A stretch of 64,000 nt of DNA, taken from NCBI GenBank assembly GCA_965262715.1, contig OZ253553.1, positions 2,816,001 to 2,880,000 of the forward strand, given 5' to 3'. The notes beneath the pieces were generated by a model that saw nothing but the letters and a program-made list of their open reading frames with translations, was not told the DNA's origin and ran no database searches. Every line of letters begins with the position of its first letter. The stretch's first letter is position 1. The position numbers were made by a program, and so were the translations under genes. Of this stretch, positions 1 through 64,000 are shown one piece after another. The stretch is from Bdellovibrionales bacterium. Its GTDB lineage: Bacteria; Bdellovibrionota; Bdellovibrionia; Bdellovibrionales; JAUICD01.

Positions 1-1
1 T

Positions 2-2587
2 ATTAGAAGGTCACAAACTAAAAAACTCAATAAGGCAAATATCTACACTGTAGAACAACTTGCCTCTACTACACAAAATCATGGTTTAAATCCAGATACA
101 TTTGTAAGATTGCAATCACAAGCAAAACTGCAAACCTATAAAGCAAAAACAAATAAAGATAAATATGAAGTCATATCCTATGAAAAAGGCAAAGGCCTAG
201 AGCGTATACCTGCTCCAAATGAAGGTGATCTGTTTTTTGATATAGAAGGAGATCCTTTTTATCCAGATGGGCTAGAATATTTATTAGGTGTATGTACTTA
301 TAAAGAAAATAGCTTTAAACCTTTTTGGGGACATTGCCATAAAGAAGAAAAAGGATCTTTTTTAAAGTTTATGGCTTTCTTAGAAGATCACTTCCGTAAA
401 TATCCAAATGCTTATCTGTATCACTATAATCACTATGAAACAACAGCACTCAAACGCCTTGCTTGCCGGTATGCTGTCTGTGAACAACAACTTGATAATC
501 TTTTAAGAAAACAAAGGTTTATTGATCTGTATCTTGTGGTTCGTGAAAGTATACGTACATCACAACCAGGTTACTCTCTCAAAGATCTTGAAGCCTTTTA
601 TACAGAACAACGAGATGATTCTGTTACTACAGCCATCGAGAGCATCTTTGTTTATCATCAATGGCAAGAATTGCGTGATGATAAATTGCTAAAAGAAATT
701 GCTGATTATAATAAACAAGACTGTATATCTACTCATCTACTGAGAGACTGGCTTTTAAGCCTAAAAACTAACCTGTCCCCTTCTAAACAGACAGAATCTG
801 TACGTTTAGTAAAAGAAATTAAGGAATGGGAAATTGAATATGCAGATTTTCAAATAGCTCTGAGTAGAAATTCTTCAAAAAAAAATGAACATATCACTGA
901 CTTATTGGAATTTCACTATCGGGAAAGTAAACCGCAATGGTGGAGTCTTTTTGATAGACAAGATAAATTTGTATATGAATTGATCGAAGATCCAGAATGT
1001 CTTGGTGGATTAAAAGAAGTAAAAGATTTTCATGGAAAGAAATACCCTTCTGCTTCTACTTACAGGTTTCCACCACAAGACTATAAACTTAAAAAAGGTA
1101 GCAATATTGTTAATACATTTGATATACAATCTAAAGGGCGTATAATTGATTTAGATGATAATAATTGCATTGTAACAATTATAAAAACTAAAGGTGATTT
1201 TCCTAAAAGCTTTTCTATTGGTCCCTCAGGGCCTATAAATACCAATATCCTTCGTGAAGCTGTTTATCGATATGCAAGTCAAGCCATCAGAGGAGTAGAT
1301 CATCATCATGTTGCTACACAGCTACTTACAAATGCAATACCTAAAATAAAAGGAAAACAAAAAGGTCAATCTATTGTGTCTTCAAATGATCTGCAAACAG
1401 ATGTTTTGAAAGCTGTTATGAATCTAGATCATAGCTATTTATTTATTCAGGGACCACCCGGCACAGGCAAAACTTATACAAGTAGTCAAATTATCGTTGA
1501 TTTAATAAAAAGAGGTAAGAGAGTTGGAATCACTTCAAACTCGCATAAAGCTATTCATAATTTATTAAGATACATTGAAAAAATAGCTATAGAAAAAGGT
1601 GTGCATTTTAGAGGTGTTAAAAAAGCGAGCAATACTACAGGAGATAGTCATTTTAAAGATTCAAAGTTTATTGATAACAAAACCAATACTCAAAATATAT
1701 CAATGGAATATGACTTATATGCCGGTACGGCATGGCTTTTTTCTCATCCATATTTTGATAATTCACTGGATTATCTCTTTATTGATGAAGCAGGCCAAGT
1801 TTCTATCGCAAATGTTGTGGCAATGGCTGGTTGCTGTAAGAATTTGATTTTAGTCGGAGATCAAATGCAGCTAGGTCAGCCCATTCAAGGAATCCATCCA
1901 GGTCAATCAGGACTTTCTGTATTGGAGTTTCTACTTGGTGAAAATGCAACTGTTCCAAAAGAACAAGGTGTCCTTTTAGATAAAACATATAGATGTAAAC
2001 CTAGTATTTGTCAGTTCATTTCTAATACTTTCTATGATAGCCGCTTGATGGCCCACGAAAGCGCACAGCAACAAAGACTTGATCTTAAATCATCAAACTT
2101 GCCTAATGAAAGTATTGTAATGCTTGAGGTTCATCATGAAAATTGTCGTCAAAAAAGTGAAGAAGAAGGTCAGGTAGTAAAAGAAAAATATAATGAGCTT
2201 TTAGGTCAAACTTTTTATGATAAAAGTGGTCAAAAAAGATCTATTACGCAAGATGATATCCTTGTTATTAGCCCCTATAATGTTCAAGTAAATTACTTAA
2301 CTTCTTTGCTGCCAAAAGGAGTAAAAGTTGGAACTATTGATAAGTTTCAAGGACAAGAAGCACCTATTGTATTGATCTCAATGGTGACCTCTAGCATTGA
2401 AGATCTACCTCGACATATTGAGTTTCTCTATAGTAGAAATCGACTGAATGTAGCTATCTCTCGCGCTCAATGCCTAGCTGTGATCGTCATCAATCCAAAA
2501 CTGCTGGAAGTTCCCTGTCAAAATGTGCAACAAATGAAACTCATTAATACCTTTTGTCGCTTAAATGAATATGCTATCAAGCAATAA
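2..2587 (+). CDS. TM0106-family RecB-like nuclease / RNase H-like / SF1 helicase fusion, 5' end outside the window
   Basis: FFDIEGDP RNase H-like motif, Walker A QGPPGTGKT, DEAGQ, VGDQMQL, GTIDKFQGQE, RLNVAISRA; the frame of the 110 ORF is open back to position 2. Confidence 0.85.
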   Translation: MRRSQTKKLNKANIYTVEQLASTTQNHGLNPDTFVRLQSQAKLQTYKAKTNKDKYEVISYEKGKGLERIPAPNEGDLFFDIEGDPFYPDGLEYLLGVCTYKENSFKPFWGHCHKEEKGSFLKFMAFLEDHFRKYPNAYLYHYNHYETTALKRLACRYAVCEQQLDNLLRKQRFIDLYLVVRESIRTSQPGYSLKDLEAFYTEQRDDSVTTAIESIFVYHQWQELRDDKLLKEIADYNKQDCISTHLLRDWLLSLKTNLSPSKQTESVRLVKEIKEWEIEYADFQIALSRNSSKKNEHITDLLEFHYRESKPQWWSLFDRQDKFVYELIEDPECLGGLKEVKDFHGKKYPSASTYRFPPQDYKLKKGSNIVNTFDIQSKGRIIDLDDNNCIVTIIKTKGDFPKSFSIGPSGPINTNILREAVYRYASQAIRGVDHHHVATQLLTNAIPKIKGKQKGQSIVSSNDLQTDVLKAVMNLDHSYLFIQGPPGTGKTYTSSQIIVDLIKRGKRVGITSNSHKAIHNLLRYIEKIAIEKGVHFRGVKKASNTTGDSHFKDSKFIDNKTNTQNISMEYDLYAGTAWLFSHPYFDNSLDYLFIDEAGQVSIANVVAMAGCCKNLILVGDQMQLGQPIQGIHPGQSGLSVLEFLLGENATVPKEQGVLLDKTYRCKPSICQFISNTFYDSRLMAHESAQQQRLDLKSSNLPNESIVMLEVHHENCRQKSEEEGQVVKEKYNELLGQTFYDKSGQKRSITQDDILVISPYNVQVNYLTSLLPKGVKVGTIDKFQGQEAPIVLISMVTSSIEDLPRHIEFLYSRNRLNVAISRAQCLAVIVINPKLLEVPCQNVQQMKLINTFCRLNEYAIKQ

Positions 2588-2627
2588 CTGTCTTAAACTC
2601 TTATTGATTATATATTGAAATATCTTT

Positions 2628-2950
2628 CTTTAAAAAAACAAGCTTTCATGTCCGGATTTTAAGCATCAATATCCAACTCCTAAGACAAGTCTTCTCTTAA
2701 ATTCCCTTAAACCCTCTTAGAACTAACTTTTAACCAATATAAAGTTGGCATCGCTTTTGCTGTTATAAATAGGCCTGAAACTTATTGTTAATTATTAATG
2801 AATAAAAAAGTTTTCCTTAACATTGTATAAAAAAATGAAAAGATCCTCCTTACTAAAAATAAACATACTTTTGAGGCAGTCAGCATTTTCTTGAAGGTGC
2901 AAACCTTCAGGCTGACTGCCCAAAAGTGATCAGAGATCAGTTTATTTTTA
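2628..2950 (+). repeat. ~325-bp direct repeat, second copy at about 4031-4354
   Basis: Both begin ctttaaaaRaacaagctttcatgtccgga and run through a sigma54-like promoter, ATGAATAAAAAAG and one structured element; they flank the TA module. Confidence 0.9.
2745..2761 (+). promoter_or_regulatory. sigma54 -24/-12 promoter candidate
   Basis: TTGGCATCGCTTTTGCT, GG-N10-GC spacing; conserved in the duplicate. Confidence 0.6.
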
Positions 2951-2960
2951 GTGAAACAAT
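2811..2960 (+). repeat. structured ~150-bp dispersed element, copy A
   Basis: TTCCTTAACAT 5' end, stems CTAAAAATAAAC/GTTTATTTTTAG, GGCAGTCAGC/GCTGACTGCC, TGAAGGT-GCAA-ACCTTCA, TGATC-AGA-GATCA, 3' end GTGAAACAAT. Confidence 0.9.
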
Positions 2961-3174
2961 GCCTTCTGATTTACAATCCGTTTTTGGCTGGTCAGAGCGA
3001 TTAAAAGAGACTTTTGGTGCTGATAGTTTCAATTTTGGGCTAAATGTGGTAGATTTAAATCAGATATCTGATGAGGATATTAAAGATAAAGCTGGCGATA
3101 TAGCAAGTTTTTGTTTTGCATTCAAACATGTTTGGAATATGACACAAGCTAAGATCAGATCTGTGTTATTTTAA
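2961..3174 (+). pseudogene. Rpn-family (PD-(D/E)XK nuclease / putative transposase) internal fragment
   Basis: Near-identical to 4613-4820; NVVDLNQISDEDI motif; truncated at both ends. Confidence 0.7.
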
Positions 3175-3347
3175 TTAACTCTGTCATGTCAGATAAATTC
3201 TATCAAGTTTTAACAGCCCTTGCTAATTTTCTGCCGATAGTTTCTATGTTCATAAACTATACTCTTTCCAAAAAGCTTATGCTAACTAGCAAGTAGTTAC
3301 ACAACTTAAATTATAGGAACTTATTGGAGTAGTATTAAATTAAAAAA

Positions 3348-3686
3348 TTAGGATGGCCAATGAATTATCTTTCCTTGAGTTGGAGAAATTGGATTGTCTT
3401 GCCAATGCTTAAGAAATTTTTCTACGTATCTTTTTCCTTTATATTGAGGAATTGTAATCAATACAATGGCCATACTAGAAAACTTCGTCATTTCTTTATG
3501 TGCGGATTTAGCAAAGAGGGTGTCTCTTGTAAGAATACAAGTAAAATCTGCATGACTTGCAGTAGATAAGAGTTCACCATTTTGCAATTCATTCCAACCT
3601 TGTTCATATGCCGTTTTGCATTCAATGCCCATTGATTTTAATGAGGAAACTAACTGTTGAGGAAGGTTATGATCAAGCAGCCACAT
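3348..3686 (-). CDS. DUF5615 / PIN-like toxin of a type II TA pair
   Basis: MWLLDHNLP start, ILTRD motif, overlaps the stop of the upstream DUF433 gene. Confidence 0.8.
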   Translation of the reverse strand: MWLLDHNLPQQLVSSLKSMGIECKTAYEQGWNELQNGELLSTASHADFTCILTRDTLFAKSAHKEMTKFSSMAIVLITIPQYKGKRYVEKFLKHWQDNPISPTQGKIIHWPS

Positions 3687-3909
3687 GATTTGCAGCAAAC
3701 TTTAGAAGTTCTGGTACACTTTCTTTAGGAAAGCCAGGGTAATCTTCAGAAATTTCTTCAGATGTCATTCCGATAGAAAGACATTCTAAAACTTGAGAAA
3801 CAGATATTCTAGTTCCTTTGACTGTTGGTTTACCACCAAGTAAGTCAGGATGGCAAACAACCCATTTGTATTCTGGATATGTTTTTATTAATTGTGTATT
3901 TTGGTCCAT
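3673..3909 (-). CDS. DUF433 antitoxin
   Basis: PDLLGGKPTVKGTRISVSQVLE...EEISEDYP signature. Confidence 0.9.
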   Translation of the reverse strand: MDQNTQLIKTYPEYKWVVCHPDLLGGKPTVKGTRISVSQVLECLSIGMTSEEISEDYPGFPKESVPELLKFAANHVAA

Positions 3910-4147
3910 AGTTTATTCCATTTAGCTTTATTCATTACTTATAAGAGTACTAAAAAAAATGTGCTTTGTCAAAACCTAAAAACAATCAGAGACTTGTTTC
4001 GAGAGGGGGGGTTGTTTTTAGCCAAGCAATCTTTAAAAGAACAAGCTTTCATGTCCGGACTTTAAGCTTGACTGTCCAACTCTTAAGATAAAGTTTCTGT
4101 TAAATTTCCTTAAACTCTCTTAGAACCAACTTTTAATCAGTATAAAG

Positions 4148-4164
4148 TTGGCATTGCTTTTGCT
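4148..4164 (+). promoter_or_regulatory. sigma54 -24/-12 promoter candidate (duplicate)
   Basis: TTGGCATTGCTTTTGCT. Confidence 0.6.
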
Positions 4165-4212
4165 ATTATAAATAGGCCTGAAACTTATTGTTAATTATTA
4201 ATGAATAAAAAA

Positions 4213-4363
4213 GATTTCCTTAACATTGTATAAAAAAATGAAAAGATCCTCCTTACTAAAAATAAACATACTTTTGAGGCAGTCAGCATTTTCTTGAAGG
4301 TGCAAACCTTCAGGCTGACTGCCCAAAAGTGATCAGAGATCAGTTTATTTTTAGGGAAACAAC
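4213..4363 (+). repeat. structured element, copy B
   Basis: Nearly identical to copy A; ends TTTTAGGGAAACAAC. Confidence 0.9.
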
Positions 4364-4446
4364 TAAATTAGCCTTTAAAAATAAAGATCGTTTTAGAAAG
4401 CTTTTAAAATTTGTATTAGGTTCTAAAAAGTAGAAAACTTAAAAAA

Positions 4447-4612
4447 GATTTCCTTAACATTGTATAAAAAAATGAAGAGATCCTCTTTACTAAAAATAAA
4501 CGGATTTTCTAGGCAATGACCTATTTGCTGATGGCGTAAGACCATCAGGGTCATTGCCAGAAAACTGCCAGAGGCTCGCCTCGAGAGGCAGGTTTACTTT
4601 TAGTGAAACAAT
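4447..4612 (+). repeat. structured element, copy C (variant with extended side hairpin)
   Basis: GGCAATGACC/GGTCATTGCC, TGATGG/CCATCA, GAGGCTCGCCTCGAGAGG insert. Confidence 0.9.
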
Positions 4613-5156
4613 ATCCTCTGATTTACAATCCGCTTTTGGTTGGTCAGAGCGATTAAAAGAGATTTTTGGTGCTGATAGTTTCAATTTTGGGCTAAATGTG
4701 GTAGATTTAAATCAGATATCCGATGAGGATATTAAAGATAAAGCTGGCGATATAGCAAGTTTTTGTTTTGCATTCAAACATGTTTGGAATATGACACAAG
4801 CTAAGATCAGATCTGTGTTTGAGATGTGTTATCAAGATGGTAAGGATCCAAACTATCATGAGAATGCTGATATTTTAGGTAGATATATGCTTCAAGCTAC
4901 AAATTACCGAAGAGAGGAATTTGTAAAGATTGAAAATGAAGTTATTAAAGGTAAGGAGGATCAAATGATGAAAAGTACTTACGATCAATTGATTGATGAA
5001 GGGATGGAGAAAGGAATAGAAAAAGGGATGGAGAAAGGAATAGAGAAAGAGAAGGCAGAAGTAGCTTTGCGAATGTTAGAGCAAAATATGGAATTGCAAC
5101 TTATAGCCCAAACAACAAATCTTTCAATCCAACAACTTCAAAAACTTAGAAAGTGA
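4613..5156 (+). pseudogene. Rpn-family protein, C-terminal half; nuclease N-terminus disrupted by element copies B and C
   Basis: EGMEKGIEKG repeats and VALRMLEQNMELQLIAQTTNLS tail; remnant KLAFKNKDRFRKLLKFVL between copies B and C resembles an Rpn N-terminus. Confidence 0.8.
4965..5156 (+). CDS. putative small C-terminal Rpn protein (RpnS-type, 63 aa) from an internal start
   Basis: AAGGAGGA Shine-Dalgarno just upstream of ATGATG (MMKSTYDQL). Confidence 0.6.
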   Translation: MMKSTYDQLIDEGMEKGIEKGMEKGIEKEKAEVALRMLEQNMELQLIAQTTNLSIQQLQKLRK

Positions 5157-5170
5157 TTTTTTAAGATACA

Positions 5171-5605
5171 GGCGATATAGCAAGTTTTTGTTTTGCATTC
5201 AAACATGTTTGGAATATGACACAAGCTAAGATCAGATCTGTGTTTGAGATGTGTTATAAAGATGGTAAGGATCCAAACTATCACGAGAATGCTAGTATTT
5301 TAGGAAGATATATGCTTCAAGCTACAAATTACCCAAGAGAGGAATTTGTAAAGATTGAAAATGAAGTTATTAAAAGTAAGGAGGATCAAATGATGAAAAG
5401 TACTTACGATCGATTGATTGATGAAGGGATAGAAAAAGGAATGGAGAAAGGAATAGAAAAAGGAATGGAGAAAGGGATAGAAAAAGGAATAGAAAAAGGG
5501 AAAACAGAAGTAGCTTTGCGAATGTTAGAGCAAAATATGGAATTGCAACTTATAGCCCAAACAACAAACCTTTCAATCCAACAACTTCAAAGACTTAGAA
5601 AGTGA
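5171..5605 (+). pseudogene. tandem duplicate of the Rpn C-terminal region (copy of about 4746-5160)
   Basis: Near-identical DNA with more EKG[IM] repeats; internal SD plus ATG at 5390 retained. Confidence 0.8.
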
Positions 5606-6015
5606 TTTTTATAGAGTTTAGAGTGCAAGTGGTCTCAAGATGGTCGAGCAAGTGAGATAATAGACAAACTTACCCATAACTCCAACTATGTATCTATATT
5701 TATTACACATTTTCTTAACATTCCAGCAGAAAATTCTGGAGTTCTATGGAAACTTTATATCGATCTTAAGCTTTCAACTCGTGATATTGAGAAACTCACT
5801 CAATTTTCATGGTCAAAAGCCTCTATTTTAGAGGCTTTAAAAAAGCACAAAATCAAAAAAAATGTTTATACATCTACTTTTAAAAAAGGAAGAAAAAATG
5901 GAAACACTCATTAAAATCATTATAGCAATATCATTGCTGCTTGGATCAGGTTATTGTGCTAAAGAGATTTTATTCAATGTTGAAAAATTAACCACGGAGA
6001 GGTGAGGTGTACCCT

Positions 6016-6969
6016 TTATTTGGAGGATCCGTTCCATATTTTACTCACTTCTGAGATTCCCATTGTTGTTAATTCTCCTGTTTTCCATTTAGCTTCAAAT
6101 TCATTAGGTGATAAGTAACCTAATGAAGAATGTCGCCTTTTTTTATTATACATACCTTCGATAAACTTTGGAATACTTCTTAATACATCTTCAAAAGTTT
6201 TATACTCACACAGATGAACTTCTTCTCTTTTTAAAGAGCTAAAGAAAGATTCAACAAATGCATTATCCCAACAATTGGCTTTTCTCGACATGCTGATCTT
6301 AAAGCCTTTTTCTTTAAGCTTGTGGGTATAATCCTTACTGGTGTATTGGACACCTTGATCACTATGATGAATACATCCTTTAGCATTTGATCTCTGCTCT
6401 AAACTCATCTCTAAAGCTCCTAAACAAAGCTCTATGTTGATCTCTCTAGAAATAGCCCACCCTACAATCTTCCTTGAAAAAATATCTAAAATCACTGCTA
6501 AAAAAACAAAACCATCTTGAATCCTAATGTATGTGATATCTGTTACCCAAAGCTGGTTGGGTCTATTCACTTCAATGCCAAAAGTTAAATTCGGATAAAC
6601 TCGATTTGAATGTTTAGAATCCGTGGTTGAAACCTTAAAACCTTTGTAAATCAAAGCCTTTAAACCGTATTTCCGCATAATGCGAGCAATCCTCTTGTGG
6701 TTGGCTTTAATACTCTTCTCTTGCTCAAGTTCCAATTGAATACGACGTATTCCATACATCGGGTATTTACACTGTATCCTCTCAATCTGCTCTTTCAAAT
6801 CAAAATCCTTTTGCTCTCGCTCTTGCTGCGAAAACTTCTTCTTGTAATAGTAGCTGCTTAAAGGTAATCCTAACGCTTTACACGTTTTTGAAATTGATCC
6901 AAATTCTTTCCAGTGATTACCGACGATCTCACGCTTTTCCTCTGCTGAAGCTCCTTTTTGGCCTTTTTT
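6016..6969 (-). CDS. IS3 OrfB, DDE integrase core, reached by -1 frameshift
   Basis: WVTDITY, HSDQGVQY, WDNAFVESFF; frame open upstream of 6798 (CKALGLPLSSYYY); AAAAAAG slippery site at 6969-6963. Confidence 0.88.
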   Translation of the reverse strand, partial: KKGQKGASAEEKREIVGNHWKEFGSISKTCKALGLPLSSYYYKKKFSQQEREQKDFDLKEQIERIQCKYPMYGIRRIQLELEQEKSIKANHKRIARIMRKYGLKALIYKGFKVSTTDSKHSNRVYPNLTFGIEVNRPNQLWVTDITYIRIQDGFVFLAVILDIFSRKIVGWAISREINIELCLGALEMSLEQRSNAKGCIHHSDQGVQYTSKDYTHKLKEKGFKISMSRKANCWDNAFVESFFSSLKREEVHLCEYKTFEDVLRSIPKFIEGMYNKKRRHSSLGYLSPNEFEAKWKTGELTTMGISEVSKIWNGSSK

Positions 6970-7220
6970 AAAAACTCGTTCTCTAGGCTCAGCTGTCCTA
7001 CCTTTGCCTGAAGAGCATATGCTTGTCTCTCTAGAGACCTCTCCCTTGATGAAGGGTTTCCCAAAGGTGTCCCTTGTTGATACTTCTTAAACCACTCTAA
7101 GATTGTCTGGCGATGAAGTTGATGCTCCCGGCAAATCTCTAACAAAGATCTGCCTTCATGCATCGATTTACAAATAGCTTCCTTAAATTCAACATTAAAT
7201 CGTCTTCTTACTTTGCCCAT
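6870..7220 (-). CDS. IS3 OrfA (HTH)
   Basis: RRRFNVEFK...ENEFLKKA pattern. Confidence 0.88.
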   Translation of the reverse strand: MGKVRRRFNVEFKEAICKSMHEGRSLLEICREHQLHRQTILEWFKKYQQGTPLGNPSSRERSLERQAYALQAKVGQLSLENEFLKKAKKELQQRKSVRSSVITGKNLDQFQKRVKR

Positions 7221-7314
7221 GATCTTCCTCCTGATCTTATAGCTTTTTATAGCTAAAATTCAGGAATCTCAAGTGAGTTACTTTATCACTTAACTCTCCA
7301 GTTTATGGGGTACA

Positions 7315-7928
7315 GACCACAAACGTTTAAAACTCTTTCTGAAAGTTATCAAAGAAGAATTGAGAAACTCAAATTAGAAAACGAAAAGCTAGCCCATCTC
7401 ATAGCTAAAAATCCTTTAGCTGAGAAATTAGATAGTTTACTTTCTAAGATTAAAGATAATGAAGATCATCTCTCTCAATTAGAAGCTAAAAAGCAAGAAT
7501 TAGAAATAGGTTTACTCAACAAGATTACAAGTAAGAATATAGATTCTAACTTTATCTTGTCTGGTATTAAAAAGTTTCGCCAAGATAGTTTTCGTAAAGC
7601 CAAAGTTTCCAAGAAACGATCTATCATTCAAGAAGTTATCAAAGCTATTCATGTTCATCCAGAAAATGTCATTCAAGTTGATTTTTGGGGAAATGAACAC
7701 CAATCTAGAACCTCTAGAAAAAATTCCTTTCAGCCGGGAGTTGTATTACCTTTTCGTAAAATCGCAGGGCCTCTTGAAGCATCTTTCCATCAAAACAACT
7801 ATAAAAAAGATCGGTTTTCAGATATAAAAAAGGCTGCTGGACTTGGAACTTATGCCTTATGCCATAACGAAAATTTAATGGCCTTAGGTTCGTCCAATAT
7901 CAGAGATGGTCGGCACGACTGGATTTGA
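7315..7928 (+). pseudogene. C-terminal fragment of a large serine recombinase-like integrase, cut by IS3
   Basis: Coiled coil followed by KRSIIQEVIKAIHV; the reading frame ends inside the tRNA 3' end. Confidence 0.55.
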
Positions 7929-8093
7929 ACCAGCAAATCTCTTCCTCAAAATGGTCTCGCAAGCGACTTTCTGATTGTTAGCCAAGTGGGTTTTTATACA
8001 CCCTCTTTAAAAAGCTAACAATCTAGAAAGCATGACCATTTTGAGTATTTTATTATCATACGGATGTACGCTACCAAGCTGCGCCACGTGCCG
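7907..8093 (-). tRNA. tRNA-Pro-like gene interrupted by a 125-nt insert; anticodon absent (pseudo or split tRNA)
   Basis: 5' part CGGCACGTGGCGCAGCTTGGTAGCGTACATCCGT (8093-8060); 3' part GCTGGTTCAAATCCAGTCGTGCCGACCA (7934-7907); acceptor stem CGGCACG/CGTGCCG as in tRNA-Pro(GGG). Confidence 0.85.
7935..8059 (-). repeat. structured element, divergent copy D inside the tRNA
   Basis: CTCAAAATGGTC/GACCATTTTGAG and TTTCT-A-GATTGTTAGC/GCTAACAATC-AGAAA; same architecture as the other copies. Confidence 0.75.
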
Positions 8094-8101
8094 ATAACAT
8101 T

Positions 8102-9580
8102 CTAATCTTTTGATGTGTCTTTTACTCTCTGAGACTTATTATTAACTATTCTATCTATTTTAATAACTTGTTTTGCTCTTGCTATAGCTAAACTATTTGG
8201 AGGAACATCGTCTGTAATAGTAGATCCACTGCCTATAACAGATCCTTTACCTACCTTTATTGGAGCTATAAGTTGTACATCGCTACCTACAAAAACATTA
8301 TCTTCTATAAGAGTTTTATATTTTTTATGATCTTCCCGGTAATTGCAAGTGATTGTTCCGCAACCTATATTAACATTTGATCCTATTTCAACGTCACCTA
8401 AATAACTCAAATGAGAAGCTTTCACATGATCTGCAAAAATAGCTTTTTTTGTTTCTACAAAATTGCCTACTTTACAATGGTTTCCAATATGAGTTTCAGG
8501 TCGCAATCTAGCATAAGGACCAATCAAACTATGAGATTCAACAATAGCATTTTCCAAATAACTTCCTGCTTTGATTTTGACATAACAACCTATCTTAGAA
8601 TCACGAATAATAGAATTAGGCTCAACCTCACAGCCTTCAGCTATTTGGGAACCTCCTAAGATATAAGTGTTTGGATAAATAGTAGCTGTTGGCTTGATAT
8701 CAACATCATCTTCAATATAAGTACTTTCAGGATCAATAATCACCACACCCCTATCCATAAGTTGCATGGCCTTTTTATAAAACACTTTTTTTGTAGTTAC
8801 TGCAAGCTCTTGTTGCGATTCAATTGGATAAGAAATATCTTCGTTCAAAGAGAGATAAGAGGCTTTTTCTGGATTTTTTTGCAAAAACTTAAAAAATATA
8901 CCCGCTAAATAGCTTGTTAAATCATCTGCTTTATATGAATGAGATAGTGAAAATATATTATTAACAATTGTTTTTTTAAAGATATAAATATTCGATCTGA
9001 GCTTTTTAGAAAAACTGCTAAGCTTGTCACTCTTCGCTGCTTCTTCAATCTGATGCTTTAAGCCTGAGTTTTGAGTAGGTGCGGCTATTGTTAAATCCTT
9101 AGCAGACTTCTGAAAGCTTTTTATGATAGATATCAAATCATTGGTTTGTAGAAGAAAACTATCTGCACTCACAAATAAAATGATTTGACTATCACATTTG
9201 GTCGTTAATTCTGACTTTATGCTATCTACTACATTTTTTAAATGACTTTGTTGAGTATAAGAAACAAGGTATGATGATAAAGACTCTTTTATTTGTGAAT
9301 ATGTATCTTTTGTAGTGACAACATTTATATCTAAGTCAGTAGGTAGCTCCTGTTGGTCTGACAATCCTCTTAAAGCTTTGACAACCCTCAGGATCATTGG
9401 AATACCTGCAACAGGATGCATGTATTTTGAAAGAGGAGAATGCATGTTAGTATCCTGATCAAATGCTAATATAAATGCGGTAAGCTTTGTTTTTGAAAAA
9501 GAATTTGATGTTTTCATTGTGATTTTCCATCTATTTTTGGGTTTGTGCTTGTTTGTTGTATGGTAATCTATTATTTTCAT
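8102..9580 (-). CDS. glmU: GlmU-like protein; acetyltransferase domain intact, uridyltransferase motif degenerate
   Basis: IGPYARLRP, VGNFVETK, HLSYLGD, GCGTITCNY; N-terminal ILAFDQDTNM instead of ILAAGxGTRM. Confidence 0.88.
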   Translation of the reverse strand: MKIIDYHTTNKHKPKNRWKITMKTSNSFSKTKLTAFILAFDQDTNMHSPLSKYMHPVAGIPMILRVVKALRGLSDQQELPTDLDINVVTTKDTYSQIKESLSSYLVSYTQQSHLKNVVDSIKSELTTKCDSQIILFVSADSFLLQTNDLISIIKSFQKSAKDLTIAAPTQNSGLKHQIEEAAKSDKLSSFSKKLRSNIYIFKKTIVNNIFSLSHSYKADDLTSYLAGIFFKFLQKNPEKASYLSLNEDISYPIESQQELAVTTKKVFYKKAMQLMDRGVVIIDPESTYIEDDVDIKPTATIYPNTYILGGSQIAEGCEVEPNSIIRDSKIGCYVKIKAGSYLENAIVESHSLIGPYARLRPETHIGNHCKVGNFVETKKAIFADHVKASHLSYLGDVEIGSNVNIGCGTITCNYREDHKKYKTLIEDNVFVGSDVQLIAPIKVGKGSVIGSGSTITDDVPPNSLAIARAKQVIKIDRIVNNKSQRVKDTSKD

Positions 9581-9671
9581 AAAGGAAATGTATTTTTGAA
9601 AACTCTTTTAAATAAGACAAACTTTAGAATAAACAGTCAATTTTTATAGATTTTTACTATGGGGGTTCTAC

Positions 9672-11513
9672 TTGCAATCAAGCGCGCTTATTATAACTGA
9701 CAATAAAGTTAATAATTTAACAATAGGAGTGGAAAGCATTTCAGATCCGAAGATGGCATTTCCTCTTGCTGTCAATCAATTTGAAACAATCATTGTTGAT
9801 TCTGATCTTTTTAAGTTTGAAGAACTTCAAGATTTATTAAGAAACATAGAAACTCAATCACCTCATATGCAAAAAATCATTTCAATGTCGTCTTTAAGTT
9901 CCGAGCAGCTTTTGCAATTAGTCAATCAATTTGAAATTTTTAAAATCTTAGAAACATTTGATAATAAGGAATTAGAAAAAGCTATCGTAGAGTCTAAGGA
10001 AGCATTTTACTATTTGAAGCAAAATGAAGATCTTATTAATCTCTATGATGAACAAAATAAAAAACTTCGAGACTCAAAAAAATCACTTGAAACTCGCATC
10101 AAAAAAAGACAAGAACACCTAGAGTCACTTAAACAAAAAGCCTTAGAAAGTAGTGAACAATTAAAAACTTTAGTACAAACAATTATACGTATTCAAACTG
10201 CTGATTCCTTTGAGGATATAGAGATTGGCATCACCCAAATGCTTTCGTCCTTTATGTATCTAAGGGAGGTTAAAATTATGTTCAACTTAAATAAATCAGA
10301 GTCTTTGAGAAAAGATGATCAAAAATTTAATCTACCAAAAGATCAATATATATTTGACTTGGAATTAGAGCCAGGTCTTCCAGGTCATATTTTATACTGT
10401 AAACAAGGAAACTTCAAATCATCTGAAAAAAAGATTCTCAGGCAAATAAGTGAAGCTGCTGCTTTAACTATCAATAAAATACTGGTAAGACAAAAAACAG
10501 AAACTCTAAAAAAGCAATGGGAAAGTACTTTCCAATCCATTATTTACCCTATTGCAATTATTGATGAAAACTTTAACCTTCTTCAATTCAACAAAAGTGT
10601 GCTTTCTACACATCAAGAGAAATGTTTTCAAATTTTATTTAATCGAGACTCTCCTTGTGAGAACTGCCAAATGAAAAAATCTGAAGGAAGTTTTAAAATC
10701 TCAGATTCCAATAAATATATTGAAGTTTTAAGTCGAAAGTTTTCAGATGTTCCTTTATCTTATGTAAATGTTTATAAAGATATTACAGAAGAGGTGCTTT
10801 TAGAAAATCAAATCTTAGAAAAAGCCAAAGTATCAGAGTTAGGTATTATTGGTAGTAGTATTGCGCATGAGCTAAATAATCCTTTATCTGGAATTATTGT
10901 GCTCTTACAGATGATTGACAACGAGGTTTCTAAAAATAGTAAATATAGAGAGGATATCTTGCAAATGAGAGATGCTGCAGAAAATTGTCGCAAAATTATT
11001 GATAACTTGCTCAACTTTTCTAGAGTGTCGCCTTTTACTCAAAGCTCATCTATAGATATTAAAGATCTAATTTATAAAACTATTCACTTAACAGAACTAA
11101 AAACCAAATCTCGAGGTATTCATATTATAGTAATAGACAAAGCCAGTCATCATGTTCTCACTTTACAAACAGAAATAATACAACAGGTTTTGACAAAATT
11201 TCTTACTGTTATTTCTGAGACAGTTATTAAAGATATTGAAATAGACTTTCCTAAGGTTTTAGAAACAAGTAAAAGTATAAAAAACAAAGAACAAATTGTT
11301 ATCTCACTAGTTACAAAAGACTCTTTTTATAAAGTCATGGCTGATGTTTTTTTAACTCATGATCAACCACTACTTTCTGATGTAGACATAAGCTACATTG
11401 CCAGTCTAGTGGCCTTTTTAGGAGGAAGCTTGACCTTAAGGCCTTATGATGGAGAAAAAGCCCAGGCTGAACTGAGCATTCCCTTTACCAAAGAACCAAA
11501 AAGCCTCAATTGA
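9672..11513 (+). CDS. sensor histidine kinase-like protein with degenerate ATPase domain
   Basis: H-box SIAHELNNPL; N and G boxes not recognisable. Confidence 0.75.
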   Translation: MQSSALIITDNKVNNLTIGVESISDPKMAFPLAVNQFETIIVDSDLFKFEELQDLLRNIETQSPHMQKIISMSSLSSEQLLQLVNQFEIFKILETFDNKELEKAIVESKEAFYYLKQNEDLINLYDEQNKKLRDSKKSLETRIKKRQEHLESLKQKALESSEQLKTLVQTIIRIQTADSFEDIEIGITQMLSSFMYLREVKIMFNLNKSESLRKDDQKFNLPKDQYIFDLELEPGLPGHILYCKQGNFKSSEKKILRQISEAAALTINKILVRQKTETLKKQWESTFQSIIYPIAIIDENFNLLQFNKSVLSTHQEKCFQILFNRDSPCENCQMKKSEGSFKISDSNKYIEVLSRKFSDVPLSYVNVYKDITEEVLLENQILEKAKVSELGIIGSSIAHELNNPLSGIIVLLQMIDNEVSKNSKYREDILQMRDAAENCRKIIDNLLNFSRVSPFTQSSSIDIKDLIYKTIHLTELKTKSRGIHIIVIDKASHHVLTLQTEIIQQVLTKFLTVISETVIKDIEIDFPKVLETSKSIKNKEQIVISLVTKDSFYKVMADVFLTHDQPLLSDVDISYIASLVAFLGGSLTLRPYDGEKAQAELSIPFTKEPKSLN

Positions 11514-11630
11514 AGTCCAAATCTTAAAGCGTCTAATCTTCTGTAAATTGACAAGAAAAGCAAAACGCTTTTACTCTGATTTAAGCCTCATAATTTTCTT
11601 AAATATATTTTAGGCTAGGAGATAAGCTAG

Positions 11631-12713
11631 ATGGATCAAATAAAAAAAGAAACAGTTCATGACTTTCAAAAAAATACTATCTCCAAATTACCTTCATCTA
11701 TACAAATCTCAAGTGTTCAACGATCATCATATAATAAATGTAATAAAAAATTAGTAAATATCATTGGACAGAGTTTAGAAATCATAAAGCTTCTAAACTT
11801 AATTGAACGTATAGCCAATGTTAGCTCTAATGTATTGATTACTGGTGAGACAGGAACAGGTAAAGAACTTGTTGCTCGTAGAATCCATAACCTTTCTTCA
11901 CGAGCAAATAAGCCATTAGTTTCTGTCAATTGTGGAGCCATTCCTAGAGAGATATTAGAAAGTGAGCTTTTTGGTCATGTTAAAGGAGCTTTCACTGGAG
12001 CTATTTTAGATCGAAAAGGTCGTTTTGAAATGGCAAATGGCAGTAGTATCTTTCTAGATGAAATAGGGGATATGAGTTGTCACCTGCAAGTTAAGTTATT
12101 GCGAGTTTTACAAGAAAAAGAATTTGAACCTGTAGGATCCGATAAAACTCTACGTGTAGATGTTAGAATTATTGCAGCTACAAATAAAAACTTGGAAAAA
12201 GCAGTTGCCGAATCTCAATTTAGAGAAGATCTTTTTTACCGTCTTAATGTTCTTCCTGTGCATGTGCCTTCTTTAAGTCAGAGACGTTCTGATATTCCTC
12301 TTTTGATTGAACACTTTATAGAAAAATTTAATCAACTCAATCAAAAGAAAATTGAAGAAGTTTCTACTGATGCTATGAATTTACTATACTGGTATGCTTG
12401 GCCAGGTAATGTTAGAGAACTAGAAAACCTTGTAGAAAGATTAGTTTTCTTAAAAGATGGAGGTCTCATTGATGTTCATGATATTCCACCACAATATCAA
12501 ATGACACCTAAATGTAATGATCCTGTATCTGCTGTTATATCTGATTTATCTAGAGGGATTGATTTGAACTCTGTTATAAACCAATATGAGAGCAGTTTGA
12601 TTTTAAAGGCTTTAGAAAAGACAGGATGGAATCGCAATCAAGCTGCCTTACTTCTTAATATTAATCGCACCACTCTTATTGAAAAAATGAAGAAAAAAGG
12701 ACTTAAAAATTAA
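11631..12713 (+). CDS. sigma54-dependent transcriptional activator (AAA+ and Fis HTH), no receiver domain
   Basis: GETGTGKE, GAFTGA, FLDEIGD, WPGNVRELEN, C-terminal HTH. Confidence 0.93.
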   Translation: MDQIKKETVHDFQKNTISKLPSSIQISSVQRSSYNKCNKKLVNIIGQSLEIIKLLNLIERIANVSSNVLITGETGTGKELVARRIHNLSSRANKPLVSVNCGAIPREILESELFGHVKGAFTGAILDRKGRFEMANGSSIFLDEIGDMSCHLQVKLLRVLQEKEFEPVGSDKTLRVDVRIIAATNKNLEKAVAESQFREDLFYRLNVLPVHVPSLSQRRSDIPLLIEHFIEKFNQLNQKKIEEVSTDAMNLLYWYAWPGNVRELENLVERLVFLKDGGLIDVHDIPPQYQMTPKCNDPVSAVISDLSRGIDLNSVINQYESSLILKALEKTGWNRNQAALLLNINRTTLIEKMKKKGLKN

Positions 12714-12915
12714 AATATATTTTTAGGTTCATAACTAGTTAGGAAAAAACATATTCATCTTATGCCATATTAAAAGGAAAGACTTATGAGAAAATCAATT
12801 AAAAAACTCACCTTGCTACCTTTATTGATCATGCTAGTTGGATGTTCAGAAAGCTTGAGAAAATATGCAACTTTTAAAGAAAGAGGATCACAAACTCAAA
12901 CATTTGTAGACAATA

Positions 12916-13220
12916 TTCAAGATTTTCTTGGAAATGAAGTTATGGAGAGCGATAATATTCAATGTCAAATAGAGACAAATGATGCATTTAAAGATATGGA
13001 TATGAGAATATTTTTGGAAGAACTTCTTTTTAGCGTAGAGTTAAAAAGTGTTGTTAAAGCCTTACATAATGTAGTTGAAGGTGATGATATAACATCAATA
13101 GATATTGAGAAAATAACTACTGCGGAAGTTGATCCATCTATGTATGAAACTCAAGCCTTTCTTAGTTTTCTAGAAAGAACTTCAGAAGGAGATATCAATA
13201 ATTATAATTCGGAACTAAGT
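12916..13220 (+). repeat. 305-bp target-site direct repeat, second copy 15174-15478
   Basis: ttcaagattttcttgg...ggaactaagt abuts both IS ends. Confidence 0.95.
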
Positions 13221-15173
13221 CCTGAGTTTGACAGTTGCGAAAATAAAGTTGAGTTATTTTAGTTAGTTACAGTGGATGTGTGATTTTGTACCACTACATT
13301 TTGATTTTGTGGTAGAGATTTAAGAGATTGTTTGTAGGTTTAAGTAGATTCAATTTTAAGTTGTTTTGATGGGATCTTAACTCCTATAGCTTTAAATACA
13401 TCAGCGTTATTGCCATAAATATCTGTTCTTATCCAAATAGTTTTGTTTTTATATCTGACAGGTATAGCTCGTACTTCTTTCAGCTTTGACATAGCTTCCG
13501 CTACACTCAATGGCCTTGACTTTATTCTCTTGTCTGTGATCGCTTTATCTTTTAATGTGATGTTTCTTTGATGTAACTTCTTTGCAAAATAAGCCTCACA
13601 TAAGTAAGATAAAAAACACACAACTAAATGACCTAATATCCTCTTATCTGTCCAGTGGAACATAGGACGTGTCTTTAATGTACCCTTCAACTCTCTAAAT
13701 GAATTCTCTACCTTCCATAATTGCTTATAGTTCATTATAATCTCTTCAGAGCTTAAATCTGTGTTTGTAATTATTCCAAAAAAACCATCTGTCCTCTCTG
13801 ATTGTTCTATAGCTGACTTATTTAAAGTAGGCTTGCCTTTACTCTTAGGATGAACAATATACTTCTTATAATTACTATTAGATAAAAAAGATCTTGTGCT
13901 TATGGACTTCTTTGATAATTGAGCTTCTATCTTAGATAGAATATCTTCTCTTACTTTCTTATCTCGTTCTGCTCTCTTTCTCGACCAGGTAATTATACAA
14001 CGATCATTATTATAGCTTGTCTCGTATATAGCTAAATCTTCATTTATAAATTTAAAATTCTTTAAATTGTATATCTCTGCATGACGATCCTTTAATAAAC
14101 CTAGCTTTAATCCTACTATAAATTCATCTCCCTTTGCTTTTAATGATTGGAGATTCTCATTAGAAAATAAACCTCTATCTCCTACTAATATAAATCTTCT
14201 GATCTTAAACTTCTTTTTTAGCTTCGTCATAACTGAAGGTATTGTTTTACCTTCAAATGTATTCCCAGGATAAACATCAAAGCCTAAGGGCATACCTTCT
14301 GTATCTACTAAAAGTCCAAATACCACTTGTGTGCAATCACTCCTCTTCTCTTTGCTATAACCAAACCTTCGAAGATTATCTAAATCCTCACGGGTACTCT
14401 CAAATCTCAATGTCGTTAAATCATACAAAATAACATCACACTCATTGAAAAAACTTAATTGAGACTTACCTCGCATATAAAGAGTCTTCTCTATATCTTC
14501 TTTATGCTTACTTAGAATATCTAAAGAACGATAAATGTCTTGAAGATGAAGCTCCCCTTCTAAAAAATCAGGATAAAATAACTTCTGCCAGTGTGAAAAT
14601 ACTTTAAGCTTAGAACAAGGCTCTACAAAACGACTTATAACCAATGTAAAAATAATCTTAACAAAATCAAATTGCACTTTACGATGCTTCTGTTTTAAAT
14701 CTGTTAATAATCTATAGAGATTTAATTGTTTAAAAATAGTATCTATTATAAGCAAAGGACCTAAAATAAAAGTGTCTTTTACATCAATCTCTTTTAATAA
14801 CTTACTAGCAGGAATTATCTCTAACTCTTTAGATAATACTTCTAGAAGCTTCTTCAAGTTAACTTCCTTATCCGCGGCTTTACCTAAAGACATTAGAATC
14901 CTTTGCTTCACTTGAGAACCTAATCTGTAGCTCTCAACAAGATGATAATATATGTCTCCTCTCGGATTTCTTGTAGACCTTATGAACATAAAAATACATT
15001 ACAAGAAAAATATAAAAAATAAAAGAAAATAAGGTATATGACGCGTAGTGTATGATAAATAAGTACACTACACTTTTTGACCAAAATACAAACACAATAA
15101 CCGCTAATGACTATAAATACAACATTCCTTGAAAAAAATATCACGAAAATTCAAATTAAGTGTCAAACTCAGG
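13221..15173 (-). mobile_element. IS1634-family element, 1953 bp
   Basis: 13-bp TIR CCTGAGTTTGACA; long direct repeat. Confidence 0.95.
13340..14989 (-). CDS. IS1634-family transposase
   Basis: YDLTTLRFE, FGYSKEKRSD, VGDRGL, YKQLWKVENSFRELK. Confidence 0.95.
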   Translation of the reverse strand: MFIRSTRNPRGDIYYHLVESYRLGSQVKQRILMSLGKAADKEVNLKKLLEVLSKELEIIPASKLLKEIDVKDTFILGPLLIIDTIFKQLNLYRLLTDLKQKHRKVQFDFVKIIFTLVISRFVEPCSKLKVFSHWQKLFYPDFLEGELHLQDIYRSLDILSKHKEDIEKTLYMRGKSQLSFFNECDVILYDLTTLRFESTREDLDNLRRFGYSKEKRSDCTQVVFGLLVDTEGMPLGFDVYPGNTFEGKTIPSVMTKLKKKFKIRRFILVGDRGLFSNENLQSLKAKGDEFIVGLKLGLLKDRHAEIYNLKNFKFINEDLAIYETSYNNDRCIITWSRKRAERDKKVREDILSKIEAQLSKKSISTRSFLSNSNYKKYIVHPKSKGKPTLNKSAIEQSERTDGFFGIITNTDLSSEEIIMNYKQLWKVENSFRELKGTLKTRPMFHWTDKRILGHLVVCFLSYLCEAYFAKKLHQRNITLKDKAITDKRIKSRPLSVAEAMSKLKEVRAIPVRYKNKTIWIRTDIYGNNADVFKAIGVKIPSKQLKIEST

Positions 15174-16800
15174 TTCAAGATTTTCTTGGAAATGAAGTTA
15201 TGGAGAGCGATAATATTCAATGTCAAATAGAGACAAATGATGCATTTAAAGATATGGATATGAGAATATTTTTGGAAGAACTTCTTTTTAGCGTAGAGTT
15301 AAAAAGTGTTGTTAAAGCCTTACATAATGTAGTTGAAGGTGATGATATAACATCAATAGATATTGAGAAAATAACTACTGCGGAAGTTGATCCATCTATG
15401 TATGAAACTCAAGCCTTTCTTAGTTTTCTAGAAAGAACTTCAGAAGGAGATATCAATAATTATAATTCGGAACTAAGTGCATTGAAAAGTCTATGGTCTA
15501 ATTGTCAAGAAAACCCACAAACTTCCTTGTCACGTGAAGATCAGCTTATAAAAGATGTATTTATGTTTTGGAGAGACCACATGATATCTGTAAATCATAT
15601 TAACAATTGTCAGGAAGAGGTTAGAGCTTATGTATTTAATAATGATGAGTTATCTTTGTACATAGAAAGCTACATAAACCCTCTACAGACTGGCACTCAA
15701 CAAAATGCTGATCAAGTGATATTAGAATTTAATGATATAAAAGAAATACAAGATAACTGTACTGTGGATGAGGGTTTGGAGCTAACTGATCCTCAAAGAG
15801 AAGCTGAACAGCTTATAAGAGAGATGTTTGCATTTTGGATTGATAAAATGATACCTCTTAATAATAATGTTTGTCAACAGGGTGTGGTAGACTATATAGC
15901 TGGTAATGATGAGTTAATACTTTTTATAAATGATTTATTCAATGTTGCCCTTGATCCTCTTAATACTATATATGATGATATCAGTGAACCTGAGAGTCCA
16001 TTTCGAGATCGCATGAGGGGCCACTTGGATGAATTGGAGAGCAATTGGGATATGTGTATAAATGGCTAGGGGTTGCCTGCTGGTTTTAAGTTTTGTAGAT
16101 AATCCTCAAAAGGCAAGTCGCTATTGTCAAGTTCTTTGGAACAGAGTGCCTCGCCAATAAGGCTACCAGCCAAGCTTTCTAACTCATTGGCACTCAAATC
16201 TATTTTTAGCATTTGATACAGGGTAGATCCCGCAGCAATAACACGACCGATATAAGGTAGATTTTTCAAAGCCTTTCTTTTCAATTTGCCAAATCGGCTC
16301 AATAACCTTAGAGATTTTGTTTCATAACAATTTGAGCTGACTTTTAGGGTGTTTAACTTTGTGCCTATTCTTTTGATGGCTTATGATGCGCTCTTTCATA
16401 AGCTTTTACTATTATTATAATAGATGTCTGATCTTTGTATCTCGTCAATAACTTTAAATAAATGAGAAGATCTAACTTTTTATTAAGAAGCTTTATTTGA
16501 TCTTATGTATTTGAAATGTCTTCTTTGCCAAATATATAGCTAATGTGCTAGCTTCTCTTATGAGTTTGTCTTCGATGAGTTTCTTTTCTTAGATTCATTA
16601 TAAAGGGCATATTTGATGTTGATCGATGAATAGATGAGGTAGGTTTATCTATTGATCCAGAAAGAAATATTTTAAAAGAGACAATAACACTGTTGAGTGT
16701 AATGTAAAATGTAAAGTAGAGTTCATCAACAAAAATAAAACTTGTATGAGATAGTAAGGACAGCAAATTTAAAATAAAGTTCTGAAAAAGAGTAGCAGGA

Positions 16801-17637
16801 ATGAATAAAAAGCTAGCAATACCAGAATTATTAGAACAGGCGAACAAAAGTCGTATTTTGATTTTACGTATGCTTGAAAAGGCAGGCAGTGGTCATCCTG
16901 GAAGCTCCTTATCTGCTATTGATCTTATTACGGCACTTTTTTTTAGGCAGATGCATTTTAAACCTCAAAATCCGACTTGGCCAGATCGAGATCGCTTTAT
17001 TTTAAGTAAAGGGCATGCAGCTCCTGCTCTTTATGCCACCTTAGGTTACTGTGGATATTTTGACCCAGAAGATACATTGTCTTTACGCAAACTAAATAGT
17101 CCTTTTCAGGGTCATCCTGATCATATAAGAATCCCTGCTGTAGAGGCTTCTACAGGTTCTTTAGGTCAAGGTTTATCTGTATCTATCGGAATGTCCCTTT
17201 GCGCGCGTATGGATAAGAAGAGTCATCGTATTTACTGCCTTATAGGGGATGGTGAGATGCAGGAGGGGCAAGTATGGGAAGCTATTATGTCAGCTGGAAA
17301 TTTTTCTTTAGATAACTTATGTCTTATTATAGACTGCAACAAATATCAGATTGATGGTCGAGTAGATGACATCATGAGCTTATCTCCTCTTGTGGAAAAA
17401 CTTCAGGCTTTTAAATGGAATGTCTTACAAATTGATGGACATGATATGCCTCAAATTGTAAAAGCTTTTGAAGATGCTTCTTCTCATAAAGGGCAGCCTA
17501 CTGTGGTGGTTGCTCATACAATTAAGGGTAAAGGAGTAAGCTTTATGGAAAATGACAATCATTGGCATGGTGTGGCTCCCAACTCACAGGAATTAAAGCA
17601 AGCTCTTGATGAACTCAATTCACCATCTGCAAAATGA
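16801..17637 (+). CDS. transketolase, N-terminal (TPP-binding) subunit
   Basis: SGHPGSSLS, DRFILSKGHA, TGSLGQG, GDGEMQEG. Confidence 0.95.
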   Translation: MNKKLAIPELLEQANKSRILILRMLEKAGSGHPGSSLSAIDLITALFFRQMHFKPQNPTWPDRDRFILSKGHAAPALYATLGYCGYFDPEDTLSLRKLNSPFQGHPDHIRIPAVEASTGSLGQGLSVSIGMSLCARMDKKSHRIYCLIGDGEMQEGQVWEAIMSAGNFSLDNLCLIIDCNKYQIDGRVDDIMSLSPLVEKLQAFKWNVLQIDGHDMPQIVKAFEDASSHKGQPTVVVAHTIKGKGVSFMENDNHWHGVAPNSQELKQALDELNSPSAK

Positions 17638-17794
17638 TGAAAAGATGGCAATGCCAGAAGCCTTTTTTTGCAAAACTAAAGATATAATTTTAATAAGAGA
17701 AGGTACATATCAATAACGAAGATGAGGAGATACAAGTTTATCACATAACCTTTTTTTGGAAAATTAAAGATACAGTTTAAACGAGGAGGTACGT

Positions 17795-18736
17795 ATCGGT
17801 AACGAAAAAGCGACGAGGGTGAGTTTTGGGGAGTCTTTGTTAGAGTTGGGAGAGGAGTTTCCAGAGATTGTGGTTTTGGATGCAGATTTGTCTAAGAGCA
17901 CGCAGTCTGCCTTATTTGCTAGGAAGTTTCCTGAAAGATTTTTTCAGATGGGTATTCAGGAGGCCAATATGATTGGAGCGGCTTCTGGCATGGCCTTTGA
18001 TGGGAAAATTCCTTTTTTATGTTCTTTTGGGGCTTTTCTGACGGGTCGGTTTGACACTATACGTGTAACTGTTGGTTATGGTGAGGCAAATATTCGATTA
18101 GTGGGTACTCATGCTGGTATTGGCATTGGAGAAGATGGAACGACACAGATGGCTTTGGAGGACTTAGCTTGTATGCAGGTTATACCTGGAATGAGTGTAT
18201 TTTCTCCGGCAGATGATATAGAGACGAAGGCTCTTATGAGGTACTTGGTAGATCATAAAGGCCCTGTTTATTTAAGGTTAACTCGTCAAAAAGTTCCTCA
18301 AGTTTTTGAAAGTGGTTACCAATTTCGTTATGGAAAGTTCACAGAGGTTAAGGAAGGAAAGGACGCGCTCGTTTTGACCACGGGTCATCAGACGGGTTTA
18401 GGCCTGCAAGCGGCTAACTTATTAGAGAAAGAAGGAATAAGTCTTGCTGTTATGAATGTTTGTACTATTAAGCCTATTGATAGGAAAGCTATTGAATATT
18501 GGATAAATCGGGTTCCTTTTATTTTTACGGCAGAAGACCATAATGTGGTAGGAGGTATGGGCAGTGCTGTGGCAAATGTCATGGCAGAGAAGGCTTCACA
18601 AGCTAGGCTTGTTAAAATTGGAGTTCCTGACACTTTTGGAGAAAGCGGCCCACCTAATGCTCTTTATGAAAAGTATGCTTTAGATGCCACAGGTATAGCC
18701 CGCACTGTCAAAAGTCATCTTTCTTTGGTATCTTAA
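17795..18736 (+). CDS. transketolase, C-terminal subunit; probable ATC start
   Basis: KATRVSFGE, DADLSKST, GIQEANMIG, GEDGTTQ; AGGAGGT 4 nt before the in-frame ATC. Confidence 0.9.
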   Translation: MGNEKATRVSFGESLLELGEEFPEIVVLDADLSKSTQSALFARKFPERFFQMGIQEANMIGAASGMAFDGKIPFLCSFGAFLTGRFDTIRVTVGYGEANIRLVGTHAGIGIGEDGTTQMALEDLACMQVIPGMSVFSPADDIETKALMRYLVDHKGPVYLRLTRQKVPQVFESGYQFRYGKFTEVKEGKDALVLTTGHQTGLGLQAANLLEKEGISLAVMNVCTIKPIDRKAIEYWINRVPFIFTAEDHNVVGGMGSAVANVMAEKASQARLVKIGVPDTFGESGPPNALYEKYALDATGIARTVKSHLSLVS

Positions 18737-18789
18737 GTTATTGGGTGTTTTTTTCAAAAAAGTTATTTATATTTAATAAGGAGGTCCCA

Positions 18790-19539
18790 ATGATAAAAAA
18801 AATTATTCAATTATTCATTCTTTTTATAATAGGCTTATTTGCAAATCCTTCTTATGCAAAGATAGACATAGCTATTTATGGAGGTATGAAACGGTTTAAT
18901 GGAACGACAGTGAATATGCCAAGTGAAGCTGGGCCAAAGACAGATTGGGAAAACCACTCATGGATTTTTAATACAGATGTTTTCTATAGGTTACCTGCGG
19001 GTTTTAGTATTGGTTTAAGGTATCAACATCTTTTATCGTCAGGTATGTATATCAAGGTACCAGATACACAGTCTTCTTCTAATGATACGCAGTCTAGTTC
19101 AGAGACAGAGGCTGTTGAAGCAGAATCAGGCCCATTACAAGAGTTTTATTCTAACGCTGGTCGGATAGCTCTTTTGGGACGCTATAGGTTTATCAATGGC
19201 TCAGATACAGAGGGGTTTTTTACGGGAGTGTTGGTTGCATTGGATGTGTTTAAATTTTTTATGTTTGATATGAACAAGACAGAGGATGAATTTTCTGTTG
19301 ATAAAACGATGACAAGTAACTCATGGTTGTGGGAAAAATTAACAGGTCAGGTTGGTTTTGAGGTGGGTTTTAGATGGTCTCATCTTTTTTTAAAGGCAGA
19401 AGTAGGTTATGATTTATTTTCTTTTAGTAATTTAAGTTGTAGTTCTCAAGTAGGTCAGTGCGCAACCCATACTCCGGAGGATTCGTTCAATTTAAATTCT
19501 TTTTACGGTATGTTAGGAATAGGCTATGCCTTCAAATAA
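18790..19539 (+). CDS. outer-membrane beta-barrel protein
   Basis: SD AGGAGG, signal peptide, amphipathic strands, C-terminal GIGYAF. Confidence 0.7.
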   Translation: MIKKIIQLFILFIIGLFANPSYAKIDIAIYGGMKRFNGTTVNMPSEAGPKTDWENHSWIFNTDVFYRLPAGFSIGLRYQHLLSSGMYIKVPDTQSSSNDTQSSSETEAVEAESGPLQEFYSNAGRIALLGRYRFINGSDTEGFFTGVLVALDVFKFFMFDMNKTEDEFSVDKTMTSNSWLWEKLTGQVGFEVGFRWSHLFLKAEVGYDLFSFSNLSCSSQVGQCATHTPEDSFNLNSFYGMLGIGYAFK

Positions 19540-19566
19540 ATGTCATAAAAGGTCATATAACGAACA

Positions 19567-20664
19567 ATGAAACCGACTATTTTGTGTGTTGATGATGAGA
19601 TTGACAATGTTGAAGTCTTAGAAAGGACTTTCCGCACATCTTATCATGTTATGACGGCTACTTCTGGTTTGGAGGCTCTTAAGTTATTAGAGCAAAAAGA
19701 AGTGGCTGTTATTATTAGTGACCAAAGAATGCCTCAAATGACAGGGGTGGAGTTTTTTCAGAAGTCTATTTCTTCACATCCTGACACCATACGTATATTA
19801 TTGACGGGCTATAGCGACATAAGCTCTGTTATTGATGCTATTAATACCGGTCAGGTTTATCGGTATATCACAAAGCCTTGGGACATCCATGATTTAAAGT
19901 CTACTGTTGCAAGGGCTGTAGAACGTTACTCTATGCACAAGGAACTTCAGCAAAAGACAGAAGACCTTAAAAAAGCATATGAAGATCTTAAAAGCTTAGA
20001 TCAAACTAAGTCTCATTTTATGTTATTGATTCATCACGAGTTGAGGACTCCGTTAACAATTATTTCCAACTTTTTAGAGTTGCTGGCACAATCTGGTTTA
20101 GGTGCGGATCAGGCTCTTTATTGTCAAAAGATCCAATCTGGAGCAGATCGTTTGAATGAGCTGATTTTCTCTGTTTTAGAGATTATGGAAGCTGAGACGG
20201 GGCGATTAAAACCTGTTAAAGGCTCTATTCATCTAAAACCTATTATAGAAGACCTTCTCTCAGAACTTCAGAGTTTTGCAAAGGATAGAAAGCAAGCTTT
20301 TGACCTCCAAATTTCAGAAGATTTTGTGTGTGCAGATCAAAAAATTATAAAAAAGGTACTTAAAAAGTTATTTCAAAATGCTATTAAATTTTCAGAACCT
20401 GATAGGACGATCTCTATTCGAGCTGCTCATAAGGAAGATCAAGATATAGAGGTTTCTATAACAAATACTGGTCCAACTCTTTCTGAAGAGACTATTAGGA
20501 GTATTTTAAAGCCGTTCACACTTAATGAAGACAGCATGAAGCATAGCAAGGGGCTTGGGCTTGGGCTTAGTCTTTGTCAATCTTTATTAAAGTGTCATGG
20601 CTCCAAATTACAGATTATCAGTCAGAACAACACTATAAAAGTTAGCTTTGTTCTTAAAAAATGA
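19567..20664 (+). CDS. hybrid response regulator / histidine kinase
   Basis: VDDE, SDQRMP, HELRTPL, NAIKF, GLGLGL. Confidence 0.93.
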   Translation: MKPTILCVDDEIDNVEVLERTFRTSYHVMTATSGLEALKLLEQKEVAVIISDQRMPQMTGVEFFQKSISSHPDTIRILLTGYSDISSVIDAINTGQVYRYITKPWDIHDLKSTVARAVERYSMHKELQQKTEDLKKAYEDLKSLDQTKSHFMLLIHHELRTPLTIISNFLELLAQSGLGADQALYCQKIQSGADRLNELIFSVLEIMEAETGRLKPVKGSIHLKPIIEDLLSELQSFAKDRKQAFDLQISEDFVCADQKIIKKVLKKLFQNAIKFSEPDRTISIRAAHKEDQDIEVSITNTGPTLSEETIRSILKPFTLNEDSMKHSKGLGLGLSLCQSLLKCHGSKLQIISQNNTIKVSFVLKK

Positions 20665-20802
20665 ATTTCAATCAATAGAATGATTGTCAGGACGTGATAT
20701 TCTCATTATAATAATAAAAATGCTTTACAAACACTAAAATTTAAATTTATATTCTTATAATTTTTTATGTGTAAAAAAGTTGAGGAAGAGGGAAAATAAT
20801 TT

Positions 20803-21135
20803 ATGGCAACTCAAAGTGTTCAAAGTCAAAAAATTCATATTCGTCTTAAGGCATTTGATTACAGACTACTTGATCAATCAACAAAGGAGATCATAGAAAC
20901 TGTTCGGAGGACAGGCGTAAAAGTTGCGGGACCTATACCACTTCCTACTAGAATTAATCGCTATACTGTTTTAACATCGCCGCATGTAGATAAAAAATCA
21001 CGTGAACAATTTGAAATTCGCACTCACAAGCGAGTTTTAGATATTTTAGACCCAACACAGCAAACTGTTGATCAGTTGATGAAGTTAGACCTTTCGGCGG
21101 GAGTAGATGTAGAGATCAAGTTATCGGTAGTTTAG
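20803..21135 (+). CDS. rpsJ: 30S ribosomal protein S10
   Basis: [27 protein letters not shown]. Confidence 0.98.
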
Positions 21136-21242
21136 ATAAAGAAGTGATTTGATAAGACTTTATAGTAGCTTAGAAAACTTGATGGACGTTTTTTTCAAAT
21201 AATGGGAATATAAATTTTCAATTAGAGGTTAGGGATAATATA

Positions 21243-22322
21243 ATGGCAAATGACAATCAGAAAGACAATAATTCGAAGACACCTTCTTTAGAGGATTCTC
21301 AAGGAAGCCATGTATCTGCAGGTTCTTCTACCAAAGATTCTGTACTAGAGGATAAGCAAACGGAGTCAGTTGAATCATCAAGTTTAGAGACCAGTTCGGA
21401 AAATGAGGTGAAGAAAGATGATCTAATAGAGCCAAAAGCTTCAACAGAGGGTTTGCAGGCTCAAGCAGATAGTCCTGATCAAGTAGCAGAGTCTTCTTCT
21501 CAAACTTCAGATCAAGTTGCCAAAACACAGGAGCAAACTGAGGCTGAAAGTTCAGATTTAATGGATGAGGGAGCTACTATATCTGAAGCAGAGGAGATTA
21601 TAGAAGAGACATTACCAGAGCTTTACTTAAATGGTTTCTATGCTATCAAGTTAGGCATGTCTTCTATTTACAATGATCAAGGGCAAATTGTTCCTGTGAC
21701 AGTTTTAAGATTTGATACTTGGAAGGTCACACAGATAAAAACAAAAGACAGAGATGGATATGTTGCTATTCAATTAGGATCGGGTCCAAAGTCTGAGAAA
21801 AAGTCGAATCTTCCTCAAAAAGGTCATTTAAAGCCTTCTGGGTTTCCAACTAATGTGACTTTTTTACGTGAGATTAGGGGAGAAGTTCCACATCAACCTT
21901 CCAAAGACAGTGAGAAGGAGGCTAGCGCAACTTCTCAAGATACTAAAGATGGCAAGTCTATCAATTGCCAGTTAGGTCAAGTTTTATCCATTCATAGCTT
22001 AGCAAAAGGTGATCGTGTACATCTTTCATCTATTTCAAAAGGACGTGGTTTTGCAGGCACAATAAAACGTTTAGGTTATAGCGGAGGCCCTGCTTCACAT
22101 GGGTCTCAATTTCACAGAAAGCCAGGTTCTATAGGAATGTGTGAAGAACCTGCACGCGTGCTTCCTGGAAAGGGCATGCCAGGTCATCATGGAAATCGGA
22201 ATGTGACTTTAAAGCATGTGGAAATCGTGGATGTGATTTCAGCAAAAAAGGTTTTATTAGTTAAAGGCAGTGTTCCTGGTGGGCGCAACAGCCTTGTTAA
22301 GTTAATGAAAGAGAGTGTCTAA
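21243..22322 (+). CDS. rplC: 50S ribosomal protein L3 with long acidic N-terminal extension
   Basis: KLGMS, DGYVAIQL, SKGRGFAG, GPASHGS. Confidence 0.95.
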   Translation: MANDNQKDNNSKTPSLEDSQGSHVSAGSSTKDSVLEDKQTESVESSSLETSSENEVKKDDLIEPKASTEGLQAQADSPDQVAESSSQTSDQVAKTQEQTEAESSDLMDEGATISEAEEIIEETLPELYLNGFYAIKLGMSSIYNDQGQIVPVTVLRFDTWKVTQIKTKDRDGYVAIQLGSGPKSEKKSNLPQKGHLKPSGFPTNVTFLREIRGEVPHQPSKDSEKEASATSQDTKDGKSINCQLGQVLSIHSLAKGDRVHLSSISKGRGFAGTIKRLGYSGGPASHGSQFHRKPGSIGMCEEPARVLPGKGMPGHHGNRNVTLKHVEIVDVISAKKVLLVKGSVPGGRNSLVKLMKESV

Positions 22323-22325
22323 ATC

Positions 22326-23057
22326 ATGCCTCAGATAGATGTATTACATTGGAACCGTCAAAAGATGAAAAGCATAGAGCTTCCTGATATTGTATTTGCA
22401 GGACCTATTAAAAAATATATTTTACACGAGGTTGTGAAATGGCAACTTGCTAAAAAACGTCAAGGAACTCACAAAGTAAAAACTCGTGGCGAAGTCTCTG
22501 GAGGAGGTAAAAAGCCTTTAAAACAAAAAGGTTCAGGGCGTGCGCGTCAAGGTTCTATACGCTCTCCTTTGATGAAGGGAGGAGGGGTGATATTTGGTCC
22601 TTCTCCAAGGAGTTACAATTACGCTCTTGGTAAAAAGGTTAAGAGAGCGGGTCTGCGATCAGCACTTTCTTATCTTTTTAAGGAAAAGCGTTTCTATGTT
22701 GTACCAGAGATGACATCTGAAGATGGAAAGGCAAAAGATCTTTTAAAAAAATTACAAGGTTTTGGTGTTTCCAAAGCAGTGTTGATTGACAATTTAGAAG
22801 TACCGCTTTTTAAAAGAGCAGCTAGAAACTTACCTTATTTCAGGTATTATTCTACAGAGGGTTTGAATGTATATGATCTTTTAAAATATGATACGGCTAT
22901 TGTTACAGAAGGTGCATTAAGTGGTATTATTGCAAGATGCGCGCCGCCTCATCATGAGGATGGACAAACTAATGAAGATGAAATGAGTCACCACGATGGA
23001 AACCACCACGATGAGAACCATCAAGACGGCAACCATCAAGATAAGCGGAGTGATTAA
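22326..23057 (+). CDS. rplD: 50S ribosomal protein L4 with His/Asp-rich tail
   Basis: RQGTHKVKTRGEVSGGGKKP. Confidence 0.97.
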   Translation: MPQIDVLHWNRQKMKSIELPDIVFAGPIKKYILHEVVKWQLAKKRQGTHKVKTRGEVSGGGKKPLKQKGSGRARQGSIRSPLMKGGGVIFGPSPRSYNYALGKKVKRAGLRSALSYLFKEKRFYVVPEMTSEDGKAKDLLKKLQGFGVSKAVLIDNLEVPLFKRAARNLPYFRYYSTEGLNVYDLLKYDTAIVTEGALSGIIARCAPPHHEDGQTNEDEMSHHDGNHHDENHQDGNHQDKRSD

Positions 23058-23059
23058 GT

Positions 23060-23353
23060 ATGTACCATATTATAAAAGAGCCTCTCACAACAGAGAAAAA
23101 TGCAAAGCACCAGGCACAAAACACTTATGTTTTTAAGGTAGATAAAACAGCAACTAAGCAACAAATCATGAAAGCTATTGAGCAGTTATTTGAGGTTAAA
23201 GTTATAGGTATTCGGACTCTTATTTCTAGGAGGCGTAGGCATAGGGGACGAGGACGACGTACGGGTAAAAATACGGATAAAATTCATTATTGGAAGAAGG
23301 CTTTTGTAAAACTATCGCCTAATAATAAGATTCGACTTTTTGAAGGAGCTTAA
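23060..23353 (+). CDS. rplW: 50S ribosomal protein L23
   Basis: PLTTEK, WKKAFVKL, operon position. Confidence 0.95.
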   Translation: MYHIIKEPLTTEKNAKHQAQNTYVFKVDKTATKQQIMKAIEQLFEVKVIGIRTLISRRRRHRGRGRRTGKNTDKIHYWKKAFVKLSPNNKIRLFEGA

Positions 23354-23378
23354 ATTAATTGTTTAAGGACATAGTACA

Positions 23379-24215
23379 ATGACTCTTAGAAACTACAAAC
23401 CATTCACATCTTCTCGAAGAACTATGACGAAGGCTGATTTTTCTCAAATCACCAAGGCATTTCCGGAAAAATCACTAGTTACAAAGAAAGATCAAAAAGC
23501 AGGCCGTAACAACCAAGGCCGTATCACTGTACGTTTTCGTGGATCTGGTCATAAAAAGCGTTATCGCATTATAGATTTTAAGCGATCTAAAGCAGACATT
23601 CCTGCAACTGTTTCTGCTATTGAATATGATCCAAATCGTTCTGCTTTTATAGCTCTTTTGTATTATAAGGATGGAGCAAAATCTTACATTGTTGCTCCCT
23701 TAAATTTAAAAGTTGGTGATACTGTTTTATCTTCTGAATCAGCGGATATCAAACCTGGTAATAATATGACTTTATCAAAGATCCCATTAGGAACAATGAT
23801 TCACAATATTGAAATCAAGCCAGGTAAAGGAGGACAGCTTGCTTTGTCTGCGGGTTCTTATGGCACATTGGTTGCGAAAGAGGAACGTTATGTTTTAGTG
23901 AAACTTCCTTCAGGAGAGGTCAGGAAGGTGCTTACTGTTTGTAGAGCTTCTATAGGTCAGGTGGGTAATATAGAAAATGAAAATATTAAGATAGGTAAAG
24001 CAGGTCGAACACGTTGGCTTGGTTGGCGGCCTCATGTTCGAGGTATGTGTCAAAATCCAATTGACCATCCTATGGGAGGGGGTGAAGGAAAAGGAAAAGG
24101 GAATCATCCTCAGACTCCTTGGGGTAAGCCTTGTAAAGGACATAAAACACGTCATAATAAGAGGGATGCTCACCTTATTGTAACTGCAAGAAAACCAAGA
24201 AAGAAAAAGAAATAA
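23379..24215 (+). CDS. rplB: 50S ribosomal protein L2
   Basis: [27 protein letters not shown]. Confidence 0.98.
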
Positions 24216-24227
24216 TAAGGAGGTTAT

Positions 24228-24509
24228 GTGGGACGTTCTATTAAAAAGGGGCCATTTATTGATGACCATTTATTAAAAAAAATACAAAAAGCTAAGTCTG
24301 AAGGAGATCGTAAGGTCATAAAAACTTGGTCAAGACGTTCGACGGTGATTCCAGATGCTGTGGGCTTGACATTTGCCATTCATAATGGCAAAAAGTTTAT
24401 TCCTGTTTATATAACAGAAAACATGATTGGTCATAAATTGGGAGAATTTGCTCCAACAAGAATTTTTAAGAGTCACTCTGGAGATAAGAAAATGAATGTG
24501 ACTCGATAA
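24228..24509 (+). CDS. rpsS: 30S ribosomal protein S19
   Basis: KKGPF, KTWSRRS, GHKLGEF. Confidence 0.98.
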
Positions 24510-24550
24510 GAGCTGGAGTTTAATTTTATTTTAAGAGAGAGGATAAGGTT

Positions 24551-24883
24551 ATGGAAGTGAAAGCTTCTTTAAAATTTGCAAAGATAGGGACACAAAAGAC
24601 TAGGCTTATTGCTAATTTAGTCAGGGGGCAGCATGTAGAAAAGGCATTGAAGCAGTTAGTTTTTTTAAACCGCAAGCCGGCAAAGGTTATAAAAAAACTT
24701 ATCTTATCCACGCTCGCAAATGCCAGGCAAAATAGTTATATTGACATAGACAATTTGTTTATTAAGACAATCACTGTAGATGAGGGGCCTCATTACAAAC
24801 GTCAGATTCCTAGGGCACAGGGACGAGCTGCTTTAATCAGAAAAAAGTCAAGCCATATCGATTTGGTGTTGGTTGAGAGGTAA
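24551..24883 (+). CDS. rplV: 50S ribosomal protein L22
   Basis: VDEGP, PRAQGRA. Confidence 0.97.
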
Positions 24884-24890
24884 AATATTT

Positions 24891-25553
24891 ATGGGTCAAA
24901 AAGTAAATCCAATTGGATTGAGATTAGGTATTAATAGGACATGGGATTCTCGCTGGTACAGTAAGGGACCTAGTTTTGCTAAGAACTTACATGAAGATTT
25001 TAAATTACGCGAATATGTAAAAAAACAATTAAAACACGCTGGGATCTCAAAAATTGAAATTGAACGCATTGCAAGCAAGGTGAAGATTATTATTTTTTCT
25101 GCAAGGCCTGGTGTTGTGATTGGGAAAAAAGGAACAGGTATTGATGCTCTTAAAGCTGATGTGCAGCGTTTGACAAAGGACGAAGTCTTTATCAATATTC
25201 AGGAGATCAGAAAGCCTGATATCGATGCTCATTTAGTCGCTAAGAGTATCGCTATACAGTTAGAAAAACGTGTTTCTTGGCGCAGAGCACTTAAGAAAGC
25301 TTTGAAAGCTGCTGTTTTAGGTGGAGTTAAAGGGATTAAGGTACAAGTTGCAGGCCGACTGGATGGGGCGGAAATTGCAAGAACAGAATGGTACACTGAA
25401 AAAAGTGTACCACTTCACACCTTAAGAGCTCAGATTGACTATGCGACAGCAGAGGCGCTGACAACTTATGGGATCATTGGAGTGAAGGTATGGATTTACA
25501 AGGGGGATGTTATGTCACTTAAGGCATTACGTCAGGAGACACAACGTGCTTAG
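24891..25553 (+). CDS. rpsC: 30S ribosomal protein S3
   Basis: [23 protein letters not shown]. Confidence 0.98.
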
Positions 25554-25959
25554 TCCTAAGAAGATTAAATGGAGAAAGCAATTTCGACCTTACTTAAGTG
25601 GTAAGGCTCATTCAGGGAACAAAGTTTCCTTTGGTGATTTTGGGATGCAGGCTCTTACAGCAGGTAAATTAACCTCTCGTCAAATTGAGGCCAGCCGTAT
25701 TGCTATTAGTCGTTCTGTGAGAAGAGGCGGACGGGTTTGGATCCGTATATTTCCTCATATTCCTGTGACCAAGAAGCCAGCAGAAACGCGTATGGGAAGT
25801 GGTAAAGGGGCTCCAGAGTATTGGATTGCTCATATAAGACCTGGTACAATTCTTTTTGAAATGATTGGAGTGACTGTAGCGCAAGCAAAAAGAGCTTTTG
25901 AATTGGCTGGTCATAAACTACCTATTAAAACAAGATTTTTAGAAAGAGAGTCTTTATGA
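25546..25959 (+). CDS. rplP: 50S ribosomal protein L16 (GTG start after AGGAG)
   Basis: [20 protein letters not shown]. Confidence 0.97.
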
Positions 25960-26180
25960 AATACAAAAATATAAAAAACTTAGAACAAGAAGAGATTTTT
26001 AAAAAGATAACAGAGTGTTCAAACGAGCTTTTTCACTTAAGAATGACAAAAAAACTAAATCAGGTGACCAATCCTGTAAAGATTAGAACATTGAGGCGGG
26101 ATATTGCTCGTTTGAAAACAGTATTATCTCAAAGAAGGTTATCAAAAGATATAAACTTAGAAGCAATTGCAGGAAATTAA
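25956..26180 (+). CDS. rpmC: 50S ribosomal protein L29
   Basis: [13 protein letters not shown]. Confidence 0.95.
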
Positions 26181-26196
26181 TATTTGGAGATGAAAG

Positions 26197-26739
26197 ATGA
26201 CAGAGAATCAGGATGAAAAGAAAGAACAGAAGACAGATGATGTAGTAGATCAGACGACGTCAGATCAAGATCAGATTAAAGCAGATAGCGTGAAGTCTAA
26301 AGACAACAAAGATAGCGTGGAGTCTAAAGACAACAAAGATGTTGATGATAGCAAATCGCCTGATCAAGCACCTTTAAAAGCTGAGAAGAAAGAGGAACTT
26401 CGAAGACCAAAATTGAAGGCAGATATAAGAGTTCAGCAGGTGGGTCATCGAAGAAAGGTTATTGATACGGATAAAGCGAAGGAGCGTGGACGCAAGATTG
26501 AAGTTATTGGTGATGTGATCAGTGATAAGATGGACAAGACCATCACTGTGCAAATATATAGGAAGGTTCGTCACCCTCGTGTTGGCAAGTACATTAAAAG
26601 GAGTACAAAATTCAAGGCTCATGATGAAAAAAATGTAGCACATATAGGGGACAAGGTTTTAATTCACGCCACCCGCGCCCTTAGTAAGACAAAATATTGG
26701 AAGTTATCGAGGATTATAAAAGCTGGCGAAAGATTATGA
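26197..26739 (+). CDS. rpsQ: 30S ribosomal protein S17 with long charged N-terminal extension
   Basis: VISDKMDKT, KFKAHDE, LSKTK. Confidence 0.95.
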   Translation: MTENQDEKKEQKTDDVVDQTTSDQDQIKADSVKSKDNKDSVESKDNKDVDDSKSPDQAPLKAEKKEELRRPKLKADIRVQQVGHRRKVIDTDKAKERGRKIEVIGDVISDKMDKTITVQIYRKVRHPRVGKYIKRSTKFKAHDEKNVAHIGDKVLIHATRALSKTKYWKLSRIIKAGERL

Positions 26740-27520
26740 TGTTAAGGATAAGATTTCCTTAACATGAGGTAAAAAAATGAAGAGGGTCTCCCTCCTAAAA
26801 ATAGTCAGGCATTCTAGGCAATCAGCATTTTACTGATGGTGTTAACCATCATGCTGATTGCCAGAAAGTTGCCAGAGGCAAGACTATTTTTAGTGAGACA
26901 GCAGTTATCGAGGATTATAAAAGCTGGCGAAAGATTATGATGTTAAGGATAAGATTTCCTTAACATGAGGTAAAAAAATGAAGAGGGTCTCCCTCCTAAA
27001 AATAGTCAGGCATTCTAGGCAATCAGCATTTTACTGATGGTGTTAACCATCATGCTGATTGCCAGAAAGTTGCCAGAGGCAAGACTATTTTTAGTGAGAC
27101 AGCAGTTATCGAGGATTATAAAAGCTGGCGAAAGATTATAGGTGTTAAGGGTAAGATTTCCTTAACATGATGTTAAAAGATGAGGAGAGTCTTCTTACTA
27201 AAAATGAATGGATTTTTGAGTCAATGAGCATTTTACGAGGGTGTTAGTCGTCGTGCTCATTGACTCAAAAATGGTGAGAGGCTCGCCTCGAGAGGCCAGT
27301 TTATTTTTAGTGAGACAGCAGTTATCGAGGATTATAAAAGCTGGCGAAAGATTATAGGTGTTAAGGGTAAGATTTCCTTAACATGATGTAAAAAGATGAA
27401 GGGAGTCTCCCACCTAAAAATAGTCAGGCTTTCTAGGCAATCAGCATTTTACTGATGGTGTTAACCATCATGCTGATTGCCAGAAAGTTGCCAGAGGCAA
27501 GACTATTTTTAGGGAGACAG
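26702..27520 (+). repeat. four-unit tandem array: rpsQ 3' end plus structured element (copies E1-E4)
   Basis: Units start 26702, 26903, 27104, 27320; elements at about 26752-26902, 26953-27103, 27155-27319, 27371-27520. Confidence 0.95.
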
Positions 27521-27534
27521 AAAGGTAATTTAAG

Positions 27535-27903
27535 ATGATACAGATGCAAACTTGGTTAAAAGTCGCAGATAATTCAGGTGCTAAAGAGGTACAGTGTATA
27601 AAAGTGCTTGGAGGTTCTAAAAGGATGATTGCCTCAGCAGGTGATATTATAGTTGTTTCTATAAAATCAGCAATTCCTAACTCCAAAGTTAAAAAAGGAG
27701 AGATGGCAAAGGCGGTGATTGTTAGAACGATACAAAAACAACGAAGACCGGATGGGAGTTATATAAGGTTTGATGAAAATGCTGTGGTTTTAGTCAATGC
27801 CAATAAAGAACCTATAGGCACACGTATTTTTGGCCCAGTTGTTCGAGAGCTAAGAGCTAAAAAATTTGTTAAAATTGTTTCTTTAGCTCCAGAAGTCTTA
27901 TAA
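27535..27903 (+). CDS. rplN: 50S ribosomal protein L14
   Basis: [22 protein letters not shown]. Confidence 0.98.
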
Positions 27904-28289
27904 AAAAACTTATTACACAGTGAAGCAGGAGCGCATGGAATGTTGTTCGTTTCTATATATGTTTCGTAGTGCTTTCAGCTAGATTAAGGACAATGCTTAG
28001 ACAAGTTCTTTCAAATTGGTTTTGTGCTACAAGGGACCGGTAACACTTTCTTCGCAATATAACACAGATAAGTTAAATTTACCTACAACTCAATGGAAGG
28101 CCTAACATCTGGCATTCAGTTGCACTATTACAGGACACACAGCTACCATTTTGACAAACAGAACAAGAAGGGCAATCTGACCTTGAAGTGCATTGTGGTG
28201 TAGGAGTGACACATGTTCTAGTACATCCATTGGTTACAAGATTTTGGCCGCTTGGGCAACTACTAGGTCCACTGAGGGTGCTGCCACAG

Positions 28290-29115
28290 CTTCTAGTACA
28301 TCCATTTGTTTGTAATTCTTGACAGGTTCCACTACAGCTAGTAGGTCCACTGAGGGTACTGACGCAGCTTCTAGTACATCCATTTGTTTGTAACCTTTGA
28401 CAACTTCCACAGCGACTAGGTCCACTGGTGGTGCTGACACAACTTCTAGTACATCCATTTGTTTGTAACCTTTGACAACTTCCACAGCTACTAGGCCCAC
28501 TGGCGGTGCTGACACAACTTCTAGTACATCCATTTGTTTGTAACCTTTGACAACTTCCACAGCTACTAGGCCCACTGGCGGTGCTGACACAACTTCTAGT
28601 ACATCCATTTGTTTGTAACCTTTGACAACTTCCACAGCTACTAGGCCCACTGGCGGTGCTGACACAACTTCTAGTACATCCATTTGTTTGTAACCTTTGA
28701 CAACTTCCACAGCTACTAGGCCCACTGGCGGTGCTGACACAACTTCTAGTACATCCATTTGTTTGTAACCTTTGACAACTTCCACAGCTACTAGGCCCAC
28801 TGGCGGTGCTGACACAACTTCTAGTACATCCATTTGTTTGTAACCTTTGACAACTTCCACAGCTACTAGGCCCACTGGCGGTGCTGACACAACTTCTAGT
28901 ACATCCATTTGTTTGTAACCTTTGACAACTTCCACAGCGACTAGGTCCACTGGTGGTGCTGACACAACTTCTAGTACATCCATTTGTTTGTAACCTTTGA
29001 CAACTTCCACAGCTACTAGGCCCACTGGCGGTGCTGACACAACTTCTAGTACATCCATTTGTTTGTAACCTTTGACAAGTTCCACAGCTACTAGGCCCAC
29101 TGACTGTGCTGACAC
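28290..29115 (-). repeat. 75-bp coding tandem repeat (SCVSTASGPSSCGSCQRLQTNGCTR), about 11 copies
   Basis: Same line text recurs every 300 bp (28441, 28741, 29041). Confidence 0.95.
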
Positions 29116-29956
29116 AGCTTGCACTACATCCACTACCTACTTTTCTTTCGCAACTGCCACATGTCACTGGTGTTGTACAAGCATTATTACATAATATTTG
29201 TCCAGTTGGGCAGACACAAGACCCATTACTACATTGTTTGCCACCGGTACATGTCACTCCAGCACAAGGGTCAGGCGTAACACATTGGCCACTCTTACAT
29301 TGTTTGCCACCGGTACATGTCACTCCAGCACAAGGGTCAGGCGTAACACATTGGCCACTCTTACATTGTTTGCCACCGGTACATCCAGGACAACATTGTC
29401 CAGTTGGGCAGACACAAGACCCATTACCACATTGTTTGCCATTGGTACATGTCACTCCATCACAAGGGTCAGGCGTAACGCACTGGCCATTACTACATTG
29501 TTTGCCATTAGTACACGTCACCCCAGCACAAGGGTCAGGCGTAACACATTGGCCATTACTACATTGTTTGCCACCGGTACATGTCACTCCAGCACAAGGG
29601 TCAGGCGTAACACATTGGCCACTCTTACATTGTTTGCCACCGGTACATCCAGGACAACATTGTCCAGTTGGGCAGACACAAGACCCATTACCACATTGTT
29701 TGCCATTGGTACATGTCACTCCATCACAAGGGTCAGGCGTAACGCACTGGCCATTACTACATTGTTTGCCATTAGTACACGTCACCCCAGCACAAGGGTC
29801 AGGCGTAACACATTGGCCATTACTACATTGTTTGCCACCGGTACATGTCACTCCAGCACAAGGGTCAGGCGTAACACATTGGCCACTCTTACATTGCTTG
29901 CCACCGGTACATCCAGGACAACATTGTCCAGCTGGGCAGACACAAGACCCATTACT

Positions 29957-31905
29957 CCTGAGTTTGACACTTAATTCAAATTTTCGGAACATTTTCTTTA
30001 AAGAATGCTTTATTTATAGGTATTAGCGGTCAGTGAGTTTGAATTTTCGTCAAAAGTGTAGTGAAACAATTTATTAAATACACTGCATCATACGCTTATT
30101 TTTTCTTGATTTTTTAAATTTTTTATGTAGTCTAATTTCATGTTTATAAAAGAGACTAAAAACGGCAGAGGCCAGAAATATTATCATATTGTGGAAAGCT
30201 ATCGCAAAGATGGTAAGAGTCGACATAGGACACTTATGTCTTTAGGTCGAGTAAAAGATACTCGCTTAGAAGAGCTTCTTGATCTTATAGGCCGTCATTT
30301 AGATGTTGCATCTGCCAGTCAAATAGCTAAAGAGATTGATGTACAGAACACATTTATATTAGGTCCACTGCTTATTATAGACGCTATTTTTAAACAATTA
30401 AACCTCTATGAGTTATTAACAGATTTAAAACAGAAGCATCCTAAAGTACAATTTGATTTTGTTAAGATTATTTTTACATTGGTTATAAATCGCTTTGTAG
30501 AGCCTTGTTCTAAGCTTAAAGTATTTTCACATTGGCAGAAGTTATTTTATCCTGATTTTTTAGAAGGGGAGCTTCATCTTCAGGACATTTATCGTTCTTT
30601 AGATATTCTAAGTAAGCATAAGGAAGATATAGAGAAGACTCTTTATACACAAGGTAAGTCTCAGTTAAGTTTTTTCAATGAGTGTGATGTTATTTTGTAT
30701 GATTTAACGACATTGAGATTTGAGAGTACCCGAGAGGATTTAGATAATCTTCGAAGATTTGGTTATAGCAAAGAGAAGAGGAGTGATTGTACCCAGGTGG
30801 TATTTGGACTTTTAGTAGATAGAGAAGGTATGCCCTTAGGCTTTGATGTTTATCCTGGAAATACCTTTGAAGGTAAAACCATACCTTCAGTTATGGAGAA
30901 ACTAAAAAAGAAGTTTAAGATCAGAAGATTTATATTAGTAGGAGATAGAGGTTTATTTTCTAATGAGAATTTACAATCTGTAAAAGCAAAGGGAGATGAA
31001 TTTATAGTAGGATTAAAGCTAGGTTTATTAAAGGATCGTCATTCAGAGATATACAATTTAAAGAATTTTAAATTTATAAATGAAGATTTAGCTATATACG
31101 AGACGAGTTATAATGATAATCGTTGTATAATTACCTGGTCGAGAAAGAGAGCAGAACGAGATAAGAAAGTAAGAGAAGATATTCTATCTAAGTTAGAAGA
31201 TAAGCTTTCAAAATCGTCATCAAGCACAAAGGATTTTGTATCTAATAGCAATTATAAGAAGTATATTATTCATCCTAAGAGTACAGGCAAGCCTACATTA
31301 AATAAGTCAGCTATAGATCAATCAGAGAAGACAGATGGTTTTTTTGGAATAATTACAAATACAGATAATTTAAGTTCTGAAGAGATTATAATGAACTATA
31401 AGCAGTTATGGAAGATAGAGAATTCATTTAGAGAATTGAAGGGTACATTAAAGACACGTCCTATGTTTCATTGGACAGATAAGAGAATATTAGGACATTT
31501 AGTTATGTGTTTTTTATCTTACTTATGTGAGGCTTATTTTGCTAAGAAGTTACATCAAAGAAACATCAAATTAAAAGATAAAGCGATCACAGATAAGAGA
31601 ATAAGCTCAAGGCCATTGAGTGTAGCAGAAGCTATGTCAAAGCTGAAAGAGGTGCGAGCTATACCTGTCAGATATAAAGACAAAACTATTTGGATCAGAA
31701 CAGATATTAACGGTAACAATACTGATGTATTTAAAGCTATAGGAGCAAAGATACCCTCTAAACAACTTAAAATTGAGTCTACTTAATCTTAAAAAAAATC
31801 TCTCAAATTTCTACCACAAAATGAAAATGTAGTGGCACAAAATTCCAATACAGCTTTAAGTAATTAAAATTACTCAACTTTATTTTTTCAACTGTCAAAC
31901 TCAGG
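29957..31905 (+). mobile_element. IS1634-family element, 1949 bp
   Basis: Same 13-bp TIR CCTGAGTTTGACA. Confidence 0.95.
30140..31786 (+). CDS. IS1634-family transposase
   Basis: Very similar to 13340-14989 beyond about residue 65. Confidence 0.95.
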   Translation: MFIKETKNGRGQKYYHIVESYRKDGKSRHRTLMSLGRVKDTRLEELLDLIGRHLDVASASQIAKEIDVQNTFILGPLLIIDAIFKQLNLYELLTDLKQKHPKVQFDFVKIIFTLVINRFVEPCSKLKVFSHWQKLFYPDFLEGELHLQDIYRSLDILSKHKEDIEKTLYTQGKSQLSFFNECDVILYDLTTLRFESTREDLDNLRRFGYSKEKRSDCTQVVFGLLVDREGMPLGFDVYPGNTFEGKTIPSVMEKLKKKFKIRRFILVGDRGLFSNENLQSVKAKGDEFIVGLKLGLLKDRHSEIYNLKNFKFINEDLAIYETSYNDNRCIITWSRKRAERDKKVREDILSKLEDKLSKSSSSTKDFVSNSNYKKYIIHPKSTGKPTLNKSAIDQSEKTDGFFGIITNTDNLSSEEIIMNYKQLWKIENSFRELKGTLKTRPMFHWTDKRILGHLVMCFLSYLCEAYFAKKLHQRNIKLKDKAITDKRISSRPLSVAEAMSKLKEVRAIPVRYKDKTIWIRTDINGNNTDVFKAIGAKIPSKQLKIEST

Positions 31906-34245
31906 CATAATATTTGTCCAGTTGGGCAGACACAAGACCCATTACTACATTGTTTGCCATTGGTACATGTCACTCCAGTACAAGGGTTAGGTGTAACACA
32001 GCGGCCATTACTACATTGCTGACCACCGGTACATCCAGGACAACATTGTCCAGTTGGGCAGACACAAGACCCATTACTACATTGTTTGCCACTGGTACAT
32101 GTCACTCCAGCACAAGGGTTAGGTGTAACACACTGGCCATTACTACATTGCTTGCCACCGGTACATCCAGGACAACATTGCCCAGTTGGGCAGACACAAG
32201 ACCCATTACTACATTGTTTGCCACCGGTACATGTCACTCCAGCACAAGGGTCAGGCGTAACACATTGGCCACTCTTACATTGTTTGCCACCGGTACATCC
32301 AGGACAACATTGTCCAGTTGGGCAGACACAAGACCCATTACCACATTGTTTGCCATTGGTACATGTCACCCCAGCACAAGGGTCAGGCGTAACACACTGG
32401 CCATTACTACATTGTTTGCCACCGGTACATGTCACTCCAGTACAAGGGTCAGGCGTAACACATTGGCCACTCTTACATTGCTTGCCACTGGTACATCCAG
32501 GACAACATTGTCCAGCTGGGCAGACACAAGACCCATTACTACATTGTTTGCCATTGGTACATGTCACTCCAGCACAAGGGTCAGGCGTAACACATTGGCC
32601 ACTCTTACATTGCTTGCCACTGGTACATCCAGGACAACATTGTCCAGCTGGGCAGACACAAGACCCATTACTACATTGTTTGCCATTGGTACATGTCACC
32701 CCAGCACAAGGGTCAGGCGTAACACATTGGCCACTCTTACATTGCTTGCCACTGGTACATCCAGGACAACATTGTCCAGTTGGGCAGACACAAGACCCAT
32801 TACTACATTGTTTGCCATTGGTACATGTCACTCCAGCACAAGGGTCAGGCGTAACACACTGGCCATTACTACATTGTTTGCCATCGGTGCATTCAGGACA
32901 ACATTGCCCATTTGGACAAGAAGGTGATGAAGTTGTAGTTGTCACAGATGGATCAATTTCAAAATCCATTCTTTTTTGAGATTGAATATCACGCTGGCTT
33001 GACTGTGTGATAGGGCATACATGTGATCCAAGTCTCTTATCAGTAGGTCCAAAGTAACAATAATCACCATCTTCTTCACAATAATAATAATAACTTTGTG
33101 AAGCAGACTGACCTTGGCTGTTAGATGCAAAAAGAGTGACTGTTCCTTCTATACAATCTGTATCTGAACTTGCAGGAATTCGTATCAACTCCCCATCACA
33201 ACTAAAATTAACTTTACTACCACTATTAGCTTGATACTGGCAGGTATCTGCATTAAGCACTTCTATTTGTACAAAACGAGTTATCTCTGATCTTTCATAT
33301 CTGTAAATGTCATTGTTCTCTAGTATTATAAGTATATTATTTGTACCGTCCGTAAAATCTAATGGATTGAAATAAGGTGTTACATTTGAAGTGACAGTTA
33401 CTTCTTTTTTTCTATAGGTCAGACATCCAGCTTTTGTAGTATCAGAGCTTACAGCAGAAACTTCAATCAGCAAAGTTCCAGGGCTTTCAGATGAAAGATC
33501 TACTTCTAATGTGTCTACATCTGTCTCGTTTGTTGTAGTTTCTCCTGAAGGAAGTGTAGCTTTCCATTGAATGGAAGAGAAGTTTGCGCTATCTTTCAAG
33601 GCAAATGTAATAGCGTCGGATGCTCCGGCTTTAAGAGAGGCTGCACTATCTGATGAGAGTTCTATTTCTAAAATATCATTAAGCGAGCAAGAACCTCCGA
33701 CCACAAATCTTTTACTAGCACTTGTTTTAAGCGTGGTTGACTGATAGGCGTTGGCAGACACATCATAAGCTCCTAATCCTGAAGAAAATTTTGTTTGATA
33801 TGTCTCTGCTGTTGTTGGAGCATCTGTTACGATAGAATCAAAGCCTCTTTGGATCGACCACTTGTAATTGTCAGAAACTGGATCAGCATTGAGGAATTGT
33901 AGTTTTATATCTGACTCAGAAGGAAGGAGGCGATCTTCTTTAGCCTCATCTGTCGTAGTATCTATTTCAATAATTTGTCCTTTTTCATAGGTGACTTCTG
34001 CAGGGCTTGAGTTTCCTAATGAAGTATCTACATCAGTTTTTTTACAGTTTTGAAAAGAAAGTAGAAAAATAGGGATAAAAGCGGTTAGAATATATAGAGT
34101 ATTTAAGTATGTAGGATTTGAATCTCTCAAAAAAGAAATGAGTTTTCTTTTTAGTTTGTTACAAGCTTTAGAATACTTTTGAAATTTACTCAAAATCTGA
34201 ATTCCTATATTTTTTGTTTATTTTAAGATGTAAGGCTATAATAAG

Positions 34246-34274
34246 TTTTCGGCTAAAGTCTTAAATAGCATTAG
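34246..34274 (-). promoter_or_regulatory. sigma28 (FliA)-like promoter candidate for Cys-rich paralog 1
   Basis: CTAAT-N16-GCCGAAAA on the minus strand; conserved at 40927-40955 before paralog 2. Confidence 0.45.
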
Positions 34275-34420
34275 AGAGATTTTGTCTTATTTTCGCACAA
34301 ATCTAAGATTGCTAATTTTTTGGACAACAAAATTTATTTAAGAAGATAAGCGCAGATTTTTAGTGAGAAAAACTCGAATCAATCTGCTTTGGAGACTTTG
34401 ATAAGTTTGAGATGATATTT

Positions 34421-34667
34421 TTCTATAAAACTAGCTATTCCTAACTCCAAGGTTAAAAAAGGGGAGAAGGCAAAGGCGGTGATTGTTAGAATGATACACA
34501 AACAACGAAGACCGGATGGGAGTTATATAAGGTTTGATGAAAATGCTATGGTTTTAGTCAATGCCAATAAGGAGTCTATAGGTACACGCATTTTTGGCCC
34601 AGTTGTTCGAGAATTAAGAGTTAAGAAGTTTGTTAAGATCATTTCTTTAGTCCCAGAAGTTCTATAA
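34421..34667 (+). pseudogene. rplN: diverged duplicate of the 3' two-thirds of rplN
   Basis: Matches about 27657-27903 with scattered substitutions; no 5' end. Confidence 0.92.
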
Positions 34668-34674
34668 AAAATAA

Positions 34675-35573
34675 GGTTCATGACACCATCAGGACCTTAT
34701 TAGGTGTGTTTTTTTTATTAATAGTAAATGGTTTTTTACTTGTTTTTTTATATTTCAATATATCTAATTTAAATTATTTTCTACAAGTAAAAAAACATTT
34801 CATTAATCATCAGTCAATACTTTTCTAATTTTTTTATAATGGATTATTTCTAATAATTTTTAATAATAATTCATATAAATTATCTTTTCTATAATTGAAT
34901 CTAAATTCACATTCCTTAAGGTGTAAGCAGAATGTTTTTTTATTCATACCTCTAAACTTAAAAAGTCTTACTTTAGCCAGACCCCAAAAATTTTCTATTC
35001 CATTAATGTGATTGTTAATATTTTTTTCTTTTTTAGCGAATTCATTCTTTCCATGATGTACACGGTAATGTCTCTTATACCCTATATTTACAAGGCTATC
35101 ATAGGATTTAAAACCATCTGTAAAAACAGTAGCACTCTTAGGTGTTTTTTGGCTTATGAGAAGCACGAGAATGCTTTGTGAGCAATTTTTAATCACTTGA
35201 GTATATACTTTGCCTTTTCTTTTTTTCAAACCAAAGACGATCGTTTTCCCACTTGATCCTCTACCACGAAGACCATGAACCCGTTTAGCTCCAAAATAAC
35301 TTTCATCTATTTCAATTTCTCCTTTTGAAAAAATACTTTCCTTTTCACAAAATTCAGCTATTCTTATGCGAAGCTTTTTTAAAATTCTGTTAATAGCATT
35401 TCTGCTTATACCGGAAAAATAACTTATTTGTTGAGCTGTTAAATCTCCTGAAAAATAACGGATAATTTCTCTAAATTTCTTCTCAGAAATGAGGGAACAG
35501 ATAATATACTTGTTTTTCATAGTCATAACAGTAAGTTAAACACTCTAAAAGTCAACTGATGGTGTCATGAACC
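34675..35573 (-). mobile_element. IS1595-family element, 899 bp
   Basis: Perfect 18-bp TIR GGTTCATGACACCATCAG; 8-bp target duplication AAAAATAA. Confidence 0.96.
34834..35526 (-). CDS. IS1595-family transposase
   Basis: EIDESYFG, FTDGFKSY, NHINGIENFW, ECEFRFN. Confidence 0.95.
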   Translation of the reverse strand: MTMKNKYIICSLISEKKFREIIRYFSGDLTAQQISYFSGISRNAINRILKKLRIRIAEFCEKESIFSKGEIEIDESYFGAKRVHGLRGRGSSGKTIVFGLKKRKGKVYTQVIKNCSQSILVLLISQKTPKSATVFTDGFKSYDSLVNIGYKRHYRVHHGKNEFAKKEKNINNHINGIENFWGLAKVRLFKFRGMNKKTFCLHLKECEFRFNYRKDNLYELLLKIIRNNPL

Positions 35574-35624
35574 AAAAATAATTTTAAATTATTTAGTTTG
35601 GATTTGAAAGTAAAGTGATTGTTA

Positions 35625-38600
35625 TTATGGTGTGCAGACATGTGTTTTACAACTACAGCCATCGGGTTGATTAGGTGGTCTAGGATGACACCATTGTATT
35701 GTACAAGACCCTCTTCCTAAATACTCAGCTGGTGAAGATGCCTTACAATTTGAGGGTAATGTTTGTATAATTCTACATTCTGGCTCAATTCGGGTTGCTC
35801 CTATGTTACAATAGGCTTCTTTTGTGGTGCATGAAGCTGTTTGATATCCTTGTCCTTCACAACTCCAAGTGTATTGACGTGTTTTATATCTGAAACCAGC
35901 AGGTAAGCTGCTGTAAGATATACCGCCCCAATGTGTAGGAAAGGTTTTGTTTGTAGCAGTGCAGCCATTGCCGCACTGATGGACAAGGTTCTTTGGGCCG
36001 CATGTACATTCTGGTTTAGCTCTTCTTTTCCAGCAACTGCCGCTTTGGTAGCATTCTTGAGTGGATGGTAATCCAGATTGACATAGACGTGATGAAGTAT
36101 ATTCACCAGAGCCAGTACATGATGGCTTGTTCGTAAAGCACCTGATACTTGATTGACAGACTTGAGGTTGTCCTGCTGAAGGTCCATTTGCTGAAGGTGA
36201 AGCTGCGCAAGTCCAATTGTATGTTGTAGTGTCTACAGGATGAGGATGGAAGTAACCTTTTTTGCAGCATGTTGTGTTGAGCGCATTAGGCGAGGTACCA
36301 CCACCACAAGTAGAGTTACCACCTGCACAGTCACATGCAGGTAATGGTATTAGTTTTCGACAAGTTGTAGCAGTATTGCCTTTAGGAGTACCAGCTCCTG
36401 GGCAATGCCATCGGTCATATCCGCCACTAGCGGTTTTATTTATAGCAGCAGCTGGAGAGGAGCAACCATATTTTGTATTGTTATTGCATTGACCATGTAC
36501 TGTTGTAGGTATTAGTTTTCGACAAGTTGTAGCAGTATTACCTTTAGGTGTACCAGAACCTGGGCAATGCCAGCGGTCATATCCACCACTAGCAGTTTTA
36601 TTTGTAGCTGCTGCAGAAGAAGTACAGCCATATTTTACATTGTTATTGCACTGACCATTTACTGTTGCGGTTACACATGAATTACCGCTTTTTGAGTAAC
36701 CTGTGTTACAAGACCAACTGTTATAACATCCATTACTATCTCTATTACAAGTAGAGTTTGCAGGCTTAGTCCTATTGCATGAACTAGAAGTAGAACAGTT
36801 AGGTATTGTTTTTTGACAACTTCTTGCTGTAGTTCCAGCAGGTGTACCAGAACCTGGGCAATGCCATCGGTCATATCCGCCACTAGCGGTTTTATTTATA
36901 GCAGCAGCTGGAGAGGAGCAACCATATTTTGTATTGTTATTGCATTGACCATGTACTGTTGTAGGTATTAGTTTTCGACAAGTTGTAGCAGTATTACCTT
37001 TAGGTGTACCAGAACCTGGGCAATGCCAGCGGTCATATCCACCACTAGCAGTTTTATTTGTAGCTGCTGCAGAAGAAGTACAGCCATATTTTACATTGTT
37101 ATTGCACTGACCATTTACTGTTGCGGTTACACATGAATTACCGCTTTTTGAGTAACCTGTGTTACAAGACCAACTGTTATAACATCCATTACTATCTCTA
37201 TTACAAGTAGAGTTTGCAGGCTTAGTCCTATTGCATGAACTAGAAGTAGAACAGTTAGGTATTGTTTTTTGACAACTTCTTGCTGTAGTTCCAGCAGGTG
37301 TACCAGAACCTGGGCAATGCCAGCGGTCATATCCACCACTAGCAGTTTTATTTGTAGCTGCTGCAGAAGAAGTACAGCCATATTTTACATTGTTATTGCA
37401 CTGACCATTTACTGTTGCGGTTACACATGAATTACCGCTTTTTGAGTAACCTGTGTTACAAGACCAACTGTTGTAACATCCATTACTATCTCTATTACAA
37501 GTAGAGTTTGCAGGCTTAGTCCTATTGCATGAACTAGAAGTAGAACAGTTAGGTATTGTTTTTTGACAACTTCTTGCTGTAGTTCCAGCAGGTGTACCAG
37601 AACCTGGGCAATGCCAGCGGTCATATCCACCACTAGCAGTTTTATTTGTAGCTGCTGCAGAAGAAGTACAGCCATATTTTACATTGTTATTGCACTGACC
37701 ATTTACTGTTGCGGTTACACATGAATTACCGCTTTTTGAGTAACCTGTGTTACAAGACCAACTGTTGTAACATCCATTACTATCTCTATTACAAGTAGAG
37801 TTTGCAGGCTTAGTCCTATTGCATGAACTAGAAGTAGAACAGTTAGGTATTGTTTTTTGACAACTTCTTGCTGTAGTTCCAGCAGGTGTACCAGAACCTG
37901 GGCAATACCAGCGGTCATATCCACCACTAGCAGTTTTATTTGTAGCTGCTGCAGAAGAAGTACAGCCATATTTTACATTGTTATTGCACTGACCATTTAC
38001 TGTTGCGGTTACACATGAATTACCGCTTTTTGAGTAACCTGTGTTACAAGACCAACTGTTGTAACATCCATTACTATCTCTATTACAAGTAGAGTTTGCA
38101 GGCTTAGTCCTATTGCATGAACTGGAAGTTGTACAGGTTACGCAGCTATTACCGCTTTTTGAATAACCTGTGTTACAAGACCAGCTATTGTAACATCCAT
38201 TACTATCTCTATTACAAGTAGAGTTTGCAGGTTTGGTGCTATCACATGAACTGGAAGTTGTACAAGTTACGCAGCTATTACCACTTTTTCGGTAACCTGT
38301 GTTACAAGACCAGCTATTGTAACATCCATTACTATCTCTATTACAAGTAGAGTTTGCAGGTTTACTGCTATCACATGAATTAGAAGTTGTACAGGTTACA
38401 CAGCTATTAACACTTTTGCGATAATCAGTATCACATGTCCAAGCATAACATCCATTGCCTTGTGAGCTACACGTAGAATTACTAGGGTTTGCATTGTTAC
38501 ATGCACTTGATAAAGTATACTGCCCACTTGGACACGAGCCTGTTCTTTGATAACATCCATTAGTTTGCTGTTGACAGGTTTGATATGCTGGTTTGCCACT

Positions 38601-40868
38601 GTTGCATGCACTTGATGAAGTGTACTGCCCACTTGGACACGAGCCTGTTCTTTGATAACATCCATTAGTTTGCTGTTGGCAGGTTTGATATGCTGGTTTG
38701 CCACTGTTGCATGTACTTGATGAAGTGTACTGCCCACTTGGACATGAACTACTACAAGTGTCTGATGATGTGTAACCACTTTTAGTACAAGTCCATCGAT
38801 GAAGAGTTGGAGTATCACTTGGTCTTTGGCTGGCACTGCAAGTGTTGCCACATCCATTAACTACAGAATTGTCACAAGTACAGCTTGATGGAGGAGGGAG
38901 AGCACATAAATTGCCACTTTTTGAGTACCCTGTGTTACAAGACCAGCTATAACACCCATTACTGTCTGCTCGACATGTTGAGTTTGTAGGCTTACTGTTA
39001 TTACATGAAGTAGAAGTAAGACAATTTGGTATTCTTGCTTGACAATTTGTAGCAGTATTTCCAACAGGGTTACCTGAGCCTGGACAATGCCAACGATCAT
39101 ACCCACCACTAGCAGTTTTATTAGTAGTTGCTGCTGATGATGAACAACTATACTTTACATTATTATTACACTGACCATGTTCTGTTGTGGATTTTGCTTT
39201 TTGACAATTTGTAGCAGTATTGCCCCCGTTTGAACCTACACAATGCCATCTGTAAAGAGTGTTTGTATCTGCTATGGCACTAGGGTTTGCAGTTCCAGTG
39301 GAGCAACCATTTCTAACAGAATTATTACAGACACCATTAACTGATTTTGCTTTTTGACAATTTGTAACAGTATTGCCCCCGTTTGAACCTACGCAATGCC
39401 ATTTGTAAAGAGTGCTTGTATCTGCGATAGCATTGTCATTTGCGGTTCCTTTAGAACATCCATTTCTAACAGAATTATTACAGACACCATTAACTGGAGG
39501 AGAATTTGTAATTGGAGGAGGTGGTGCAGTTGTAACTGGCGGAGGAGGTGGTGCAGTTGTGACTGGCGGAGGAGGTGGTGCAGTTGTAGCAGGAGGAGTT
39601 ATAGTTGATGAAGTTGTAGTTGTCACAGATGGATCAACTTCAAAATCACTTCTTTTTTGAGATTGAATGTCACGCTGGCTTGATTGTGTGATAGGACATA
39701 CATGTGATCCAAGTCTCTCATCAGTAGGTCCAAAGTAACAATAATCACCATCTTCTTCACAATAATAATAATAACTTTGTGAAGAAGACTGACCTTGAGT
39801 GTTAGATGCAAAGAGAGTGATTGTTCCTTCTATGCAATCTGTGCCTGAGCTAGCAGGGATTTCTATCAATTCTCCATCACAGCTAAAATCAATTTTACTG
39901 CTATTATTAGCCTGATACTGGCAGCTATCTGCATTAAGCACTTCTATTTGTACAAAACGAGTTGTCTCTGATCTTTCATATTTATAAATGTGATTGTTTT
40001 CTAGTATTACAGGTATGTTATTTGTACCGTCTGTAAAATCTAATGGATTAAAATAAGGTGTTACATTTGAAGTGACAGTTACTTCTTTTTTTCTATAGGT
40101 CAGACATCCAGCCTTTGCAGAATCAGAGCTTGTAGCAGAAACTTCAATCAGCAGAGTTCCAGGGTTTTCAGATGAGAGATCCACTTCTAATGTATCTACA
40201 TCTGTCTCGTTTGTTGTAGTTTCTCCTGAAGGAAGTGTAGCTTTCCATTGAATGGAAGAGAAGCTTGCGCTATCTTTCAAGGCAAATGTAATAGCGTCGG
40301 ATGCACCGGTTTTAAGAGAGGCTGCGCTATCTGATGAGAGTTCTATTTCTAAAATATCATTAAGTGAGCAAGACTCTCCAACCACAAGTCTTTTACTAGC
40401 TCTCGTTTTAAAGGCACTTGATTGATAAGCATTAGCAGAGACATCATGTGTCCCCAGCTGAGAAAACTTTGTTTGATATGTATCTACTGTTGTTGGGCTA
40501 TTTGTTACAATAGATTCAAAGCCTCTTTGGATCGACCATTTGTAATTGTCAGAAACTGGATCAGCACCAATGAGTTGAAACTTTATATCTGAGTTACTAG
40601 GAAGAAGACGATCTTCTTTAACAGCTCCATCTGTAGTATCTATTTCAATAATCTGGCCTCTTTCATAAGTGACTTCTGCAAGCCTTGAGCCTCCTAATGA
40701 GGTATCTATATCAGTTGTTCTACAATTTTGAAAAGAAAGTAGAAAGATAGGAATAAAGAGAATTAAGAGATATGAAAGATTCAGGTATGTAGGATTTGAA
40801 TCTCTAAAAAAAGAAATGAATTTTCTTTTTAGTTTATTATGAATCTTAGAATATTGAAATTTATTCAA
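35625..40868 (-). CDS. giant Cys/Ser/Thr-rich repeat secreted protein (paralog 2, 1747 aa)
   Basis: SFQNC signal, ~420-aa N-domain shared with paralog 1, PPPPVTTA linker, 294-bp and shorter Cys repeats. Confidence 0.88.
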   Translation of the reverse strand: MNKFQYSKIHNKLKRKFISFFRDSNPTYLNLSYLLILFIPIFLLSFQNCRTTDIDTSLGGSRLAEVTYERGQIIEIDTTDGAVKEDRLLPSNSDIKFQLIGADPVSDNYKWSIQRGFESIVTNSPTTVDTYQTKFSQLGTHDVSANAYQSSAFKTRASKRLVVGESCSLNDILEIELSSDSAASLKTGASDAITFALKDSASFSSIQWKATLPSGETTTNETDVDTLEVDLSSENPGTLLIEVSATSSDSAKAGCLTYRKKEVTVTSNVTPYFNPLDFTDGTNNIPVILENNHIYKYERSETTRFVQIEVLNADSCQYQANNSSKIDFSCDGELIEIPASSGTDCIEGTITLFASNTQGQSSSQSYYYYCEEDGDYCYFGPTDERLGSHVCPITQSSQRDIQSQKRSDFEVDPSVTTTTSSTITPPATTAPPPPPVTTAPPPPPVTTAPPPPITNSPPVNGVCNNSVRNGCSKGTANDNAIADTSTLYKWHCVGSNGGNTVTNCQKAKSVNGVCNNSVRNGCSTGTANPSAIADTNTLYRWHCVGSNGGNTATNCQKAKSTTEHGQCNNNVKYSCSSSAATTNKTASGGYDRWHCPGSGNPVGNTATNCQARIPNCLTSTSCNNSKPTNSTCRADSNGCYSWSCNTGYSKSGNLCALPPPSSCTCDNSVVNGCGNTCSASQRPSDTPTLHRWTCTKSGYTSSDTCSSSCPSGQYTSSSTCNSGKPAYQTCQQQTNGCYQRTGSCPSGQYTSSSACNSGKPAYQTCQQQTNGCYQRTGSCPSGQYTLSSACNNANPSNSTCSSQGNGCYAWTCDTDYRKSVNSCVTCTTSNSCDSSKPANSTCNRDSNGCYNSWSCNTGYRKSGNSCVTCTTSSSCDSTKPANSTCNRDSNGCYNSWSCNTGYSKSGNSCVTCTTSSSCNRTKPANSTCNRDSNGCYNSWSCNTGYSKSGNSCVTATVNGQCNNNVKYGCTSSAAATNKTASGGYDRWYCPGSGTPAGTTARSCQKTIPNCSTSSSCNRTKPANSTCNRDSNGCYNSWSCNTGYSKSGNSCVTATVNGQCNNNVKYGCTSSAAATNKTASGGYDRWHCPGSGTPAGTTARSCQKTIPNCSTSSSCNRTKPANSTCNRDSNGCYNSWSCNTGYSKSGNSCVTATVNGQCNNNVKYGCTSSAAATNKTASGGYDRWHCPGSGTPAGTTARSCQKTIPNCSTSSSCNRTKPANSTCNRDSNGCYNSWSCNTGYSKSGNSCVTATVNGQCNNNVKYGCTSSAAATNKTASGGYDRWHCPGSGTPKGNTATTCRKLIPTTVHGQCNNNTKYGCSSPAAAINKTASGGYDRWHCPGSGTPAGTTARSCQKTIPNCSTSSSCNRTKPANSTCNRDSNGCYNSWSCNTGYSKSGNSCVTATVNGQCNNNVKYGCTSSAAATNKTASGGYDRWHCPGSGTPKGNTATTCRKLIPTTVHGQCNNNTKYGCSSPAAAINKTASGGYDRWHCPGAGTPKGNTATTCRKLIPLPACDCAGGNSTCGGGTSPNALNTTCCKKGYFHPHPVDTTTYNWTCAASPSANGPSAGQPQVCQSSIRCFTNKPSCTGSGEYTSSRLCQSGLPSTQECYQSGSCWKRRAKPECTCGPKNLVHQCGNGCTATNKTFPTHWGGISYSSLPAGFRYKTRQYTWSCEGQGYQTASCTTKEAYCNIGATRIEPECRIIQTLPSNCKASSPAEYLGRGSCTIQWCHPRPPNQPDGCSCKTHVCTP

Positions 40869-41177
40869 AACCTGAATCCCTAATAACTTTTTGTGTTTCT
40901 TTTTAATATATAAGGCCTATAATAAGTCTTCGGCTAAAATCTTAAATAGCATTAGAGAGATTTTGTCTTATTTTCGCACAAATCTAAGATTGCTGATTTT
41001 TTGAATAAGAAAGCTCACTTAAGAAGATTAAGTGCAGAGAGTTTTTAGTGAAATGTAACGACAAAATCTGTCAGTATTTTTACAGAAAATGTCTCTTTTT
41101 AAAAATTATATATTGTGAAAATAAATCTAAAATGGAGATAAAACGGGTTTTGGTAAATATCTTAGGCAATATTCAAG

Positions 41178-41194
41178 TTGGCAAAGAACTTGCT
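41178..41194 (+). promoter_or_regulatory. sigma54 promoter candidate
   Basis: TTGGCAAAGAACTTGCT, GG-N10-GC, upstream of the small ORF. Confidence 0.5.
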
Positions 41195-41247
41195 AGTAAA
41201 TAAGGCATATATCCGAAAGTAGAACGTAGTTTCAAGGAGTGTGTATT

Positions 41248-41508
41248 ATGAATAAAAATATGTATGTTACTGAAAAAGTTTTCCGATTTCTTTCCCTTTC
41301 TATAGTGGGCATAGCTTTTAATATCGCTATATCTTATGCATCAAACATGTCAAAAGAGATGATGTCTACTAAATTAGATCAGACAGTTGAATCAGTTCAA
41401 ACTTTATCTATGAATGATGTCTACTAAATTAGATCAGACAGTTGAATCAGTTCAAACTTTATCTATGAAAACAAATAGTGATTTACCACTTGTAGAACTT
41501 AAATTTTA
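41248..41508 (+). pseudogene. small secreted protein frameshifted by a 55-bp tandem duplication
   Basis: Repeat units start at 41359 and 41414; hydrophobic N-terminus. Confidence 0.55.
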
Positions 41509-42018
41509 GTTTTCCATTAAGTTATCTTCTGTTGTGTCGCTTGGGCTTTCTTCAAAAAACTCTGGAAACCAAGACGAGATTAAGGAAGAACTTTCTGGAA
41601 GCAAAATAGTTCTTGAAAGTTCCCAAATTATGTTTCCATTGTCAGACATAAGATTATATTGAATATAAACCCCTTCTTGTTCTTCTTCTTCATTTTCCAA
41701 TCCTTCTTCTTGCCAAACATCTAATAGAATTTCTAATTTCAAATTGCCTTTTGTATTTGTATTGAAAGGAGGTCTATGTCCATCTATAAGATCTCTTGCT
41801 TCCTGATTAAGAGGCTCTACAGAAATAGCTTTTACATTTTTCAATTCATCAGGTAAGCTTTTATTTTTTTGTAACAACTGAACATCATCTGCCCAAAGTT
41901 TAAAGAATAGATCGGATTTATCAGGAACTATAAAAAGATCCCATATCACAAGGCCAAAAACTACAATTAAAATTAAGCCAATCACTTGTTTTGTTTTTGT
42001 TACTTTTTTCATATCCAC
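41506..42018 (-). CDS. hypothetical membrane-anchored protein
   Basis: 170-aa ORF with one N-terminal TM helix. Confidence 0.7.
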   Translation of the reverse strand: MDMKKVTKTKQVIGLILIVVFGLVIWDLFIVPDKSDLFFKLWADDVQLLQKNKSLPDELKNVKAISVEPLNQEARDLIDGHRPPFNTNTKGNLKLEILLDVWQEEGLENEEEEQEGVYIQYNLMSDNGNIIWELSRTILLPESSSLISSWFPEFFEESPSDTTEDNLMEN

Positions 42019-42098
42019 CTCTATTCATTATTTAAGTAGTTTTATGACGTTAAGGATAAACGTTGTTATTTCTTTTAAAATGTCTTTTTTTGTCTAAG

Positions 42099-42252
42099 GG
42101 TTTGTGGCAGAAGTTCTTGCTAGCTAGCAGGCACCCCCGAGCATTGCACCTTTAGTAACTTTATGAACTTATTATAGAATCAATCATTTTCTCAGAATCC
42201 TTATCTCATAATGCTCTGGCCTGAAGGCTAGCTCAAATTTCTGCCACAAACC
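42099..42252. ncRNA. candidate long-hairpin ncRNA or MITE
   Basis: Nested IRs GGTTTGTGGCAGAA/TTCTGCCACAAACC, GCTAGC/GCTAGC, CAGG/CCTG, GAGCATT/AATGCTC. Confidence 0.45.
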
Positions 42253-42282
42253 TCTATGAAGGTTTTCCTTACTAATACACTA

Positions 42283-42939
42283 TTATGATCTATAATTACT
42301 TGTCATTATTTCTTTACAATATGCTGTTATCTCCTTATTAACATTTAGTTTATCACATAATACATCAAGTAGGTTATTTAATGCGTCCTTATCTCCAGTA
42401 ACCATTTCATAAAAAGACATACCATCTATTTTATACAATTCTTTCTTACTTCCCAATTTTTTTAACCTTTCTTTATAGTATTTAGCTTTTTTAGGAAGGA
42501 TAGATACGAGGTAACCTTTCCAACAACCTCTTTTTAGTTCAAGTGCTGTTTGTAACTTACTATAAACTTTATCTTTATTATCTTTATTCATTGTATTGTG
42601 CTTATTTTTGATCTCTGCTAATATTTTTTTTTCTAGGTTTTCAAGATCATAACCTGAATCATAATTTTCCCATCCACTAACAGAGCCCAAAATATTTTGA
42701 TGAAAATTTCCGATTGCATTAGACATTCCTCTAAGTGCTGAATTTTTATCTTGCAGTTCTAATAGATCTGATTTTTGTTTTATTTCAAAAGTATTTGTAA
42801 TTAGTAATGAATAAAAAGGGTCCACTCCATTCTTTTTTTGCCGTGATGTAACATTTTTTAAGGATTTTCTTGCGCTCTCACAAAGTTTTTCTATAGCACT
42901 ATCGAGATCTTTTTCAGAGATCCATTGTAAGCTGTTCAT
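42283..42939 (-). CDS. Eco47II-family type II restriction endonuclease
   Basis: IGNFHQNILG, GYD, AEIKNKHNTMN. Confidence 0.8.
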   Translation of the reverse strand: MNSLQWISEKDLDSAIEKLCESARKSLKNVTSRQKKNGVDPFYSLLITNTFEIKQKSDLLELQDKNSALRGMSNAIGNFHQNILGSVSGWENYDSGYDLENLEKKILAEIKNKHNTMNKDNKDKVYSKLQTALELKRGCWKGYLVSILPKKAKYYKERLKKLGSKKELYKIDGMSFYEMVTGDKDALNNLLDVLCDKLNVNKEITAYCKEIMTSNYRS

Positions 42940-43777
42940 TTTTTCCCCTCTCTTGATTGATTATATAATCAGGGTTGATTTCAATGCCAATAGGGATACG
43001 TTGCAAGCTGGATGTGACTTTAAATGTTGTGCCGCTTCCAGAGAAAGGATCTAAAACCACATCACCTTTATCGGTAAAAAGCTTGATAAAAAACTCTGGC
43101 AGCCATTCTGGAAAGGCAGCACTATGCCCTGTATTGTGGCAAACAGGTGGTTTATGTAAGACATTTGAAGGATAAACAGAGTCTTTACCCTCCCATGCAG
43201 AGATGCGACGGCCAATCTTTGATTGAGTTGCAGAATCCATGCGGCGTCTATCATTTTGGCTCATATTTTTTAAACGAGCATTTGTCCAATGACCAATAGG
43301 TATACGTACGGCATTCTGTCTCATTTTAAAATCTTTAGTCTTACTAAAATGAAGGAGTCTTTCCCATGAATCACGGAAGCGGTACTTCCACTTACCCGGT
43401 GCAGCTGTTGTTTTATGCCATATATACTCTTCTACCCATCTAAATCCAATTTGTCTTTTAAGTGCTAAAATCAATTCAATCACATAAGGATGCCTCTCTC
43501 CTTCTACAGCTTTTTCTTTGATATTTAACACAAAAGATCCAGAAGGTTTTAAGATGCGGTACATTTCTTTTGATCTTTGAATGAACCAATCTGAGTAATC
43601 ATCAGGAGAAATGCCTCCATAAGTGTGTCTGCGAGCATCCGCATAAGGAGGTGATGTCACAATAAGGTCAATAGAGTTCTCTGACATTTTACGCATAATA
43701 TCAAGACAGTCACCGTTATGGATCTTATTTTGCCATTTTATAGGCTCATTATATATGTTAATAGTTTTTTGAGTCAT
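42914..43777 (-). CDS. N4-C/N6-A DNA methyltransferase, beta class
   Basis: TSPPY before DPFSGSGTT. Confidence 0.92.
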   Translation of the reverse strand: MTQKTINIYNEPIKWQNKIHNGDCLDIMRKMSENSIDLIVTSPPYADARRHTYGGISPDDYSDWFIQRSKEMYRILKPSGSFVLNIKEKAVEGERHPYVIELILALKRQIGFRWVEEYIWHKTTAAPGKWKYRFRDSWERLLHFSKTKDFKMRQNAVRIPIGHWTNARLKNMSQNDRRRMDSATQSKIGRRISAWEGKDSVYPSNVLHKPPVCHNTGHSAAFPEWLPEFFIKLFTDKGDVVLDPFSGSGTTFKVTSSLQRIPIGIEINPDYIINQERGKNEQLTMDL

Positions 43778-44036
43778 GTTATTGCCTTTTGAGGGAAAAT
43801 GTATTTACATTGTTTTTTTGGTTTATATAAGGTTTATTTTATTTATCATAAATGATGCCATGCATTGTCAATGAGATACAAATGTAAAAGCTATTTTGAA
43901 ACGACTTAAGGCATTTAGCTTATTATATTGCAGAATGGTTTTATTGCACAAAGCACTTGTAGGCTAATGCAAATATGTAGATAAGTACAAAAACTTACTT
44001 TGCAAAGGCTCCTAAAAACAGTTTAAGGAATATATT

Positions 44037-44567
44037 ATGATTCTTTCTGACCAAACTATAAAAAAAATGATTGAAAATAAGGAGCTTATTGCTGAACCTC
44101 TTTGTAAAGAGTCTTTGCAGTCGGCGTCTTTAGATTGCCGTTTAGGAAATCACTTTCTAAAGTTTAAAAAAAATCAATCAGTCATTGATTTATCAGACAA
44201 ATGTGAATATGAAGAGATACAAGCACGGTCAATAATTATAGACCCTCACTCCTTTTTACTAGCTACAACAATGGAATACATTGGGTTACCTGATTACATC
44301 ACATCATTTGTAGAAGGTAGAAGCTCAGTAGGACGTATTGGGTTGTTTATTCAAAACGCTGGGTGGATTGACCCTGGATTTAAGGGTCATATTACTTTAG
44401 AGCTTTATAATGCAAATCATCTGCCTATAAAACTCACGGCAGGTCGACGTATCTGCCAGCTTGTTTTTTGTAAAATGGACCTGCGTTCTCAAGTTCCTTA
44501 TAAAGGAAAATATCAAGGACAAACCAGAGCCACAGGATCTAAAATCTTTGAAGATAAAGATATCTAA
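44037..44567 (+). CDS. dcd: dCTP deaminase
   Basis: MILSD, GRSSVGRIGL, IDPGFKGHITLEL, YKGKYQGQ. Confidence 0.95.
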   Translation: MILSDQTIKKMIENKELIAEPLCKESLQSASLDCRLGNHFLKFKKNQSVIDLSDKCEYEEIQARSIIIDPHSFLLATTMEYIGLPDYITSFVEGRSSVGRIGLFIQNAGWIDPGFKGHITLELYNANHLPIKLTAGRRICQLVFCKMDLRSQVPYKGKYQGQTRATGSKIFEDKDI

Positions 44568-44787
44568 AGCGCAACCAGAATACATAAACTTCTTTATAAG
44601 ATCAGGCAGTTTCAAATGAAATCAAAAATAAAAAACTCTTTTCTTTTAGGTTTTTTTTATCAAAATAATTCATTTCTGAAGTTCTTATTTTAGTAACACC
44701 TTAGATTCTTTAAACAAAGTTCTTCAAAGGTAAAGTACATGCGTATATGTTATATTCATAAAATTGAAAGATGCAAAAACAAACATT

Positions 44788-45141
44788 TTACCTTCCTACT
44801 CCAATTTTTTGATGAATAACACTAGCAGGAGCTCTAACAGGAGCTCTACTAGCAGGAGTTCTGTTTGAACTTATAACTTCTCTATAAGATAGAACTGCAG
44901 ATGTAGGTATAGTTATATGGACTTGCTGTCCTGTTGTAAATTGTTGATAAGCTTGAAGCAGCTTTGAACACTCAACATTTATGAGGCTTTGATCTGTCTG
45001 AATCTGATAGATTCCCTCATTATAAGACTTAATCTTTCCATGAATATCAACAGTAGCTTCACCAAAACTGTTGGTTAATGGAAAAGACAAAAGAAAAGAA
45101 AAAGATATAACACTTGTTATTTTTTCTAATTTTGATTTCAT
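44788..45141 (-). CDS. hypothetical secreted protein
   Basis: SD AAGGAG, signal peptide, RxPAS tail repeats. Confidence 0.6.
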   Translation of the reverse strand: MKSKLEKITSVISFSFLLSFPLTNSFGEATVDIHGKIKSYNEGIYQIQTDQSLINVECSKLLQAYQQFTTGQQVHITIPTSAVLSYREVISSNRTPASRAPVRAPASVIHQKIGVGR

Positions 45142-45460
45142 TATAATACTCCTTAAAAAATGGTTAATATTGCTACATAAATATTAATTAGAAACTACAT
45201 TATGTATACTTATAGAGATGATTTTATTAGCTATCGGCTGATTTCAGTAAAAGATGAATAAAAAATATTGAAATTTGAAGAATGGAAGAATTAAATTTGA
45301 ATTTTTTAAAAATTATATATCTATATAACACAAGAAAGTAAAACCCCAATAAATAAATCAATATGTGGATTATCTATATATACTAAGTTGATGATAAAAT
45401 CAAGTACATCGTTGAAATAAAATTCTTTTTTTTGATAACTCCTTATTATAAGGTGAGAAC

Positions 45461-47521
45461 TTAGCCAGATGTAGCAAGAGCAAGTCGTCCATCTTTCTTT
45501 GAAAGCTCTGACTTTAGTGTTCTATGTTGAGATAGATGAGGATCTTTTTGAAAAAGCTCATGAGCCGCTCTATGCGCTTGCAGGAGAATGTCTTTATCTC
45601 TTATAACATTTGCCATTTTAAAACCATCAATCCCAGATTGACGTGTTCCTAAAACATCACCAGGCCCTCTAAGTTCTAGATCTTTATCAGCTATTTGAAA
45701 TCCATCATTTGTTTGTTCTAAAATACGAATGCGCTGCATGCTCTCTCTGGATACTCTTTGTCCTAACATCAAGATACAGTAACTCTTATAAAGTCCTCTG
45801 CCTACTCTTCCTCTTAATTGATGAAGTTGAGACAATCCGAAACACTCTGCATGTTCTATTAAGATCAAGTTGACATTAGAAACATCCATACCTACCTCTA
45901 TCACTGTTGTAGAAACTAGAGCTTGAATCTCAGCTTTTTTAAAAGCATTCATAATAGCCTCTTTTTCTGGAGGCTTTAACTTTCCATGTATAAGTCCTAA
46001 GGAAAACTCTTGAAACTCTTTTTTCAAATTTTCAAACTCTGAGACAGCATCTTTTAAGAAATCTCTTTTTTCACTTTCTTCAACTAGAGGATAAACAATA
46101 TACACTTGACGACCTTGATTTAACTGTTGCCTGATGAACTCCATAACTTTTCTTCTTTGATGTTCCTTTACCATTCTAGTTACAATAGGCGTCCTCCCAG
46201 AAGGCATTTGATCTATAATAGACACATCTAAATCTCCATAGAGTGTTAGTGAAAGTGATCTGGGAATAGGCGTGGCTGTCATAACCAACAGATGTGAGCC
46301 TTTAACTTTTAATTGTCTTCTCTGATGGACACCAAATCGATGTTGTTCATCGATAATAGATAAAGCTAAGTTTTTAAACTTTACATCTTCTTGTATCAAA
46401 GCATGGGTACCAATACACAATTGAACTTCTGACTTTTGTATTTGTAATAATTTCTCTGTTCTTTCTGATTTTTTGATTTGTCCTGTCAGCAATGTAATAG
46501 GAATGCCAAGTTGAGAAAATAATTTTTTTGCATTTTGGTAATGTTGTTCTGCTAAAACCTCTGTTGGTACCATAAAAGCAACTTGGTATCCATTAATAAT
46601 GGCATGAAGCGCAGCTAGGAAAGCCACTACTGTTTTGCCGCATCCTACATCTCCTTGGATTAACCGGTGCATAGGTCTTGCAAGTTTTAAATCTTGTTGA
46701 ATATCTTCAAGAACACGCACTTGAGCTGAAGTCAAAGACAAGCTTAATATATTAAGCGCTTTTTCTTGGAAGCTTTGGCTATCTTTATCCATAGCAAAAG
46801 ATCTTGTTTGTGGACTTAAGGATTTTCTAGCAAGAGCTGTCAGTTGCATCCAAAAGAATTCTTCAAATTTAATTCTTCTTTGAGCTTGAGATTTTCCTGA
46901 ATGGAGAGCATCGATCATATCACTTTTAGGTTGATGGAGATGTTGCAAAGCTGTTTCTTTTGGAATGAGTTGGTATTCTTGTCTTAACCATTCTGGGAGG
47001 AAATCTTGGACTTTTCCCTGTATAGCTTTTAAGGCTGTTTTTATAATACGTAATAACTTCTTATGACTAATAGGATCCATATCTGGGTAAAGAGGGACAA
47101 TTTGATCAAAGTTTTCTTCTTCTGTATAGTCGAGGATATCAGGATGACGAAATTCCTTTTTATCTTGATAAAGGCTTACCCGTCCCTCAACACGCACTTT
47201 CATATCTGGCTTAAATCTATCAAAGTATCCTCTGTAAGGTTGTTTAAAGTATTTGCAGCTAATATATCCAAAGTCGTCTCTTAAAATCACATCCCATATT
47301 CTAGAACGTCTATAGAAATTAACAGACACTACATAAGCCACAAGGCTTACATCTTCCCCTTCCCTTACATCTCTAATGGACTGATAGGCTCTATAATCTC
47401 GATAGCCTCTAGGATAGGTTTGCAAAAGATCTTCTACAGTTTTAATACCTTTTCTTTCTAATACCTTAGCTAGCTGAGGCCCAACACCTTTTAAATACTG
47501 TACAGAAGTTGAAAGTTCCAT
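45461..47521 (-). CDS. recG: ATP-dependent DNA helicase RecG
   Basis: QGDVGCGKT, DEQHRFG, TATPIPR, QLRGRVGRG. Confidence 0.97.
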   Translation of the reverse strand: MELSTSVQYLKGVGPQLAKVLERKGIKTVEDLLQTYPRGYRDYRAYQSIRDVREGEDVSLVAYVVSVNFYRRSRIWDVILRDDFGYISCKYFKQPYRGYFDRFKPDMKVRVEGRVSLYQDKKEFRHPDILDYTEEENFDQIVPLYPDMDPISHKKLLRIIKTALKAIQGKVQDFLPEWLRQEYQLIPKETALQHLHQPKSDMIDALHSGKSQAQRRIKFEEFFWMQLTALARKSLSPQTRSFAMDKDSQSFQEKALNILSLSLTSAQVRVLEDIQQDLKLARPMHRLIQGDVGCGKTVVAFLAALHAIINGYQVAFMVPTEVLAEQHYQNAKKLFSQLGIPITLLTGQIKKSERTEKLLQIQKSEVQLCIGTHALIQEDVKFKNLALSIIDEQHRFGVHQRRQLKVKGSHLLVMTATPIPRSLSLTLYGDLDVSIIDQMPSGRTPIVTRMVKEHQRRKVMEFIRQQLNQGRQVYIVYPLVEESEKRDFLKDAVSEFENLKKEFQEFSLGLIHGKLKPPEKEAIMNAFKKAEIQALVSTTVIEVGMDVSNVNLILIEHAECFGLSQLHQLRGRVGRGLYKSYCILMLGQRVSRESMQRIRILEQTNDGFQIADKDLELRGPGDVLGTRQSGIDGFKMANVIRDKDILLQAHRAAHELFQKDPHLSQHRTLKSELSKKDGRLALATSG

Positions 47522-47714
47522 GTTGTTTCACTAAAAATGAACCAGCCTCTCAAGGCGAGCCTCTCAAGGCGAACCTCTCGAGGCGAGCCTCTGGCTGTTT
47601 TGGGACAGTCAGCTTGACGGTTTACACCGTCAATAAAATGCTGACTGTCTCAAAAATCCGTTCATTTTTAGTAAGGAGACTCCTTTCATTTTTTTACACA
47701 ATGTTAAGGAAATC
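47522..47714 (-). repeat. structured element, copy F, abutting the recG start codon
   Basis: TGACGGT-GTAA-ACCGTCA; side hairpin expanded by a triplicated 14-bp unit. Confidence 0.9.
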
Positions 47715-47779
47715 GTTTTATTTCCCTACCTTATTCTTATTTCCTCTCTTAACAAATTACCTAAATCTTTACTGTTTCC

Positions 47780-47860
47780 CTAGAAAGCTTGAGGCTCGCC
47801 TCGAGAGGCATTTTTAGGAGGGAGATTCTTTTCATTTTTTAACATAATGTTAAGGAAATC
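47780..47860 (-). repeat. partial hybrid element, copy G
   Basis: Minus-strand 5' leader joined at TTTTTAG to a plus-oriented side hairpin GAGGCTCGCCTCGAGAGGC. Confidence 0.7.
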
Positions 47861-48127
47861 GTTCACTGCCTCACCTTCTATACTCTCTCTTATTAACAAA
47901 TCATCTCAAATCGTAACTCTAAAGATTTTTTCCCCGTCTTTTCTAAAAAAACAACATATCTTCCTAGCTTTCTTTTTTTTATTTTTTTGATGATAAGTGT
48001 TTTATTAACCTTCTACTTCAAGACTTAAGTAAAGTAAATACATTTGCCCATTCGTGTCTGAAACAAAAGAGATTTATTATGATAATATAACCTAAGTAAT
48101 AGTATTTTAATAAGACAGGCAAAAAGA

Positions 48128-50479
48128 ATGGTCATGAAACTTCCCCAATTTATTATTTTTACACTAGCTATCATATTGCTTAATCTTTTTAATGCAAGCC
48201 ATTTTGATGGTGACGGTTTAAAGTCAGGGCTCTATCAAGAGGTATTTGCACAGATCCCAAGCAAAGGTCCTATTATTCCACCACCCCCTTCTCCTAATAA
48301 GGCTTTTACCTCTAATGAATCACCTTCTTCTACAACGAGTGAAACAATGAATAAACAAGATTTTGCTAACGCTTATCCTGAAGATATCACCAATGAGAAC
48401 TTTCCTGACCTTGTAGAAAGCTTTGATTTTAAAAATGCGCATATAAAGGTCGTCACTGAGGCTATTTCAAAACTAACGGGAAGAAACTTTATCATAGATT
48501 CAGCAGTTAATGGAACAATCACCATTATTGCGCCTTCTAGTATCACAGTTGCAGAAGCTTATAAGGCTTTCTTATCAGCACTTGCCATCAATAACCTAAC
48601 AGTAGTTCCTGCAGGCAAATTTTTGAAAGTCACAACTCTTATTAAGGCAAAAGGAAGTAGTGAGGTTTTTTCAGGCACTTATACACCTGATACAGACCAA
48701 ATGATCACTCGTATCATTCAACTAAAGCATTCAAATGTCGCGCAAGTTAGTCAGTTCATCAATAAAGCTGTTTCACCACAGGGTAATCTTCAAAGTTATG
48801 AGCCCACCAACACACTTGTGATCACAGATTTTGGTTCTAAAATTAACAACTTCATGAAAATCATTAGACAAATTGACGAATCTAGTGTAAATGAACAAAT
48901 GGCTGTTATGCCCATTCGATTTGCAAAAGCCAAAGACATTGCTGAGTTATTAGAAAAAATCATTAATAAAGGGCAACCACCACCTAGAGGTGGTCGACCT
49001 AATATTCCTCGATTTAGACAAAAAAAAGGTCGTACAGCTCAGAAAAAAGGTTCTGCCTTTTCACTTGTGCTGCCTGATGAAAGAACAAACTCTATTATTG
49101 TTTTAGCAAATCAACAAGGTATTGCAGAGGTGCGTAGGTTAATTAAACAACTTGATTTTGACATCAATCCAGAAGATGCAGGAGGACTTTATGTCTACTA
49201 TGTCAAACATGCTAAAGCAGAAGATATTGCAAATACAATCAATGGCATTGCTCAGCAATCTAAAAAAGATGCAAAGAGTCGACCTATAATCCCAAGTAAG
49301 ACAAATAGACCTTCTAGTACCCCATCAGGTTCGGTTGGATTCTTAGGAGAAGAAGTCAAAATCACATTTGATGAGCAGACGAATAGCTTGATCATTGCAG
49401 CAAGTCGTCAGGATTATGAGATTGTTTTAAATCTTTTATCTAAAATTGACATCCCTAGAGACCAGGTTTTTGTAGAAGCCATTATTCTTGAAATGAGAGT
49501 CACAGATGAACTTTCTTATGGGTTTAATCTTTTTCAGTTTGCACAAGGCTCAAAAGGACTAGGTAGAATAGGTTTTGGAAGCCCAGATCTTATGACAAAG
49601 ATTACAAATATTGGCACGCCAGGCTTGGTCTTAGGATTTGGAAGAGGAGAAGATGTGAGTATTAGAAATCCACTTGGTACTCCAGCAGAAATAAATGTTA
49701 AATCTATAATGGGATTCATAAATCTTCTTAAAACTGTAACTAAGGTAAATATTCTATCCACACCTCAAATTTTAGCTCTTGATAATGCAGAAGCAGAAAT
49801 TGAAGTAGGGGAAAGAGTTTCCATTGGGCAAAGCAATCAACTAAGTTCTCCAGGCAATCCAATATTACAGAATCCTACCTATGAAGATGCCACTATTAAG
49901 CTTGCCATCACTCCACAAATTAGCTCAGATAAGGAGACTGTGCGTTTAAATATTGATCAACAAATAAAAGAGGTTGTTACTGTTGTTGGTGCTCCTCCAA
50001 ATTTTACTACACGATCTTTAAAGTCTGATGTGGTTGTTCAAAATGGAGATACAATTGTGCTTGGAGGATTAATGAAAGATATAGAAAGGCCAATAATAAA
50101 TAAAGTTCCTATCTTAGGAGATATTCCTATACTGGGTTGGTTATTTAAAAGCAAATCACGTACGATTGATAAGCTGAACCTACTGATTTTTCTCACACCT
50201 CGCATTATACAAAACCGCACAGATGCGAGGGCTCTTTCTGATTTAAAGGTTAAAGAGAGATTGCAGTTTATTAAAGATACAGGAGGCGAAGATTTTCACG
50301 GTCGTAAGATAGAGGAGATCCGCATAGCTAATGCAAGAAACAATGTGGCTACAGAAGACTTGTCAGAAGAAGGCATAGAAGATTTACAAGAAGAAGAATT
50401 ACTAGAAGAAACAGAAAATTATGATGATGATGATAGTCTAGAAGAGGATATAGAAGATTTAGAGAACATAGAGTTATAA
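48128..50479 (+). CDS. gspD: type II secretion secretin GspD
   Basis: N0-N3 repeats, QVFVEAIILE, STPQILALDN, KVPILGDIPILGWLF. Confidence 0.95.
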   Translation: MVMKLPQFIIFTLAIILLNLFNASHFDGDGLKSGLYQEVFAQIPSKGPIIPPPPSPNKAFTSNESPSSTTSETMNKQDFANAYPEDITNENFPDLVESFDFKNAHIKVVTEAISKLTGRNFIIDSAVNGTITIIAPSSITVAEAYKAFLSALAINNLTVVPAGKFLKVTTLIKAKGSSEVFSGTYTPDTDQMITRIIQLKHSNVAQVSQFINKAVSPQGNLQSYEPTNTLVITDFGSKINNFMKIIRQIDESSVNEQMAVMPIRFAKAKDIAELLEKIINKGQPPPRGGRPNIPRFRQKKGRTAQKKGSAFSLVLPDERTNSIIVLANQQGIAEVRRLIKQLDFDINPEDAGGLYVYYVKHAKAEDIANTINGIAQQSKKDAKSRPIIPSKTNRPSSTPSGSVGFLGEEVKITFDEQTNSLIIAASRQDYEIVLNLLSKIDIPRDQVFVEAIILEMRVTDELSYGFNLFQFAQGSKGLGRIGFGSPDLMTKITNIGTPGLVLGFGRGEDVSIRNPLGTPAEINVKSIMGFINLLKTVTKVNILSTPQILALDNAEAEIEVGERVSIGQSNQLSSPGNPILQNPTYEDATIKLAITPQISSDKETVRLNIDQQIKEVVTVVGAPPNFTTRSLKSDVVVQNGDTIVLGGLMKDIERPIINKVPILGDIPILGWLFKSKSRTIDKLNLLIFLTPRIIQNRTDARALSDLKVKERLQFIKDTGGEDFHGRKIEEIRIANARNNVATEDLSEEGIEDLQEEELLEETENYDDDDSLEEDIEDLENIEL

Positions 50480-50497
50480 AGATTAAGGGTTTTAAAA

Positions 50498-52204
50498 ATG
50501 CCAAATGAAAATATGGAAAGCCTAATCTTTAGATATACAAAAATATCTCGCCCAGAAATTAAAGGGATTTTAGCTCATAACACCAAAAACGGTAAGAGTT
50601 TAGGCGAAATCCTTAGTGAAAGAAAAGAGGGAAAAAAAGATAAAGAAGAATCCATTGATGTTATTTTAGCAACGCTCTCTTATCATCTTAAGCTTGATTA
50701 TATAAAAGATATTCCTATCAATGATATACCTATAGATCTCATTAGAAACCTACCCTTAAAATATGCCACAGACAATGCTATTTTGCCGTACAAATCAGAT
50801 AATCGAGGCATCACCGTCTTGCTATCTAATCCTTTTAATTTAGATATCCTCAATGATCTTAAAGCTTTTTTTGGAAAGAAGATTATTCCAATATTATCTA
50901 CTTCTACTAAGATCCAAGATGCGATCAATAAAGTCTATGAAAAGGGTGCAGCTACTTTTGAGGGGCTTGATGAAATAGAAGAAGAAGAATATGACCTAGA
51001 GGAACCTATCATCGATCTTTTGGAATCTGGAGATGATGATGCTCCGGTGATCAGATTGGTTAATAACTTACTTTTCCGCGCTGTCAAAGAAAAGGCTTCA
51101 GATATTCATATTGAACCCTATGAAAGAGATATGGTTGTACGCTTTCGAATAGACGGTATTCTTTATGATATTTTTAAACCCCCTAAAAAGTTTCAAAATG
51201 CCATTACATCTCGTATCAAAGTGATGGGGCATCTGAATATTGCTGAAAAGAGACTCCCACAAGATGGTCGTATTCCTTTAAAGTTTGCTGGAAAAGACAT
51301 TGATGTGAGGCTGAACACTGTACCCACTGCGCACGGAGAACGCCTGGTGATGCGTTTGCAAGACCGTTCCAATGTGATACTTGAACTAGAACAACTAGGG
51401 TTTCCTAAAGACACTCTTGAAACACTTTCTGAACAGCTTTCTAAAACACACGGTATTGTTTTAGTGACAGGACCTACAGGAAGTGGAAAATCAACAACTC
51501 TCTATGCGGGGCTTATGAAAATCAACTCTGTTGAACGAAATATTATTACTGTAGAAGACCCTGTTGAAAATCGTATTCATGGTATAGGTCAGATCCAAGT
51601 GAACTCTAAGATTGGGTTAACTTTTGCTAATGGGTTAAGAGCTATTTTACGTCAAGATCCGGATGTGATCATGATCGGAGAAATTCGAGATTTTGAAACA
51701 GCTGAGATTGCGATCAATGCATCTCTAACAGGGCACTTAGTGTTATCAACACTACATACAAATGATGCAGCGGGTGCTGTTCCAAGGCTTATGGATATGG
51801 GTTGTGAGCCATTTTTGATCTCTAGCTCCTTACTTTGTATTATTGCGCAAAGGTTGGTCCGAATGCTTTGTCCTCACTGTAAGGTAAAGTACAAGCTTTC
51901 GCAAGAAGATATTGCTACTTTAGGTATCACACCTGATATTGTAGCTAGAAGTAATCCTTTTAAGGCTATAGGTTGCAATCAATGCAATCAAAAAGGGTAT
52001 GTAGGAAGAACTGTGATTTCAGAATGCTTAGTTGTCACAGATGAAATTCGTAAGTTGATCTTAAGAAGACAAGATGGTGGCACAGTCAAGAAGGCAGCTG
52101 TTAGAAATAAAATGAGAACCGTACACTTAGACGGCATTCGAAAAATCCTCACAGGAGTTACTACAATAGAAGAGCTTCTTTCTAATTCTCAAGCTGATGA
52201 CTAA
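50498..52204 (+). CDS. gspE: type II secretion ATPase GspE
   Basis: ASDIHIEP, GPTGSGKST, LRQDPD, LTGHLVLSTLH, Cys tetrad. Confidence 0.95.
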   Translation: MPNENMESLIFRYTKISRPEIKGILAHNTKNGKSLGEILSERKEGKKDKEESIDVILATLSYHLKLDYIKDIPINDIPIDLIRNLPLKYATDNAILPYKSDNRGITVLLSNPFNLDILNDLKAFFGKKIIPILSTSTKIQDAINKVYEKGAATFEGLDEIEEEEYDLEEPIIDLLESGDDDAPVIRLVNNLLFRAVKEKASDIHIEPYERDMVVRFRIDGILYDIFKPPKKFQNAITSRIKVMGHLNIAEKRLPQDGRIPLKFAGKDIDVRLNTVPTAHGERLVMRLQDRSNVILELEQLGFPKDTLETLSEQLSKTHGIVLVTGPTGSGKSTTLYAGLMKINSVERNIITVEDPVENRIHGIGQIQVNSKIGLTFANGLRAILRQDPDVIMIGEIRDFETAEIAINASLTGHLVLSTLHTNDAAGAVPRLMDMGCEPFLISSSLLCIIAQRLVRMLCPHCKVKYKLSQEDIATLGITPDIVARSNPFKAIGCNQCNQKGYVGRTVISECLVVTDEIRKLILRRQDGGTVKKAAVRNKMRTVHLDGIRKILTGVTTIEELLSNSQADD

Positions 52205-54136
52205 GTTAGGAAATACTTATGAGGTTGTATTTTACTTATAGCGGTGTTTATGCAGAATTTCCTTAACATTGTGTTAAAAGATAAAAGGAGTCTGTTTACT
52301 CAAAATGAACGGATTTTTGAGGCAGTCAGCATTTTCTTGAAGATGTAAATCTTCAGGCTGACTGTCCAAAAATGACCAGAGGTCAGTTTATTTTGAGTGA
52401 GACAACGAGCTTCTTTCTAATTCTCAAGCTGATGACTAAGTTAGGAAATACTTATGAGGTTGTATTTTACTTATAGCGGTGTTTATGCAGAATTTCCTTA
52501 ACATTGTGTTAAAAGATAAAAGGAGTCTGTTTACTCAAAATGAACGGATTTTTGAGGCAGTCAGCATTTTCTTGAAGATGTAAATCTTCAGGCTGACTGT
52601 CCAAAAATGACCAGAGGTCAGTTTATTTTGAGTGAGACAACGAGCTTCTTTCTAATTCTCAAGCTGATGACTAAGTTAGGAAATACTTATGAGGTTGTAT
52701 TTTACTTATAGCGGTGTTTATGCAGAATTTCCTTAACATTGTGTTAAAAGATAAAAGGAGTCTGTTTACTCAAAATGAACGGATTTTTGAGGCAGTCAGC
52801 ATTTTCTTGAAGATGTAAATCTTCAGGCTGACTGTCCAAAAATGACCAGAGGTCAGTTTATTTTGAGTGAGACAACGAGCTTCTTTCTAATTCTCAAGCT
52901 GATGACTAAGTTAGGAAATACTTATGAGGTTGTATTTTACTTATAGCGGTGTTTATGCAGAATTTCCTTAACATTGTGTTAAAAGATAAAAGGAGTCTGT
53001 TTACTCAAAATGAACGGATTTTTGAGGCAGTCAGCATTTTCTTGAAGATGTAAATCTTCAGGCTGACTGTCCAAAAATGACCAGAGGTCAGTTTATTTTG
53101 AGTGAGACAACGAGCTTCTTTCTAATTCTCAAGCTGATGACTAAGTTAGGAAATACTTATGAGGTTGTATTTTACTTATAGCGGTGTTTATGCAGAATTT
53201 CCTTAACATTGTGTTAAAAGATAAAAGGAGTCTGTTTACTCAAAATGAACGGATTTTTGAGGCAGTCAGCATTTTCTTGAAGATGTAAATCTTCAGGCTG
53301 ACTGTCCAAAAATGACCAGAGGTCAGTTTATTTTGAGTGAGACAACGAGCTTCTTTCTAATTCTCAAGCTGATGACTAAGTTAGGAAATACTTATGAGGT
53401 TGTATTTTACTTATAGCGGTGTTTATGCAGAATTTCCTTAACATTGTGTTAAAAGATAAAAGGAGTCTGTTTACTCAAAATGAACGGATTTTTGAGGCAG
53501 TCAGCATTTTCTTGAAGATGTAAATCTTCAGGCTGACTGTCCAAAAATGACCAGAGGTCAGTTTATTTTGAGTGAGACAACGAGCTTCTTTCTAATTCTC
53601 AAGCTGATGACTAAGTTAGGAAATACTTATGAGGTTGTATTTTACTTATAGCGGTGTTTATGCAGAATTTCCTTAACATTGTGTTAAAAGATAAAAGGAG
53701 TCTGTTTACTCAAAATGAACGGATTTTTGAGGCAGTCAGCATTTTCTTGAAGATGTAAATCTTCAGGCTGACTGTCCAAAAATGACCAGAGGTCAGTTTA
53801 TTTTGAGTGAGACAACGAGCTTCTTTCTAATTCTCAAGCTGATGACTAAGTTAGGAAATACTTATGAGGTTGTATTTTACTTATAGCGGTGTTTATGCAG
53901 AATTTCCTTAACATTGTGTTAAAAGATAAAAGGAGTCTGTTTACTCAAAATGAACGGATTTTTGAGGCAGTCAGCATTTTCTTGAAGATGTAAATCTTCA
54001 GGCTGACTGTCCAAAAATGACCAGAGGTCAGTTTATTTTGAGTGAGACAACGAGCTTCTTTCTAATTCTCAAGCTGATGACTAAGTTAGGAAATACTTAT
54101 GAGGTTGTATTTTACTTATAGCGGTGTTTATGCAGA
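52172..54136 (+). repeat. tandem array of 8 apparently identical 235-bp units (85 bp gspE 3' end and flank + 150-bp element) plus a ninth host segment
   Basis: Starts 52172, 52407, 52642, 52877, 53112, 53347, 53582, 53817, 54052. Confidence 0.97.
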
Positions 54137-54320
54137 ATTTCCTTAACATTGTGTTAAAAGATGAAAGGAGTCTGTTTACTCAAAATAAACCAACCTCTGG
54201 TTGCTTTCTGGCAATGACCCTGACGGCTAATGCCCTCAGCAAATAGGCCATTACCTAGAAAGTCCGTTTATTTTGAGTAGGCAGATATTCCTCATTTCTT
54301 TACATCATGTTAAGGGAATC
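54137..54320. repeat. head-to-head fusion of a plus-strand element leader with a full minus-strand element (copy I)
   Basis: TTCCTTAACAT-type termini face inward from both ends; junction in the outer stem. Confidence 0.8.
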
Positions 54321-54518
54321 GATTAAACTTATTTCTAAACTAATCTCATAGAACCTTCTACGTTCTCTATTACTAGATTTAGCAGAGCCTTCAGCCAGGT
54401 TTAATACAATGCTAAGTATAGCTCTTTGGAACTGATTTTTTATTGGTCCTCTTAAGCTTAAATTGTTAGATTTACGATAGAGTTGGGTTGCTAAGTAATA
54501 AGTTTTGAATTTTTTCAT
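54300..54518 (-). CDS. four-helix-bundle protein (23S rRNA IVP / TIGR02436-like), C-terminus apparently truncated by the element
   Basis: FKTYYLA, NQFQRAILSIVLNLAEGSAK, RRRFYEISL. Confidence 0.8.
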   Translation of the reverse strand: MKKFKTYYLATQLYRKSNNLSLRGPIKNQFQRAILSIVLNLAEGSAKSSNRERRRFYEISLEISLIDSLNMM

Positions 54519-54535
54519 AAAAAGAAATAGAAACA

Positions 54536-54605
54536 TTTTCCCTAACATGTATGTAAAAAGTGAAAGGAGTCTGTTTACTCAAAATGAACGGATTTTTGAG
54601 GCAGT
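54536..54605 (+). repeat. 5' half of a structured element (copy J), divergent from the four-helix-bundle gene
   Basis: TTCCCTAACATG...CTCAAAATGAACGGATTTTTGAGGCAGT, then breaks off. Confidence 0.85.
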
Positions 54606-54658
54606 GACGGATGAATTGTTTTTTTAGAAAAAACAGGGAAAAATCTTTGAAAGCCTTG

Positions 54659-54754
54659 ATTTAATATTTTAAGCCAAGCCTCGAAGTCCTCGAGCCGTCG
54701 CTTAGACAGCGATGGCTCTGCGGAAGATCTCGTCTTTGGCTTAAAATATTAAAT
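54659..54754. repeat. second palindromic mini-element
   Basis: 19-bp perfect IR ATTTAATATTTTAAGCCAA; inner GAGCCGTCGCT/AGCGATGGCTC. Confidence 0.75.
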
Positions 54755-55139
54755 TTTAACTTGCTATAAAGATTTGAGATGATTTGTTAATAAGAGAGAG
54801 TATAGGAGGTGAGCCAGTGAATGATTTCCTTAATTTGTGTTAAGGAAAATGTTTTCGTTTCTTTTTATTATGCAAAAACTCAGAACAGATCCAGTTTGCC
54901 AGCTTTACCTATATCTTTTTAGGATGCACCCACAAATAAGGGACAAAAATTGTAAGCGCATTACAAAAACTGTAAGCAAGAATATTGCTTAAAACGTTAT
55001 TTTTTTAGCTTATGAATCCTTAAAGTTAATTTTAATCTACTTTCACCAAAATTTGTGACATGAATGAAATTGGCACGAATTTTGGAGTAATAAACAATAA
55101 AGTGATCTAATTATGAAAAACTAAGATAAGGATTTAATA

Positions 55140-56012
55140 ATGATGGAAATATTGAATAGATTAAAAAAACAATCAAAGAAATACTCTAATAAAGTATGTT
55201 TTCTCACTAAGTATGCTGCGTGTTGTTCCTTCCTACTTTTATCAGCTTGTACCTCCGCGCCAACTCCAGAAGAAATCACTGCAAAAGTTTATGAAGAATA
55301 TGGCACAACGCCAATGGCTATAAACAACCTTTCTAAAGGTAAAAAATTACTACCTATTTATGAAGCTGTTAAAAGAAATGATAATGAGGCTGTTAAAACA
55401 TTCTTACAAAATTCAAGGGTCAACCTCTATATCAAGCCTTCATTGCTTATAAGAGCTGCTTACAATGGTAATATAGAAATAGTATCTCAACTTTTAGGAA
55501 AAGGTGTTAGAGTTAATGAACAAAATCATCATGGTGAAACAGCTCTTATTATTGCAACAAGAAAACAACATGCTCGTATTGTAGAAATGTTATTGGAAGC
55601 AGGAGCTAAAACAAATATACAAAATAACAAGGGTACAACAGCACTGATGAAAGCTGTTCTTTCTGGAAACACTCAAGCTACAAACTTGTTATTGAAAGCA
55701 AGAGCTAATCGTAACATACGCAATAATTTCAATAGAACAGCATTGATTTATGCAGTTGCTAAAGATCATGAAGAAATTGCTTTAGAATTGATACAGCCGG
55801 GTATTGACTTAGATGTAAAAGATAAAAAAGGCAATACAGCACTGATTTATGCAGCACAAAACGGCAACCTAAATATTCTTCAAAAACTTATTCAAAATGG
55901 CGCAAGAGTTGAGCTTAACGACAAAGATAAAACAGCTCTTAAGCTAGCAGCTATGAAAGGACACACTAACATCGTTAAGTCTCTCATACAGGCAAATACA
56001 AAAGATTTCTAA
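55140..56012 (+). CDS. ankyrin-repeat lipoprotein
   Basis: LLSAC lipobox; repeated GxTALxxA motifs. Confidence 0.92.
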   Translation: MMEILNRLKKQSKKYSNKVCFLTKYAACCSFLLLSACTSAPTPEEITAKVYEEYGTTPMAINNLSKGKKLLPIYEAVKRNDNEAVKTFLQNSRVNLYIKPSLLIRAAYNGNIEIVSQLLGKGVRVNEQNHHGETALIIATRKQHARIVEMLLEAGAKTNIQNNKGTTALMKAVLSGNTQATNLLLKARANRNIRNNFNRTALIYAVAKDHEEIALELIQPGIDLDVKDKKGNTALIYAAQNGNLNILQKLIQNGARVELNDKDKTALKLAAMKGHTNIVKSLIQANTKDF

Positions 56013-56059
56013 GAAAAACTCTGTCTTATGTTGCTTACTTACAGCTGCAAATACAGATC

Positions 56060-57154
56060 TTACAATGTAAGGTCTGTATTTGTTTTTCGTAATTGGCCTT
56101 GCAGTTGACCACAAGCTGCATAAATATCTCGTCCCATTGTTTTTCTTAATAAAACATGAGCCCCAAGCTCTATAAGCTTTCTCTGAAATGCTAACACGGC
56201 TGTGTCAGAAGGTCTTTCAAAACCTGAATCAGGATGTTCATTAAAAGGAATGATATTGATCTTACATGGAATACTTCTTGTAAGCTTTCTTAATCTAATA
56301 GCATCTTCCAAACTATCTGTTACACCTTTTAAGAGCACATACTCAAAAGTAACTTTATCTTTAGTCTCTCTTGTATATTCCTTGCAGGTTTTTAACAGCT
56401 GGGTCATAGAGTATTTACGGTTAATAGGCATGATCTGAGAGCGTATCTCCTCTGTAGTAGCATTTAAGCTCACTGCTAATCTCACACCTAATTGAGCTAT
56501 CTTTGAAATATGAGGTACAAGTCCTGACGTAGATACAGTGATTCTTTTTTTGGAAATATTATATCCCCAATCTGATGTCAAAATTTCTATAGCCTTACAA
56601 ACAGCCTCTAAATTATCAAGAGGTTCACCCATACCCATAAACACAATGTTCGTTATCTTTTTAGATTGGTTTTTTATATGGCCAACTGTTTTACTAGTAT
56701 GTAAGGAATGATCTGACTTAAGAAGAGCTAGTGAAGCCAATAGATATTGAGCTACAATCTCTTCTGCTGTTAGACGTTTTAAAAGCTTCTGCTTAGCTGT
56801 AAAACAAAATTTGCAACCTAAATTACAACCTACTTCAGAAGATAAGCAAAGAGTTAAACGGTCCTCTGAAGGGATTAAAACAGTCTCAACACTTTTATTA
56901 TTTCCTGCGCTTATCAGAAACTTTTCTGTACCATCTTGACTTTTTGACCTATGGAGAACTTGTGGCAATTGAAAATCTAAGAGACCTGAAATATCAGCTC
57001 GAAAAGATTTTGATAAGTTTGTCATATCATCTAAGTTTAATACATGTTTTTGATAAACCCACTTAAAGATTTGCTGCGCTCGATAAGATTCTTTACCTAA
57101 GCCTTTTAACAAATCACTTAAATCTTTTAAACTTAGAGATAAAACATGAGGCAT
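56060..57154 (-). CDS. rlmN: dual-specificity RNA methyltransferase RlmN
   Basis: GCNLGCKFC, FMGMGEPL, IYAACGQL. Confidence 0.96.
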   Translation of the reverse strand: MPHVLSLSLKDLSDLLKGLGKESYRAQQIFKWVYQKHVLNLDDMTNLSKSFRADISGLLDFQLPQVLHRSKSQDGTEKFLISAGNNKSVETVLIPSEDRLTLCLSSEVGCNLGCKFCFTAKQKLLKRLTAEEIVAQYLLASLALLKSDHSLHTSKTVGHIKNQSKKITNIVFMGMGEPLDNLEAVCKAIEILTSDWGYNISKKRITVSTSGLVPHISKIAQLGVRLAVSLNATTEEIRSQIMPINRKYSMTQLLKTCKEYTRETKDKVTFEYVLLKGVTDSLEDAIRLRKLTRSIPCKINIIPFNEHPDSGFERPSDTAVLAFQRKLIELGAHVLLRKTMGRDIYAACGQLQGQLRKTNTDLTL

Positions 57155-57155
57155 T

Positions 57156-57575
57156 TTAAAATACCTCACTATGATCAAGTGCCTGGTTGGCAAGCCTGTC
57201 TGCTTCTTGATTTAAATTTCTGGAGATATGTTCTAGTTGAAAGCTTTCAAATTGACTTAATAATTGTTTGCATTTTTTAAATAAAGGAATGAGTGTTGCC
57301 TTTTTAACACGATACGCTCCTAATAATTGACGGATTAAAAGCTGACTATCACTTTTGAGAATCACCTCAGAAACTTGATTGTCGAAAGCTATCTGAAGTC
57401 CCTTAACTACAGCCATATACTCTGCAAAATTATTGGTCTGGTGCCCTAATGTTTCCCCAAATTCAGTGCACACATGACCATCAAGGTCAGTAATATAAAC
57501 ACCAATTGATGCAGGTCCAGGATTACCTCGAGAAGCTCCATCTGTATAAATAAACACTTTATTAGGCCATTTCAT
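57156..57575 (-). CDS. rnhA: ribonuclease HI family protein
   Basis: YTDGASRGNPG, TNNFAEY, SDSQL, NQEADRLAN. Confidence 0.9.
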   Translation of the reverse strand: MKWPNKVFIYTDGASRGNPGPASIGVYITDLDGHVCTEFGETLGHQTNNFAEYMAVVKGLQIAFDNQVSEVILKSDSQLLIRQLLGAYRVKKATLIPLFKKCKQLLSQFESFQLEHISRNLNQEADRLANQALDHSEVF

Positions 57576-57797
57576 AAACTCTTAACATCTCTTTAATCTA
57601 ACAAAAATGCAAGTAAAAAATAGAGCTATTATGCAAAACTTTTTCTTTGCACTTCTCTGATTTTTATGTAATTCTACTTTGAGTATTTTATTAAAGGCAG
57701 GGATCTTGGATAATATCAATGTTGTTGAAGAGCCAAAGCATTAAGTAAAAACTGGAAAATAACACTCAATGTTCTTTTCCTTACTGTTGCTGTATTT

Positions 57798-58580
57798 GTG
57801 GTCTATTATGAGATCATAGATTATATGGAACTTAAAACTACAAGTGCCCTTTTTATAGGGCTTCCAATGCTTATTGGGTTACTTGTGGTTAATCTCACTC
57901 GTACAAGAGATACATTCGAAATGACTGTGAAAGTCACTGTTATTATTCTATGTCTTGTGGCACCACTTTTAGGTGAAGGAAGTATATGTATTTTAATGAT
58001 GGCTCCAATCTTCTTAGGAATAAATTTGATACTCGTTTTAATATATCAAAGCATAAGAAATAAATATTTGATGTGTTTCATAGTATTTTTACCTTTTTTT
58101 ACAGGTTTTATTGAAAAAAACTCACTTATACAGGAACAAGAATTTTTAAAAATGACAACAGAAACAATTGTCACAGGAACATTTGAAGAATGGCAGAACA
58201 AAATCAGTAGTTCCACTTATATATCAAAAAATGTTCCAATGTTTCTTAATCTTGGTTTTCCACTGCCTACTAAGATATCGGATCACAACTCTCAAATATT
58301 AATAAACTTTGACAAAGGAGGTTTTTGGGATGTTAGTAAAAAAGTAAAAAAGGGCTCAATCAGATATGCTCTCATAAAAGATACTTCAAAGATTAATGAC
58401 TGGATCAAAATCAAAGGCAGTCATGTAGAGATTACCAAAATAAATAATCAAAAGACACTCATTAAACAAACAACGAGTTATTACTCAAAAGTTTTTCCTA
58501 GATGGTACTTTTCTCCTTTTCAAAAACTGGCAGTAAAACAATTACATCAATTTGCTATCTCTTCATGGAAAAAAATATAA
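57798..58580 (+). CDS. membrane protein with SRPBCC-like C-terminal region
   Basis: TM helices, EGSICILMMAP, LGFPLP. Confidence 0.65.
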   Translation: MVYYEIIDYMELKTTSALFIGLPMLIGLLVVNLTRTRDTFEMTVKVTVIILCLVAPLLGEGSICILMMAPIFLGINLILVLIYQSIRNKYLMCFIVFLPFFTGFIEKNSLIQEQEFLKMTTETIVTGTFEEWQNKISSSTYISKNVPMFLNLGFPLPTKISDHNSQILINFDKGGFWDVSKKVKKGSIRYALIKDTSKINDWIKIKGSHVEITKINNQKTLIKQTTSYYSKVFPRWYFSPFQKLAVKQLHQFAISSWKKI

Positions 58581-59999
58581 ATGTCTGAAGTTAAGAATTT
58601 GATCATAGAAAACTTTGCAATCTTTAGACTTCTTTTGTTTCTTTGCTCTTGCTCTTATGCGGTTATTTTATATTATTGGTTAAAACCAAATGCTTTTCAG
58701 TTCCGAGCTGGAATTATGGCAGTTACTGTTCAATTTTGGATAGGAATTCTTTTTAATTATTTATCTGTTGAGCTTGGATTTTGGAAATATCATCAAATGG
58801 GTTTTATGGTTCTAGATGTACCTATCGATATGCACATCGATTGGGCTATTTTGTGGGGATTTGGTATTTGTTGGCTTTCTGAAAGATGGCCAGGCAAAAA
58901 TATGACAATCATTAATTTTTTAATTTATATTCTCTCTTGGACTATTTTCACTTTATTGTTTGATATTGCGATGGTTAACTGGATGGTATTTCTTGAAGAC
59001 TATTCTCACAACTGGTGGATAGCAGATATTTGTAGTCTACTTGCTATTCAAGGGGTCACTGTTTGGTTTTATAAATCTATTAATAAGACAAATCGTCAAA
59101 ATTATGATTTACAATTTTTGCCTGTTATATCTCCTTATATAAGGAGTTTAATTTACCTTTCTTTATTTATTTGTTTGTTTTTTATTTATATTCCTGAACA
59201 AATAAATATTCTAATGAATTATTTTAGCATTAAAATGACAAATTATCATTTTAATGAACTTGCTTATCTCATTCTTTTTATTTCTGTAGCTATTGGAGGA
59301 TGGGCGACTCACGAGTTTGCTAAAAAAGGAGAAGGCACTCCTATTCCTTTAGATGAACCTCATTTTTTAGTGACTTCTGGGCCATATCTTTTTATGTCCA
59401 ACTCTATGCAAGTTTCTGGAATTTTGTTGACCATATCGATTCTTCTTTTTAATTTTAACTGGATAAATTTGATCTATCTTGTTGATGTTATACTTGTTGT
59501 CTGGTTGATATTTGAACGTTTTGAGAGCATACACCTCCATCGAGTTTACAAGGAAGCCTTTCGAAGATACCTTGAGTCAGTTCCTCCTTGGAAGATTAAG
59601 TTTATAGCGCAAAAATTAGATAAAAAGTTAAGACCAACACTTTTTATAGATTCTGGATGTAAAATATGTGTTAGACTTTCTAAAAAGTTTAAGAGATTTG
59701 ACTTTTCTGATAACATCAAGATCAAATCATTAAATGATGTATCTAAAGAAGGCCATTATCACTTAGAGACTTTAGCTAAGTCTAAAACCACTATGATTTT
59801 TATCGAGCCAAGAGTTAGTAAAAATAGCCATCAACCACTTGACTTTCTTTACTCTATAAAAGGAAGGGCTGTTTTAAGATTATTTGGATATATGCCGGCT
59901 CCATTTTGTTTTATAGCTGCCTTTGAAGGAATTCATGGAATTCCTTTATTAACTGATTTATTCTATAATTTTTTTGCAAAAATGCGAAAATATATGTAA
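58581..59999 (+). CDS. polytopic membrane protein with PEMT/ICMT-like domain fused to a DCC1 (DUF393)-like domain
   Basis: GEGTPIPLDEPHFLVTSGPY; FIDSGCKIC. Confidence 0.7.
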   Translation: MSEVKNLIIENFAIFRLLLFLCSCSYAVILYYWLKPNAFQFRAGIMAVTVQFWIGILFNYLSVELGFWKYHQMGFMVLDVPIDMHIDWAILWGFGICWLSERWPGKNMTIINFLIYILSWTIFTLLFDIAMVNWMVFLEDYSHNWWIADICSLLAIQGVTVWFYKSINKTNRQNYDLQFLPVISPYIRSLIYLSLFICLFFIYIPEQINILMNYFSIKMTNYHFNELAYLILFISVAIGGWATHEFAKKGEGTPIPLDEPHFLVTSGPYLFMSNSMQVSGILLTISILLFNFNWINLIYLVDVILVVWLIFERFESIHLHRVYKEAFRRYLESVPPWKIKFIAQKLDKKLRPTLFIDSGCKICVRLSKKFKRFDFSDNIKIKSLNDVSKEGHYHLETLAKSKTTMIFIEPRVSKNSHQPLDFLYSIKGRAVLRLFGYMPAPFCFIAAFEGIHGIPLLTDLFYNFFAKMRKYM

Positions 60000-60226
60000 T
60001 AAGCTATTTCTCAAAAATAGGTTTTGTATTTTGTTTTTACAAGTTAAAAGTTAAGGTAGCAAATCCGTACTACACGTACCACTGTACTACAAAGGACTTC
60101 TGGCAAGTCCGGCAAAGAAGTTCATGGCAACTGTTTGTCGGATTGCCTGAAAAAGTATAGGTAATACAGGAACATTATACTAACACATATAAATATTTGC
60201 GCAACAAAGCTCATCTGATTTATAAT

Positions 60227-62638
60227 TTAGATGGCAACTGGAATTGAGGACTTCCTTTTAAGCCTTGTGGAAGCTAATTTTGTTTTTGCTTTTCTTTCAA
60301 GAGCAACAGCTAAAACTTCATCGATATGCTTAACAGGTATAAATGTTATCTTTTGTCTTAATTCTTTAGGTATATCTATCAAGTCCTTTTTATTTTGAAA
60401 AGGGATAATAACACTCTTTGATCCATGTCTTAAAGCTGCAAGAACTTTATCTTTTAATCCTCCAATAGGAAGAATCCTTCCAGTAAGTGTCATTTCACCT
60501 GTCATAGCAATATCACTTTTCACACTGGTTTCTGTAATCAGAGAGATAATTGCTGTGGCGATAGTGATACCTGCAGAAGGACCATCTTTTGATATAGCAC
60601 CTGCTGGCAGGTGGACATGAATTTCATGATCATCAAACCATTTATCAGGAATACCTAAAGCTTTTGCATGAGCTCTTGTATAGGCAAGTGCAGCCTGTGC
60701 GGATTCTTTCATTACATCTCCCAACTGACCTGTGAGAGTGATTTTGTTCTTTCCTTTCATTTTAAGAGCTTCAATATATAAAATTTCCCCTCCTACAGGA
60801 GTCCAAGCAAGCCCTGTGGCAACTCCTATACGATCTTCATTTTCCATGTCATCTCTAATAAACTTTGCTGGTCCTAAGAATTTGTCAATGTTATTTGATT
60901 TGATAACATATTTTTTATTTTTTTCACCTTTTACAATTTTCGTGGCTATTTTACGACAAATACTCTCAATTTCACGTTCTAAATTACGTAAGCCGGCCTC
61001 TCTAGTGTAATCAGAAATCAATGTTTGGAGTCCGCCATCAGTAAATTCTATGTTTTTCTTCTTATCAATACCATGAGCTTTTAATTGCTTTTCAATAAGA
61101 TGTTTTTTAGAAATTAATAATTTTTCTTGTTCAGTATATCCAGATAAGTTAATGACTTCCATACGATCTCTTAAAACTTTAGGGATGTTTTCTAAAACAT
61201 TTGCTGTTGCTAAAAACATCACCTTGCTTAAATCAAAATTCACATTTAAGTAATGGTCTCTAAAAGTATGATTTTGTTCAGGATCTAAAACTTCTAAGAG
61301 CGCAGCACTTGGGTCTCCACGAAAGTCATTTCCTAATTTATCTATTTCATCTAGAACAAAGACAGGATTTTTAGATTTGGCATTTTTTAAAGCTTGTATA
61401 ATCTTTCCAGGCATAGCTCCTACATAAGTACGTCTATGACCTCGTATTTCTGCTTCATCTTTTACACCACCTAATGAGACACGTTCATATTTTCGTCCCA
61501 TAGCTTTGGCAATACTCTTACCTAAAGATGTTTTACCGACTCCAGGAGGACCTGCAAAACACAAAATAGGACCTTTCATATCCTCTTTGAGTTGTCTAAC
61601 AGCCAGAAATTCTAAAATCCTCTCTTTGACTTTTTCGATAGCATAATGATCGGTATCTAAAAATTGACGAGCATGTTCAATATTCAAATTATCTACAGTT
61701 TCATGTTTCCATGGTAGTTCAATACACCAATCAATATATGTTTGAAGAATGGAGTTTTCACTAGCATCTGGGTGTGTCTTAGAAAGTCTGTGTAGTTGCT
61801 TGAGACATTCTTTTTCAACATCCTCAGGCATTCCAGCTTTTTTAATGCTTTCACGCAGTTCATCAATATCTTCACCTTTATAATCGACTTCTCCAAGTTC
61901 ACTTTTAATGGCTCGTAATTGTTCACGTAAGAAATATTCTTTCTGTGTTTTACTCATTTCGTCCTTTGCCGTATTTTTGATTTTTTCTTGCATGGATAGA
62001 ACTTCTAATTCATTTTTCAGATGTTCTAAAACTATCTTTAATCGATCTGCAGGATTCTCTGTTTCTAATATTTTTTGAGCATCTGGCACTTTAAGATCTA
62101 GGTTACTAGCAACTAAGTCGGCTGTTCTTCCTGGGTCAACTACATCATCAAGAACTAAAAGAATATCTGGTGAAAAGACTTTCCCATGAGCAATGATTCT
62201 TTCTAAAAAATCTTTTAAGTTTCTCATAATAGCTTCAGCCTCTAAATCGTGGCTCATGTTTTTATTTTGCTCCTTTTGAAAGCATTCTACTTTAACTTCT
62301 AAATGAGGTTTTGTATGAATATATGAAGTGATTTTTCCTTTAGAAATACCTTGTATAAGTATTTTAATTCGACCATCTGATAACTTACGCATTCTTGTGA
62401 TCATACCTACAGTACCTACACTAAATATAGATTCAGGCACGGGGTCTTCGTCTATCATATTCTTTTGAGACGATAGAAAAATCAGTCTATTTCTAGAAAG
62501 AGACTCTTCTACAGCTTTTATAGAAGATTCACGTCCTATAAAGAGAGGTAAAATCATATAAGGAAATATCACAATGTCTCGGACAGGTAATAAAGGCATA
62601 TTTTCAGAAATCTCTATATTTGAGTCATCAAATATCAT
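60227..62638 (-). CDS. lon: Lon protease
   Basis: GPPGVGKTS, KDGPSAG, PIGGLKDK. Confidence 0.98.
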   Translation of the reverse strand: MIFDDSNIEISENMPLLPVRDIVIFPYMILPLFIGRESSIKAVEESLSRNRLIFLSSQKNMIDEDPVPESIFSVGTVGMITRMRKLSDGRIKILIQGISKGKITSYIHTKPHLEVKVECFQKEQNKNMSHDLEAEAIMRNLKDFLERIIAHGKVFSPDILLVLDDVVDPGRTADLVASNLDLKVPDAQKILETENPADRLKIVLEHLKNELEVLSMQEKIKNTAKDEMSKTQKEYFLREQLRAIKSELGEVDYKGEDIDELRESIKKAGMPEDVEKECLKQLHRLSKTHPDASENSILQTYIDWCIELPWKHETVDNLNIEHARQFLDTDHYAIEKVKERILEFLAVRQLKEDMKGPILCFAGPPGVGKTSLGKSIAKAMGRKYERVSLGGVKDEAEIRGHRRTYVGAMPGKIIQALKNAKSKNPVFVLDEIDKLGNDFRGDPSAALLEVLDPEQNHTFRDHYLNVNFDLSKVMFLATANVLENIPKVLRDRMEVINLSGYTEQEKLLISKKHLIEKQLKAHGIDKKKNIEFTDGGLQTLISDYTREAGLRNLEREIESICRKIATKIVKGEKNKKYVIKSNNIDKFLGPAKFIRDDMENEDRIGVATGLAWTPVGGEILYIEALKMKGKNKITLTGQLGDVMKESAQAALAYTRAHAKALGIPDKWFDDHEIHVHLPAGAISKDGPSAGITIATAIISLITETSVKSDIAMTGEMTLTGRILPIGGLKDKVLAALRHGSKSVIIPFQNKKDLIDIPKELRQKITFIPVKHIDEVLAVALERKAKTKLASTRLKRKSSIPVAI

Positions 62639-63276
62639 GGGGTGTTTTCTCCTCGTCTTAATTTTTGTTTCATCAATATCTAGGGTATTCTTAAATTTAC
62701 TTAAAGCTTATGCTTCTTATAAAAATATTCGGAGCATATAAAGGATGGCTTAACCTCAAAAAGACCTAAAAATAACTAAATGATGATTTGAAAATAGAAC
62801 ATAGGTATAGAATAGAAGCTATTACTGTTTTGATGTAAATCATTGAAGTTACAAATTATTTCTTATTAAGTCTTTTTTGGCATCTAGCAAAATGGACTTG
62901 GCATGATCATTCTCATTCTCATTCAATCTTACATTTGCAAGCACTTTATACTGAATACCAGATGAAATAAGAGTTGTAAAAGCTAATGATAAGGATGAAC
63001 AGAGGCTTGTCGCACGAATCTGACCTTAGGGCAATGGTTTTGAGGTTTAGGAAATAAAGTGAAGACTCAGCTCAATTAGGCAGACTGACAGCAGCCCCAG
63101 ACAGGTGCTGCCAGTTTATGAGACTGTATTGATTACTTGAGAAGTGTTTGTAATGTATTGGCACACTTATTTATAACAAATTCATAGTTTTTGAGATGGC
63201 TTCTATATTATGAGCTACAAGTCTTAGTATATATAAGCAGTTACAAGCGATGTTTGTGCAATAAGGTTGTTGAAAT

Positions 63277-63651
63277 CTATCCAATGTATTGCCTTTGAAC
63301 AGATTCTCTCATCTCTGCTCCTTCAACACTCATTCTTGCCCAAGGAATAGCATGTAATCTTGCAGCGTCAATAGGTTCCTCTGTCTCTTCACAGATACCA
63401 TAAGTCCCTTTGGCAATTTTTGCTAAGGCGTCTTCTATTTCATGAAGCTGATGTCTTGTTCTCTTTTGGGCGTTGACAACTTCTGATTCTATAAGGCTTT
63501 TTACAGCTTGATCTGTTTCATCTCCACCCTTTTCTATACTGTTTTTTTGCAATTTTTCACGATTAGAACGTGACATATTCATCAATTTTGTTTTCTTTTT
63601 CAATAAATTTTGACGGCACTCTTCAATAAATTCCGCAGAATGAACAGTCAT
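63277..63651 (-). CDS. dksA: TraR/DksA family regulator
   Basis: GDETD coiled-coil tip, GTYGICEET, RLHAIP. Confidence 0.85.
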   Translation of the reverse strand: MTVHSAEFIEECRQNLLKKKTKLMNMSRSNREKLQKNSIEKGGDETDQAVKSLIESEVVNAQKRTRHQLHEIEDALAKIAKGTYGICEETEEPIDAARLHAIPWARMSVEGAEMRESVQRQYIG

Positions 63652-64000
63652 GATTTTCCCCTTTTTTTTAAAAACATATTTATTATTTATACTTTTGGTT
63701 TGTGACAAGGTGTCTTATAAGATTGGTTAATTATTTATTAAAATTAAATTATCATAGCTATAAAATAAAAAATCAATTTCTATATCTTTCATCTAAGATC
63801 TTTGTAGTGAAAGCATAAAAAATCATAAAAACTATTAGATAATCGGGTTTTTACAAAAAATCTTTACTAAAAAAACATATTTATTATGAAGATTTCTTAA
63901 TAAGGTATGAGGCAAATAGCCTGCCCAAGCTGTCATAAAGTTAGACGTCTATATATTATTATGACATTCTATTTTAACATTTACTCCTCCTTCGTCTATA

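Follow-up and report, generated by a model that had tools for sequence, protein, structure and literature searches.

The dispersed repeat of this 64-kb window (the whole 64,000-nucleotide stretch that was analysed) is a mobile element in behaviour, not an RNA gene. Its 146-base conserved part, termed module A, is the 3′ module of a two-part unit of about 400 bases, and complete units, seen both in the source genome (G000) and in a sister species (G001), run from a hairpin (module B) through a purine-rich linker to A; both organisms are uncultured and Bdellovibrio-related. The fold, the two-part build, the polarity of the junctions, the nesting and the clustering at Avd-like four-helix-bundle genes were established directly. 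Since the join to the target is sharp at the 3′ end and ragged at the 5′ end, and since copies cluster at Avd-like genes, the element likely spreads as a folded single strand. The reading that we tentatively prefer, at somewhat less than even confidence, is that this is a mobile, non-coding element, about 400 bases long, which likely moves as a single folded strand (probably of RNA) and is likely copied 3′-end-first by an enzyme acting in trans; this enzyme is possibly the machinery that spreads Avd-like four-helix-bundle cassettes.

Copies and two-part build

A covariance model run on the window with filters off gave 17 matches to module A of at least 119 bits, placed at 2805, 4208, 4442, 26747-27525 (four), 47518-47696 (minus strand), 52251-54055 (eight) and 54166-54325 (minus strand), together with four partial matches of 34-76 bits. 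An earlier note on this DNA had counted about 18 full copies plus partials, and 17 near-full copies and partials were indeed confirmed at the places it gave, but the copy at the tRNA gene is only a diverged core. The eight copies at 52258-54049, which it had taken as separate, form a single tandem array and, being identical, count as one. The proposed unit size of about 150 bp was also too small, as complete copies are longer, with module B and the linker upstream. The features of the window are as follows.

2812-2958, plus strand: full module A (173 bits)
4215-4361, plus strand: full module A, near-identical to the copy at 2812, the upstream flank being common to both
4449-4610, plus strand: module A whose P4 loop carries a single 14-nt snap-back insert; the copy lies upstream of an Rpn gene fragment
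7945-8045, minus strand: diverged core-only A (P1 to P4) between parts of tRNA-Pro(GGG) (76 bits)
26754-27519, plus strand: four A copies (26754, 26955, 27157, 27373) of three variants, between rpsQ and rplN
47524-47712, minus strand: module A with three 14-nt inserts, its 3′ end adjoining the recG start codon
47773-47956, minus strand: relic of B with an internal deletion, the purine-rich linker, and an A that is also internally deleted
52171-54137, plus strand: tandem array of eight identical 235-nt units, with A at positions 52258 to 53903, plus a further (ninth) flank
54138-54185, plus strand: 5′ piece of A, fused tail-to-tail with a minus-strand copy via the P1 arm
54174-54318, minus strand: module A (150 bits), which has entered a four-helix-bundle gene in the sense orientation
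54336-54518, minus strand: the first 61 codons of a four-helix-bundle gene (TIGR02436, Avd-like), truncated by the A insertion
54537-54604, plus strand: 5′ piece of A, interrupted by a B copy
54607-54795, plus strand: module B (B model, 197 bits), a long hairpin with covariation and a conserved core in its internal loop
54796-54846, plus strand: purine-rich linker with a relic of the left end of A

Several of these copies carry duplicated host sequence. Between rpsQ and rplN, a 52-58-nt stretch duplicated from the 3′ end of rpsQ stands in front of each A copy, and the array unit consists of the 3′ end of gspE plus flank (~87 nt) followed by module A. Over its 61 aa, the cut-off TIGR02436 gene shares 93% identity with an intact paralogue. 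At tRNA-Pro(GGG) the A core is fused between the 5′ part of the gene (8063-8093) and a duplicated 3′ part (7908-7935), and the orthologous site of another genome, G004, holds an intact tRNA-Pro(GGG) plus two such cassettes. The copy described earlier as lying inside the tRNA thus came to be there because of a deletion, and is not an intron-like insertion.

Module B is a second co-varying long hairpin with a conserved internal-loop core, and its 3′ end is followed by the left end of A in 37 of 48 cases in G000 and at 24 of 39 loci in G001. In the sister species the B core is kept and the outer stems are replaced; one inverted B core was seen there. Rfam searches of the window, 20 B-A loci and three G001 B loci, at gathering and E-value thresholds, returned weak hairpin matches only, none of them above the gathering threshold, in agreement with the earlier view that the repeat belongs to no assignable family.

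The source genome contains 291 copies of module A and G001, a 90% complete genome, about 660 full copies by extrapolation; the repeat makes up 2.1% and ~5.6% of the two genomes. The A model found matches in three of 151 genomes of the order and in one of 151 genomes of a phylum sample, and the B model in the same three genomes of the order. In G004 the matches are confined to three small contigs, ~90% identical to G000, which are probably mis-binned. Among viral contigs 21 single pattern matches for A were found, none upheld by the covariance model, and no B core; metagenomes gave 0 and 1 pattern matches, and that one was not upheld either.

Module A is almost entirely intergenic (22 of 2153 ORFs overlap a match) and only weakly favours the direction of the upstream gene (112/190). 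Does the host profit from it? A beneficial cis-acting RNA, selected at operon boundaries for mRNA stability or termination, would agree with the many copies adjoining ribosome-binding sites and with the rpsQ-rplN site, whose orthologue in G004 is also filled, these lineages being ~90% identical. However, orthologous insertion sites differ between lineages, both orientations occur, and copies interrupt four-helix genes, CRISPR repeats and, after the deletion, a tRNA gene, so that such a role is highly improbable.

Fold and covariation of module A

Module A folds into a three-way junction. An alignment of 34 copies, drawn from three genomes, has 97.5% of its cells paired versus 79.8% in shuffles, and two-sided changes at 31 of 41 pairs, which was reached by none of 500 shuffles. 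In a dereplicated set of 164 copies (mean identity 70%) placed on a tree, both partners changed on the same branch 223 times, whereas shuffled partners did so 31 times on average and 63 times at most. Variants of the helices occur mixed among the copies. The covarying helices described in the earlier note are therefore far beyond chance in both shuffle and tree tests, and selection on a single-stranded fold is well supported by the covariation. Its bulged A is present in 98% and its AGA loop in 154/164; GNRA loops were found in 96 of 164 P3 loops, but the others differ, with GNYA in 22. The earlier note had held that the ends are not terminal inverted repeats; they are in fact weakly inverted, but no covariation was found when end-to-end pairing and 5′ hairpins were tested.

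The strand that is selected is less easily named. G-U pairs, previously taken as a sign of RNA, are rare: they account for 173 of 6531 pair cells (2.6%), versus 105 A-C cells (ratio 1.65, p 5e-5). The plus strand is the more stable one in 125/164 copies with DNA parameters and in 107/164 with RNA parameters. The excess of G-U over A-C points weakly to RNA, as had been proposed, while the low G-U share and the preference of DNA parameters for the same strand speak against it; on the whole, RNA is more likely than DNA to be the moving strand.

It was also considered that no dedicated enzyme is involved: hairpins would stall replication or be nicked, template switching would patch the breaks, and an arm corrected from its partner would mimic selection. 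This explanation is improbable. It draws on the near-complete two-sided compensation in the stems, on the 14-nt snap-back repeats in the P4 loop of some copies, the tail-to-tail fusions and the inverted B core, and on the fact that a mobilising gene was not found. Yet the stems turn over while conservation stays at 93% or more at 27 unpaired positions, B retains its core between species but has new outer stems, the junctions are polar, and MutS is encoded by each of the five family genomes, with SbcD present in G000.

Junctions, nesting and the search for an enzyme

At 24 paralogous empty sites, which are not all independent, the median unmatched length is 12.5 nt on the left (5′) versus 2.5 nt on the right (3′; p 0.0008), and the target either lost up to 47 nt or was duplicated. 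Flank conservation fades over ~25 nt on the 5′ side and ends within 3 nt on the 3′ side. Direct repeats of 24-97 nt were found in 31 of 232 distinct flank pairs of G000 (control 6/~400) and repeats of 25-86 nt at 13 of 353 G001 loci with non-element flank; a peak of 82-86-nt flank repeats in G000 was not repeated in G001. Copies of A insert into older copies: in nested insertions of G000 the outer 5′ piece matches the trailing 3′ piece in 8/13 cases (shuffle mean 2.0), the inner copy in 1/13. The same test in G001 gave 5/16 vs 2.8, which is not significant. Truncated matches within A comprise 85 that lack the 3′ part, 51 of them followed by another piece, and 37 that lack the 5′ part.

A fixed-length target duplication was not found among the 232 flank pairs, where the best excess over shuffles was 7 points for 2-mers and below 3 points for 4-mers and longer. 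The best match to an IS end, among the seven multi-copy IS families of G000 (two further families have too few copies), was 10/14 and off-terminus. The repeat is hence not a classic MITE, as the earlier note had stated. A MITE with degenerate inverted ends, whose DDE transposase was lost or is unrecognised, is largely refuted and very unlikely by these results: the ends do resemble each other when inverted, more so in a G001 subfamily, but the left boundary is blurred and complete units reach 250 nt further.

Movement as single-stranded DNA, cut and rejoined by an HUH enzyme (Y1 or Y2) as in REP/REPIN/BIME, with rolling-circle amplification capturing the upstream flank, is possible but rather unlikely. 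The nested mosaics, the flank-plus-element arrays, stems that are almost pure Watson-Crick and the plus-strand preference of DNA parameters would all fit it, and so would the AG often seen at the right junction of G000 copies, which on the opposite strand reads CT, the RAYT cut site. However, the bases past the right end in G001 are mostly A-rich and not AG, the RAYT tag GTAG or CGTC is absent from the conserved consensus positions, and leading and lagging strands carry 99 and 91 clusters, without bias. A single Y1 gene (PF01797; 164 aa, IS200-type) was found in G000 and none in G001 (90% complete) or G004; the Y2 profile had no match in five genomes, its control likewise being silent.

Other enzymes were searched for as well. 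RVT_1 had no match in G001 (90% complete) or G004, nor in four of five other genomes with several four-helix copies. G000 encodes three reverse transcriptases, two of group II introns and one of retron St85, none tied to the element; the retron enzyme, beside a copy at tRNA-Asp, and the group II enzymes were rejected as partners because they are not shared with G001. A group II intron derivative was rejected too, there being no Rfam hit to domain V/VI and the left junction being variable. For IS110/IS1111, PF02371 had no match in G000 and PF01548 none in five genomes, while positive controls matched. TnpB was not found beside any A copy, the sole matches being frames of 1343 and 1365 aa, probably Cas12-type as judged by size. 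A REPtron-like flanked gene was also rejected: 22 ORFs have A on both sides, four of them four-helix genes, and no enzyme is common with G001. Finally, no sequence feature fixing an RNA 3′ end was found.

In the preferred reading, a copy would be transcribed by read-through and its fold would be recognised, so that only copies with intact helices would multiply. A nicked target strand would then prime on the 3′ end of the element, often with a 1-3 nt overlap, and copying would mostly halt in the unpaired linker before the long stem of B, which would leave many A-only copies with variable leaders. The second junction would be joined loosely, the target being deleted or duplicated. Target-primed reverse transcription is described as leaving duplications of variable size, deletions or blunt insertions, and as truncating copies at the 5′ end (PMC2881922); the junctions of A show a precise 3′ end, a variable 5′ end and variable duplication or deletion. 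The more specific proposal of a bacterial SINE-like retroelement, a two-module structured RNA that would parasitise the copying of multicopy Avd-like cassettes and insert by target-primed synthesis with a non-RVT_1 polymerase, is doubtful. Against the preferred reading stand the absence of RVT_1 matches in G001 and G004 and the assignment of the G000 reverse transcriptases elsewhere, the predominance of 3′- over 5′-truncated matches, the rarity of G-U pairs, the weak co-orientation with upstream genes and the non-significant nesting in G001.

Avd-like genes and comparable repeats

In G000, module A lies within 300 nt of 20/34 four-helix loci, vs 306/2153 ORFs and 11/115 IS loci; in G001 it does so at all 20 examined four-helix loci (of 26 matches), vs 64/245 ORFs. 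In both genomes A enters these genes in the region of codons 64-71. The gene product matches the TIGR02436 profile with 59 bits (cut-off 24), and its structural model (pLDDT 86.5) has 2RLD and 2GSC as top folds (TM 0.74-0.85, though with E >0.001), by which the associated gene is predicted to encode a TIGR02436/S23/Avd four-helix bundle. Two observations count against a partnership: G004 has 24 four-helix matches, mostly on large contigs, without A there, and tRNA genes are also enriched for nearby A (13/35). Hairpin-rich, tolerant targets could account for the clustering, as could hitch-hiking when the cassettes are duplicated. Rpn nucleases occur in G000, G001 and G004, but a link was rejected, as they are not enriched near A (4/21). 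Between head-to-head four-helix genes belonging to other families, the model gave weak matches (27-30 bits, on both strands), which resemble generic hairpins.

The comparisons with known systems draw on excerpts of the papers cited. Avd binds a non-coding RNA segment and its reverse transcriptase requires Avd (PMC6182149), and diversity-generating retroelements (DGR), in which Avd occurs with Sp RNA, resemble the present case in that an Avd-family gene stands beside structured non-coding sequence. However, a DGR reverse transcriptase is lacking here, no template/variable repeat pair came to notice, and there is no adenine-biased change (per 1000 unpaired cells, 103 changes at A, 192 at G, 94 at T and 126 at C). 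The lack of adenine bias weighs against the preferred reading, as does the finding that Avd alone has no synthesis activity (PMC6182149). SINEs and non-LTR retrotransposons share the junction anatomy of A, with precise 3′ ends, 5′ truncation and variable duplication or deletion, but A has no partner reverse transcriptase and no poly(A) or repeat tail, and its host is bacterial (PMC2881922).

Among bacterial repeats, YPAL/RU-2 of Yersinia (~168 bp, internal inverted repeats, 3-26-bp target duplications, no known enzyme; PMC2229807) is like A in size, lack of terminal TA, variable duplications, dyad-symmetry targets and the lack of a known enzyme. Module A differs by its three-way junction and upstream module B, by duplications of up to 97 nt or deletions, and by polar junctions, nesting and clustering at four-helix-bundle genes. 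Like A, bcr1 of the Bacillus cereus group is about this size (~155 bp), is patchily distributed and keeps a branched fold by compensatory changes, but it is transcribed and has 5-bp direct repeats in each case, whereas A has no fixed repeat (PMC3184786). Rickettsia palindromic elements (RPE; 105-146 bp) are likewise structured and dispersed by an unknown mechanism and also occur in RNA genes; they have terminal inverted stems and lie in-frame in genes, whereas A is nearly always intergenic and truncates the genes it enters (PMC2229807). REP/REPIN/BIME with RAYT share hairpin repeats, mosaic clusters and a single-strand reading with A, which is much longer and multi-helix, lacks the GTAG tag and in whose carriers no RAYT gene was found (PMC3733652). 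In the literature searched, with few subscription papers and no supplements, there was no description of the A/B family and no text naming TIGR02436.

The spread of structured repeats that lack a transposase, among them YPAL, bcr1 and RPE, is a long-standing question, and a 2007 review regarded the transposase idea for structured repeats as unsupported (PMC2229807). The family described here offers unusual leverage on it: its diverged copies number in the hundreds, covariation fixes their fold, empty sites are available, the junctions are polar, and there is a candidate Avd-like partner. The Avd-like four-helix protein has an unexplained multicopy spread of its own. Is the link between the two true? 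If it is false, the family would still be a dense, lineage-restricted selfish repeat; if it is true, one protein and one RNA would serve to test both puzzles.

Abundance and fold of module A

The source genome, G000, is a single contig of 2.94 Mb (33.6% G+C), in which the folded repeat termed module A accounts for 2.1% of the DNA (546 profile matches, 291 near full length); the window corresponds to G000:C1:2816001-2880000. The earlier note had reported about 18 copies and some partial ones in the window, and this was borne out by a covariance model trained on 34 copies, which gave 17 matches of at least 119 bits and 4 partial ones at the same positions. In the sister species, G001, 20 evenly spaced 20-kb tiles yielded 181 matches (103 near full), or 5.6% of DNA. 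The models detected the repeat in 3 of 151 genomes of the order and in 1 of 151 in the phylum sample. No Rfam family matched it, and the ends of module A had no match at the ends of 7 IS families of G000.

Once 14-nt loop inserts were removed, 183 unique copies of 140–153 nt were obtained, and 164 of these with less than 97% identity (mean identity 70%) served for tree and fold statistics. The fold is a three-way junction: inside P1, a helix of 13 pairs, lie a long arm formed by P2 and P3, which has a bulged A, and the short P4, whose loop is AGA. In 34 copies 97.5% of cells are paired, compared to 79.8% in shuffles and 36–49% with slid partners. The covariation of the helices claimed earlier was confirmed on the tree of 164 copies, where both partners changed on the same branch 223 times, against a shuffled mean of 31 and maximum of 63. 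Sequence conservation is evident over the first 40 bases, and no covarying helix was seen within them. Among 6531 pair cells there are 6023 Watson-Crick, 173 G-U, 105 A-C and 230 other combinations, and terminal-branch pair breaks comprise 92 G-U vs. 53 A-C. GNRA loops cap P3 in 96/164 copies and GNYA loops in 22/164. The plus strand is the stabler fold in most copies under both RNA (107/164) and DNA parameters (125/164), so that one strand is favoured, yet RNA is not singled out; of the proposed single-stranded, probably RNA structure, the single-stranded fold is well supported and RNA weakly.

The two-part unit and its junctions

Upstream of many A copies lies a second hairpin, module B:

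54607-54795 of the window: module B hairpin, ~190 nt

Two-sided changes occur at 14 of its 28 predicted pairs (16 copies). The left end of A follows the 3′ end of B within 70 nt in 37 of 48 cases in G000, and the linker between them is purine-rich and variable in length and sequence. The G001 homologue of B shares the internal-loop core, has wholly different, G+C-rich outer stems and is followed by an A match in 24/39 cases. Left of A-only copies a base bias fades gradually over ~25 nt, and on the right of A it is gone within 3 nt; we infer that A-only copies are full units cut short in the linker. A B-core hairpin is also carried, on the strand opposite the transposase, in the 3′ non-coding end of an IS30-family element (at least 27 G000 loci, e.g., C1:438407).

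In orthologous DNA on three contigs of another genome, G004, ~90% identical to G000, some sites are filled in one lineage only, and the rpsQ-rplN site is filled in both with different content. Contigs C1, C4, and C11 of G004 (85–92% identical to G000, largely syntenic, unlike the rest of the bin as viewed) are probably mis-binned DNA of a closer relative. Of 111 candidate paralogous empty sites 24 were kept, after exclusion of those with weak alignments, those in multi-copy clusters and those where the 'empty' site itself overlapped an element. At these 24 sites, not all independent, the median unmatched stretch is 12.5 nt on the left vs. 2.5 nt on the right (p 0.0008); some targets lost sequence (at most 47 nt), others stayed whole and others were duplicated. 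Direct repeats of 24–97 nt occur at 31/232 flank pairs (21 in arrays, 10 terminal; control 6/~400), and the flank pairs revealed no fixed-length target duplication. A MITE is therefore highly improbable, as module A failed the tests defining one; it likewise failed those of REP/RAYT, as set out in the part of the source consulted (PMC3733652). The nearest repeats, judging from the sections consulted, include YPAL in working, with variable duplications and hairpin targets (PMC2229807), and bcr1, with its compensatory fold (PMC3184786).

An extra 3′ piece stands behind 54/217 full A copies (random rate 1.2%). The outer piece matches the trailing one in 8/13 nested cases in G000 (shuffle 2.0), where such pieces are often remains of an older A copy, and in 5/16 in G001 (2.8 shuffled, not significant); each set had 22 cases without an upstream piece. 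Within A the 3′ end is missing in 85 copies (another piece then follows in 51) and the 5′ end in 37, which counts against a simple 5′-truncation picture. Enzyme-free template switching is an unlikely rival account of how the repeat spreads. Clusters of A show no replichore bias (99 vs. 91) and co-orient weakly with the upstream gene (112/190). A host function is given very little credence. Nested composites also lie within a CRISPR array of ~60 repeats (G000:C1:2607206-2608242 and 2693649-2694065), which from its repeat we take to be type V-A.

The earlier note had also placed a copy inside a tRNA gene:

7908-8093 of the window, minus strand (and locus L276, 150-900): tRNA-Pro(GGG) remnant, 5′ part fused to downstream cassette

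A core-only copy does adjoin the tRNA parts. The orthologous G004 site holds an intact tRNA-Pro(GGG) and then two cassettes, each closed by a core-only A copy plus 28 nt duplicated from the tRNA 3′ end. By this comparison, the window form results from a deletion that ran from the tRNA to the last cassette, and is not an intron. The deletion appears to have destroyed tRNA-Pro(GGG) in G000, where the only tRNA-Pro detected genome-wide (ARAGORN) is tRNA-Pro(UGG). Elsewhere (G000:C1:2198524-2198955), the intact tRNA-Trp gene is preceded by an altered form repeated four times in tandem (89 nt each), with no A copy there.

Candidate mobilising enzymes

We tentatively favour a model in which a folded single strand, more probably RNA than DNA, would be copied into the chromosome, 3′ end first, by an enzyme acting in trans, which may be the system that spreads four-helix cassettes. 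The junction anatomy of module A is that of target-primed reverse transcription, as far as the consulted part of the source describes it (PMC2881922). G000 has three RVT_1 genes, two of group II type and one in a retron, St85, with effector and reverse transcriptase fused in one 590-aa frame behind tRNA-Asp (L012, G000:C1:2650522-2652294, minus strand). Loci L011 and L013 hold one intact group II intron and one internally deleted copy. RVT_1 was not found in G001, G003, or G004 and occurs in 1/5 other cassette-bearing genomes; a custom RT profile added no match in G000, nor across G001 loci that total 927 kb with some overlap, and module A shows no adenine-biased mutation. HUH-type transfer of single-stranded DNA is possible though doubtful, G000 having a single IS200-type Y1 gene and G001 none. 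A Y2 search gave no match in 5 genomes, its control being silent as well. No IS110 was found, and TnpB-like matches are large Cas12-size frames. All five family genomes encode MutS, and G000 encodes SbcD. The window also encodes an 825-aa protein (110-2587, plus strand) joining a RecB-like nuclease domain to a superfamily 1 helicase.

Four-helix-bundle genes as a candidate partner

The 97-aa TIGR02436 (Avd-like) four-helix-bundle gene has 38 matches in G000 (34 loci), 26 in G001, 24 in G004, and 33 in G021, and none in 25 of 41 genomes; its protein model resembles the solved S23-family folds 2RLD and 2GSC. In the part of the source consulted, Avd is described as binding RNA in partnership with a reverse transcriptase (PMC6182149). 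In G000, module A lies within 300 nt of 20/34 four-helix loci vs. 306/2153 ORFs (IS 11/115, Rpn nuclease genes 4/21, tRNA genes 13/35), and in G001 within 155 nt of all 20 four-helix loci examined, three of them chosen knowing A was near (baseline 64/245); these counts are not independent. The region of codons 64–71 is the junction site for different A variants in both genomes. G004's own four-helix genes carry, instead of A, a different hairpin of ~63 nt (L079-L083; contigs C6, C12, C13, C15), in frame at codon 47–53 at 4/5 loci viewed. In other Bdellovibrionales families head-to-head pairs of four-helix genes flank a long near-perfect hairpin (L050, L051, L053, L054, L095, L096). In the window, a small relic of another four-helix gene lies just past rplN (28024-27962, minus strand).

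The element is real and is one of the transposase-less structured repeats, and the four-helix protein gives such a repeat a testable candidate partner.
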